Source of the DNA: an uncultured Syntrophaceae bacterium
GTDB taxonomy: Bacteria > Desulfobacterota > Syntrophia > Syntrophales > UBA2185
Assembly: GCA_903893135.1 (NCBI GenBank)
Contig: CAITLA010000273.1
Coordinates: forward strand, 1 to 51,811
Length of the DNA: 51,811 bases
Direction of reading: 5' to 3'
Shown: positions 1-51,811 of the stretch, one piece after another
Layout: each line of letters begins with the position of its first letter
How positions within the stretch are numbered: the first letter of the stretch is position 1
Position numbers and translations under genes: made by a program
The notes under the pieces: generated by a model
What the model was told of the DNA's origin: nothing
Seen by the model: the letters and a program-made list of their open reading frames with translations, nothing else
Database searches by the model: none

Positions 1-510
1 GTCAGAAAAGGGAAGAAATTCACTGTCAATCTCTACAATGCCATGTTCAGAGCGGACGTTTCCCAGAATATAATCATAGACGATGGCGACATAGTCACGG
101 TTCCGGAACTTCCTTTCTTCGGTGAAAGGGTGTATGTCTTCGGCGAAGTCAACAAGCAGGGGATATACAGGCTGAAGGACGCTGCCGACCTTCTGGCAGC
201 AATAGCTAATGCTGGAAGTACGACCCTCGTAGCCGTGAAGTCAGATATTAAGATAATAAGAGAATATAAAGAGCGGGGAGGGAAACCGATTATCCTGTCT
301 GCTAATCTGGATCAGATTCTAAAGCAAGGGGACTTATCCCAGAATATATCGCTTAAGGACGGTGATGTTGTCTACGTTCCGAGAAGGGTTATCGGCGATA
401 TCAATGAATTCATCATAAATACGACACCTCTTCTGGAGTACCTGCTAAAATATCCGGCCGGCTTCAGGGATTCGTATTTCCTCAATCCTGCAAACCAACT
501 GCGGTTTTAG
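1..510 (+). CDS. Polysaccharide export protein (Wza/OPX family), C-terminal part; open to the left window edge
   Basis: Frame 1 has no stop from nt 1, so the gene starts upstream of the window. It has SLBB-type motifs (DGDIVTVPE, FGEVNKQGIY, LKDGDVVYVPRR). It directly precedes a Wzc-type gene. Confidence 0.7.
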   Translation, partial: VRKGKKFTVNLYNAMFRADVSQNIIIDDGDIVTVPELPFFGERVYVFGEVNKQGIYRLKDAADLLAAIANAGSTTLVAVKSDIKIIREYKERGGKPIILSANLDQILKQGDLSQNISLKDGDVVYVPRRVIGDINEFIINTTPLLEYLLKYPAGFRDSYFLNPANQLRF

Positions 511-524
511 GAGAATTACGCATA

Positions 525-3500
525 ATGGCCCAATATGACCTTAACCTGAGAGATTACTGGCGCACTATCAGAAAGAGAAAGTTCATTGTCCTTTTTACAA
601 TGGTCTCAATGGGATTTTTCAGCCTTGTCTGGGCCGTATTAGGGCAGCCTACTCCTATATATAAAACAAGTGTCAGTATTAAAATTGAAAAGATCGGTTC
701 ACTAACCGGCCTTTACTCACAGGCCTTTCAATGGTCTTCCACCAATTACCTTGAGACGCAGGCCTCTGTCATAAAGAGTTACATTATTCTGGAAGCAGTT
801 GCCAAAAAACTCAATTTAATACCGGCCAATCTTTCTTCCGAACAGATACGCAGCAGTCGCGAATATCTCAAAACTATACTGGATCTTAAAAGTAAAGTCG
901 AAACAGAGCAGGAAGGCAATACCGATATCATCACCATTAATGTGACATCTGAAGACCCCAAGTTTGCCCAGCGTTTCGCGAACACAATTGCTCAGGTTTA
1001 CAAAGAGGAACATCTAGTCGATATCAACAGAAGGACATTCGAGGCTAAAAAATTCATAGAAAGTCAATTAAATATCGTTAAAGAGAAGGTAGCAAAATCG
1101 GAAGATGCCGTACGGAATTACAGAGAGAATAGCAAGTTGATATCTATTGACGCGCAGTCCGCGGCCTCGCTTAACCAAGCATCTAAACTCCAGGCGGCAT
1201 ACGACATTGATTCGTCAACACTTCAGAAAATCAGCGGGGTGGAGAAAATTCTTGCCACAGCGGAAGATAAACATCTCACATCAAAGACCTCTTTCTACTT
1301 TGACGAAGCGACGCCGATCTATAAGAATTTGAATGACCGATTGGTTCAGCTCATGCTGGAGAGAGACACTCTTCTTATTACATACACAGAAAACTTTCCA
1401 CAGATTCAGGAAATCAAGAATCAGACCCATGAAATAATCACAAGCATGAAGTCACAGTTGTCCTCCCAAAAAAAGTATCTCGAGTCAAACGTCAGAAATC
1501 TAAAGCAGCAGATCAATGTAACCGACGAGCAACTCAGGAAGCTGCCGGAGAAAGGTCTGGAACTGCTCAGATTCGAAAGAGAGGCGGCAGTTAACAGAGA
1601 GGTGTACACCCTTCTCGAAAAGAAGTATCAGGAAGCTTTGATTCAAGACGCGGAAAAGATAGAAGAGGTGAACATCGTAAGGCCCGCTCTTGAGCCGACA
1701 ATACCGACTAATCCCCCCAAAACTGCCGCAAATACTGCCTTAGGAACTATTATTGGGCTGATTATTGGCATTGTCTTTGCCTTCATAATAGAAACCTTTG
1801 ACACTTCCTTCGAAGCCATTGAAGAAGTTGAATCATTCCTGGGCGTTCGCGTCCTCGGGATTATACCCCAGGTCAACTATGATGAGCTTAAAGCAATTCT
1901 TCAGGAAAAATACTCCAAAACCGTAGATGATGAAACCATAAAAAAAACTAACAGACTTATATCGCACTTCTTGCCTACGTCGTCATCGGCTGAAAATTAC
2001 AGGGCCCTCAGAACAAACCTGAATTTTCTAAATCTCGACAAAAGCATTAAGACAATAGTTCTTACGAGCTCTTCACCTGAGGAAGGCAAGACCACTGTAG
2101 CCGTCAACCTCGCCATAACCATGGCTCAGGGCGGCAGCAAGGTACTCCTCATTGAGGGGGATCTCCGGAGGGCCGTCATAGCTAAATTATTTGGCATCGA
2201 AACCGTGCCGGGACTGGCCGATGTAATTTTAGGCAATTATGAATGGCGGAGCGTTGTCAGGACAATTACCGATTTCATAACGGGCAAAATGAGCATGGAC
2301 GAGATTATGCAGACCCCTGGCATGGATAATCTCCATATCATTACCGGTGGATCGCCTGCCCCGAATCCGGCCGAGCTTGTCAACTCGAAACTCATGCCCG
2401 AACTTATAAAGCAGGCATCTTCTGAATATGACATTATACTGATAGATGCACCTCCCGTATTGGCCGCTACAGAGGCATCGATATTGAGTTCACTTGGAGA
2501 TGGTGCAATCATTGTATATCAGGTGGGAAAAATTGCCAGAGGCGCCCTCAAGCGGGCGAAGGCACAGCTTGACAATGTGGGAGCGAAAATATTTGGTGTC
2601 GTCCTGAATGGTTTAAAAGCTGATATCAGCCCTGATTTTGCCTACCGTGACAAGAAGTATTACTATTATTATGGTGACAAGAAGCCGGAAAAGACTTCTT
2701 TAAAGGATAGGATCTTCGCGTTCCCTGAAACTGTAACGCATTACCTTAGATCAATTATATCTAAAGGATCATTCGAAAGGGAAGCACCTGCACCTGCACC
2801 TGTAGCTGCACCTGTAGCTGTAGCTGCACCTGCAATTGAAGCTGAAACGGAACCAATACAGGAAGATGCGCAGAAGGTGACGGCAGAAAAGCCTGAAGTC
2901 AAAATTTCAAGACCGAAATTTGTAATTCTATTATTTGCGCTCCTATTCATGATTCTCGGCATATTGTATCAGACCGGCGTCGTTCAATACGATCTTGAAA
3001 ATATTCTCCCCTGGCTTGAATCTCTAAAACCTGCCATGCAGGAAAAGAAAACTTCTACCGAGAACATTCAGCCCACGGCCGGTACGATACAAACAATACC
3101 TCAGGAGAAATCAATATCCATAGAGGAAAAGAAACCTGCTACGGAGAGTATCCAGACTCCGACAGGTACCACGCAATCAGCGCCTCCAAAAGAGTCTGTA
3201 CCAACAACTGTGGCAGTCCCTAAGGCTACTGCTGACTGGGGCCTAATCCTTTATGTGAAAGACGGTACCAACATCAGGGCAGACCGTTCAATAAATTCCG
3301 AGGTCAGAGGAAAGCTTGAACCCGGCCAGAAGGTTAAAGCAGATTTCCTCGATGATGATTGGTACGCGGTCTTTAAGGTTAAAGAAACAAAGCGGGATAT
3401 TAAGAGGGCACGCGGTTATGTATATTCTCCCCGGCTATCCCTTCCTGAGGCCATGCAAACGCAGCAAGCAACGGATACTCAGACGGCTAAGGACTGGGGC

Positions 3501-3725
3501 ATAATCCTCTATGTAAAAGACAGAACCAACATCAGGGCAGACCGTTCAATAAATTCCAAGGTCAGGGGGACGCTTGAACCGGACCAGAAGGTCAAGGCAG
3601 ATTTCCTGGAGGATGAATGGTACGCGGTATTTAAGGTTAAAGAAACAAAGCGGGATATTAAGAGGGCACTTGGTTATGTATACTCTCCCCGGCTGTTCCC
3701 TATTGAGGCAACAGGGAAGAATTAA
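525..3725 (+). CDS. Wzc-type polysaccharide co-polymerase / bacterial tyrosine (BY) kinase with extra C-terminal TM helix and two SH3-like repeats
   Basis: The N-terminal Wzz-like region has a TM helix, a long coiled-coil and a second TM helix (ALGTIIGLIIGIVFAFII). Kinase motifs: Walker A SPEEGKTT, Walker A' LLIEGDLRR, Walker B IILIDAPPV, tyrosine cluster YRDKKYYYYYGD. About 350 aa then follow, described in the findings. Confidence 0.9.
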   Translation: MAQYDLNLRDYWRTIRKRKFIVLFTMVSMGFFSLVWAVLGQPTPIYKTSVSIKIEKIGSLTGLYSQAFQWSSTNYLETQASVIKSYIILEAVAKKLNLIPANLSSEQIRSSREYLKTILDLKSKVETEQEGNTDIITINVTSEDPKFAQRFANTIAQVYKEEHLVDINRRTFEAKKFIESQLNIVKEKVAKSEDAVRNYRENSKLISIDAQSAASLNQASKLQAAYDIDSSTLQKISGVEKILATAEDKHLTSKTSFYFDEATPIYKNLNDRLVQLMLERDTLLITYTENFPQIQEIKNQTHEIITSMKSQLSSQKKYLESNVRNLKQQINVTDEQLRKLPEKGLELLRFEREAAVNREVYTLLEKKYQEALIQDAEKIEEVNIVRPALEPTIPTNPPKTAANTALGTIIGLIIGIVFAFIIETFDTSFEAIEEVESFLGVRVLGIIPQVNYDELKAILQEKYSKTVDDETIKKTNRLISHFLPTSSSAENYRALRTNLNFLNLDKSIKTIVLTSSSPEEGKTTVAVNLAITMAQGGSKVLLIEGDLRRAVIAKLFGIETVPGLADVILGNYEWRSVVRTITDFITGKMSMDEIMQTPGMDNLHIITGGSPAPNPAELVNSKLMPELIKQASSEYDIILIDAPPVLAATEASILSSLGDGAIIVYQVGKIARGALKRAKAQLDNVGAKIFGVVLNGLKADISPDFAYRDKKYYYYYGDKKPEKTSLKDRIFAFPETVTHYLRSIISKGSFEREAPAPAPVAAPVAVAAPAIEAETEPIQEDAQKVTAEKPEVKISRPKFVILLFALLFMILGILYQTGVVQYDLENILPWLESLKPAMQEKKTSTENIQPTAGTIQTIPQEKSISIEEKKPATESIQTPTGTTQSAPPKESVPTTVAVPKATADWGLILYVKDGTNIRADRSINSEVRGKLEPGQKVKADFLDDDWYAVFKVKETKRDIKRARGYVYSPRLSLPEAMQTQQATDTQTAKDWGIILYVKDRTNIRADRSINSKVRGTLEPDQKVKADFLEDEWYAVFKVKETKRDIKRALGYVYSPRLFPIEATGKN
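3234..3698 (+). repeat. In-frame tandem duplication (period 258 bp = 86 aa) encoding two SH3-like modules inside the wzc-like gene
   Basis: Copy 1 is nt 3234-3440 and copy 2 is nt 3492-3698. Protein copies: DWGLILYVKDGTNIRADRSINSEVRGKLEPGQKVKADFLDDDWYAVFKV... and DWGIILYVKDRTNIRADRSINSKVRGTLEPDQKVKADFLEDEWYAVFKV... Confidence 0.9.
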
Positions 3726-3737
3726 AACTGCTCATCT

Positions 3738-3992
3738 ATGACTGAATCAAAGATCAGAAAGAGATCCGCCTTTTCCAGGCTCAAACGACGTGTCAGGAGA
3801 TCTTTTACAAAAAGAACCATGGTCTGGCTGCTCATAATAGCGCTTTGTTCATTTATAATGAGCGCCTTCACCTTTGCCACCTCTTCCTTCATTGAAAAAT
3901 TTTACAGATTTGTTGACACAAGTTATACTCCGATGGATATGGACAGGACGACAATTGACCTAATAAAGAAAAAACTTGCGGGTAAAAAGTGA
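3738..3992 (+). CDS. Hypothetical small membrane protein (basic N-terminus, one TM helix)
   Basis: 84-aa ORF 12 nt after the wzc stop. It has an Arg/Lys-rich N-terminus followed by the hydrophobic segment MVWLLIIALCSFIMSAFTFA. No recognisable family. Confidence 0.35.
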   Translation: MTESKIRKRSAFSRLKRRVRRSFTKRTMVWLLIIALCSFIMSAFTFATSSFIEKFYRFVDTSYTPMDMDRTTIDLIKKKLAGKK

Positions 3993-4061
3993 GGGGCTGT
4001 TTCATCTCTCTCATTTCGCCCCCTTTGACAAAAGAAGATTGTGTCCCAATTAAGAAATACC

Positions 4062-4129
4062 GCCGGGTCAGGTGACCCGGCCTCCAGCAAAACAGAATGT
4101 AGGCCGCGTGACTCACGCGGCGAGACATT
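4062..4129. repeat. Pair of perfect palindromic hairpins (REP-like)
   Basis: CCGGGTCA-GG-TGACCCGG at 4063-4080 and GCCGCGTGA-C-TCACGCGGC at 4103-4121. The second is flanked by AATGT...ACATT. The pair lies in the non-coding gap after the wza-wzc block. Confidence 0.7.
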
Positions 4130-4258
4130 ACGACACAGTCTCAAGGGGGTGAGAGGGAGAAATCCTTGTCCCGAGCAAATTGATGCTGTCCCTGCTTTTC
4201 ATTGTCTTGTGACCAGGAGTGTGATATAAAAAAGTGAATGGAATGGCTATAAACAAAT

Positions 4259-4585
4259 ATGAAACAACCCGCTGAAATTCATGACCTGCCCCCGATGATG
4301 ACCGAAAAGGATCAAATGGAAAAACTATCGCCAATATATTGGGATGTTGATGTGGATCCGGATGCGCTCCAGCGGCTCCTTCGCGGCGACACTGAGAGGA
4401 TAGGCCACATTGATCGAATTAGTCTATATCGACGGCTGCTCATGACCTACGACTGGTATACCCTGCTGGCGTTGATTCCCCCTGACAAGCTGCGGGAGGC
4501 CTTGAGCGATCCCGTTCTGGAACATCTCCATCCCGTAAACCTCAGGGATCGTTTTCTCTATGCCCGAAACATTCTATTCAGCTAA
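4259..4585 (+). CDS. Hypothetical helical protein, upstream partner of the AbiEii-type nucleotidyltransferase (antitoxin-like position)
   Basis: 108-aa ORF overlapping the next gene by 26 nt. This is the usual position of the cognate partner in AbiE-type two-gene modules. I am not sure of the family. Confidence 0.5.
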   Translation: MKQPAEIHDLPPMMTEKDQMEKLSPIYWDVDVDPDALQRLLRGDTERIGHIDRISLYRRLLMTYDWYTLLALIPPDKLREALSDPVLEHLHPVNLRDRFLYARNILFS

Positions 4586-5240
4586 GATCTACCCTTTCAT
4601 GGACACGATTATGGCGCTGGTTCGTCGGGCGGATACGTCGTTTTATCTCACCGGTGGGACAGCGCTCGGCAGGCATTATCTTAACCATCGCTATTCCGAC
4701 GATCTGGATTTTTTTATCAATCAGGCGAATGATTTCCGGGATCAAGTCAAAAAGGTACTTGAGGAGCTTCGCCTCGGCGGAATTCTGTTTGATCCTGGCA
4801 CGGCAGCAGACACTTTTGTGCGGATTCTGATACGCGAGGGAGACACACCCCTTAAGATCGATTTCGTCAATGACGTAGCTTTTCACTATGGAGATTTTCA
4901 GGAGGCGCCTTTTTATCCCCGCATTGACCATTGGCGCAACATACTGTCGAACAAGCTGTGCGCTCTGAGCCGGAAGGAGCCCAAGGATATGGCCGACATT
5001 CTGTTCATCTCTCAGAATTTCTCATTTTCTTGGACGGAGATTTTCAGAGAAGCCCGGCAGAAGGATCTCTGGGTCGAACCCCTGGAAATTTCCAGAATAA
5101 TACATGATTTTCCGTTGGACCTGTTCGGAGCAGTTCGGTGGATAAAGACACCCGATTGGGGCAAGTTGGCAGAAGGTATAATCAAATTGCATGAGGATAT
5201 TTTCCACGGCCGGAAAAACTCCCTATACCCCGCAAATTAG
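4560..5240 (+). CDS. Nucleotidyltransferase, AbiEii/AbiGii toxin family (DUF1814-like)
   Basis: N-terminal signature FYLTGGTALGRHYLNHRYSDDLDFF (GGTAL...R.S.DLDF) is typical of AbiEii-type nucleotidyltransferases. The start is uncertain; in-frame ATGs also occur at 4599 and 4611. Confidence 0.7.
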   Translation: MPETFYSAKIYPFMDTIMALVRRADTSFYLTGGTALGRHYLNHRYSDDLDFFINQANDFRDQVKKVLEELRLGGILFDPGTAADTFVRILIREGDTPLKIDFVNDVAFHYGDFQEAPFYPRIDHWRNILSNKLCALSRKEPKDMADILFISQNFSFSWTEIFREARQKDLWVEPLEISRIIHDFPLDLFGAVRWIKTPDWGKLAEGIIKLHEDIFHGRKNSLYPAN

Positions 5241-5325
5241 TAAGATGCAGGACATCGTCTCTATATTACGGATCAAGGAAGAGATTCGTTGGGAAACGAT
5301 ATACACCGAACAAAGAGGTGTCGCT

Positions 5326-5508
5326 ATGGAACATCCTTCTGTAAAAGATTATGTCAAGATACCGAAACAGGAATATAACCTGCTCAAGAAAGTCTACCGC
5401 ACTGTCAAGCGTCAAGCATTTCTCGTACGACTTAATGAATCTGAACGGAATCTTGCTGCGGGCAAGACTAAAGCAATTTCCGTTGACGATTTTATTGACG
5501 CCGTGTAA
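5326..5508 (+). CDS. Small antitoxin-like protein (resembles the C-terminal half of Phd/YefM); no cognate toxin downstream
   Basis: ATG at 5326 is preceded by AGAGGTG. The 60-aa product IPKQEYNLLKKVYRTVKRQAFLVRLNESERNLAAGKTKAISVDDFI resembles the YefM pattern ...EEYNSLEET...L..S...L..GK.... Confidence 0.35.
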   Translation: MEHPSVKDYVKIPKQEYNLLKKVYRTVKRQAFLVRLNESERNLAAGKTKAISVDDFIDAV

Positions 5509-5577
5509 ACGGTATGAAACCGAAATCAATTCATTAAGGTCCTTTACCACTAACCCCTCACGCATTTATGTCCGACC

Positions 5578-6987
5578 ATGCTTAAACTCACTCACGCAGA
5601 AATAGATTCCAAAGCCATATTCTTACTGGCAATGGTCGTTGCAATAACGCTCGCTGGGGGGTTCCTCATTACAAAGGCCGTCCCGGGGATTGCTTTTGCC
5701 GTGATTGCCGCTTTCGCTATCGGAATCGTCAGCTTTGTCAATACAGAAATCGCCCTTTATATCCTGATCGCTTCCATGCTCCTTGGACCACAGTTTGTTG
5801 TGGGAGAACCAACAGAATTGCCTGGCCGCGGGCGTGGGTTTACGCTACGCATGGACGACATCCTTCTTGTCATCATAGGATTGAGCTGGTTTTTAAAAAC
5901 CGCTATCAGAAAAGAATTAGCGCTCCTTATACGAACACCATTAAACGGACCCATTACATACTATTTTGTTGTCTGCCTGATTTCAACACTCTTTGGATAT
6001 ATGATGGGAAGAGTAAAAGGAATCACAGGATTATTTTTTCTTTTGAAATACTTTGAATATTTTATCGTATACTTCATTGCCGTAAACCATCTTAAGGAAA
6101 AAAAACAGATCGAGCGGCTCCTGTTTACCATCCTGGGTGTTTGCTTTGTCGTTTGCATAGTTGCTATCTATCAAGTACCAGCGGGTGGCCGGGTCTCCGC
6201 ACCATTTGAAGGCCCGGAAGGTGAACCCAATACGCTTGGAGGCTATCTTGTTCTCATGCTCTCCATCGTCCTGGGTCTTTTGCTGACCCACGGTTCCAGA
6301 AAACAGAAAATCTTTTTGGGCACTCTCTCCTTTTTCATCGTGATTTCTCTTGCTGCGACGCTTTCCAGAGCCTCCTGGGTTTCACTTATTCCCATGGTCA
6401 TGACGCTCCTCTATTTTAGTAAAAGAAAGTGGCCCATCATTTTGGTATTAATCATTATTGTTTTAATATCTCCGTTTATCTTGCCCAAAAGTGTTAAGGA
6501 AAGGGTATCTTTTACTTTTACTCAACCGAAGGAAAGAGGACAGGTCACCGTCGGCGCAACAAGGCTTGACACCTCAACATCCGCCAGGTTTATGGCGTGG
6601 AAAAATACTCTTGAAAAAGATTTCGTCACTCAGCCAATACTGGGCTACGGCATTACGGGATATCGTTTTCTGGATGCGCAATATCCACGCATCCTTGCCG
6701 AGACGGGACTTTTAGGACTTCTCACCTTCTTAATTCTTCTTTTTTCGATCTATATGAATACCTTACACACATACATGGGCACCTCAGACCCACTTTTCAG
6801 TGGTCTTTCTCTCGGCTATCTTGCCGGCTTTATTGCCATGATTACACATGGTATAGGAACCAACACCTTCATCATCGTCCGCATCATGGAACCATTCTGG
6901 TTTCTGACTGCCATGATAATAATGATCCCGGAAATTGAGAAAGCAGCACCAACAGAACCGTTGAAAATCGAAACGCCTTTGGCATAA
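5578..6987 (+). CDS. O-antigen ligase / Wzy-like polymerase family membrane protein
   Basis: 469 aa with about 10-12 TM segments. It has the Wzy_C-type motif LSRASWVSLIP and a periplasmic loop. It sits between wzc and wzx. Confidence 0.8.
   Translation: MLKLTHAEIDSKAIFLLAMVVAITLAGGFLITKAVPGIAFAVIAAFAIGIVSFVNTEIALYILIASMLLGPQFVVGEPTELPGRGRGFTLRMDDILLVIIGLSWFLKTAIRKELALLIRTPLNGPITYYFVVCLISTLFGYMMGRVKGITGLFFLLKYFEYFIVYFIAVNHLKEKKQIERLLFTILGVCFVVCIVAIYQVPAGGRVSAPFEGPEGEPNTLGGYLVLMLSIVLGLLLTHGSRKQKIFLGTLSFFIVISLAATLSRASWVSLIPMVMTLLYFSKRKWPIILVLIIIVLISPFILPKSVKERVSFTFTQPKERGQVTVGATRLDTSTSARFMAWKNTLEKDFVTQPILGYGITGYRFLDAQYPRILAETGLLGLLTFLILLFSIYMNTLHTYMGTSDPLFSGLSLGYLAGFIAMITHGIGTNTFIIVRIMEPFWFLTAMIIMIPEIEKAAPTEPLKIETPLA
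6571..6938 (+). repeat. Left copy of a 368-bp direct repeat (partner at 7871-8238, offset exactly 1300 bp)
   Basis: The two copies align by eye without indels. The last 88 bp (6851-6938 and 8151-8238) are identical; the earlier part has scattered substitutions. Confidence 0.9.
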
Positions 6988-7130
6988 TATCTCTTAGTCG
7001 TGCCGACGAGGTAATCGGGAATTCTAAATTTGAAAATCGTCTTTCGTCGGCAATAATTAGACTGGGCCGAATATCAATCGGCTCTCCATCATAGATAGTA
7101 TGTAGATTTAATTGGCTGGACTTTTAAGTT

Positions 7131-7817
7131 ATGTGTAATGCATTCTGCATTTTATTCGGGGCAATGAATTTGACGAGTGAGGAAATTAATGGGAGACAGG
7201 TACTTGAAGTCGGGGCATGTAACGTTAATGGAAGTCTGCGTCCCCTTATCGAATCTTGGTGTCCATCAAAATACATAGGCGTAGACATCGTTGAGGGAGT
7301 CGGCGTTGATGAAATTTGTAGTGCTTATAATGTAGTAAACAAATTCGGCAAGGAAAGTTTTGATATCATAATATCTACAGAAATGCTCGAGCATGTGAGG
7401 GACTGGAGAAATGTCATTTCTAACCTTAAGAATGTTTGCAAGCCAAACGGCATCCTATTACTAACTACACGCACAAGAGAAGCTGAATTCCATGCGTGGC
7501 CTTATGATTTTTGGAGATATGAAATTGAAGATATGAGAAATATCTTCCCCGATTTCATTATCGAAAAACTCGAATATGATAAATTTAGCCCTGGCATATT
7601 CTTAAAGGCCAAAAAGCCACTTGATTTTGTCGAACATAACCTCTCTTCCATTCAATTGTATTCCATCATTACAGAAAGTCGAATCATCGATATAGATGAA
7701 AAAACGATCACGTCTTTTAACAGGAAGTATCGAATGTACCTGATGTTAAGAAATAGTTACCTATCGGTCGGAACTTTCATTTCCAAGATCATAAAACGCG
7801 TACTGAATATTAAATAA
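7131..7817 (+). CDS. Class I SAM-dependent methyltransferase
   Basis: Motif I-like VLEVGACNVNGS and post-I/II FDIIISTEMLEHV. The sequence is visibly AT-richer than the flanking genes. It lies between the two copies of the 368-bp repeat. Confidence 0.75.
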   Translation: MCNAFCILFGAMNLTSEEINGRQVLEVGACNVNGSLRPLIESWCPSKYIGVDIVEGVGVDEICSAYNVVNKFGKESFDIIISTEMLEHVRDWRNVISNLKNVCKPNGILLLTTRTREAEFHAWPYDFWRYEIEDMRNIFPDFIIEKLEYDKFSPGIFLKAKKPLDFVEHNLSSIQLYSIITESRIIDIDEKTITSFNRKYRMYLMLRNSYLSVGTFISKIIKRVLNIK

Positions 7818-7870
7818 GAGGGGCTAAATACGTCAAGAAATGATGTGATCGATCATGGTCCCTCAGTAAT

Positions 7871-8266
7871 ACCTCAACGTCCGGCAGGCTTCAATCATGG
7901 AAAAATGTTCTGGAAGAAGATTTCATCAGTCAGCCAATACTGGTCTATGGCATTACAGGATATCGTTTTCTGGATGCGCAATATCCACGCGTCCTTGCCG
8001 AGACGGGACTTTTAGGACTTCTCACCTTCTTCATTCTTCTTTTTTCCATCTATATGAATGCCTTACATACGTATAGGGGCACCGCAGACTCCCTTTTTAG
8101 CGGTCTTTCTCTCGGTTATCTTGCGGGCTTTACGGCAATGCTCGCACATTGTATAGGAACCAACACCTTCATCATCGTCCGCATCATGGAACCATTCTGG
8201 TTTCTGACTGCCATGATAATAATGATCCCGGAAATTGAAGCAGAAGCAAAAAGAGTGGCAATTTAG
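7871..8266 (+). pseudogene. 3' fragment (about 130 codons) of a second O-antigen ligase/Wzy-like gene
   Basis: Frame 2 is open from 7844 with no ATG before 8054. The translation TSTSGRLQSWKNVLEEDFISQPILVYGITGYRFLDAQYPRVLAETGLLG... parallels residues about 332-455 of the 5578-6987 product. Its C-terminal tail differs (AEAKRVAI). Confidence 0.8.
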
Positions 8267-8690
8267 GATATAAGAATTTAGATAGGATGCAACAGACAGC
8301 TTTTGAATATTTTTATTCGAACATTTTACTGAGAATATGAAGAAGAGTAATTACAAAACTTCTTTCGCCAAGCCTCGCAAGCTACTATTCAGTAAGTGTT
8401 AATCCTATAATAGATCCGCCTCTGTGGTTTGATAATTTCTCAAGAATTCAATTGGAAAATAGAGTAAGTAGAAATAGATTTTGTTGGATCCAGACATTAA
8501 ATCCTGAGGCTAAAGAAAATGTGCCTAAAATAATCATGGGTGATTATTCATCAATAGTATAATGGGGGCGACGATATCAGCTGCAAGACAAATCGTTGCC
8601 GCAGTCAGTCTTGCCGGAGTAATTAAGAAATACTCTGAGACTACCCAAGCATGGGTCTCGCCAACTTGAATAAAACCATCATCTAATCTC

Positions 8691-9992
8691 ATGGGTCAAT
8701 TTACAAGGAATATCGGCGAATCAATGGTCACCTCTATCGCCTCGTTGATTCTCGGGATGATACTTTCCATTGTGCTGGCTCGCTACTTACAGCCAGAAGG
8801 TTATGGTAAATACTCCTTTATTTTTTTAGTTTGCTTTCTCGTATACCAGGTCAGCCATCTTTCAATTTCTGGTGCGAATATATTTCTTGTGGGAAAAAGA
8901 ATATTCAGTCCTTCTCAAACCGGTACCGCCTCTTTGATTATCTCTTTTGGTTTAGGTCTTGTCGGACTTCTTTTATTCGGACTCATAGCAAACCTGGGAC
9001 CTATCAGGGAAGAAATTATCCAAAAAGGAATAGGATATAATTTGCTTTGGATTGCAGTAGCGACAGTGCCTATTCTGATGCTTTCAGACAACCTGAAAGG
9101 TATTTTCCTTGGAATGGAGAAAATACGCCTTGTCAACATCCTACTGCTCTCGTACTTAGGTTTTCAGTTGTTTTCTAGTTTTATTTTTGTGGTCTTATTA
9201 AAAATGGAGCTTACCGGGGCGATTGTTGCCTACTTGTTAGCCAACATAGCAGGGTCATTCTTAGTTTTAGCTTGTTTTATGAGATCACCAAATTTTGAGA
9301 AGGTTCACTTTGCCTCTTATATAAAGCAAGCGCTGGCCTATTCCTGGAAACTTCACCTTGGAGCCATCGTCTTTTTCTTGATCTATAGACTGGACGTGTT
9401 CCTCATCGTATATTTAACAGGAGACATGGTGGCTGTGGGATTTTATGCGGCTGCAGTAGGGTTTGCAGAAAAAATTGATATCATCCCCCGCGTCGTTTCG
9501 AGTGTGCTTTTCCCAAGGATAACGACGATAACAAAAGAAGAGGTCCGCAAATATGGTCCTTTTCTTTCACGAATGACTTTATTGCTTGGCGGACTTCTGG
9601 CGTTGTTCCTGGCTACTATCTCCTACTACGTGGTTGTGCTGTTATTGGGCGTAGAATATGAGTCAGCAGTTATTCCGCTCTGTATCCTTCTGCCAGGTAC
9701 TGTTTTTCTTGGTGGAGGACGCATAGTGAGTACTGAGCTTATGGGACAGGGAAAGACCGATATTCTTGCTGTAGCAAATTGCACCGCCTTGGTCTTCAAT
9801 GTAGTTTTAAATTTGTTATTTATTCCTAAATTCGGCATAAATGCCGCTGCAGCCGTTTCTTCCATTACATACGCCGTTATGTTTATCATTGAATTACGGG
9901 GCTCCTCGCAGCTATCAGGTCTTTCTGTCTCGGAATATTTAATACCGCGGAAAGATGATTTCTTTGAAATTCGCCGACAGCTGTTATCATAA
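8691..9992 (+). CDS. Wzx-type oligosaccharide flippase (MOP superfamily polysaccharide biosynthesis protein)
   Basis: 433 aa with about 12 TM helices. Typical Polysacc_synt organisation and locus context. Confidence 0.85.
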   Translation: MGQFTRNIGESMVTSIASLILGMILSIVLARYLQPEGYGKYSFIFLVCFLVYQVSHLSISGANIFLVGKRIFSPSQTGTASLIISFGLGLVGLLLFGLIANLGPIREEIIQKGIGYNLLWIAVATVPILMLSDNLKGIFLGMEKIRLVNILLLSYLGFQLFSSFIFVVLLKMELTGAIVAYLLANIAGSFLVLACFMRSPNFEKVHFASYIKQALAYSWKLHLGAIVFFLIYRLDVFLIVYLTGDMVAVGFYAAAVGFAEKIDIIPRVVSSVLFPRITTITKEEVRKYGPFLSRMTLLLGGLLALFLATISYYVVVLLLGVEYESAVIPLCILLPGTVFLGGGRIVSTELMGQGKTDILAVANCTALVFNVVLNLLFIPKFGINAAAAVSSITYAVMFIIELRGSSQLSGLSVSEYLIPRKDDFFEIRRQLLS

Positions 9993-10130
9993 TTACACTT
10001 CTTGTCGAATTTCTTAGCAAATTAAAGGGGTCATTCGTGACATTCATATCGCGAAGACCGGTTTCCATCAAACATATGCTCGTCCGTCTGATCTCATCTG
10101 AAAAAAGTTTTGACAGGTTAGTGAACTAAC

Positions 10131-11351
10131 ATGCACATTTGTATTATTTCTGCATTTGCAATTACAGAAAAAGATAACTTGGGAGGCGTCCACACCCATA
10201 CTGAAATGCTTTCAAATATCTTAACTAAAATGGGGAACAAAGTTACCTTTATTACTGCTGGTGATCAGAACGAATCTCATGAAAAGACGATCAATGGTAT
10301 CAGAGTTATCTTTACTCCAGGCAGCAAGACTGAAGTGGTGGATAAGGAGTGGATAAGAAATCTTTGTAATACTTTTAACGAACTCCAAAAGAAGGATCCC
10401 GTTGACTGCATTTTTTCCGAAGGTTATTATGCCTACGGTCTGCAGGGCCATCATATTTTTAGTAAAGTCCCGATTGTTACCTTTGTACATAATTTTCATC
10501 TAACTCAGTTTTACAAGAACTTCAGTGAAGTGCGGAGCATCCGATCACTTGCAAGTTATGTTTTTAAAACCGTCCCACGTTTGGTCTTCAGGATGCTGAA
10601 ATTTGAAATCCCGTTCTTTCAAAGTTCTCATTTCGTCATTTCTGTCTCTGAGCTGAATGCCAAATACCTTCAGAATGTATATATGATTCCGAAACACAAA
10701 CTTAGTGTAATACATAACTGGGTGAACGTAGATGAGTTCAGCCCGAACTACTCTTATAAATCTGAATATAGAAGACGGTTCCATCTTTCCAAGGATACCA
10801 TCGTTTTCCTACTGGTTGGTGCTCTATGGAGACCTAAAGGATTTCATGTCGCTATTAAATCTTTTATTAAATTTGTTGAGCGGTTTCCGGATGCTCTCTT
10901 GATGATCGCTGGCACTGGGGTAGACGAAGAAAGTTTGCGAAAACTCGTTGCTGAAAATAATTTGATTACGGACAGAGTTAGATTTTTAGGTTTGTGGAAA
11001 CATTCCGAGCTACCATACCTTTACAATTTGGCGGATATCTTCTTAATACCGTCCATACACCCGGAAGGACATGCCTATACTTTGATTGAAGCGATGTCCT
11101 GTGGACTTCCATCAATTGCAACAAAATTGGGGGGGAACATCGAGACCATTGGCGACGCAGGAATCTTAGTCCCACCAAGGGATGAAGATGCCATGCTAAA
11201 GTCAATGATTGAATTGGCACAAGATGCCCGGAAAAGAGAGTATCTTTCTCACAACGCAAGGGAACGAGTCTTAGAATATTTTTCCGAAAAGATAGCGTCC
11301 GAAAAATTCCTGTCGCTTCTTGCCAAGATTCCTCCCGAGAAAAGGCATTAG
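10131..11351 (+). CDS. Glycosyltransferase family 4 (GT-B, retaining)
   Basis: C-terminal EX7E region PSIHPEGHAYTLIEAMSCGLP, plus GG..E..GDAG. It is a paralogue of the 12048-13325 product. Confidence 0.9.
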   Translation: MHICIISAFAITEKDNLGGVHTHTEMLSNILTKMGNKVTFITAGDQNESHEKTINGIRVIFTPGSKTEVVDKEWIRNLCNTFNELQKKDPVDCIFSEGYYAYGLQGHHIFSKVPIVTFVHNFHLTQFYKNFSEVRSIRSLASYVFKTVPRLVFRMLKFEIPFFQSSHFVISVSELNAKYLQNVYMIPKHKLSVIHNWVNVDEFSPNYSYKSEYRRRFHLSKDTIVFLLVGALWRPKGFHVAIKSFIKFVERFPDALLMIAGTGVDEESLRKLVAENNLITDRVRFLGLWKHSELPYLYNLADIFLIPSIHPEGHAYTLIEAMSCGLPSIATKLGGNIETIGDAGILVPPRDEDAMLKSMIELAQDARKREYLSHNARERVLEYFSEKIASEKFLSLLAKIPPEKRH

Positions 11352-11363
11352 GTCAAAGATCCC

Positions 11364-12014
11364 ATGTTTATTGATGAATCTCTATGGATTAAGAGCAACC
11401 TGAGTCAGTTGTATTTGCCGCCCAGAAGCCGCATTCTTGACATCGGCTCATCTACTACAGACTTTCGTGCAACGCAACCCCATATAACCGAAAATGTTTA
11501 TAGACCACTTAATGAAAGAGGCTTTGATATTATTCACTTTGATGCGCGGCCCGGCGATGGCATAGATATCGTAGGCGATATCGAAAATCCGGACATAATC
11601 GAGCAGATAGGAGAAAAATTCAATCTTGTGCTATGTGCCAACTTACTCGAACACGTATCTAACGTTGAAAGTACTGTAGGTAATGTAATTAACCTGGTAC
11701 GCAAGGATGGCTACCTTCTATTAACCGCACCTAACAAATATCCAAGACATGATGATCCGATAGATACCATGTATCGTCCATCAGACAGAGAATTACAAGA
11801 ACTGGCTTCCAGACACGCTGCCATAACGATTATTGCCTCTGAAATCTTAGACATTAGAAATCACATTTATTATTTTTATGAATCCAGGTATCCCTTTTGG
11901 GGCTACCGTAAATTCCGATTCTGGAGATATTATTTTAATCGCTTTCGATGGAAGCAGTCCTGTTTGCTCTTAAGAGTGCATTCACAATTCGATCGTTGCT
12001 TGGAAATCAGATGA
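11364..12014 (+). CDS. Class I SAM-dependent methyltransferase
   Basis: ILDIGSSTTDF (motif I) and FNLVLCANLLEHV. Confidence 0.75.
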   Translation: MFIDESLWIKSNLSQLYLPPRSRILDIGSSTTDFRATQPHITENVYRPLNERGFDIIHFDARPGDGIDIVGDIENPDIIEQIGEKFNLVLCANLLEHVSNVESTVGNVINLVRKDGYLLLTAPNKYPRHDDPIDTMYRPSDRELQELASRHAAITIIASEILDIRNHIYYFYESRYPFWGYRKFRFWRYYFNRFRWKQSCLLLRVHSQFDRCLEIR

Positions 12015-12047
12015 TTATAGATTCTGTCATTCAGCCTTATCCACGGA

Positions 12048-13325
12048 GTGCGTAAATTGTTAGGTTCTTCAAGCAGAAGCCTTCATCTTTGTATCTTATC
12101 AGATAGAGAAATATCCGAAGGTCCACACGACTGGGGCGGCATTCAGACTCATACCAAGAACCTTATATCCCTGTTTCTTCGAGAAGGACATGCCGTATCG
12201 CTGATTACAAGAGAAGGTGAAGAGTTAAACAACGGAGACCTGACTGTTATACCCGCAATTGACAAACGGACAGATGGAAATAATAAAATCTGGTACAGAG
12301 CCTCCGCCGACGCTTTTCTCAGACTTCATGGCAGGAAGCCCGTCGATTGCACTTTTTCAGAAGGAGAGGCGGTATGGGGCGCAATGAAATCGATACTGGA
12401 GAAAAGGATCCCTATAGTCGCATGTGTTCATAATTTGCGCTTCGGACACTTTTACGATAATTTCCAGGAGGTCGATGGACTGCGGCCGCTGGGAAGTTAC
12501 ACTTGCAAGTTTGTCCCCAAGCTTCTTTATGGAATGCTGACCCTTGAAATCCCCTTTCTGAAGAACTGTAAAAGGATTATCTCTGTATCGCCAACTGTTG
12601 CCCGGCGAATAGAAAGTCTGTATCATATTCCCCGTGAACGTATAACGGTCATTCACAACTGGCTGTCACCGGAAGACGGGTTCGTGTTCAATGAAGCAGC
12701 CCGCCATGAAATCAGAAAGCAATTCGGCATATCCGAAAATGATATCATCTTTATACTGGTGGGATCTCTTTGGAGGCCTAAGGGCTTTCGCGTTGTTCTG
12801 CGTGCTTTTGAGGAGGTTTTAAAAGAAGTGCCCAATTCATATCTTTTTATAGCAGGAGAAGGAGTAGATCGGGATCGATTATTCTTTGAAAATCGTTTGA
12901 AACAGTCAAAAGTTTTGACAGACCACGTCAGATTACTCGGGCTTTATCCGAGAAGCGAATTGCCTTCCCTACTCTCTGCGGCAGATACATTTATCATGTC
13001 CTCTTTAGCCAATGAGGCCTTTCCTTTCACTCTGCTTGAGGCAATGTCCATGGGGCTTCCAATCATTGCGACAGATACTCGCGCCCATAGAGAGGTGCTT
13101 GGCAATGAGGGATTTTTTGTTAAACGGAGAGACGCAAAATCTCTCACGCGAGCAATGATATCATTCGCCTCAAACCTGGCCTATAGAAAGGAAGAGGCGA
13201 TTACAAACAACAAGAGAGCGAATGAATGTTTTTCTTATGAATTGGCGGCGAAAAAGATTAATGGAGTCATCAGTGACGTTATGGCACAATCCGACCAGGG
13301 AAACAATTCGAACAATAACAATTAG
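12048..13325 (+). CDS. Glycosyltransferase family 4
   Basis: GTG start. EX7E region SSLANEAFPFTLLEAMSMGLP. It shares PVDC.FSEG, VHN..F..FY.NF.EV and LEIPF blocks with the 10131-11351 product. Confidence 0.9.
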   Translation: MRKLLGSSSRSLHLCILSDREISEGPHDWGGIQTHTKNLISLFLREGHAVSLITREGEELNNGDLTVIPAIDKRTDGNNKIWYRASADAFLRLHGRKPVDCTFSEGEAVWGAMKSILEKRIPIVACVHNLRFGHFYDNFQEVDGLRPLGSYTCKFVPKLLYGMLTLEIPFLKNCKRIISVSPTVARRIESLYHIPRERITVIHNWLSPEDGFVFNEAARHEIRKQFGISENDIIFILVGSLWRPKGFRVVLRAFEEVLKEVPNSYLFIAGEGVDRDRLFFENRLKQSKVLTDHVRLLGLYPRSELPSLLSAADTFIMSSLANEAFPFTLLEAMSMGLPIIATDTRAHREVLGNEGFFVKRRDAKSLTRAMISFASNLAYRKEEAITNNKRANECFSYELAAKKINGVISDVMAQSDQGNNSNNNN

Positions 13326-13334
13326 GCTTATCGT

Positions 13335-14126
13335 ATGCATAGCGGCTATTCATTAGAACAGATAAAGAAGGCATATATACAAAAGAAGGAATGGGAGAAA
13401 CAATTCCCCATCAACTATTTTTTTGTCCGCCCCATCTCATTTTATATTACTTACGTAATTCTGAAAATTACGACGAGGGCTGATCGAATTGCTTATTTCG
13501 GAGCCTTGTTGGGGATATGTGGATGTTTTTTTCTCGCATATTCTTTCCGATGGTCCGTCTGGCCTGGAATTATTTTTGTCGCATTATTTTCCATTTCCGA
13601 CGCTGTTGACGGCAATGTGGCGAGAACCACAAACGACGAAACGCTCTGGGGAATTTATCTGGATGGCCTGATCGGTACTCTCATCGAAACAAGTTATCTC
13701 TTTTTTCTCGGAACTGGATTGTATCTTTCGGGTACCGGCATTAGCGACCCGATCATTTCATCATTTTTCCATGAACATGCTCATTATGTGCCTTTTGTCT
13801 TCGGGTCACTAATTACCATATTCAAATTATGGTCATTTTACTTCGCAAGTTCATATGAGATATTTCAGTCACGCAAAGAAGGTGTATCGCCATTTACTGA
13901 AGCACATGCAAAGAAAACAATTGGCACATCCCGATTCAGTAAACAATGGTACTTTTTAATTTTTATCAACCTTGATTCCCTGAACAATCAATTGTTGCTA
14001 TTAATTATATCCGCCATTTTCAAACTGGAAATATGGTTTTTAATATTTTTCACATGTTATTTCGCAGCCAAGGCACTGCTATACCTTCTCTATTATTTCA
14101 AAAAAACAAGTAAAGCTCTCCGATGA
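13335..14126 (+). CDS. CDP-alcohol phosphatidyltransferase family membrane protein
   Basis: Motif DAVDGNVARTTNDETLWGIYLDGLIG approximates D-G-x2-A-R-x8-G-x3-D-x3-D, with the last Asp not conserved. Multi-TM protein. Confidence 0.65.
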   Translation: MHSGYSLEQIKKAYIQKKEWEKQFPINYFFVRPISFYITYVILKITTRADRIAYFGALLGICGCFFLAYSFRWSVWPGIIFVALFSISDAVDGNVARTTNDETLWGIYLDGLIGTLIETSYLFFLGTGLYLSGTGISDPIISSFFHEHAHYVPFVFGSLITIFKLWSFYFASSYEIFQSRKEGVSPFTEAHAKKTIGTSRFSKQWYFLIFINLDSLNNQLLLLIISAIFKLEIWFLIFFTCYFAAKALLYLLYYFKKTSKALR

Positions 14127-14213
14127 TTCCCTGCATCTGTTTTTGTAGCAGGTGTGGTCAGTTCATAAAGAAATCGTTTGCTATTAAGAACTGACTGCAT
14201 TTAAGAATGTCAT

Positions 14214-14420
14214 TTGCGTCATCAAATGTACTCATTAAGAGCCTTTGATCATATCCTGCCACACATTGGCGATTACCAATTACCCTTTCCGCATCCGGGA
14301 AGCTGGGCGCTCAACGAAGATTCATGCAAAGGTCTCGGCACTATTATGAGAACCCTCAAAGTAAAGCATGTTCTGGAATTGGGGATGTTCACATCAGGAT
14401 ATTATTTAAGCCTACACTGA
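14214..14420 (+). pseudogene. Possible fragment of a class I (Methyltransf_24-like) methyltransferase
   Basis: 68-aa ORF in a 600-bp gap. GSWALNEDSCKGLGTIMRTLKVKHVLELGMFTSGY resembles the region leading into motif I (..iLElG.f.G.S) and then stops. Confidence 0.3.
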
Positions 14421-14720
14421 ATTATCTATGAAAGTAACGACTTCGGAAGACAATTTTGCTAGTATACGGAAATTCTCATCTCGGAGGTCGCGAAATGACA
14501 AAAGCTCAGAAAAATATCAGCAGAAAGCTTCGTGTGCTGTCCAATGCTCAGCAAATCCGGCAGACTTTTTATGAATACTGATCAGCAAGATCGATATTTT
14601 CCTCTATCTATTCGCACTATATTATCCGAGTTGTCACCTATGCCGTTTACTTTCTTTTCCGCGCACAGAAGCGGCTAGAATAAATCCATGGCATAGGATT
14701 GAATATATGGAGAACAGTGA

Positions 14721-15392
14721 ATGAATAACATGAAATTGCATTATCGTGTCGCTATAGCAGCGGCAAAACAGTTCGATCAGTTTTTCGGAACATCGATGAA
14801 GGAAAGAGTCGGCCGCTTCTATAGATACTTTCTTAAAAAACTGTCACCAATTCGGAGGATGACTGACCCCTTATTAATTGAACTCCAATACTACCTTGCA
14901 ATAAAACGGCCAAAAAATCTGAAGCTTCATTTAGGATGCGGTTGGAAACACTTTACCGGCTATATCAACGTAGACCTCTGGATTACAGATGCAACGGACA
15001 TAATCTGTGACATTGCGTCGTTACCATGGCCAGATAACTCTGTAGACGTTATCGAAAGTTATCATGTCATTGAGCATATTTCGCATACAGAGATAAAGAA
15101 AACATTGAAAGAGTGGCACCGAGCACTAAGTTCTAATGGCAAACTAATTCTTGAATGTCCGAATTTTGACAGTGCTGTTCAGGAATATCTTGGAGGCAAC
15201 GAAGAACGGCTGCTTAATATTTTCGGAAGACAACGGTTCGATGGTGATTCCCATCTCTACGGATATAGTCCGCAGCGACTTACAAAATTGCTTACAGAAA
15301 TAGGATTCACTAATATCTGTGTGAAGGTTCCTCAAAGTTCGCAAAGTCTCGATGAACCATCTTTTCGTGTTGAATGTCAGAAAACCCTATAG
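14721..15392 (+). CDS. Class I SAM-dependent methyltransferase (type 11-like)
   Basis: LHLGCGWKHFTGYINVD and VDVIESYHVIEHI. Confidence 0.85.
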   Translation: MNNMKLHYRVAIAAAKQFDQFFGTSMKERVGRFYRYFLKKLSPIRRMTDPLLIELQYYLAIKRPKNLKLHLGCGWKHFTGYINVDLWITDATDIICDIASLPWPDNSVDVIESYHVIEHISHTEIKKTLKEWHRALSSNGKLILECPNFDSAVQEYLGGNEERLLNIFGRQRFDGDSHLYGYSPQRLTKLLTEIGFTNICVKVPQSSQSLDEPSFRVECQKTL

Positions 15393-15544
15393 AAAAAAGA
15401 AATATCCACGTCTTAATATACTCGCGTGGCATCATTTGCGGTGCTTATCGCATAATGGTAGATATTCTCAAAAATATCGACAGAAACAAGTTTCGACTTT
15501 CTGTTGCCTACAAACCGGAATATGATGATCCCAGTTCTCCTTAA
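15392..15544 (+). pseudogene. 5' fragment (about 50 codons) of a GT4 glycosyltransferase gene with no start codon
   Basis: Frame 2 reads EKRNIHVLIYSRGIICGAYRIMVDILKNIDRNKFRLSVAYKPEYDDPSSP*. This parallels the N-terminus of the 16478-17638 GT4 (INILMLSASLSLTGTHRILHDLVSGLDHQKFNISIAFKPEFSGP). Confidence 0.55.
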
Positions 15545-15648
15545 CTATGGTGTGGTATCGGTGTTGATGGAAAATGAGTATCGAGTGAGCGAATTTTCCG
15601 GTTCAGCAATCCGATTTGGGGCTGTTTCACCTGTTACTAGGAGCTTCT

Positions 15649-16437
15649 ATGATTACAGAATTATTTAGACAGCCGAAATATATCCTGACAATTACAAAAC
15701 TAAAACATATTTATGATGCGCTGAGAGAACCTCATCACGCTATAAAGGTATTTAAATACCACTATCGCAGAGTTTCCGAACCGGCTTTCATAGATTTTTT
15801 CTCCAAGCAATGGGGATGTTCAGATCGGGATATTATTCAAGCCTACACCGGATTAACTGATAACGCTCCTCTCTGGCAGGAAATCAAAGAGAAGCTCTCT
15901 GTTTACCCTAGCGGTTACGGCTTACAGATGACCAGGGAACTTCCCTGCCTTTATTTACTCATTAGATTGACACAGCCTGATACAGTAATAGAAACAGGAG
16001 TTTCGTCTGGCGCTTCTTCTACATATATTCTACGTTCTTTACACGATAACAATAGAGGCAGACTCTATTCCATAGACTTACCACCTGAGAATCTTCCAGA
16101 GGGTAAAGAGAGCGGTTGGATCGTGCCTCAATATCTCAGAAATAGATGGTCATTGCACATTGGCGATTCAAAGGAACTTTTGGAGCCACTATTGGATAGC
16201 GTTGGAGAAATTGACTGTTTCATGCACGATAGCCTTCATACCTATGAGCACATGTTGTGGGAATTTAGAACGGTATGGAAACACTTGAGATCAGGAGGGC
16301 TCCTTCTGTCTCATGATGTCGGCGCCAATGACGCATTTCTTGATTTTATGCAGGAAAAATGCATTCCATGGTCAAAATATCGTGTTGTTCATGTGCTCGG
16401 CGGATTCATAAAACCCAATGACCGGAAAAGGGATTGA
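15649..16437 (+). CDS. Class I SAM-dependent methyltransferase (Methyltransf_24 / CmcI-like)
   Basis: ATG at 15649 is preceded by AGGAG; the ORF track's TTG at 15616 is less likely. Motifs VIETGVSSGASSTYIL and LLLSHDV. Confidence 0.75.
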   Translation: MITELFRQPKYILTITKLKHIYDALREPHHAIKVFKYHYRRVSEPAFIDFFSKQWGCSDRDIIQAYTGLTDNAPLWQEIKEKLSVYPSGYGLQMTRELPCLYLLIRLTQPDTVIETGVSSGASSTYILRSLHDNNRGRLYSIDLPPENLPEGKESGWIVPQYLRNRWSLHIGDSKELLEPLLDSVGEIDCFMHDSLHTYEHMLWEFRTVWKHLRSGGLLLSHDVGANDAFLDFMQEKCIPWSKYRVVHVLGGFIKPNDRKRD

Positions 16438-16477
16438 GATTAATAGTTAATTTGCCAGACTAAAATAGCTCTTGAAA

Positions 16478-17638
16478 ATGAAACCAATCAACATATTAAT
16501 GCTTTCAGCATCATTAAGTTTGACGGGCACTCACCGCATTCTACATGATTTAGTTTCGGGACTCGATCATCAAAAGTTTAACATTTCGATTGCATTCAAA
16601 CCTGAATTCTCGGGACCAGGTAACGATCTTTTGGCATCTTTTAGTGATCAAGGCTTTTCAGTATATGCACTAGGAGGCCAGAAACTTTTTGGCATGCAAG
16701 GATTTCTGCAGCTTTATCAGGTCATTCGTAGAAACAAAATAGACATTATTCATTGCTGGGATGACCTAGTTATTATAGCACGATTTTTGAAGTTATTCAC
16801 TCGTTGCCATGTTATTGAAAGTCACGGTAACCCCGTTATGTCTAAGGGGTCTCTATCTTACTACTTGCTCAATAAACTTTCATCTATCCTATTGGATGGT
16901 GTTATATTTCAGTCGGAAGGGATAATGAAAAGTTATGAAAATACAAAAGTGATTTTTCTAAAAAGAATAAAGAAGTCTGTCATCCATAATTGCATAAACG
17001 CCAAAACGATTAATAAGACAACCTATAACAGGAGCGAGATAAAAAAGAGATTTGGTGTGGATGACAGAACAATAGTCTTGACAAATATTGGTTACTTTAA
17101 TGAACAAAAGGCACAAGAATTATTAATCCAATCGATAAAGATAGTGGTCGACAGAATTCTACAAGTCAAATTAATTATAGTAGGATGGGGACCTTTGGAA
17201 AACAAATTGCGCGAATTGGTGAAGACACTCAAAATCGAGGACAACGTAATATTTGCAGGCAAGCGTCAACATGAAGAAGTTTTTGAAATATTATCAATCA
17301 CCGATCTATTTGTCCTTTCTTCACTATGGGAGGGATTCGGCTTAGTGATTGGAGAAGCTATGGCCATGGGGAAACCGGTTGTTGCAACAGAAACCGACGG
17401 GAGCCAAGTTCTTGTCGTTGAAAATGAAACGGGGCTATTAGTTCCGCCAGGCGATCCTCGTGCCCTTGCCGCGGCCATTATTTCGCTAATCCGTGACCCG
17501 GAACGAAGAGCCAAGATGGGTGAACTCGGTAGAATCAGGGTTACTACTCTTTTCTCACCGGAGAAGTTTATTCAGGCACATGAATCCTTCTATACTAAAA
17601 TCCTCAATCGAGGCACAGATAAAAATGGAACCAAATAA
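16478..17638 (+). CDS. Glycosyltransferase family 4
   Basis: EX7E region SSLWEGFGLVIGEAMAMGKP. The ATG at 16478 lies inside the TTG-started ORF. Confidence 0.9.
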   Translation: MKPINILMLSASLSLTGTHRILHDLVSGLDHQKFNISIAFKPEFSGPGNDLLASFSDQGFSVYALGGQKLFGMQGFLQLYQVIRRNKIDIIHCWDDLVIIARFLKLFTRCHVIESHGNPVMSKGSLSYYLLNKLSSILLDGVIFQSEGIMKSYENTKVIFLKRIKKSVIHNCINAKTINKTTYNRSEIKKRFGVDDRTIVLTNIGYFNEQKAQELLIQSIKIVVDRILQVKLIIVGWGPLENKLRELVKTLKIEDNVIFAGKRQHEEVFEILSITDLFVLSSLWEGFGLVIGEAMAMGKPVVATETDGSQVLVVENETGLLVPPGDPRALAAAIISLIRDPERRAKMGELGRIRVTTLFSPEKFIQAHESFYTKILNRGTDKNGTK

Positions 17639-18374
17639 AGAAACATATGAGAATAAGGGTATAGTTAAGGTATACAAGAATGCCCTCTATTTGGACAGAG
17701 CGGAACTTGTATTATTATGTAAATTAGACGACAAATTAAAATCAATGAGAATGTTAGACATAGGCGTAGGTGGAGGAAGAACAACTTGTTTCTTTGCCAG
17801 TCGCGTGGCCAGCTATACGGGCATAGATTATTCTGAAAGCATGATCAAAGCATGCAAGGAAAGATTTCCCAAAGAAAAGTTCCTGATATGTGACGTTAGA
17901 AATATGGATGTATTTGACGATAACTCTTTTGATTTGGTATTATTTAGTTTTAACGGGCTTGATTACCTTCCCCATGAAGACAGGCTCAAAGCCTTAAAAG
18001 AGATAAAACGCGTCTGTAGGCAGGAAGGGATATTCTTTTTTTCCAGCCACAACCTGAAGCATATAGATGAGGCATTTAGATTTAAGTGGTCAATAAGCTT
18101 AATTTTAACATTGTCAAATATCAGGAAGTATATACTTTTGAGAATGAAAAATAATAAAAAAAGATTAATGAACATGAAATATGCCATTGTAATTGACGGC
18201 ACGCATAACTTCAAAATAGCCACTCACTATATCTTGGCTGATGAGCAGGTTAATCAATTATCAGATCTTGGATTTAAAAATATAAAAATATTTTCATCAA
18301 TTCACGGCTTAGAGATGGAAAACAATTTTTATAACACAAAAGAGCCGTGGCTTTACTATTTATGCACGAAATAG
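17625..18374 (+). CDS. Class I SAM-dependent methyltransferase
   Basis: The ATG at 17625 overlaps the end of the preceding GT4 by 14 nt. Motif I is MLDIGVGGGRTT. The longer ORF from 17493 is an out-of-frame overlap with the GT4 gene. Confidence 0.8.
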   Translation: MEPNKETYENKGIVKVYKNALYLDRAELVLLCKLDDKLKSMRMLDIGVGGGRTTCFFASRVASYTGIDYSESMIKACKERFPKEKFLICDVRNMDVFDDNSFDLVLFSFNGLDYLPHEDRLKALKEIKRVCRQEGIFFFSSHNLKHIDEAFRFKWSISLILTLSNIRKYILLRMKNNKKRLMNMKYAIVIDGTHNFKIATHYILADEQVNQLSDLGFKNIKIFSSIHGLEMENNFYNTKEPWLYYLCTK

Positions 18375-18413
18375 AATTTATACATTATTACCCCTGCAAT
18401 TAAACACGCCAAT

Positions 18414-18510
18414 TGTCATGCCGGACTTGAGCCGGCATCCAGAATCTTAGCTGGATTCCCGATTTCTCGGGAATGACAGGATTGATATAATTATTTGCCG
18501 GACTAATAAT
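18414..18510. repeat. Intergenic nested-hairpin repeat (GTCAT.CC...GGAATGAC family)
   Basis: Hairpins ATGCCGG-acttgag-CCGGCAT and ATTCCCGA-tttc-TCGGGAAT, followed by ATTGATATAATTATTTGCCGGACTAATAA. That last stretch recurs nearly identically at 49533-49560. Confidence 0.75.
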
Positions 18511-18545
18511 TCTCCCTCCTCTCCCCCAATATTAATTGAAGACAA

Positions 18546-19460
18546 ATGGTATTTAATCTTCCCTCCACATCAATATTCATCCCCACATATAATGATCAAT
18601 CTGATTTGCTTCCTTGTTTGGAATCAATCCGGCGTACGGATTATCCGAAGGAAAAAATTGAAATTGTAATCTGGGATAATGCATCCACGGATAACACCGT
18701 AAAGATGGTTCGAGATCAATTTGCTGAAATGAAAGAGGAAGGATGGTTAGGACTGTCACTGATTCAGAACGATAAAAACGAAGGCAGCTATATACCCTAT
18801 AACCTGGTGTTTTCCAGGCTTTCACAGCAAACGCAATATATTTTGGGAATGGATGCCGATATAGAATTGTCTCGGGACACACTGACAAATCTCATTCAAT
18901 CCGCGCAAGACGAAGACGCGGGCGTCGTGGGCGCACGCTCGGTCTTTTTCGATAATCCGGAATCTACTGCGCATGGTGCCGGTTTTGTCAATCGTTGGAC
19001 GGCCTCTTACGGTGAGGAAGACGCAAGGGAACGAATCAAATGTGATTACGTCATCGGGTGCTGTTGGCTGCTGAAAAAGAGCGTGTTTGATAAAGTGGGC
19101 GGATTCGATCCTCAATACTATATCAATCACTGGGAAGTTGATTACTGTTTACAAGTTCGCGACGAGGGGCATAACATAATCTACGAACCGAAGGCAGTAG
19201 CCAAACACAAGATAGCCCCCACCGGTACGATTAATAAGACGAGGCTGTACTATCTCTACCGAAATAAGATCATCCTGATAAAGAAGCTCTTCCCTATTCC
19301 TCAGCGATGGATTGCTTTGAGTTACCTCTTGATCTTTTCATTACCTAACAGCATATTCATGGCCATTACTCGAAATAGAGGAGTCAACTCCGAGGAATTA
19401 AGATTCATCTGCAAGTCATTTGTAGATGGTTTTCGGAATATCACAGGCAAGACAGTATAA
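18546..19460 (+). CDS. Glycosyltransferase family 2
   Basis: IFIPTYNDQSDLLPCLESI, WDNASTDNT and MDADIEL (DxD). Confidence 0.9.
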   Translation: MVFNLPSTSIFIPTYNDQSDLLPCLESIRRTDYPKEKIEIVIWDNASTDNTVKMVRDQFAEMKEEGWLGLSLIQNDKNEGSYIPYNLVFSRLSQQTQYILGMDADIELSRDTLTNLIQSAQDEDAGVVGARSVFFDNPESTAHGAGFVNRWTASYGEEDARERIKCDYVIGCCWLLKKSVFDKVGGFDPQYYINHWEVDYCLQVRDEGHNIIYEPKAVAKHKIAPTGTINKTRLYYLYRNKIILIKKLFPIPQRWIALSYLLIFSLPNSIFMAITRNRGVNSEELRFICKSFVDGFRNITGKTV

Positions 19461-20588
19461 ATGCGGATTAAACTACTCTTTGCCATAGACAACCTGGAAT
19501 TTGGTGGTGGAGAAAGGGTTTTCGCCCAGATCATCAACGGATTGTCTCCAGAAAACTACGAACTTTGCCTCGTTTCTAACCCAGGCAGAGAGCTATACCA
19601 GTCTCTGATTAACAAAGAAGTTTGCTGCATTCCTTTAGACTTTTCAAAAAGAGCTAACCCCGCACTAATCTTTAAACTAACCAAAATTATTAAAGACAAG
19701 AAAATTGATATCGTCCATGGTCAGGGCGCGAGAGCAGAATTTTACGCTCGGATTGCCGCCAGGCTTGCGGGAGGAACAAAATATGTGTCCACCATCGCCA
19801 TGCCTGTTGAGGGGTATGATGTCGGACTATTGAGAAAATCAATTTATTTCGTATTGGACAGAGCAACGGACAAATATGTTGATAGATTCATTGTTGTATC
19901 TGATGTTCTAAGAAACGCATTGATTACTAAACGCCACATCCCATCTGAAAGGGTTACAAAGATTTACAATGGTATTGAAATCGACCATTATGATCCCAAA
20001 ACTACAACCTCGCGTATCAGAATTAGGGACGGACTCGGTGTGAACAAAGATGATATTCTGCTGGGAGCACTTGGCAGAATGGTGTGGCAAAAAGGATTCG
20101 AATTCCTGATTAAGTGCATTCAAGATGTTGTGAAAGCCCATGGAGAAATTAAGGTCATAATAGTTGGAGAGGGACTGTTGAAAAAAGATCTGGAAAACCT
20201 TTGTCGACAATTGAAGGTCGAAGATAAAACTATATTCGCAGGGTTTAGAAGTGACATAAAAGAAATCCTTTCTGCTGTCGATATCGTGGTGATTCCATCT
20301 CTCTTAGAAGGATTCCCAATGCTTACTTTAGAGGCCATGGCCATGGCAAAGCCTATCGTAGCTACCCGGATTGATGGGATAACAGAGCAGATAACAGATG
20401 GAGTGGAAGGAATCCTTGTCCCGCCTAGAGAACCGATTGCTCTTGCTGACGCAATAAATAAAGTAATTGAAAATAAGGAATTTGCCCGTTCTTTAGGATT
20501 GGCGGCAAGGAAAAAAGTGGAGAAAGAATTTACGGTCGAAAAAATGATCGACGAAACTGTAAATGTGTATCACTCATTACTTGATTAA
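19461..20588 (+). CDS. Glycosyltransferase family 4
   Basis: PSLLEGFPMLTLEAMAMAKP. The start directly abuts the previous stop. Confidence 0.9.
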   Translation: MRIKLLFAIDNLEFGGGERVFAQIINGLSPENYELCLVSNPGRELYQSLINKEVCCIPLDFSKRANPALIFKLTKIIKDKKIDIVHGQGARAEFYARIAARLAGGTKYVSTIAMPVEGYDVGLLRKSIYFVLDRATDKYVDRFIVVSDVLRNALITKRHIPSERVTKIYNGIEIDHYDPKTTTSRIRIRDGLGVNKDDILLGALGRMVWQKGFEFLIKCIQDVVKAHGEIKVIIVGEGLLKKDLENLCRQLKVEDKTIFAGFRSDIKEILSAVDIVVIPSLLEGFPMLTLEAMAMAKPIVATRIDGITEQITDGVEGILVPPREPIALADAINKVIENKEFARSLGLAARKKVEKEFTVEKMIDETVNVYHSLLD

Positions 20589-21442
20589 TGGATACATTCA
20601 AATCATCTAAAGAATCATGCCCATATTGCCATTCTGTGGCCGAATTCGATTTTAGTGTTCATGAAAGACAGTACTTTCATTGTAAGGACTGTGATCTCAT
20701 GTTTCAAGACATACGAGGAGAGCGCAATGAGAAAGAGCAGATACTGTATATTCAGGACTGGTATTTCTCAGAATGTGCCGGGGATCAATTGTCTGGATCT
20801 CGTAACGTGATATATTCTCACGTTTTGGACCTTATCGAGAGTGAGATCGGTGTTGGCAAAGTTCTGGACGTCGGATGCGGCTGCGGTTTCTTTTTGAAAG
20901 AGGCCAGGAATCGCGGTTGGGATATAATGGGCATTGATCCTTCAAAAGAATCCATAGACTACTCCGAAAGGTTATTAGGCACGACTTTTACTTGTATGGG
21001 AACTTTAAAAGATTTATCACAAGAAAATAAATTTGACGTGGTCACGATGATTGATTCAACAGGCTTCTCTTCAGAACCATGGGCGGATATTGAGAAAGCC
21101 AGGACTTTACTTAAAGAGGGAGGCTTACTCTATCTTCGATTTTCCAATGGTGTTTTTCATTCCGCTCTTTTCAAGATGTCCATAAAATTCAAGATCGATT
21201 ACTTTATAAATAATTTTCTTGTATGTCATAGGTATACTTTAACCCCCAGCTTCATCAGAAGGGTGTTAAGTGATTATGGTTTCTCAATGGTCGTTATACA
21301 AAATGCCAGGTTTTCCGAAGAGGGATTCATTAATCGCCTCTTAAAAAAAGCAGTTAGTATAACTCTTAACTCATTGTACTTTATCAGCCGCGGGAGGATT
21401 ATTATTGGTCCTTCACTGGAAGTAATTGCGCGCAAAGCTTAG
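20588..21442 (+). CDS. SAM-dependent methyltransferase with N-terminal zinc-ribbon
   Basis: CPYC...CKDC pairs followed by motif I VLDVGCGCGFF. TAATG overlap with the previous gene. Confidence 0.8.
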   Translation: MDTFKSSKESCPYCHSVAEFDFSVHERQYFHCKDCDLMFQDIRGERNEKEQILYIQDWYFSECAGDQLSGSRNVIYSHVLDLIESEIGVGKVLDVGCGCGFFLKEARNRGWDIMGIDPSKESIDYSERLLGTTFTCMGTLKDLSQENKFDVVTMIDSTGFSSEPWADIEKARTLLKEGGLLYLRFSNGVFHSALFKMSIKFKIDYFINNFLVCHRYTLTPSFIRRVLSDYGFSMVVIQNARFSEEGFINRLLKKAVSITLNSLYFISRGRIIIGPSLEVIARKA

Positions 21443-21501
21443 GATAGCATTTCATTATCAAGGTGTCATATCGAACGAATGATGGTGAAAGAGGACATTG
21501 A

Positions 21502-22572
21502 ATGAAAGAAAAGATCCTGGAATGGTTAGTATGTCCATCTTGCGGCCATGAACTTCAAATGGAGATTGATGTTCAAGACCAGGCAGAGATTATCGAAGGC
21601 AAACTAAAATGCACCTGTTCCGAAATATTCCCTATCATAAAAGGTATACCCAGATTACTCTTGGGATCATTACGAAACGATTTGTCATTACAATATGGAG
21701 ATTATTTTGAACGCTATCCGGAGACATTGGATGCAAATGAAAAATCTACAGTGGATACGTTAGTATCTAAAAAACAAATCACAATGAATCGTTTTAGCTA
21801 TGAGTGGACATACTTTTCCGATTATGCGTGTGACAACTTCTCATCTTTTATCCAACCCCTTGACAAAGATTTTTTTAATGGAAAACTCGGGCTTGATGTT
21901 GGATGCGGTGCAGGCCGGCATGCGAGCGCAGCCAGTCAGAAAGGTGCTGAAATTATTGCTATCGACATTTCACAGGCAGTCGATGCAGCCTACCAAAACA
22001 ACAAAGATAATGAGAATGTCCATGTTGTCCAGGCGGATATTTATAATCTGCCTTTCAGACTTAATACATTTCAGTTTATTTACAGTTTAGGAGTCCTGCA
22101 ACATCTTCCTGAGCCCGAACGCGGTTATCTTACTTTAATACCGTTCTTGAAGGATGGCGGCGCTTTGTTCATCTGGGTTTACGCGTATACACTGCGGAAG
22201 GTTGCCTTGGAATTATTGCGGGCACTTTCTCAGCGGCTCTCGAACGAAAATATCAGACGCATGGCATACCTTTGCAATCTCCTTGATTACGGCATTTTTG
22301 TAAACCTTTACCGATTACTTGCGCATTCGGCGCTTTCCAGCAGACTGGCGGAGCGCTCCTTTCCTCAGCGGTTCAAAGAGTATGCCGCGTATGGGTACCG
22401 CGTCGCGTATGCAGACTGGTTCGACCGATTATCGGCACCCATCACAAACTATTATAAGAAAGAGGAACTCCTTCAATGGTTGGCGAGGAGCGGGTTACAC
22501 AATACGAAGCTTCTTCCCGTCGACGATTCATGGTGGTGGCTTTATGGAGAGAGCGGAAGGATGTCGCCATGA
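21502..22572 (+). CDS. SAM-dependent methyltransferase with Trm112-like zinc-ribbon N-terminus
   Basis: LVCPSCGHEL...LKCTC...IIKGIPRLL followed by GLDVGCGAGRH. Confidence 0.8.
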   Translation: MKEKILEWLVCPSCGHELQMEIDVQDQAEIIEGKLKCTCSEIFPIIKGIPRLLLGSLRNDLSLQYGDYFERYPETLDANEKSTVDTLVSKKQITMNRFSYEWTYFSDYACDNFSSFIQPLDKDFFNGKLGLDVGCGAGRHASAASQKGAEIIAIDISQAVDAAYQNNKDNENVHVVQADIYNLPFRLNTFQFIYSLGVLQHLPEPERGYLTLIPFLKDGGALFIWVYAYTLRKVALELLRALSQRLSNENIRRMAYLCNLLDYGIFVNLYRLLAHSALSSRLAERSFPQRFKEYAAYGYRVAYADWFDRLSAPITNYYKKEELLQWLARSGLHNTKLLPVDDSWWWLYGESGRMSP

Positions 22573-23705
22573 AGATATTAATTGTTGCTTTAGACTTCCC
22601 TCCGAGCACAGGTGGAATCAGCACATATACAAAAGAGACAGCTGCCAGTCTCAGCAAAATTGTCGATGTAACCGTTCTCGCTCCCGGCGTCTCTGATCCA
22701 AACAATATTGATCAAAACTTTCCATATCCAATCAAGAGAACACTTGCATTTCCTATATTGAGATACTTGTCCTTTTTTGTATTCCTACCTTGGTTAGTTG
22801 GGCGATATAAGTTTGATGCAGTTTTGCACACTGTTTGGCCTACTGCTCTGATTAGTCATTTGTTTTATTTGTTTATTCCAGTGCCTTACTTTGTCAGTAT
22901 TCATGCCTCTGAAATCCTTGATGATCAGATGTCCTGGAAACGGCGACTGAAAGGTTTTATGCGCTCATGGAAAATAGCTGCCTTACACAAAGCTAAGGGT
23001 ATTTTTCCGGTCAGTCGCTACAGTTCAAATATTGCCTCTTCATTTGGTGTAAATATGGATCGCATAAAAGTCATACCAAATGGCGTTAATACAGAAATTT
23101 TCAAACCTGCAATCAAAAATAAACCAAAGGGACACACCCCCACACTCCTTACAGTTGCGCGCCTAGATTTGCATAAGGGCCATGATCGTGTACTTGAAGC
23201 CTTAGCCTTATTAAAAAAAGAAGGGGTCGTGCCAAACTATGTTATCGTGGGGACGGGTGATGAAGAAGCACGGTTACGCAAAATGGTTTTCGAGCTCGGA
23301 TTAGAAAGCCAAGTATCCTTTGTCGGTTATGTTCCGAGCACAGATTTGCCTGCCTGGTATTCTAAGAGCGATATATTTGTCATGGCAAGCCGTGAAATAA
23401 AGGATCGTCTGGATTTGATAGAAGGTTTTGGAATCTCTTTTCTCGAAGCCAGCGCAAGTGGGTTGCCGGTTGTAGCTGGAAATTCGGGTGGTGTTTCCGA
23501 TGCTGTGATGGATAATAAGACTGGCTTCTTGGTTAACCCGAACGACCCGTCAGATATTGCACGTGCAATAAAGAAGATAATTACCAATCCTGCTCTTGCA
23601 GAAGATCTCGGACGGTCTGGTCGTCAGTGGACTGAGACAGAGATGAACTGGGATAAAGTTGCTATACGTTTATATGGGGCAATTCAAATATTGATGTCTT
23701 CATAG
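22569..23705 (+). CDS. Glycosyltransferase family 4
   Basis: The ATG at 22569 forms an ATGA overlap with the previous stop. N-terminus MKILIVALDFPPSTGGIS. EX7E-like region IEGFGISFLEASASGLP. Confidence 0.9.
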   Translation: MKILIVALDFPPSTGGISTYTKETAASLSKIVDVTVLAPGVSDPNNIDQNFPYPIKRTLAFPILRYLSFFVFLPWLVGRYKFDAVLHTVWPTALISHLFYLFIPVPYFVSIHASEILDDQMSWKRRLKGFMRSWKIAALHKAKGIFPVSRYSSNIASSFGVNMDRIKVIPNGVNTEIFKPAIKNKPKGHTPTLLTVARLDLHKGHDRVLEALALLKKEGVVPNYVIVGTGDEEARLRKMVFELGLESQVSFVGYVPSTDLPAWYSKSDIFVMASREIKDRLDLIEGFGISFLEASASGLPVVAGNSGGVSDAVMDNKTGFLVNPNDPSDIARAIKKIITNPALAEDLGRSGRQWTETEMNWDKVAIRLYGAIQILMSS

Positions 23706-23766
23706 AATTTCCCGAATATCTATTTAACACAAAAAGCCTACTCCAAAATCATCAAGAAATAATTGA

Positions 23767-24477
23767 ATGAAAGAGATACCTGTTCTGCTCTATCATTATG
23801 TTGGAAATTACCCGGCGGAAATGATGGAAGACGGCCTATCGCCTGAAACCTTTGCGTTTCAGATGAACTTTCTTTCTGAAAACGGCTACAGCGCCGTTGC
23901 GCTTGACCGGGCAGTGGATCACCTGACAGGAAAAATAAAATTGCCTCCCAGATCGCTGGCAATCACAATTGACGGAGGCTATCAAGACGCTCTCACCAAC
24001 GCGTTGCCCGTCTTGAAGAAGCATCAATTCCCAGCAACATTATTTATTGCCCCCGAGTTTATAGGTAGAGCGCAATTAATTAATGGGCAGCCTATCCAAT
24101 GCCTGAATTGGAATGGAGTTGAGGAAATTATTAGTTGTGGTTATGAAACGGGTCTTTTGGCATACGAGGGCAGAGCCATCAGAGCTCAAAATGATGAAGA
24201 ATCCATTAGGAGAAGCATTTTAAAGTCATTGGAGCTTCTTAAACGCAGTTCTAATGTGCAAGTCAGGTATTGCGCATTCAAAGAAGGTGTTCCTCAAGAA
24301 TCATTATGGAATTTTTTGCAAGAACTTGGTTTTCAAGCGGTCTTCACTCAATGCCCCACGAATCAAGCACCGACGCCTGCCGGCATAGGCCGGATACAGA
24401 TCGACGACGATGATCACAATATCTTTCTTACGAAAATATCAGACACATACCTCTTCTTCAAAGATAAGCCCTCCTAG
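23767..24477 (+). CDS. Polysaccharide deacetylase (NodB-homology) family protein, divergent motif 1
   Basis: VLLYHYV... and AITIDGGYQD, where canonical NodB enzymes have TFDDG. Confidence 0.65.
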   Translation: MKEIPVLLYHYVGNYPAEMMEDGLSPETFAFQMNFLSENGYSAVALDRAVDHLTGKIKLPPRSLAITIDGGYQDALTNALPVLKKHQFPATLFIAPEFIGRAQLINGQPIQCLNWNGVEEIISCGYETGLLAYEGRAIRAQNDEESIRRSILKSLELLKRSSNVQVRYCAFKEGVPQESLWNFLQELGFQAVFTQCPTNQAPTPAGIGRIQIDDDDHNIFLTKISDTYLFFKDKPS

Positions 24478-24643
24478 AAGTATATTCGCAGGTACAAGCT
24501 CGATCAATTAGCCCACCATATTTCACAATTATTGAACTATTTCATAACAAGTTGAGATAGTCCCCGACTACACACAAAAACTTAACTGCACAACACTTAT
24601 CTAATATACGCATATTTCTCGACTTACATATTTCTTTAGCCAC

Positions 24644-26398
24644 ATGTTAATGCAGATCAAATCCAGTTTTCGTTTGCACAATAGCTACATATACTGCAAC
24701 GCTATGAGAATATATAATCAAACGGATAAATGTCTGATAGCTATTCTTTTTACAGCTTTGGTCTTACGTTTGACAGCCATATCCTTTGAAATGCCTTACA
24801 TTTATCTAAACACCGACGAGGATAAGGTTATAGTAAATGCGCTTCGCATGGGAGCTGATGGAAGCCTTAATCCAAAAATGTTTTTATACCCCAGCCTTTA
24901 TCTTTATGTCGCATTGTCTGAATTTCTTGCTTATTACTTCTTGGGAACAATTACGGGTACCTTTCACTCTGCTCAGGATTTTGCATATTCCTACTTTCGG
25001 GATCCAACTATCTTTTTTGTGATGGTGCGCGTCACATCTGCCCTACTCGGTACGGCTACCGTTTATGTTACTTTCAGATTGGGAAAACTCATACTAAACA
25101 GGCAGGTTGCACTGGTCTCTGCCTGTATTCTTTCCTTCTGTTGGCTTCATGTATTCTATTCACATCAGGCAATTGTTGATGTTCCTGCTACATTTTTCAC
25201 TTCTCTGGCCATATTATTTTCACTCATGTTTTATAGGTCTCCAAATTTACGTTATGCAACACTCACTGGAATCATGATTGGACTGGCTACCGGGACCAAG
25301 TACCCGGCTGGCGCCGTCGTCGTATCGGGCTTCTCAGCATGCCTTCTAACCAGTCTTCCCACAGCAAAACGGCTTCAATGGATTATTTACATTTCGATAT
25401 TGTCACTTCTGACTTTCGTTATGACCACCCCATATTGCATCATTGACTTTCCTACATTTCTCATTTTCATCAAAGTGATAATTTTTCTTCATGGTGGAAC
25501 GGATATATTGATGACACATTTTTTGAAGACGCACGGATTGTCGTATTACTTGTTTATTACAATTCCCAATGCTATCGGATGGATCCCCTTGCTTATATCT
25601 TTTATTGGATATTTATATTTACTAACGAAGCACACCCACACCGCCATTATTACTGGATCACATGTCTTTCTCCTGATGACCGTAATGGGAAGTTCCACAT
25701 TATTTTACGATAGATTCATATTGCCTATCATGCCTCTGATTGCGCTGTTTTGCGGAGTTGGAGTGGTTTTCATTATTAGTCAACTATTACGCATTATTCA
25801 CAAGACGTATATCGTCCTTGCAATAATAATTGTTTTTATTCCGATAGTTTTAACTACATTGGTAGGAGATATACAACTCTCTCAAACAGACACCCGAGTA
25901 ATAGTAAAGCAATGGATCGAAGAAAATATACCCACAGGGGCCAAGATATTCTCAGAAGCTCATGGTCCTCAACTTCATCTTAACCATGAAGCGGCCAAAG
26001 CCTATCTGGCAGTAGCCAATGAATCATCTGGAGAACGAGGTCAAGGTCGGACATATAAATATATCCTTGATCATCCTGAACATCCTCAGAGTTATTATCT
26101 TCTCTCACGGGGGTCTCGTGATACTCCCGCTCCATTGGACTACTATGTCAATGATGGCTACCGTTACTTTATTTTGGTCAGTACCGTGTTTGTGCCTTTT
26201 ATGAATGATCCTTTTATATCTCCTCCGCACACTCTATTTTACGACTCCATTAAAAAAAGATGTCGCCTTATCAAAGAAGTTGATAAACAGACATTTGATA
26301 AGTCGCAGAATGCAGAAGACATTAACAATTTACTCATTCGTTTATTCGGCCGATATGGTCCGAGAATTCTGGTCTATGAACTTAACACTCCTTCATGA
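24644..26398 (+). CDS. GT-C fold membrane glycosyltransferase (ArnT/PMT, GT39/GT83-like) with C-terminal soluble domain
   Basis: More than 10 TM helices. An acidic motif sits in the first loop (LNTDEDKVIVNALRM). The start may instead be the ATG at 24704. Confidence 0.7.
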   Translation: MLMQIKSSFRLHNSYIYCNAMRIYNQTDKCLIAILFTALVLRLTAISFEMPYIYLNTDEDKVIVNALRMGADGSLNPKMFLYPSLYLYVALSEFLAYYFLGTITGTFHSAQDFAYSYFRDPTIFFVMVRVTSALLGTATVYVTFRLGKLILNRQVALVSACILSFCWLHVFYSHQAIVDVPATFFTSLAILFSLMFYRSPNLRYATLTGIMIGLATGTKYPAGAVVVSGFSACLLTSLPTAKRLQWIIYISILSLLTFVMTTPYCIIDFPTFLIFIKVIIFLHGGTDILMTHFLKTHGLSYYLFITIPNAIGWIPLLISFIGYLYLLTKHTHTAIITGSHVFLLMTVMGSSTLFYDRFILPIMPLIALFCGVGVVFIISQLLRIIHKTYIVLAIIIVFIPIVLTTLVGDIQLSQTDTRVIVKQWIEENIPTGAKIFSEAHGPQLHLNHEAAKAYLAVANESSGERGQGRTYKYILDHPEHPQSYYLLSRGSRDTPAPLDYYVNDGYRYFILVSTVFVPFMNDPFISPPHTLFYDSIKKRCRLIKEVDKQTFDKSQNAEDINNLLIRLFGRYGPRILVYELNTPS

Positions 26399-26627
26399 CT
26401 CTCCAGTAACCTAACAAAGAGTGATAATAATAGAGCTTGTGGGATCCATTCGTATGCATATTTATTCCAACCTACAACGATTGCGATGATCTTGATGGCC
26501 CCATTTGATAGCATTCACACACCAAAATTTCATAAAGTTACTCAGATCTATCGAAAACGCCCAGTGATTTTGCAAGATCGGGGTTTTTTGATAATTTGTT
26601 ATCTTCTCAAAGAATAAGTGTAAACCC

Positions 26628-28553
26628 ATGTGCGGGATCTGCGGCAAACTGACAACAGATGGTAAACCTGTAGACGAAGGCATGCTTCGAAAGATGTGTT
26701 CCGTCCTGTCGCACCGTGGGCCTGATGATGAGGGTGTGTACATAGGCGCTAAGCATGCATCTATCAGTTCACACGTGAATATCGGTCTGGGACACAGAAG
26801 ACTCAGCATCATCGATCTGTCCGAGGCAGGCAGGCAGCCCATGTCCAATGAGGACAAAACTGTCCGGATGGTCTTCAACGGTGAAATCTACAATTTTCAA
26901 CCGTTAAGGGCTGAACTTGAGAGCAAGGGCCATCGATTTTATTCACACACGGATACGGAGGCAATCATCCACCTCTATGAGGAAGAAGGAATCGACGCAG
27001 TGAAAAGGCTTGTCGGGATGTTTGCCTTTGCCCTCTGGGACGAAAGAAAACAAGCACTCATCCTGTGCAGGGATCATATTGGCATCAAACCTCTCGTCTA
27101 TTCATGGGACGGGAATGCCCTCGTTTTTGCCTCAGAGATTAAAGGGGTTCTCCAGGATCCGGACGTGAAAAGGGAGATGGACTGGGATGCCCTGAGTCTT
27201 TATCTGACATTCAATTATGTCCCGGCGCCCTATACGATTTTCAAGAGCGTAAGAAAACTAAAACCCGGCCACATTCTCATTTTTCAAAATGGGGAAGTAC
27301 GGGAAGAAGCCTACTGGAATATCCAGCCGAATCTCCACAAAAAAAGCGTTGAAGAAAATTTCGCTGCCCAAAAGCATGAGCTATTTAGAACATTGGAAGA
27401 GGCGGTCAGCATGCAGATGATCGCCGATGTACCCCTGGGCGCATTTCTGAGCGGCGGCATCGATTCGAGCATTATCGTGGGGCTCATGGCCAGGAATTCC
27501 AGCCAGCCGGTAAAGACATACACCATCGGCTACAAGGATATGCCCCTGTTTGACGAAACTGATTACGCCAGGGATGTCGCACTGTTCAACCGGACGGACC
27601 ACCACGAGATAAAGCTCGATGCCAGAGATATTATGGAAGCCATCCCGCAGGTGCTTGCTTCGTTCGATGAACCCTTCGGTGATTCTTCCGCAGTTCCCAC
27701 CTTTGTCGTATCAAGAGAAACGAGAAAAGGGGTTAAGGTTGCCCTTTCCGGCGACGGCGGCGATGAGCTTTTTGCGGGCTATAGAATGTATAAGGGTGAA
27801 GATTTGTACAGCAGATATCGCTTGATTCCTTCATTCATTAGAAAAAATCTCATAGAACCTTTTCTGATGTCTCTATCCGACTCGCGCGATGAAAACTTTT
27901 CCGAATATATCAGAAGGTCAAAGAAATTCATCAGGGGCGCAAAGGATACATTCGCGGAGCGCTTCTTCACCTGGAATGAAATCTTCAACGGAGATCTGAG
28001 AAAAGAGATTCTCAGTGGTTCCAAAACCGTGGACAAGGAACTCGGCATAAAGTTGATGGCATCGAGATTGAACGAGTTGCAGGATGATCACATAAACAGA
28101 ATGCTTTATGCCGATCTCAAGGAATCCCTGCCCGGCGACATGCTGAAGAAGGTGGATGCCATGAGCATGTTTCATTCTCTCGAAGTTCGTGTTCCCATCT
28201 TAGACCACAGGGTATGTGAACTGGCCTTTTCCATGAGAGGAGACTGGAAACTTCGAAACGGCAAGAGCAAATATGTCTTAGTGGAAACCTTTAAAGATAT
28301 CCTGCCCCCTTCCCTGCACAACCGGCCCAAATGGGGATTCGAGATGCCTATCAGCAAATGGCTCAAGACGGACTTGAGATATCTGATCGAAGAATATCTG
28401 TCAAAGGACGTTATTACGCGGCAGGGCATCTTCAATTACGCTGTCATCCAGGACCGTATAAACAATCTGATGTCAAACAAGGTTGATACATCGTGGCAGA
28501 TATGGAACCTCATCGTCTTCCAGGTCTGGTATGGGCAGTATGGGAAATATTAA
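26628..28553 (+). CDS. asnB: Asparagine synthetase (glutamine-hydrolysing) family amidotransferase
   Basis: N-terminal MCGICG (Ntn Cys2), PP-loop FLSGGIDSS, 641 aa. Confidence 0.93.
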   Translation: MCGICGKLTTDGKPVDEGMLRKMCSVLSHRGPDDEGVYIGAKHASISSHVNIGLGHRRLSIIDLSEAGRQPMSNEDKTVRMVFNGEIYNFQPLRAELESKGHRFYSHTDTEAIIHLYEEEGIDAVKRLVGMFAFALWDERKQALILCRDHIGIKPLVYSWDGNALVFASEIKGVLQDPDVKREMDWDALSLYLTFNYVPAPYTIFKSVRKLKPGHILIFQNGEVREEAYWNIQPNLHKKSVEENFAAQKHELFRTLEEAVSMQMIADVPLGAFLSGGIDSSIIVGLMARNSSQPVKTYTIGYKDMPLFDETDYARDVALFNRTDHHEIKLDARDIMEAIPQVLASFDEPFGDSSAVPTFVVSRETRKGVKVALSGDGGDELFAGYRMYKGEDLYSRYRLIPSFIRKNLIEPFLMSLSDSRDENFSEYIRRSKKFIRGAKDTFAERFFTWNEIFNGDLRKEILSGSKTVDKELGIKLMASRLNELQDDHINRMLYADLKESLPGDMLKKVDAMSMFHSLEVRVPILDHRVCELAFSMRGDWKLRNGKSKYVLVETFKDILPPSLHNRPKWGFEMPISKWLKTDLRYLIEEYLSKDVITRQGIFNYAVIQDRINNLMSNKVDTSWQIWNLIVFQVWYGQYGKY

Positions 28554-29727
28554 GGTCATACACGTTATCACCCGCTTCGATAAGGGCGGAGCTGCTGAAA
28601 ATACCTTTCTGACTGTAACTGGCCTCGACAAAAACAGATATGAGGTCATCCTGATCAGAGGCCTTTCACATGAATCCAATATGGGGCCCTCAGAAACCAG
28701 AGCTGTAGAAAGTAGCCTGGAAGAAGCCGGCAAGAACGGGGTTAGAATATTAACGTTTCCCGAACTCGTGAGAAGAATAGATCCATTTAATGATTTTAAG
28801 ACCATTCTCAAGTTAATAAGAATTTTCAGAGAGGAGCGGCCGCATATCGTCCACACTCACACATCCAAGGCAGGCATCCTTGGCAGATGGGCGGCTCGCC
28901 TGACAGCAGTTCCCATAATCATTCATACACCCCACGGGCATGTGTTCTGGGGCTATTTCAGCAAATGGAAAGCGGCAGTATACATTTTATTGGAAAGACT
29001 GACGGCAATCATTACAGATAGAATCATTATACTGACGGAACAAGAAAAGAAGGATCATCTCCGGTACCATATCGCTGATGGAAACAAATTTACAGTCATT
29101 CATAGTGGCGTTGACCTGAGCAAATTTACTGACACTCGAGTAAATGTCGCCGAAATGAAGAACAAATTGGGGATAGCACAAGAGGCATTTGTCGTCGGAA
29201 CAGTCGGCAGACTGACTCCCGTCAAGGGACATAAATATCTAATCGAGGCAGCAGCAAAGATTCTTCGTAAAATACCTGAGATAGTTTTCGTATTTTTAGG
29301 TGACGGCGAACTCATGAATGAACTGAAAACGCAGGCCGCATCAGCAGGTATTAGCAACAAAGTGACATTCTTAGGCTGGGTTCCGAATGTCGCGGAATTT
29401 ATGTCCACCTTTGATATTTTCGTTCTTCCCTCCCTGAACGAAGGAATGGGAAAAGTTCTTGTAGAGGCGATGGCCATTGGCAAACCGATCATCGCCAGTG
29501 ACGTCGGAGGCATTTCAGATCTCGTCACTGACGGCAAGAACGGATTGCTCGTCCCTCCCATGAATTCAGATGCCCTTGCCAACGGTATCGAAGCGCTTCT
29601 TGAAAATTCCCAGACGAGAATGAATATGTGTGAAGAAGGAATGAAGTTCTCGCAAGAATACGATGTGAACTCAATGGTAAGTAAAATAGATTGCTTATAC
29701 CTTCAATTACTCTCATTGAAACACTGA
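28540..29727 (+). CDS. Glycosyltransferase family 4
   Basis: The start is probably the ATG at 28540 (MGNIKVIHVITRFDKGGAAENT), overlapping the asnB end. EX7E region PSLNEGMGKVLVEAMAIGKP. Confidence 0.9.
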   Translation: MGNIKVIHVITRFDKGGAAENTFLTVTGLDKNRYEVILIRGLSHESNMGPSETRAVESSLEEAGKNGVRILTFPELVRRIDPFNDFKTILKLIRIFREERPHIVHTHTSKAGILGRWAARLTAVPIIIHTPHGHVFWGYFSKWKAAVYILLERLTAIITDRIIILTEQEKKDHLRYHIADGNKFTVIHSGVDLSKFTDTRVNVAEMKNKLGIAQEAFVVGTVGRLTPVKGHKYLIEAAAKILRKIPEIVFVFLGDGELMNELKTQAASAGISNKVTFLGWVPNVAEFMSTFDIFVLPSLNEGMGKVLVEAMAIGKPIIASDVGGISDLVTDGKNGLLVPPMNSDALANGIEALLENSQTRMNMCEEGMKFSQEYDVNSMVSKIDCLYLQLLSLKH

Positions 29728-29760
29728 CCGAGTCTTTATTTTCGATTCTGTGTTCATAAT

Positions 29761-31074
29761 ATGACAAACAAAAGACTGATTCTGGCAATTTTCCTGGCAG
29801 GAGCTTTGTGGAGGGTTTTTCTCTTCGTCGGGTTGTGCAACTACGACGATTTCGCTTATACCAACATAGCACTGGATATGCTTGACGGGCGATTTCATTT
29901 CCTGACGGCGGACAATCGCTATGCGTGGCGTTTCCTTCTCACGGCACCTACGGCTTTGGCATTTTTGTTCTGTGGTGCGCGGGAGTGGTCGGCCATATTC
30001 TTTCCTTTCTTTTGCTCTTTGGGAAACATCATCGTTGTGTGGCTGATCGGCCGCGAGCTCTTCAACGAAAATGTGGGTCTTCTCGCGGCGGCGCTGGCTG
30101 CCGTTTTCCCCAACAGTGTCGTCTACGGCACCATGCTGTTCCCCGAGGAGATCCTGTCATTCTTTGCCGGTATGGCTTTTCTTTTTTTTCTTTGGACAGA
30201 ATCAGAACGAATAAAACCTGTGCACGGTTATTTACTGGCCGGTGTTTTCATTGCCTTTGCCTTTGCCGCCCGCGAGACTGGCGCTTTTCTGATGCCTCTT
30301 TTTTTTCTAATGAGCAAAAGAAAAAAGTCGCTTCCTATTTCATTACTATTCCTGCCCATGATAGTCTATTTCTCAGTCGAAATGATAGTAAGTTTGTGGG
30401 CGACGGGTGATCCCTTGCACCATTATTCCCAACTGCAGCAAACCTTTCAAATTCTATTTGCTGAGCATCAACAAACTTACGCCGCAGATACCTATATTGT
30501 GAGCCTCTTCGGCGGAAATTTATATGGATTGGCCCACTTTGGGCTTTATTACCCGTTTTTTGTTTTGTCCGTTTTTTATCTGACATTGAAAAAGAAAATC
30601 GCGCCAGCCAAGCCACTCCTCCTCTGGATGGCCGTTTATTTTCTCTATTATCAATTCGGAAGTACCAGCATAACCCATTATGTGCCCCTCGCTAAGGTGC
30701 TACGATTCATTTCTATTTTGACGATGCCCCTTCTTTTGATTTTATCGTACTCTTTTCTTGAGATTTATGCCGCCGGGCGATGGAGAAAAGCCGTTTTCGT
30801 CGTGATTTTGGCCGTTATTATGGCAACGTCCCTGATTGGTGCAGTTAAAGCGTCTGCGAAACATAGGCAATATTTTCAAGAAGAAGGTGGCGTGGAGAAA
30901 TATTACCGGATCGTTAACGATATTGAAACCAAACGGCCGAGACGTGTTATAACGGCCGCACGCATCGAAAAATATCGGTTAAGTTACTTCTGGGCCGCTT
31001 CACACGGAAGGGAAACACGACCGGAAATTGCCTACGCCGGTGAGCGGTCCGCACTGCAGAATGGCCGTGAGTAA
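29761..31074 (+). CDS. GT-C fold membrane glycosyltransferase (ArnT/PMT-like)
   Basis: 437 aa, multi-TM. First-loop motif CNYDDFAYTNIALDMLDG. Confidence 0.7.
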   Translation: MTNKRLILAIFLAGALWRVFLFVGLCNYDDFAYTNIALDMLDGRFHFLTADNRYAWRFLLTAPTALAFLFCGAREWSAIFFPFFCSLGNIIVVWLIGRELFNENVGLLAAALAAVFPNSVVYGTMLFPEEILSFFAGMAFLFFLWTESERIKPVHGYLLAGVFIAFAFAARETGAFLMPLFFLMSKRKKSLPISLLFLPMIVYFSVEMIVSLWATGDPLHHYSQLQQTFQILFAEHQQTYAADTYIVSLFGGNLYGLAHFGLYYPFFVLSVFYLTLKKKIAPAKPLLLWMAVYFLYYQFGSTSITHYVPLAKVLRFISILTMPLLLILSYSFLEIYAAGRWRKAVFVVILAVIMATSLIGAVKASAKHRQYFQEEGGVEKYYRIVNDIETKRPRRVITAARIEKYRLSYFWAASHGRETRPEIAYAGERSALQNGRE

Positions 31075-31101
31075 TGCTCCTGCGATGGAGAGTAGGCAGC
31101 G

Positions 31102-31130
31102 TTGACTTTGTCGACCTTCTTTGATATCGT
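31102..31130 (+). promoter_or_regulatory. Candidate sigma-70 promoter (TTGACT-17 nt-TATCGT)
   Basis: The hexamers were read directly in the 110-bp gap upstream of the GT2 gene. There is no other support. Confidence 0.25.
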
Positions 31131-31184
31131 TCGCAGCATATCATCGCTTGTTCGAAACACCTTATAAATTAAATAGGTATATAT

Positions 31185-31874
31185 ATGAAACTTTCGGTTG
31201 TGATTCCTTGTTATAATGAAGCCGGCACCATCGAACAAATTATTGACGCTGTTCTGCGTTCTCGTTATCCCGATAAAGAAATCATTATCGTAGATGACTT
31301 TTCCACCGATGGGACGAGAGCAATCCTCAAAGACAGGATAGAAGCAAAGGTCAGCCGGATCATCTACCAACCCTCTAACAAGGGGAAGGGTGCTGCGTTG
31401 AGAGAAGGGATTCGCGAAGCGACAGGAGACATCGTGATCATTCAGGATGCTGACCTAGAATATGATCCTTCTGAATATCCCAAAGTAATCCAGCCCATCG
31501 TTGAAGACAAAGCTGATGTAGTCTACGGTTCCCGCTTTGCGGGGGGTGAACCCCATCGCGTTGTCTATTTCTGGCACCAGATAGGTAACAGCCTGATCAC
31601 CCTCATTTCCAACATGTTCACCAACCTCACTTTTACAGATATTGAAACATGCATGAAGGCCTTCCGGCGAGAGCTTATCCAGTCGATCACAATTGAAGAA
31701 GATCGTTTTGGGGTCGAACCGGAAATCACGGCCAAGATAGCGAAAATCAGATGCCGGATCTATGAAGTAGGTATCTCCTATTATGGCAGAACCTATAATG
31801 AGGGGAAAAAGATCACTTGGAAAGATGGTTTTCGGGCACTATACTGCATCGTCAAATATAATGTCTTGAGATGA
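31185..31874 (+). CDS. GT2 polyprenyl-phosphate sugar synthase (Dpm1/ArnC/GtrB-like)
   Basis: [27 protein letters not shown] and QDADLEYDP, at 229 aa. These are typical of dolichyl/undecaprenyl-phosphate glycosyltransferases. Confidence 0.88.
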
Positions 31875-32455
31875 AAGAACCCTTTCTGGAACCCATCCTG
31901 CGAAGAATGAGGGTAAAAATAGTGCTACCGACGATTCAACGGTATCCTGATTGCCAGCTTCTGGATGTCGGCTGCGGGTGGGATTACCGCTTGCTGAAAA
32001 CAGTAGAGCCCTTTATTGGCAGAGGCGTCGGCATAGATTTTAAGGTCCAGGAGATGGAAAGCACGAAAATAAAAACGGTACGGATGCGCATGACAGATCA
32101 ACTGCCCTTTGAATCAGAGTCATTCGACATCGTCACCATGCTGGCTGTTCTTGAACACCTCTCAGATCCGCTTCGTATGATGTCTGAAACGGAGCGGGTT
32201 TTAAAGAAAGAAGGTCGACTCGTGCTGACCGTTCCCAGTAAGATTGCCAAACCGGTGCTGGAATTCCTGGCTTATCGCCTCCATATCGTCAGTGAGGTTG
32301 AGATGAAAGACCATAAGCAATATTTCAATCACAATGATCTGAGGAAACTTTTATGTCAATCCGGAATGACCATAGAGCAACACCGATATTTCCAGATGGG
32401 CATGAACAATTATTGTGTTGCCATGAAGAAAACCCCAACGGACCGCAAACTATGA
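31871..32455 (+). CDS. Class I SAM-dependent methyltransferase (type 11-like)
   Basis: ATGA overlap with the GT2 stop. [11 protein letters not shown] and [13 protein letters not shown]. Confidence 0.85.
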
Positions 32456-32470
32456 AAAGTAATAAAAGAC

Positions 32471-33865
32471 TTGAGATTCCTATTTATTAATCCCAACCGG
32501 TATATTGCAAGAGACAACATATGGGGTGTGGTCAACTCCATCACCCCCCCTTTAGGGCTTGCCATCTTAGCTGCCGTTCTTGAAACAAATGGCCACGAAG
32601 CGGAAATCGTGGATGCATACGCCGAGAATTTTTCCTCTGAGCAAATCGTCTTCGCAATAACTCCAGATACGGAGGTGATCGGCATTACATCAACTACGCC
32701 AGAGGTCGACAGCGCCATCGCACTCGCACACACAATCCGAAACCGCTATCCTGATAAAAAAATCCTCATGGGCGGTGTTCATCCGACCATTTTTCATAAG
32801 CGCCTCGTTGAGGACAATGTCTGCGATATGGTGATCCGGGGTGAGGCTGAAAAAGCGATCCTCCGCCTTGCCGAGCAGCAACCGATGAAGGATATTCCGA
32901 ATCTGACCTGGAAAGCGGAGGATGGGGAAGTTGTCGTCAATCCGGAAGCGGATGAATTTGTGCAGTTGGATGATCTTCCCATGCCCGCCTATCATAAGCT
33001 TCCCATGGGGAAATACCGCTCCGCAATTGGTGCGGCCATTCGACATCCCTCCGTTGGCATGATCACCTCACGGGGATGCCCGGGAAAATGTACGTTCTGC
33101 TACTCTGGCATGTTCGGCCGAAAAACTCGTTTCCTCTCTGCGTTTAATGTTTATCAACAGATTTTATTTCTGAAATCCCGCTATGGAATCCGGGAAATCT
33201 CCTTTTACGACGATACTTTTACCGCAAATAAGAAACGGGTTGAACAGTTATGCAATCTGCTGCTTTCCAATCGGCTGGATGTTTCCTGGTCATGTTTCGC
33301 CCGGGTCGATACGGTTAAGCCCGAGATTCTCAAACTAATGAAAAAGGCAGGTTGCCATCAGATCATGTACGGTTTCGAAACGATAGACGAGAATGTACTG
33401 AAAGCGGTGAACAAACGCGTTAAGACATCACAATATGCCGACGTGGTTGCCTGGACAAGAAATGCAAACATAGATATTCGTGGCGCATTCATGCTCGGCA
33501 GTCCGGAGGAAACGGAAGACAGCATGAGGGCAACCATCGAATATTCAAAAAAAATCGGCATTCAGTATGCCATCTTCAATATCACAACGCCTTTTCCTGG
33601 AACGGCGCTATTTGCCTGGGCTGAGGAAAATGGATTCCTCAGGCATACGCGCTGGCAGGAATACGACTTATCTCATGCCATTCTGAATCTTCCGACTGTC
33701 TCGCCGGAAGCCGTGGAGGTCTCTTATAGAGCTGCCTACAAGGAGTTCTATTTTAGAGGCTCCTACATTCTGTCACATCTGTTGTCGTTGAAAACATGGG
33801 ACAGCGTAAGGATACATGTCGAAGCAGCCAGAAACATTTTCATGAACATCGTGAGGGGTCAATAA
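32471..33865 (+). CDS. B12-binding-domain radical SAM enzyme (class B)
   Basis: TTG start. N-terminal Rossmann-like B12-binding region (FINPN...LGLAILAAVLE..GHE..IVDA). The radical SAM cluster motif is RGCPGKCTFC (CX3CX2C). Confidence 0.88.
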   Translation: MRFLFINPNRYIARDNIWGVVNSITPPLGLAILAAVLETNGHEAEIVDAYAENFSSEQIVFAITPDTEVIGITSTTPEVDSAIALAHTIRNRYPDKKILMGGVHPTIFHKRLVEDNVCDMVIRGEAEKAILRLAEQQPMKDIPNLTWKAEDGEVVVNPEADEFVQLDDLPMPAYHKLPMGKYRSAIGAAIRHPSVGMITSRGCPGKCTFCYSGMFGRKTRFLSAFNVYQQILFLKSRYGIREISFYDDTFTANKKRVEQLCNLLLSNRLDVSWSCFARVDTVKPEILKLMKKAGCHQIMYGFETIDENVLKAVNKRVKTSQYADVVAWTRNANIDIRGAFMLGSPEETEDSMRATIEYSKKIGIQYAIFNITTPFPGTALFAWAEENGFLRHTRWQEYDLSHAILNLPTVSPEAVEVSYRAAYKEFYFRGSYILSHLLSLKTWDSVRIHVEAARNIFMNIVRGQ

Positions 33866-33944
33866 TATGGTTGGTACGATATATGCGATCACATGGTGCA
33901 GGTTTCCCTTCAAAGACGGTTGTGGGTTATGAACTTTGGGCTAA

Positions 33945-34028
33945 ATGCTAACTCAAAAAATAAAATGGAAAGGTGGCTTCAGAGCCATTTATTGCATAAT
34001 TAAATATGCGTTATTTAAAGCAAAATAG
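33945..34028 (+). pseudogene. Remnant of the 3' end of a second Dpm1-like GT2 gene
   Basis: The 27-codon ORF MLTQKIKWKGGFRAIYCIIKYALFKAK* parallels the C-terminus of the 31185-31874 product ([23 protein letters not shown]). Confidence 0.45.
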
Positions 34029-34224
34029 GATGGAAACCATATAATTAGTATTGGGCAAATCACGAAAGAGAAGGTCGAAAGCATGAAAATTGAGACACTC
34101 AAAAAAATGCCTACAATTTATAACCTAACCGTCGAAAAACCCAAGCTGTTAGCTCACATATTTCTCCTTGGCATGTGTGCATTGATCCAGTATTCCTTGT
34201 GACCTGCCCCGTTGTATAAAGAGG

Positions 34225-35556
34225 ATGTTTAAAGTGCCGGTGTCCCGGAATAGTTTGATATTCGAAATGAAGGGAAAACTTCGCGCATTTGTCCCTATTG
34301 TTATTATTTCGGCGGGGATTTTGTTCTATTTTTACTACGGAATATATAAGATGCTTTGGGTCCATGTCGATTTGATCGGGGGAGATTTTATTAAAGGCTA
34401 TTGCGCGGCAACCAATTTCCTGAATAACCGCTCTATTTATGACATGCCCAGCTGGTGGCACCTGTATTCCGGCAACCCAGTCACTTTTTTGTTCATGCCT
34501 TTTTCGACGATGCCACCAGCTGCGGCCAAGATGTTATGGTTTGCATTCTGCCACGTTCTTGCAGGAGTCTCTTTTTTGGTAATTTACAGGTACGGCAGCC
34601 GGAATAACAGCAGGGTTTCCTTGGTATCCGCTTGCGCGGTTATGCTGTTTTCAATGCCGCTTTACGGGATGTTTCTTACGGGAAATATTGTTATACTAAT
34701 CTTTTTCGGGCTCTCTCTCGTATATGCGGGTCTGATCTCCGGCAGGAAAAAGTTTATTCCGGCATCCATTGCTTTTTTTACAGCCGTCAAATTATGTCCT
34801 GCTGTTATGATGGGGGTGTTTGCCAGAAGAAGGGATTATCCCTCTGTCGTTTCTTTTGTCCTTGTGACCGCGGCTATATATGTCCTTTCATTCGCCGTTT
34901 TCGGGATGGAGGACAGCCGAAGATATATTCAGCAGCTGCAGTCGGCGGACAGATTTGTCGGCGTTTTCTCCGCCATATCGCTTACTTTTTTTCTGAAACT
35001 TTTCTGGCCTGAAGCTCTTTCAGGCTGGCCTCTTTTTTTCGTTAACCTCGCGTTCCTGACGGTTTTAACCGCGCTTTGGTGGCGTATTTCAGGGACCGGT
35101 TCCGGAGGCTGCAGCGAGCCTGGGTCGCAGGTTACAGACCTTTTTGCGTTGACGGTCATAATGGTGCTTGTCTTTCCGTCATCATGGTTGTTTTACGAGG
35201 CATTGCTTATAATGCCGTTTTATTTTGTTATTTTTGCCATGATCGAGGGGAGACGTGAATTTAAATATCCCGCCGCCTTCATTCTATTATTCCTTTTTAT
35301 GAATTTTTGGGAGATAATGTATTATCATTTGCCCCTTTCGGTTGATTATCTTACAATGCGACAGGTGGAGATTGAAAAGAGCATGTATCCCGTTCTCTAC
35401 CCGCTGATATTTTCCACGCATTTTTTAGGAAGCCTGGCTCTTTTCGGGTGGATATTGTTGAATTACAACGAGCTCGTGAATACTATTTTGCGCATATGCG
35501 CGGCCGATAGACATGCGTCGGAACGGGAGCTGTTTCTCCCAAGGGAAGGATACTGA
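34225..35556 (+). CDS. GT-C fold membrane protein, DUF2029 / GT87 (PimE-like mannosyltransferase) family
   Basis: 443 aa, multi-TM. The first loop GGDFIKGYCAATNFLNNRSIYD is typical of DUF2029 proteins. The start is uncertain. Confidence 0.6.
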   Translation: MFKVPVSRNSLIFEMKGKLRAFVPIVIISAGILFYFYYGIYKMLWVHVDLIGGDFIKGYCAATNFLNNRSIYDMPSWWHLYSGNPVTFLFMPFSTMPPAAAKMLWFAFCHVLAGVSFLVIYRYGSRNNSRVSLVSACAVMLFSMPLYGMFLTGNIVILIFFGLSLVYAGLISGRKKFIPASIAFFTAVKLCPAVMMGVFARRRDYPSVVSFVLVTAAIYVLSFAVFGMEDSRRYIQQLQSADRFVGVFSAISLTFFLKLFWPEALSGWPLFFVNLAFLTVLTALWWRISGTGSGGCSEPGSQVTDLFALTVIMVLVFPSSWLFYEALLIMPFYFVIFAMIEGRREFKYPAAFILLFLFMNFWEIMYYHLPLSVDYLTMRQVEIEKSMYPVLYPLIFSTHFLGSLALFGWILLNYNELVNTILRICAADRHASERELFLPREGY

Positions 35557-35752
35557 TGAACGATTCAAAACCGCCCACATTGCCGGAAAAAGCGGGGCCT
35601 GGCCAGCCCGGGTCAGGTTGGTTTCCATTTTCTTGAAGCTCATATGTCCTCCGTATCAATGAATTTTGAAAGAAATATGGCATAAAATGGACGATTGTCG
35701 GACAATATCAGTATGTTATCTTTGAATAACTCAATATTTCACAGGAGAATTT

Positions 35753-37252
35753 GTGTATCAATATGAAAAATGTGGAGAAGTTGTGCAAAGGTCTCAATAT
35801 AAGAATGAAGATGACTTTTTTAAAAAAATAATCCCATCCATCTCTATCATCCTTCTTTTTTTCGTTTTTTACATCACTGAATCTTACGGGACAGACTACC
35901 AACAAATTGCGGGGCTGATGGATCTCCGCACGACGTTCAGTGACGGCGCCTATGACATGGAGCAGCTTGTGCTCCTGGCGAAGAATAAGGGCTTCAGCGT
36001 CGTTTTCATCAATGACCACGACAGGGTTGCCATGGAGTATGGCCTGCCCCCTCTCCGGAACCTCATCAGAAAAAAGGTCGAGATGAACTCCATCAACAGT
36101 GGCGGCGCTGATAAATTCCTTCAAGCAATAAAGGATGTCCGGCAGAAGTATCCCGATATGATCATTGTCCCAGGCTCCGAGACGGCCCCTTTTTATTACT
36201 GGACGGGAAGCCCACTGAAAGGTAACCTTACCGCACACGACCATGAGAGGCGTCTTTTAACCGTTGGAATGGAGAGTCCGGATGATTATGAAAACCTCCC
36301 GATCCTCCATAACAATCTGTACATGAATTATTTCACGAAAGCTCTGCCGGAAGTTGTCCTGTTTTCTTTTTCCCTCATTGCATCTCTTCTTCTGTTTCGA
36401 TGGAGGGGATTGTTACGTGTCTCCGGCATTATTATTTTTATTCTATCCATAGCTTTTATTATAAACAGCAATCCTTTCAGGAGTTCTCCTTTCGATCCTT
36501 ACCATGGTGATCAGAAGATGGCGCCTTATCAGCTCGTGATCGATTACGTGAATTCAAGAGGGGGGATGACCTTCTGGAATTACCCCGAAACAGGCACCGG
36601 CGTCAGGGAAATGGGATCGATTCATGTGAGCACCCTCCCCTACCCCTATGTTCTGACAGAATCAAAGGATTATACAGGATTCGCTGCCCTCTATGGCGAT
36701 AATATTACGTTGACGGAACCAGGAAACATCTGGGATACGGCTCTGAAAGAGTATTCTTTAGGCTACAGAGATCGGCCTCCCTGGGGAATCGCCACGGCAG
36801 ATTTTCATCAGGAAGGGGAAGGTGGAGAGCGGTTGGGAACCTACCAGACCGTCTTTTTTGTCAAGGATAAGAAGAAAGACGCCGTCTTGAAGGCGCTAAG
36901 AAATGGTAGGATGTACGCATCTCAGGTCAATTACCCGCAGGTTTTGAAGCTCGAAGACTTTTCTGTCTCATCAGCAGACGATCAGATTAGAGGTATTTCA
37001 GGGGATGAGATCGCACTGAAAGAGTATCCAAGGGTGAGAATGTCTATTTCGACTTCTGTCCCTTCATCTGATAAAGTGAAGATACGCTTGATAAGGTCGG
37101 GGGAGATGATTTATCTTTTCGAGGAAAAACTGCCCCTGATAATCGATTATGTTGACCCGTACTATAAGCCGGGCGAAAGGATATATTACAGGATGGATTT
37201 ACACGGGACCGGTACGATCGTCTCCAATCCCGTCTTTGTGAAGTTTGAATAG
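35753..37252 (+). CDS. Membrane-associated PHP-domain-like protein with degenerate metal-binding motif
   Basis: GTG start 5 nt after AGGAG. DLRTTFSDGAYDMEQLVLLAKNKGFSVVFINDHD follows the PHP pattern DLHxHTxxSDG...IAITDHD, but HxH is replaced by RTT. There is an N-terminal signal anchor and an internal pair of TM helices. Confidence 0.5.
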   Translation: MYQYEKCGEVVQRSQYKNEDDFFKKIIPSISIILLFFVFYITESYGTDYQQIAGLMDLRTTFSDGAYDMEQLVLLAKNKGFSVVFINDHDRVAMEYGLPPLRNLIRKKVEMNSINSGGADKFLQAIKDVRQKYPDMIIVPGSETAPFYYWTGSPLKGNLTAHDHERRLLTVGMESPDDYENLPILHNNLYMNYFTKALPEVVLFSFSLIASLLLFRWRGLLRVSGIIIFILSIAFIINSNPFRSSPFDPYHGDQKMAPYQLVIDYVNSRGGMTFWNYPETGTGVREMGSIHVSTLPYPYVLTESKDYTGFAALYGDNITLTEPGNIWDTALKEYSLGYRDRPPWGIATADFHQEGEGGERLGTYQTVFFVKDKKKDAVLKALRNGRMYASQVNYPQVLKLEDFSVSSADDQIRGISGDEIALKEYPRVRMSISTSVPSSDKVKIRLIRSGEMIYLFEEKLPLIIDYVDPYYKPGERIYYRMDLHGTGTIVSNPVFVKFE

Positions 37253-37271
37253 GCGAAAGTTGTTACATTGT

Positions 37272-37434
37272 GTCATTGCGAGTGAACGGAGTGAGCGTGG
37301 CAATCTTTCTTTAAAGTTTTTGCACGACTCCTCTATTTGTCATTCCGGGCTTGACCCGGAATCCAGGCGCTGTCCTCGCGCAAGCGGGGAACCATTAAAT
37401 TAATGCTAGACTCCCGCCTCCGCGGGAGTGACAC
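37272..37434. repeat. Composite intergenic hairpin-repeat block
   Basis: Three units: GTCATTGCGAGTGAACGGAGTGAGCGTGGCAATC; CTCTATTTGTCATTCCGGGCTTGACCCGGAATCC...; and GACTCCCGCCTCCGCGGGAGTGACAC (37409-37434). The last unit is identical to 47020-47045. Confidence 0.8.
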
Positions 37435-37454
37435 CTTAAAGATTATTATTTGAA

Positions 37455-51811: not shown

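Follow-up and report, generated by a model that had tools for sequence, protein, structure and literature searches.

A diverged direct repeat around a methyltransferase gene as a probable recombination scar in an exopolysaccharide locus of an uncultured Syntrophales bacterium

Introduction

To our knowledge, no parts of bacterial genomes are more recombinogenic than their surface-polysaccharide loci, and almost all of the detailed reconstructions of their recombination that we know of come from pathogens. In Haemophilus influenzae, the duplicated cap b locus contains a truncated copy of bexA and is subject to loss or amplification mediated by its direct repeats. Homology-facilitated illegitimate recombination is a process in which incoming DNA is anchored by homology at one end and joined without homology at the other. 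In ABC-transporter-dependent O-antigen pathways, chain-terminating methyltransferases of the WbdD type act together with the C-terminal carbohydrate-binding domain of Wzt; WbdD carries additional kinase and coiled-coil domains, and Wzt_C reads the methylated chain end. Among the O-antigen clusters of Salmonella, remnants of wzy are found in groups B1 and D1, and a partial duplication of wzy is found in group D3 (PMC3715488). Partial duplications generated by natural transformation have also been described (PMC3784515).

Here, we have analyzed a stretch of 51,811 nucleotides (the window) from an uncultured Syntrophales bacterium (contig CAITLA010000273.1), in which a direct repeat brackets a methyltransferase gene. 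A previous sequence-only reading of the window had interpreted this repeat as the scar of cassette acquisition and as a possible genetic switch for one methylation. The interpretation that we favour, with modest confidence and from comparison of sequences, is that the repeat marks a recombination scar within the part of a Wzx/Wzy-type exopolysaccharide locus that varies between strains, where a foreign block probably came to lie behind a resident methyltransferase gene.

Results

The two copies of the repeat (6571-6938 and 7871-8238) are offset by exactly 1300 nt and can be aligned without gaps, and their final 88 nt (6851-6938 and 8151-8238) agree without a mismatch, as had been described earlier; 329 of the 368 positions are identical (89.4%). 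Copy 1 is the in-frame part of an intact 469-aa Wzy_C open reading frame (5578-6987), whereas copy 2 is an orphan, start-less 3′ segment of a ligase gene with a C-terminal tail unlike that of copy 1. The reading frame of copy 2, which matches that of copy 1, is open from about 7847 to a stop at 8266, and the C-terminal ends read ...PEIEAEAKRVAI in copy 2 and ...PEIEKAAPTEPLKIETPLA in copy 1. No other long dispersed direct repeat was found in the window. The earlier description of the sole gene between the copies as an AT-richer methyltransferase gene also holds, its GC content being 37.4% compared with 44.4% for the ligase gene. Behind a 53-nt spacer, ligase homology sets in abruptly at 7868-7871. 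The features of the region are:

5578..6987, forward strand: Wzy_C / O-antigen-ligase-like gene, 469 aa (open reading frame; Pfam PF04932)
6571..6938, forward strand: repeat copy 1, 3′ segment of the intact gene, orthologous to the segment in the sister-strain contig L084 (95% nucleotide identity)
6658..6731, forward strand: tract A in copy 1, 74 nt, of which 73 are identical to 7958-8031
6851..6938, forward strand: tract B in copy 1, 88 nt, 100% identical to 8151-8238
6939..6987, forward strand: tail 1, 15 codons and a stop, followed by about 50 nt of apparently native spacer to 7038
7131..7817, forward strand: class I SAM-dependent methyltransferase gene, 228 aa (Pfam Methyltransf_23/11)
7818..7870, forward strand: spacer of 53 nt after the methyltransferase gene, ending at the putative illegitimate junction
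7871..8238, forward strand: repeat copy 2, 3′ segment of a different, probably foreign, ligase allele with its frame intact
8239..8266, forward strand: tail 2, AEAKRVAI and a stop, 26 of 28 nt identical to L084
8267..9992, forward strand: AT-rich gap (424 nt) and wzx flippase gene (433 aa), 92% nucleotide identity to L084

The full ligase gene belongs to the PF04932 family: residues 251-384 match the profile with 39.7 bits, the cut-off being 31.7. With TIGR03097 it reached only 38.7, where 188 is required. By itself, the fragment (139 aa) gave no Pfam match, and the ends of the NCBIfam HpsL/IctB models matched it only below threshold; this fragment has no function of its own. The ligase gene is conserved, adjoins wzc and marks where the variable part of the polysaccharide locus begins on the left. 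We found 509 related loci, mostly in Syntrophales and other Desulfobacterota and each with a single copy of the gene, and adjacency to wzc is kept in hundreds of them. Since the downstream parts of these wzc-ligase loci are of either the ABC-transporter type (wzm-wzt) or the wzx type, the gene product probably fits a pathway-independent, WaaL-like ligase better than a repeat-unit-specific Wzy polymerase. The EIEK..PLK.. tail type, to which tail 1 belongs, is common to the closest relatives L002, L003, L004 and L086, and tail 1 together with the spacer behind it aligns locally with the ligase end and spacer of L086 with a score of 43, compared with a maximum of 28 for shuffled sequences.

The methyltransferase is a class I enzyme by its profile scores, which were 48.6 bits for PF13489 (cut-off 27) and 37.7 bits for PF08241 (cut-off 21.2), and a sequence search of the PDB gave no match. 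Its closest homologues (75-76% amino acid identity) are always encoded directly after wzm-wzt in glycan loci of the ABC-transporter type, and the neighbouring Wzt carries a Wzt_C domain. There is no wzm or wzt gene in the window, and a search of 6988-7130 for remains of either gave no score above shuffles. We also considered whether the block from 7871 to about 12030 had interrupted a conserved adjacency between the methyltransferase gene and the gene for the 425-aa GT4, and rejected this idea, as the latter protein is not an orthologue of the GT4 that follows the methyltransferase in L001, L089 and L094: it shares only 27% identity with it over a partial match, and is instead an orthologue of the GT4 of L004 (73%). 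With regard to mobile elements and integron cassettes, there was no integrase or transposase gene in 5578-8690 and only weak inverted repeats, and inspection of the 53-nt spacer revealed no attC-like structure. A scan of 6800-8800 for promoters and terminators gave nothing above chance.

The source sample is a metagenome, and several assemblies break at the repeat, with contigs L081 and L082 beginning inside it. The structure could for these reasons be an assembly chimera of two coexisting strains, one with the order ligase-tail 1-methyltransferase and the other with the order ligase-tail 2-wzx, but we consider this extremely unlikely. One unitig (X1/X2) covers 6909-7987, running from tail 1 through the methyltransferase gene into the start-less fragment, which shows that the truncated copy behind the methyltransferase gene is real. 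The MEGAHIT k141 contig L082, from another assembly, is 100% identical to 6839-11817 of the window; it phases the end of copy 1, tract B, tail 1, the methyltransferase gene, the whole of copy 2 and tail 2, using words longer than either identical tract, and runs on through copy 2 into wzx. In the Logan unitigs of four samples, every copy-specific piece was present, with little difference in depth, and coverage of the shared 88-nt piece was about double; the same gene order was found in three further ENA assemblies. The junction between the methyltransferase gene and the fragment recurred in run X5, from an unrelated study, in which a read-length contig corresponds exactly to 7769-7919. As far as contigs can show, the repeat is thus real and no assembly artefact, linkage across the copies having been read from assembled contigs and unitigs rather than from single molecules.

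Identity between the copies is distributed as a mosaic, amounting to 80.5, 98.6, 82.4 and 100% in successive segments of the repeat, and a permutation test of the 88-base identical run, given 39 differences in the repeat, returned P = 0.0004. Relatives (L004, L086 and L001) differ from the window by 8-15% in tract A and by 8-22% in tract B; because the two tracts are between genomes no better conserved than the rest of the repeat, they are best read as gene-conversion patches. The sole difference between the copies in tract A lies at site 6691, where copy 1 of the window has an A and all relatives have a G. This derived A is also present in copy 2 (7991) in runs X1 and X4, while it is absent from copy 2 in the window and in X2/X3; in X1, both copies collapse into one 74-nt unitig of double depth, which has the A. 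These data show that the copies do recombine, leaving two conversion tracts of which one is polymorphic among samples. As substrates for RecA-type exchange we counted stretches of perfect identity longer than about 25-30 bp for which there was evidence of exchange between the copies. Tract A provides perfect stretches of 33 and 40 nt (all 74 nt in X1) and tract B provides 88 nt, and these appear to be the only stretches of the repeat long and identical enough for efficient crossover, with tract B the best candidate substrate for a deleting crossover.

In their unconverted parts, copies 1 and 2 are 18-20% divergent, with a dS of 0.48, a dN of 0.13 and a dN/dS of 0.27, and the 19 amino acid changes between them are fewer than the 27.7 expected under random substitution (P = 0.00075). 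At 11 of these 19 residues, copy 2 carries the family-majority residue, and its only residue absent from all 157 relatives is V25 (G in 154 of the 157). The distinctive motifs of copy 2, GRLQSWKNVLEEDF and FTAML.HC, are present in other natural alleles. A clade of short-tailed ligases (461-462 aa) shares its N-terminal motif and has wzx directly downstream; the tails and wzx of this clade showed no demonstrable homology to those of the window. Copy 2 therefore appears to be foreign and to have been functional until recently, as the nearly pristine 3′ end of another natural ligase allele and not a decayed local duplicate. A search of 5.8 billion proteins did not recover a complete ligase that combines copy-2-type sequence with tail 2, the best full-length relative being 88% identical, so that the donor is hypothetical.

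If the ligase end had been duplicated locally in tandem and the second copy had then decayed in place, this would account for the observation that each copy finds its best overall nucleotide match in the other (89.4%), but this value is driven by the two converted tracts. Outside the tracts the copies are only 80-82% identical to each other, whereas copy 1 is 93-98% identical to L084 and 90-94% identical to L004. Furthermore, the substitutions favour synonymous sites and the residues of other alleles, copy 2 has neither indels nor stops relative to the frame of copy 1, and no relative has the duplicate: a second ligase copy was found in none of more than 80 related loci. Such a duplication, which the sequence comparisons already contradict, is highly improbable.

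The sister strain is represented by the metagenome contig L084, which is 93.3% identical to 5578-6938 and 92.1% identical to 7871-11344 of the window. Identity to L004 and L084 is 87-93% in the wzc-ligase part, compared with 92% in the wzx block, or 79% to L004 further downstream. It encodes a single 462-aa ligase that ends in AEAKRVAI (tail 2), followed directly by the gap, wzx and the GT4 gene, and it has neither the methyltransferase gene nor the repeat. The length of its ligase equals that of the recombinant made in silico from copies 1 and 2, and the 3′ segment of the gene is of the copy-1 type. The recombinant predicted by the sequence-only reading, an in-frame ligase carrying the alternative tail, with no methyltransferase gene beside it, is thus found in nature; an in-frame product is no more than would be expected of any in-register exchange when the copies share a frame. 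While the L084-type form exists, its origin by deletion is our interpretation, and we favour the view that L084 is a deletion product rather than an empty site. The proposed crossover would remove tail 1, the methyltransferase gene and most of copy 2 and leave a 462-aa ligase with tail 2, and the expected consequence would be the one-way loss of one polysaccharide methylation. Tract B of the window differs from L084 at 7 sites, which does not exceed the rate of private change of copy 1 itself nearby; fitting tract B of L084 to a crossover inside B requires an earlier conversion to be assumed. We also considered whether L084 might be a hybrid of copies 1 and 2 in its middle segment, as would result from a Campbell crossover in tract A, and rejected this because its copy-2-like sites reflect private changes of copy 1 that are shared by no relative.

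The claim that the repeat is a genetic switch was not supported, since deletion is one-way and the joint that it creates was found in no contig from any of eight runs, with the qualification that contigs could miss rare variants (runs X5-X8 yielded only scattered read-length pieces). We regard as very unlikely a working switch at the population level, in which the 1.3-kb unit would frequently be lost and perhaps regained through an excised circle, giving mixed methylation. The identical tracts of 74 and 88 nt could serve as substrates, and the depths in X1 (left1 12.4, mid1 7.3, methyltransferase 9.4, mid2 13.6 and tail 2 11.4) fit a proportion of about one quarter of deletion or conversion variants; yet this pattern is not significant (chi-square p ~0.06), is absent in X2 and X4, and is confounded by the low GC content of the methyltransferase gene. 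Contig L081 begins with mid2-B-tail 1, a joint that excision of the unit as a circle, its duplication in tandem or conversion of copy 1 would each produce, but this start may be a mis-resolved repeat. Deletion is moreover irreversible without re-acquisition, and there is no switch machinery such as an invertase or a slippery tract. Phase variation would be recognized by the presence of both states in one population and by interconversion in both directions, neither of which was found.

Two arrangements of native sequence appear to meet in this region. Based on the tail type of the closest relatives and the L086-like spacer, both ligase-tail 1-spacer and copy 2-tail 2-gap-wzx can be read as native co-linear units, with the gap and wzx probably forming the start of a block co-linear with copy 2 and tail 2; the only non-native joint would then lie at 7870/7871. 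If so, tail 1 with its native 50-nt downstream spacer and the methyltransferase gene would all be resident rather than incoming. In our favoured reading, copy 2 would be the truncated 3′ end of a foreign Wzy_C ligase allele that entered most likely as the leading end of a linear block with the order ligase-3′-fragment - tail 2 - gap - wzx - GT4 - MT2. On its left, this block would have been joined illegitimately 53 bp behind the resident methyltransferase gene, the intact ligase upstream, still carrying the ancestral tail 1, would be the resident one, and the copies would since have exchanged sequence through RecA-type gene conversion, giving the 74- and 88-nt patches. The earlier interpretation of the repeat as a scar of recombination within the 3′ end of the ligase gene is thus upheld, while that of the methyltransferase gene as the acquired cassette is uncertain, co-linearity favouring the ligase-fragment block as the incoming DNA. 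It should be noted that the native partners of the methyltransferase gene, wzm-wzt, are absent, so that the favoured origin must assume a further deletion, and that the data also fit the insertion of a 1.3-kb unit into an L084-like ancestor.

According to this opposite polarity, which is a possible but doubtful alternative, the L084-like arrangement would be ancestral, and the 1.3-kb unit, consisting of a foreign ligase 3′ segment, tail 1, the spacer and the methyltransferase gene, would have entered through one Campbell-type crossover within the conserved ligase end that duplicated its target, making the methyltransferase gene a new cassette. Integration of a circle through one crossover would give exactly the order full gene-tail 1-methyltransferase-fragment-tail 2. 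Copy 1 and tail 2 both resemble L084, in contrast to the foreign copy 2, and L086 is the nearest outside relative of both tail 1 and copy 2. The lower GC content of the methyltransferase gene and the presence of its homologues in another type of locus are also consistent with insertion. On the other hand, insertion requires a circular intermediate of odd composition and three ligase alleles (the resident, the source of tail 2, and the source of copy 2 and tail 1) instead of two, and tail 1, the ancestral tail of the resident's clade, sits on a resident-type gene. The shift from L004-like to L086-like sequence towards the 3′ end is found also in L084 and hence is not specific to tail 1. A Campbell-type product would have the inserted DNA bracketed by the duplicated target, with one copy a hybrid of resident and incoming sequence and the other its reciprocal. 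The gene order agrees with this, but apart from the converted tracts copy 1 looks resident and copy 2 foreign along their whole length, and no reciprocal hybrid pattern that would locate a Campbell crossover is left in them.

Discussion

The event described here, which would have left a gene remnant at a junction within a glycan locus, is of an ordinary kind and reveals no new mechanism, and it is unusually well documented. In an uncultured syntrophic sediment bacterium, it offers an unusually complete record, comprising a scar, the probable foreign origin of one copy, apparently ongoing conversion and a natural sister allele. The case places the left recombination boundary of this clade's variable region at the conserved 3′ end of the wzc-adjacent ligase gene, and the tracts lead to the concrete prediction that one methyltransferase can be lost through 74-88 nt of identical sequence. 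A more far-reaching idea, to which we attach a low probability, is that the 1.3-kb unit of ligase end, tail and methyltransferase gene is an integrase-free, RecA-driven cassette that leaves as a circle and enters the ligase genes of other strains by single crossover. If so, genes for modifying enzymes would move between polysaccharide loci with the conserved end of the ligase gene as their 'attachment site', entry would take place through the nearly invariant last 90 nt of that gene, and the mid2-B-tail 1 joint at the start of L081 would be a trace of the process.

A comparison with WbdD is suggested by gene neighbourhood only, in that the homologues of the 228-aa methyltransferase adjoin a wzt gene with a Wzt_C domain. 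Unlike WbdD, the methyltransferase is a single bare domain without a kinase or coiled coil, and is thus not of the WbdD type. As in the cap b locus of H. influenzae, RecA-dependent exchange between direct repeats in a surface-polysaccharide locus would alter gene content and, with it, the surface glycan, and one of the repeats contains a truncated gene. The repeats described here are, however, only 368 nt long, about 11% diverged and not flanked by insertion sequences, and the unit lost would be the gene for one modifying enzyme rather than a whole locus. Products of homology-facilitated illegitimate recombination or of Campbell-type insertion-duplication similarly have a truncated donor gene beside resident genes or a duplicated target segment, although in the present case the mechanism is deduced from the end product alone.

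The wzy remnants of Salmonella provide a further parallel. In both cases a truncated, non-functional piece of a gene for a polysaccharide-processing membrane protein lies in the cluster between blocks of different ancestry, and can be used to reconstruct which serotype-like form came from which. The present case differs in its host, an uncultured member of the Syntrophales and not an enterobacterium, and in having no IS or H-repeat at the joint. In addition, the remnant here appears to derive from a foreign allele of a gene that is still intact 1.3 kb upstream, so that remnant and intact gene together form a direct repeat with documented gene conversion, and a sister strain carries the version that lacks the gene in between.

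The ligase-gene repeat and its reality

A repeat search of the window returned the pair 6571-6870 and 7871-8170 at a spacing of 1300 nt, and base-by-base comparison at this offset placed the homology at 6571 to 6938, free of gaps, with 329 of 368 positions identical and the final 88 nt the same in both copies. Beyond 6571-6938, similarity at this offset was absent on both flanks, and no second repeat of this kind was found elsewhere in the whole window. The features are as follows.

5578-6987: ligase-like ORF, 469 aa, Pfam Wzy_C above threshold, copy 1 in frame within it
6571-6938: copy 1
6939-6987: tail 1, the end of the intact gene
7131-7817: methyltransferase (MT) gene
7871-8238: copy 2, a start-less 3′ fragment
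8239-8266: tail 2, the end of the copy-2 frame
6658-6731 and 7958-8031: tract A (74 nt)
6851-6938 and 8151-8238: tract B (88 nt)

The matching frame of copy 2 is open and ends in AEAKRVAI, as opposed to KAAPTEPLKIETPLA for copy 1. The sole gene separating the copies encodes a 228-aa class I SAM methyltransferase with a GC content of 37%, compared to 44% for the ligase gene. The sequence-only reading had described this arrangement (a gap-free repeat with identical last 88 bp, an intact 469-aa gene and a differently tailed fragment, a single AT-richer methyltransferase), and the alignment, ORFs, ends and base composition agree with it.

It had also allowed for an assembly artefact, against which contig-level linkage argues. 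In Logan unitigs from four samples, all copy-specific pieces were present at similar depth and the shared 88-nt piece at about twice that depth, while a single unitig (6909-7987) ran from tail 1 through MT into the start-less fragment. In another assembly, the MEGAHIT k141 contig L082 matches window 6839-11817 at 100% identity; as its words exceed the identical tracts in length, it links copy 2 in phase with the end of copy 1. Furthermore, the same gene order was present in three other assemblies, and a contig of an unrelated study matched exactly across the MT/fragment junction. Another contig, L081 (BUCK21-1 scaffold_379), carries at its start (1-289) a stretch of copy-2 type that equals window 7950-8238 at 100% identity and runs via tract B into tail 1 and MT; this start reflects either a wrongly resolved repeat or a genuine variant, the joint being expected for an excised 1.3-kb circle, for a tandem duplication and for a converted copy 1.

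Locus context

The window derives from a freshwater-sediment metagenome and, judged by its relatives, from an uncultured Syntrophales bacterium. Its gene order is wzc (1066 aa), an AbiEii islet, the ligase-like gene, MT, the fragment, a 424-nt gap, wzx, GT4 and a further methyltransferase, followed by about 30 kb more of glycosyltransferase, methyltransferase and sugar-modification genes. The wzc-adjacent ligase-like gene is conserved in hundreds of Desulfobacterota loci. Since the genes after it differ (wzm-wzt in L001, L086 and L094, wzx in L098 and L102, other genes in L004) and the protein tail beyond "IP-x-IE" is hypervariable among relatives, its 3′ end forms the left border of the strain-variable region.

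Across the related loci L001 to L103, Wzy_C consistently accompanies wza-wzc, with either ABC-transporter-type (wzm-wzt) or wzx-type genes downstream. Given this context, a WaaL-like ligase that acts independently of the pathway is a better fit than a polymerase of the repeat unit; a 499-aa ORF (35753-37252) without a Pfam match could be the true polymerase.

The closest relatives lack the AbiEii toxin-antitoxin islet (3993-5570) that separates wzc from the ligase gene. At its position L004 has about 350 nt, L084, L086 and L103 have a 23S-rRNA-IVP/bAvd-type four-helix-bundle gene, and L102 has both the AbiEii and the IVP gene. A second scar in the locus is a start-less frame (15389-15540) directly after the stop of a 223-aa methyltransferase, with 31% identity over 51 aa (pairwise E = 1e-9) to the N-terminus of the GT4 (16472-17638) 1 kb downstream; a Methyltransf_24 gene (15616-16437) lies between them. 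Nucleotide similarity is absent here, the divergence being far above that of the ligase repeat.

Identity of copy 2 and recombination between the copies

The two copies form a mosaic: identity is 80.5% over the first 87 nt and 82.4% over the 119 nt between the tracts, but rises to 98.6% in tract A (74 nt) and 100% in tract B (88 nt). One possibility was that copy 2 is a decayed local duplicate. However, the unconverted parts gave dS = 0.48, dN = 0.13 and dN/dS = 0.27, with 19 residue changes compared to 27.7 expected from random substitutions (P = 0.00075). Of the 19 residues that differ, copy 2 has the family-majority one in 11 cases, its distinctive motifs are found in other natural alleles, and its sole residue never seen in relatives is V25 (G in 154/157). 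Outside tracts A and B, copy 1 is nearer to the sister-strain contig L084 (93-98%) and to L004 (90-94%) than it is to copy 2, and no second ligase copy was found in the related loci compared. These findings rule out the decayed duplicate and indicate that copy 2 is the end of a different, foreign ligase allele, functional until recently. No donor closer than 88% was found among 5.8 billion proteins. Copy 1 itself differs from all relatives by eight private base changes within 150 nt (6648-6798), some of which put a rare residue at a conserved position (T for A and M for R, each seen in 1/157 relatives); at these sites the orphan copy has the consensus.

Tracts A and B show no unusual conservation between genomes: divergence in tract B is 8-22% for L004, L086, L001 and also for the sister L084, and in tract A it is 8-15% for non-sister genomes. 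Yet the tracts are near-identical within this genome, which marks them as products of gene conversion. The sole difference in tract A is an A at 6691, private to copy 1, against a G at 7991. In run X1, a sediment sample, both copies have A, in one 74-nt unitig of depth 20.7, and in run X4 copy 2 also has A, while the window, X2 and X3 retain both bases. Since the copy-1-private base occurs in copy 2 of some samples only, copy 1 has converted copy 2 recently, and the change is polymorphic. On this sequence evidence, the copies recombine with each other.

A third, unrelated tail (TCAACTATGCTTCTTGAGC...) was observed in a read-length contig of X7, a soil metagenome, over window 8175-8239, following tract B with 5 differences in 65 nt; this run also has 98-99% matches to the MT gene.

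The sister allele and the question of a switch

The sequence-only reading had proposed that crossover between the copies would give an in-frame ligase with the alternative tail and lose MT, and such a product exists in L084, a metagenome contig found via the wzx protein. L084 aligns with window 5578-6938 at 93.3% and with 7871-11344 at 92.1%. Its only ligase, of 462 aa, ends in AEAKRVAI, the gap, wzx and GT4 come directly after it, and both the methyltransferase and the repeat are absent. The in-silico recombinant of the window's copies is likewise 462 aa, and the L084 ligase 3′ segment is of the copy-1 type. The AT-rich non-coding gap before wzx is 424 nt in both (window 8267-8690, L084:1872-2295); its conserved length and position make it older than the split of the two lineages.

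A scar of recombination is supported, whereas the proposed switch is not: no deletion joint was seen in the contigs and unitigs of eight runs, and loss of MT by crossover is one-way. Identical tracts of 74-88 bases at a distance of 1.3 kb permit RecA-dependent deletion as a rare event. In X1 (window 6560-8300), unitig depths were 12.4 and 7.3 for the copy-1 segments before and between the tracts, 9.4 from tail 1 through MT into copy 2, 13.6 for the copy-2 segment between the tracts and 11.4 for tail 2. These values hint at parental, deleted and converted genomes in a ratio of roughly 7 : 3 : 2, but the departure from equal depth is marginal and was not repeated in X2 or X4.

Two histories fit the data. 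In the favoured one, the initial state would be a resident locus of ligase, tail 1, spacer and MT. Linear DNA of a second strain, beginning within that strain's ligase gene and running on through tail 2, the gap and wzx, would have been joined illegitimately 53 nt after MT; L084 would have lost the 1.3 kb later, via exchange between the copies. Alternatively, the L084 state would be ancestral, with a unit of copy 2, tail 1 and MT entering by a single crossover, but this needs three ligase alleles, where two suffice for the linear block. Moreover, the clade of the resident gene has tails of the tail 1 type, and some 50 nt of spacer directly adjoining tail 1 are homologous to the spacer that follows the ligase gene in L086. 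The linear block is favoured because tail 1 and spacer are clade-native, "copy 1 - tail 1" and "copy 2 - tail 2 - gap - wzx" read as native units, and the only foreign joint is at 7870/7871. Several other polarity tests were neutral or failed.

Role of the methyltransferase and comparison with known systems

The nearest homologues of MT (75-76%) are in every case encoded behind a wzm-wzt pair whose Wzt has a Wzt_C domain, and wzm and wzt are absent within the window. WbdD is a chain-terminating methyltransferase of ABC-type pathways that works with Wzt. The position of the homologues suggests that MT is a chain-end methylase of this kind; it may have been left behind by a former ABC-type state of the locus, or its present target may be a sugar of the repeat unit.

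It is well established that O-antigen clusters can harbour remnants and partial duplicates of genes at their junctions, for example the wzy remnants of Salmonella and the partial wzy duplication in Salmonella D3 (PMC3715488). The scar described here resembles both, as a gene remnant or partial duplication at a polysaccharide-cluster junction, and is a well-documented case of an already known type of event.

Follow-up and report, generated by a model that had tools for sequence, protein, structure and literature searches.

In Escherichia coli O8 and O9a, a methyl or phosphomethyl cap at the glycan terminus is recognised by the Wzt_C domain, and the Wzy_C family of membrane proteins also covers WaaL ligases and PglL-type protein O-oligosaccharyltransferases. 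The anammox bacterium Kuenenia carries an extensively methylated S-layer O-glycan (PMC5088730), and in the chlorovirus protein A064R a methyltransferase (MT) domain fused to two glycosyltransferase (GT) domains places a methyl group on the sugar newly attached by the GT (PMC9614988). Here we describe a window of 51,811 nucleotides (contig CAITLA010000273.1, the whole stretch analysed) from an uncultured Syntrophales-like anaerobe that carries a 40-kb surface-polysaccharide gene cluster; the genome closest to its source bacterium is a Syntrophales MAG. Judging from its genes, the exported glycan made by this locus is probably methylated to an unusually high degree.

Layout and gene content of the locus

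When the window was searched with Pfam and NCBIfam models, we found a single locus of about 40 kb, with all genes on the + strand and short intergenic gaps, that encodes Wza (SLBB), Wzc, Wzy_C and Wzx proteins, six GT4 and two GT2 enzymes, three GT-C enzymes (two PMT_2 and one GT87), AsnB, CE4, WbqC, PIG-L, DegT and a WecA-like protein. Apart from the MT genes, its features are as follows.

43..510, +, Wza-like outer-membrane polysaccharide export protein, 3' part with SLBB domains, truncated by the window edge (PF22461/PF10531)
525..3725, +, Wzc-type chain-length regulator/tyrosine autokinase, 1066 aa, C-terminal SH3_3 (Wzz, GNVR, AAA_31, SH3_3)
5578..6987, +, Wzy_C-family membrane protein; polymerase, or possibly ligase/O-oligosaccharyltransferase (PF04932, 39.7 bits)
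7868..8266, +, pseudogene, duplicated wzy 3' end (blastx, 82.7% amino acid identity to residues 331-457 of the window's own Wzy)
8691..9992, +, Wzx-type flippase (PF01943, PF13440)
10131..11351, +, GT4a glycosyltransferase (PF00534, 112 bits)
12048..13325, +, GT4b glycosyltransferase, 37% identical to GT4a (domain match)
13335..14126, +, CDP-alcohol phosphotransferase homologue without the fourth Asp of the motif (PF01066, 32 bits)
16472..17638, +, GT4c glycosyltransferase (PF00534, 144 bits)
18546..19460, +, GT2a glycosyltransferase (PF00535, 96.8 bits)
19461..20588, +, GT4d glycosyltransferase (PF00534, 140 bits)
22530..23705, +, GT4e glycosyltransferase, gene call of 391 aa (PF00534, 154 bits)
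23767..24477, +, CE4 polysaccharide deacetylase (PF01522)
24644..26398, +, GT-C, PMT_2/ArnT-like membrane glycosyltransferase, PMT_2a (PF13231, PF02366)
26628..28553, +, AsnB-type glutamine amidotransferase (PF00733, 336 bits)
28531..29727, +, GT4f glycosyltransferase (PF00534, 167 bits)
29761..31074, +, second GT-C, PMT_2 membrane glycosyltransferase (PF13231, 55 bits)
31185..31874, +, GT2b, short polyprenyl-phosphate-sugar-synthase-like GT2 (PF00535, 137 bits)
32471..33865, +, B12-binding radical SAM enzyme (PF02310, PF04055)
34225..35556, +, GT87-family GT-C glycosyltransferase (PF09594, 58 bits)
35753..37252, +, 499-aa protein, weak PHP/CehA-McbA metallohydrolase similarity (weak matches)
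37455..38135, +, WbqC-like protein (PF08889, 257 bits)
38135..38752, +, PIG-L/LmbE-type de-N-acetylase (PF02585, 90 bits)
38749..39786, +, DegT/DnrJ/EryC1 nucleotide-sugar aminotransferase, intact (PF01041, 298 bits)
39693..40997, +, WecA/MraY-family polyprenyl-phosphate HexNAc-1-P transferase, initiating enzyme (PF00953, 119 bits)

The Wzc protein exceeds the cut-off of TIGR01007 (171 bits against 108), and a full-length Poly_export gene precedes the Wzc homologue in one of the comparison loci (L169). Scores under the cut-offs were obtained for AsnB (TIGR03108, 574 bits against 817), the WecA-like enzyme (TIGR02380, 116 bits), the B12-radical-SAM enzyme (top NCBIfam match HpnJ, 251 bits against 578) and GT2b (top matches AglJ, dolichyl-P hexose transferase, PpgS and ArnC). 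The motif DxxDGxxAR..G...D...G of the CDP-alcohol phosphotransferase homologue is alike in the window, L168 and L169. An AbiEii module is inserted in the locus.

GC content is 0.39-0.42 at the centre of the locus versus 0.44-0.48 in its flanks, and we favour, with some reserve, a reading in which the MT/GT region forms the variable, GC-poor middle of one co-directional locus whose product is an exported heteropolysaccharide of EPS or capsule type. The preliminary description of this DNA likened the product to mycobacterial methylglucose or methylmannose polysaccharides (MGLP/MMP), a likeness that proved superficial: those polymers are cytoplasmic, whereas the Wzx, Wzy_C, Wzc and Wza-like genes imply export, and we rejected the analogy because it fails on topology. 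It also reported that the window has no acetyltransferase gene, as we found too, and no intact nucleotide-sugar genes, of which we found several (DegT at 38749-39786, 298 bits; WbqC; PIG-L). Domain searches of the window gave no cytidylyltransferase gene for CDP-alcohol synthesis.

Eight diverse methyltransferase genes

Eight genes had been proposed to encode class I SAM methyltransferases, and all eight scored above the Pfam gathering cut-offs for class I families that served as our test (27 for PF13489, 21.2 for PF08241).

7131..7817, +, MT1, class I SAM methyltransferase, conserved atypical motif I (VLEVGACNVNGS) (PF13489, 48.6 bits)
11364..12014, +, MT2, class I SAM methyltransferase, motif I LDIGSS (PF13489, 42.0 bits)
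14214..14420, +, probable stump of a ninth MT, Methyltransf_24/3-like (blastx to L019:2409-3146, E=1e-6)
14721..15392, +, MT3, class I methyltransferase, LHLGCG (PF08241, 40.2 bits)
15649..16437, +, MT4, Methyltransf_24, TylF/CmcI-like (PF13578, 79 bits)
17625..18374, +, MT5, canonical Methyltransf_11/25, LDIGVGGG (PF08241, 76 bits)
20588..21442, +, MT6, zinc ribbon and Methyltransf_23, VLDVGCGCG (PF13489, 50.7 bits)
21502..22572, +, MT7, Trm112-like zinc ribbon, Methyltransf_11 and conserved C-terminal helical extension (PF08241, 66.7 bits)
31871..32455, +, MT8, Methyltransf_11, LLDVGCG (PF08241, 57.4 bits)

These genes are intact and full length and interleave with GT genes within the one locus, in the order previously given (GT4-MT-GT4, then MT-MT-GT4-MT-GT2-GT4-MT-MT-GT4). 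That order had left out the CDP-alcohol phosphotransferase homologue (13335-14126) between GT4b and MT3. No two of the eight proteins share more than 33% identity, and that over partial alignments, which rules out recent duplication as their origin. Nor are they pseudogenes: 23 contigs, recovered from several metagenomes, encode an identical MT7 protein in an unchanged gene order, and the families of MT1 and MT2 are conserved. In the MT1 family (857 homologues), positions G28 and G34 do not vary and TTRS..YHGYPYDFWRY is conserved; in the MT2 alignment (95 homologues), G28, D60, LEH and H.DPIDTMYRP are invariant, and the odd glycine loops (motif I) of both proteins are, judged from these alignments, a family trait. 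The AlphaFold model of MT2 (pLDDT 91.9) matched class I MT structures at Foldseek probability 1.0, and its top 50 matches were all class I methyltransferases, the lone non-methylating member being the SpnF cyclase. MT7, from a strongly conserved family (634 homologues), likewise gave a model (pLDDT 90.2) matching class I MT structures at probability 1.0.

The N-terminal zinc ribbons noted earlier on MT6 and MT7 are present, as CPYC...CKDC in MT6 (with only a weak Zn_ribbon_IS1595 match) and as a Trm112-like ribbon in MT7 (PF03966, 22.2 against a cut-off of 22; NCBIfam Trm112_arch, E=1e-14), and so is the B12-radical-SAM gene. The ninth-MT stump retains motif I (VLELGMFTSG), followed by a stop; the L019 protein that it resembles matches PF13578 and PF01596.

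None of the eight MTs (0/8) reached a curated NCBIfam equivalog cut-off. Among their sequence and fold neighbours in the PDB, O-, N- and C-methyltransferases are mixed: phosphoethanolamine N-methyltransferases occur alongside RebM and AtmM, which O-methylate sugars. Given this mixture, O-methylation of sugars is something that we infer. The classification by model and structure suggested in the preliminary description thus yielded class I fold families, and O-, N- and C-type specificity was not separated by sequence or fold comparison.

Coupling to glycosyltransferases and the proposed pathway

Five of the eight MT genes overlap a GT gene or lie within 15 nt of one, and a sixth is about 35 nt away. 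The overlaps are 14 nt for GT4c/MT5, 1 nt for GT4d/MT6 (at the GT4d stop codon), 43 nt for MT7/GT4e and 4 nt for GT2b/MT8, with a spacing of 12 nt from GT4a to MT2. A GT4 gene follows MT7 in 13 of 14 close orthologues, the GT4a-MT2 adjacency is retained in L168 (a 48% GT4a orthologue, then an MT2 orthologue) and that of GT4d-MT6 in L008, and GT-MT fusion proteins occur in related loci (L004, L024, L070, L075 and L083). Overlapping or abutting genes, adjacencies conserved in other genomes and fusion proteins thus support a putative GT-MT coupling, with A064R as precedent for an MT acting on the residue added by its partner GT (PMC9614988). The MT7+GT4 pair is also found solitary, outside polysaccharide loci (L005, L007), and could produce a separate small glycoconjugate.

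We consider it reasonably probable that the locus makes a single exported heteropolysaccharide with several residues methylated by GT-paired MTs. Beside the observed gene content, intactness, fold families, conserved adjacencies and mosaic structure, the pathway has a step order, an acceptor for every MT and a degree of methylation that we infer. The WecA-like enzyme would start the unit on polyprenyl phosphate, with WbqC, PIG-L and DegT probably tailoring the first amino sugar, and the six GT4 and one or two GT2 enzymes would lengthen the lipid-linked oligosaccharide on the cytoplasmic side. This intermediate would be modified by the eight unrelated MTs, possibly together with the B12-radical-SAM enzyme; the most likely target of each MT is the residue that its neighbouring GT has newly attached, so that several residues of the repeat unit would be methylated. 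AsnB-type amidation and CE4 deacetylation may add further modifications. Wzx would then flip the unit, the Wzy_C protein polymerise or transfer it, and the GT-C enzymes attach periplasmic branches from a polyprenyl-P-sugar supplied by GT2b, before export through Wzc and Wza. Alternatively, the substrate of one or two MTs may be a phospho-alcohol substituent, on which they would work with the CDP-alcohol phosphotransferase homologue. The earlier suggestion that most residues are methylated was right about dense, GT-coupled MTs and overstated in its extent, the fraction of residues being beyond the reach of sequence.

Some features are compatible with several products, and it is conceivable, if unlikely, that the locus is a composite of at least two adjacent glycan pathways (for example EPS with a protein O-glycan, S-layer glycan or LPS O-chain) that share the MTs, with no product exceptionally methylated. 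The Wzy_C family includes WaaL- and PglL-type enzymes, and the window's member has 'putative O-glycosylation ligase' as its top NCBIfam match, a weak one; the three GT-C enzymes are of protein-mannosyltransferase/ArnT type; L169 has Wzy_C beside a Wzm/Wzt (Wzt_C) ABC exporter at the same place; and a second wzy copy was formerly present in the window. The methylated S-layer O-glycan of Kuenenia (PMC5088730) and the MT7 orthologues (61% identity) in Scalindua and Brocadiaceae loci also fit a composite. However, the genes for a flippase, an intact Wzy_C protein and an initiating transferase each occur just once in the locus, its genes are co-directional with short gaps, and its layout, a variable GC-poor centre between conserved flanks, is that of a classic single serotype-variable locus.

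Somewhat more doubtful is that several MTs modify non-sugar groups, such as an N-methyl phosphoethanolamine-type group from the CDP-alcohol phosphotransferase homologue or uronic-acid methyl esters, while others may cap chain ends and so control length. The preliminary description had raised non-sugar substituents as an alternative, which gains some support from the MT adjoining this homologue in L168 (an MT3 orthologue, 66% identity) and L169; in the window, it is followed first by the MT stump and next by MT3. The closest solved relatives of MT7 (E=6e-11) and MT5 (E=1.5e-6) include phosphoethanolamine N-methyltransferases, which are also among the top MT7 fold matches, but at 15-18% identity this is generic Methyltransf_11 similarity. 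The homologue lacks the fourth Asp of its catalytic motif, the window has no cytidylyltransferase gene for a CDP-alcohol, and none of the five MTs that overlap or closely adjoin a GT gene lies beside the phosphotransferase. A capping role finds a parallel in the MT1 orthologue of L169, directly after Wzm/Wzt with its Wzt_C domain.

Methyltransferase density and mosaic evolution

The 8 MTs span 25.3 kb of the window, a density of 3.2 MTs per 10 kb with an MT/GT ratio of 1.0, compared with 0.54 per 10 kb and about 0.35 in 80 neutrally (AsnB-) anchored loci. This is about six times the density in loci of the same general type (Poisson P(>=8)=9e-5 against the AsnB-anchored background, which is over-dispersed). 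Comparable densities do occur in homologous loci, with 6 MTs in 21 kb (L008), 5 in 20.6 kb (L168) and 4 in 10.7 kb (L169). Among loci drawn from many phyla, at least four MTs per ~21 kb occur in 9 of the 48 with an MT anchor and in 2 of the 22 with a neutral anchor, so that 9-19% of more distant loci have four or more. The locus is notable without being unique, related uncultured bacteria having similar clusters, and its MT density is a quantitative difference from known loci, not a new kind of system.

Comparison by blastn with the Syntrophales locus L008 gave blocks of 75-95% identity interrupted by replaced or absent cassettes. L008 retains MT4 (75% nucleotide identity), MT5, MT6 and MT7 within that range and lacks PMT_2a (24644..26398), the 31.9-35.8 kb segment (MT8, the radical SAM enzyme and GT87) and, at the syntenic position, GT4c, with a segment of about 5.2 kb of other content instead. 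In the window, the wzy 3' duplicate flanks MT1 and the MT stump flanks MT3. The set of MT and GT cassettes is thus reshuffled among close relatives, as in serotype-variable loci. That the MT count is mostly debris of such shuffling, with redundant or inactive genes and a sparsely methylated product, would accord with these remnants, the AbiEii insertion and cassettes varying between close relatives, but is very improbable given that all eight ORFs are full length, the window's MT1, MT2 and MT7 keep their family motifs, MT4-MT7 are retained in L008, and same-organism contigs from several metagenomes are 99.3-99.97% identical over the covered parts, including MT2-MT8, with the same gene calls. 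L008 also has a homologue of the 499-aa protein (86% nucleotide identity) in the same position before WbqC, where L006 has an unannotated 530-aa gene.

Gene content of the locus and its eight methyltransferases

Plus-strand ORFs run from 43 to 43208 in the window. The cluster starts with a Wza-like gene that the window edge cuts, followed by a Wzc gene (1066 aa), an AbiEii toxin module, Wzy_C, the first of the methyltransferase (MT) ORFs, MT1, and Wzx. Behind Wzx come, with the glycosyltransferase (GT) genes lettered in order, GT4a, MT2, GT4b, a CDP-alcohol-phosphotransferase (CDP-OH) homologue, MT3, MT4, GT4c, MT5, GT2a, GT4d, MT6, MT7 and GT4e, and then a CE4 deacetylase, PMT_2, an AsnB-type amidotransferase, GT4f, a second PMT_2, GT2b, MT8, a B12-binding radical SAM enzyme and GT87. 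A PHP-like protein, WbqC, PIG-L, DegT and a WecA-like initiating transferase end the cluster. The order of genes in the preliminary description was correct, but the CDP-OH homologue (13335-14126) between GT4b and MT3 had been overlooked.

The initiating polyprenyl-phosphate sugar-phosphate transferase (PF00953, 119 bits, 39693-40997, +) is accompanied by Wzx (Polysacc_synt, 8691-9992, +) and by Wzy_C (5578-6987, +), whose Pfam match fits a ligase or an O-oligosaccharyltransferase as well as a Wzy polymerase. Wzc is a PCP-2a tyrosine autokinase (TIGR01007, 171 bits against a cut-off of 108), and its Wza-like SLBB partner is truncated by the window edge. Judged by gene families, these parts are predicted to make a polysaccharide of the Wzx/Wzy type and to export it through a Wzc/Wza module. 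Pfam scans of the window found no acetyltransferase, as had been reported; the companion statement that no nucleotide-sugar gene is intact was wrong, because DegT is intact and scores 298 bits.

In Pfam scans of all major ORFs, each of the eight ORFs previously proposed to encode class I MTs scored above the gathering score.

Methyltransferase genes of the window, with Pfam family and score
MT1: 7131-7817 (+), Methyltransf_23, 48.6 bits
MT2: 11364-12014 (+), Methyltransf_23, 42.0 bits
MT3: 14721-15392 (+), Methyltransf_11, 40.2 bits
MT4: 15649-16437 (+), Methyltransf_24, 79 bits
MT5: 17625-18374 (+), Methyltransf_11/25, 76/74 bits
MT6: 20588-21442 (+), Methyltransf_23, 50.7 bits
MT7: 21502-22572 (+), Methyltransf_11, 66.7 bits
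MT8: 31871-32455 (+), Methyltransf_11, 57.4 bits

The canonical glycine-rich motif I (GCG or GxGxG) is found in MT3, MT5, MT6, MT7 and MT8, and MT4 has the Methyltransf_24 form, ETGVSSGAS. Motif I is atypical in MT1 (G[AS]xxVNG; glycine loop VLEVGACNVNGS) and MT2 (GSS; glycine loop ILDIGSS), with variants that are conserved family-wide and an invariant Asp after strand 2. Across these two families (857 homologues for MT1 and 95 for MT2), the odd loop, the strand-2 Asp, LEH and an H..P.D...R motif are all invariant or nearly so. We therefore rejected the idea that MT1 and MT2 are decayed genes, their atypical glycine loops being conserved family traits. Two of the eight MTs were followed up with AlphaFold models (MT2, pLDDT 91.9; MT7, pLDDT 90.2); for each, all of the top 50 Foldseek matches were class I methyltransferase-fold structures, and the top PDB matches came at probability 1.0 with TM-scores of 0.5-0.63. 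As modelled, the seven-stranded alpha/beta MT fold is present in both. The N-terminal zinc ribbons ascribed to MT6 and MT7 are also there, as CPYC...CKDC in MT6 and as a Trm112-like ribbon in MT7 (PF03966 borderline; NCBIfam Trm112_arch, E=1e-14).

That the eight are accumulated redundant genes seems very improbable. They are different MTs and not duplicates: no two of them exceed 33% identity, and that over partial alignments, which led us to reject tandem duplication as their origin. The exact MT7 protein and an identical gene order recur on 23 contigs from several metagenomes, and the contigs of comparison loci L001-L003 are 99.3-99.97% identical to the window.

Pairing of methyltransferases with glycosyltransferases

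Several MT genes overlap or closely adjoin a GT gene. GT4c and MT5 overlap by 14 nt, GT4d and MT6 by 1 nt, MT7 and GT4e by 43 nt and GT2b and MT8 by 4 nt, and GT4a is spaced 12 nt from MT2. The GT4a-MT2 adjacency is kept in the related locus L168 (48% and 65% identity), and that of GT4d and MT6 in L008, a Syntrophales MAG and the closest genome. In other comparison loci (L004, L024, L070, L075 and L083), a GT2 or GT4 is fused to an MT in a single protein.

The MT7 family is well conserved, with at least 634 proteins from many phyla, and a GT4 lies immediately behind MT7 in 13 of 14 close orthologues (E<1e-100), the exception being L008, which has a GT9. The pair of an MT7-family gene and a GT4 also occurs outside polysaccharide loci (L005:10001-12150 and L007:10001-12207), alone in a Latescibacterota genome and about 3 kb from opposite-strand APS-reductase genes in the Olavius Delta 3 symbiont. 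Because the pair occurs isolated in this way, it appears able to work as a self-contained module. As a separate observation, the AsnB gene directly precedes an MT7-family gene in five distant loci (L033, L031, L023, L006 and L018), with GT4 next in L033 and L006 and one gene further in L031; about 40 of 80 MT7-anchored loci contain an AsnB gene, and AsnB, MT7 and GT4 may form a functional unit.

The best-studied precedent for such coupling is the chlorovirus protein A064R, in which an MT domain shares one polypeptide with two rhamnosyltransferase domains and places a methyl on O-2 of the newly attached rhamnose, after which a second enzyme, A061L, adds an O-3 methyl (PMC9614988). The PBCV-1 enzymes and the window share a class I MT coupled to a GT, the second viral MT acting only after the first. 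They differ in that the viral system builds an N-glycan with unrelated GT families, and its likeness to the window's MTs is one of fold class. From the adjacencies, overlaps and fusions, together with this precedent, we infer that most of the eight MTs would methylate the residue added by the neighbouring GT, with the unit still lipid-linked in the cytoplasm. We favour, with moderate confidence, the reading that the locus is serotype-variable, consists of GT+MT modules and makes an exported heteropolysaccharide that is multiply methylated. The locus could also be a composite of several glycan pathways, which we consider unlikely.

Very little about acceptor chemistry is readable from sequence or fold. 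No curated NCBIfam cut-off was reached in a scan of the eight MTs, the radical SAM enzyme and the CDP-OH homologue. Sequence searches of the PDB gave no relatives for MT1, MT2 or MT4 (E<=0.01, 0.05 and 0.01, respectively), only two marginal matches for MT3 (E~0.03) and generic matches for MT5-MT8, including phosphoethanolamine N-methyltransferases and the sugar O-methyltransferases RebM and AtmM. Sequence and fold neighbours alike (the latter from Foldseek with the MT2 and MT7 models) are a mixture of O-, N- and C-methyltransferases. The family of MT4, Methyltransf_24, is the TylF/CmcI-related group, with many sugar O-methyltransferases in it.

Substantial methylation of non-sugar groups or of chain ends, a possibility partly foreseen in the preliminary description, is in our judgement quite improbable as the main account, and bears on two places in particular. 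The first is the CDP-OH homologue, which recurs in L168 and in a second related locus, L169:

13335-14126 (+), CDP-OH homologue of the window, Pfam 32 bits against a cut-off of 22
L168:7841-8623, CDP-OH homologue
L169:15793-16623, CDP-OH homologue

In all three, the last Asp of the motif D(x)2DG(x)2AR..G(x)3D(x)3D is replaced by a conserved Gly, and the complete motif is absent. An MT gene adjoins the homologue in L168 and L169, and the genes behind it in the window are an MT stump and, after that, MT3; none of the three loci has a cytidylyltransferase gene. Because an MT recurs beside a CDP-OH homologue without this fourth catalytic Asp, some of the methyl groups may be placed on a phospho-alcohol substituent. 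The second place is MT1. In L169, a Wzm/Wzt exporter with Wzt_C (L169:7647-10687) lies between Wzy_C and the MT1 orthologue (75%), a spot that is empty in the window. Because this exporter directly precedes the orthologue, there is a hint that MT1 could cap chain ends. GT-linked methylation of sugar residues is the reading we retain for most of the MTs.

A B12-radical-SAM gene had also been reported, and we located it at 32471-33865 (+), with PF02310 and PF04055; by these domains the product is predicted to be a B12-binding radical SAM enzyme, which may or may not be a methylase. The closest NCBIfam model is HpnJ, with 251 bits against the TIGR03471 cut-off of 578, and there are no hopanoid genes near it. 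An assignment as HpnJ was rejected on both counts.

Methyltransferase density and mosaic structure among related loci

To place the number of MTs in context, comparison loci were surveyed using six-frame ORFs and jackhmmer profiles seeded by the window's MTs and GTs; for the window and L004-L007, this census gave the same labels as Pfam. Counts for comparison loci are lower bounds, since home-made profiles can miss other MT families. Loci collected with MT7 are biased upward by one MT, and for this reason a second census was anchored on the neutral AsnB gene.

Methyltransferases per ~21-22 kb in comparison loci of at least 18 kb (lower bounds; number of loci at each count)
MT7-anchored (n=48): 1 MT, 17 loci; 2 MTs, 13; 3 MTs, 9; 4 MTs, 5; 5 MTs, 3; 6 MTs, 1
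AsnB-anchored, metagenomes (n=22): 0 MTs, 7 loci; 1 MT, 8; 2 MTs, 3; 3 MTs, 2; 4 MTs, 1; 5 MTs, 1

The sole locus with six MTs in the MT7-anchored set is L008, and the window, counted in the same frame, also has six. Pooling 80 AsnB-anchored loci gave 0.54 MTs per 10 kb and an MT/GT ratio of about 0.35; in the AsnB frame, the window has four. Over the 25.3 kb of its MT region, the window reaches 3.2 MTs per 10 kb and an MT/GT ratio of 1.0. The Poisson probability of at least eight MTs is 9e-5 against the AsnB background, which is itself clearly over-dispersed. In L168, Pfam identified five MTs over 20.6 kb, two of them FkbM-type, along with a pair of radical SAM enzymes and the CDP-OH homologue; in L169, it identified four MTs within 10.7 kb downstream of the MT1 orthologue. 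Of the 34 MT7-anchored loci that are rich in GTs, 7 had an MT/GT ratio of at least 1; these come from Woeseiaceae, Latescibacterota, Acidobacteriota, Omnitrophota and Elusimicrobia. The preliminary description held that routine comparable densities in homologous loci would count against its proposal; L008, L168 and L169 have comparable densities, which counts against it in part. The window is at the top of the distribution. It is thus an extreme case but a member of a recurrent locus type. A literature search on MT-rich polysaccharide loci, Syntrophales EPS and methylated sugars in sludge EPS returned no loci of this kind.

The central genes differ between close relatives. MT7 of L008 has 88% amino acid identity to that of the window, and the two loci align as a mosaic of blocks at 75-95% nucleotide identity. 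In L008, the place of GT4c is taken by about 5.2 kb with other gene content, and L008 is without both the first PMT_2 gene and the segment of MT8, the radical SAM enzyme and GT87; in their stead it has other MTs, a SPASM radical SAM enzyme, an epimerase and a GT9. GC content is 0.39-0.42 over the MT- and GT-rich centre (7-26 kb) and 0.44-0.48 in both flanks, which fits horizontal exchange of central cassettes. Conserved flanks around a shuffled low-GC centre are typical of serotype-variable surface-polysaccharide loci.

Two remnants were found within the centre:

7868-8266, copy of the 3' end of the locus's own wzy, 82.7% amino acid identity to residues 331-457 of intact Wzy (5578-6987)
14214-14420, N-terminal stump of 68 codons with motif I VLELGMFTSG and then a stop, Methyltransf_24/Methyltransf_3-like, homologous to L019:2409-3146

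With the first being a duplicated wzy 3' end, MT1 is bracketed by wzy and a wzy stump, an arrangement that is the footprint of cassette replacement. The second is probably a decayed ninth MT. A promoter and terminator scan over 5-25 kb gave counts near the shuffle expectation and no intergenic terminators, and is silent on operon structure.

Known systems and neighbouring modules

In architecture, the window corresponds to Wzx/Wzy capsule and EPS loci with a Wzc/Wza module (E. coli group 1 capsule, colanic acid and Klebsiella K loci), which like the window have an initiating polyprenyl-phosphate transferase, Wzx, Wzy_C, Wzc and a Wza-like exporter, and conserved flanks around a low-GC, cassette-shuffled centre. 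Such loci typically have none or one tailoring MT. The window differs in having eight MTs plus the B12-radical-SAM enzyme, three GT-C enzymes, a Wzc of 1066 aa with SH3, and no acetyl- or pyruvyl-transferases.

Mycobacterial systems resemble the window in other respects. In the glycopeptidolipid (GPL) rmt/fmt genes, MTs are clustered with GTs and the sugars are methylated after transfer. The PGL-tb glycolipid locus is reported to have about one MT per GT (PMC3594219). Both PGL and GPL loci share with the window several distinct SAM MTs among GTs, including one MT type in the CmcI/Methyltransf_24-related clan, like MT4; no orthology of MT4 to mycobacterial glycolipid MTs was detected (RMNT_CmcI, 17 bits against a cut-off of 23). 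In both, the oligosaccharide that serves as acceptor is lipid-anchored on a polyketide or peptide; in the window it would be a Wzx/Wzy repeat unit. Phylum and envelope also differ. The cytoplasmic methylmannose polysaccharide MMP is made by ManT, MeT1, MeT3 and MmpH. Its four-gene cluster places a GT beside dedicated MTs (PMC9883506). MMP and the methylglucose polysaccharide MGLP are like the window in gene logic, a GT with dedicated MTs leading to a heavily O-methylated, hydrophobic glycan. MMP is a homopolymer, cytoplasmic and without flippase or exporter; the window has an export pathway and many different GTs. Pfam scans of the window turned up no glycoside hydrolase to match MmpH. With export genes (Wzx, Wzy_C, Wzc and Wza) present and the hydrolase absent, membership of the MMP/MGLP type is excluded, and the likeness to these polysaccharides drawn in the preliminary description does not hold. 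Its observation of about one MT per GT stands overall, and its interpretation, a repeat unit methylated on most residues, stands in part only.

Two further types were rejected. A WbdD-type chain-terminating system does not apply, there being no ABC transporter in the window and no kinase domain on the MTs. The XrtA/PEP-CTERM EPS type was dismissed because the window has no exosortase and the family equivalogs fall below cut-off (TIGR03108, 574 against 817 bits; TIGR03007, 123 against 279; TIGR03018, 117 against 231).

Protein glycosylation offers looser parallels. Anammox MAGs have MT7-family orthologues (61% identity) in GT-rich loci, with two MTs per 21 kb in the loci examined. The S-layer O-glycan of the anammox bacterium Kuenenia stuttgartiensis is extensively methylated and bears methyls on internal and reducing-end residues and not at the terminus only (PMC5088730). 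It is a protein-linked hexasaccharide without assigned genes, as opposed to the predicted Wzx/Wzy polymer of the window, and we regard the two anammox observations as a lead and not a link. In the protein O-glycosylation cluster of Tannerella forsythia, MT genes are reportedly interleaved with GT genes in the species-specific part; this Bacteroidota cluster has fewer MTs than the window and its glycan goes onto proteins.

A wider proposal, which we put forward as doubtful, is that the window, L008, L168, L169 and scattered loci from Acidobacteriota, Omnitrophota, Latescibacterota, Nitrospirota and others form a class of exported 'hyper-methylated' glycans with most residues methylated, made by GT+MT modules in the form of overlapping genes or fusions, the Trm112-MT+GT4 pair being one such module. 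If so, the extracellular polysaccharide of these anaerobic syntrophs would be hydrophobic and would correspond, as an exported product, to the polymethylated polysaccharides that mycobacteria make in the cytoplasm. Methyl ethers raise the hydrophobicity of glycans and their resistance to glycosidases, and methylation of many residues would alter the adhesion of syntrophs to partners, particles and hydrocarbons, and the persistence of EPS in peat and sediment. Testable units are the Trm112-MT+GT4 pair (at least 634 MT homologues), the GT4a-MT2 pair and the MT beside the atypical CDP-OH homologue; characterizing any one of them would annotate hundreds of 'methyltransferase domain-containing protein' genes that lie in glycan loci of uncultured bacteria. 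The window differs in quantity from a known system type; it neither forms a new category nor settles a long-standing question, and its interest lies in the widespread GT-MT modules and not in a new principle.

Other features were noted at the ends of the locus. The Wzc-like tyrosine autokinase (525-3725, +) is unusually long, with a C-terminal SH3_3 at residues 913-969. Between wzc and wzy, an AbiEii-type nucleotidyltransferase toxin gene (4560-5240; PF08843, 50 bits) is flanked by two small ORFs without a Pfam match (4259-4585 and 5191-5508); 4259-5508 looks like a toxin-antitoxin module inserted in the polysaccharide locus. At the other end, the block at 35753-40997 (a 499-aa PHP/CehA-like protein, WbqC, a PIG-L deacetylase, a DegT aminotransferase and the WecA-like transferase) is conserved in the Nitrospirae locus L006 (13409-18834), where an unannotated 530-aa gene comes first. 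Its first genes are also found in L008 (18396-21065), the fetched stretch of which ends after WbqC. The block presumably synthesizes the first residue, an amino sugar, and attaches it. Downstream, positions 41275-43208 (+) encode a histidine kinase and a response-regulator/nucleotide-cyclase pair, followed on the minus strand (43417-51776) by genes for four proteins with prepilin-type N-methylation motifs, a 565-aa protein without a Pfam match, a TPR protein and a sigma-54 activator.
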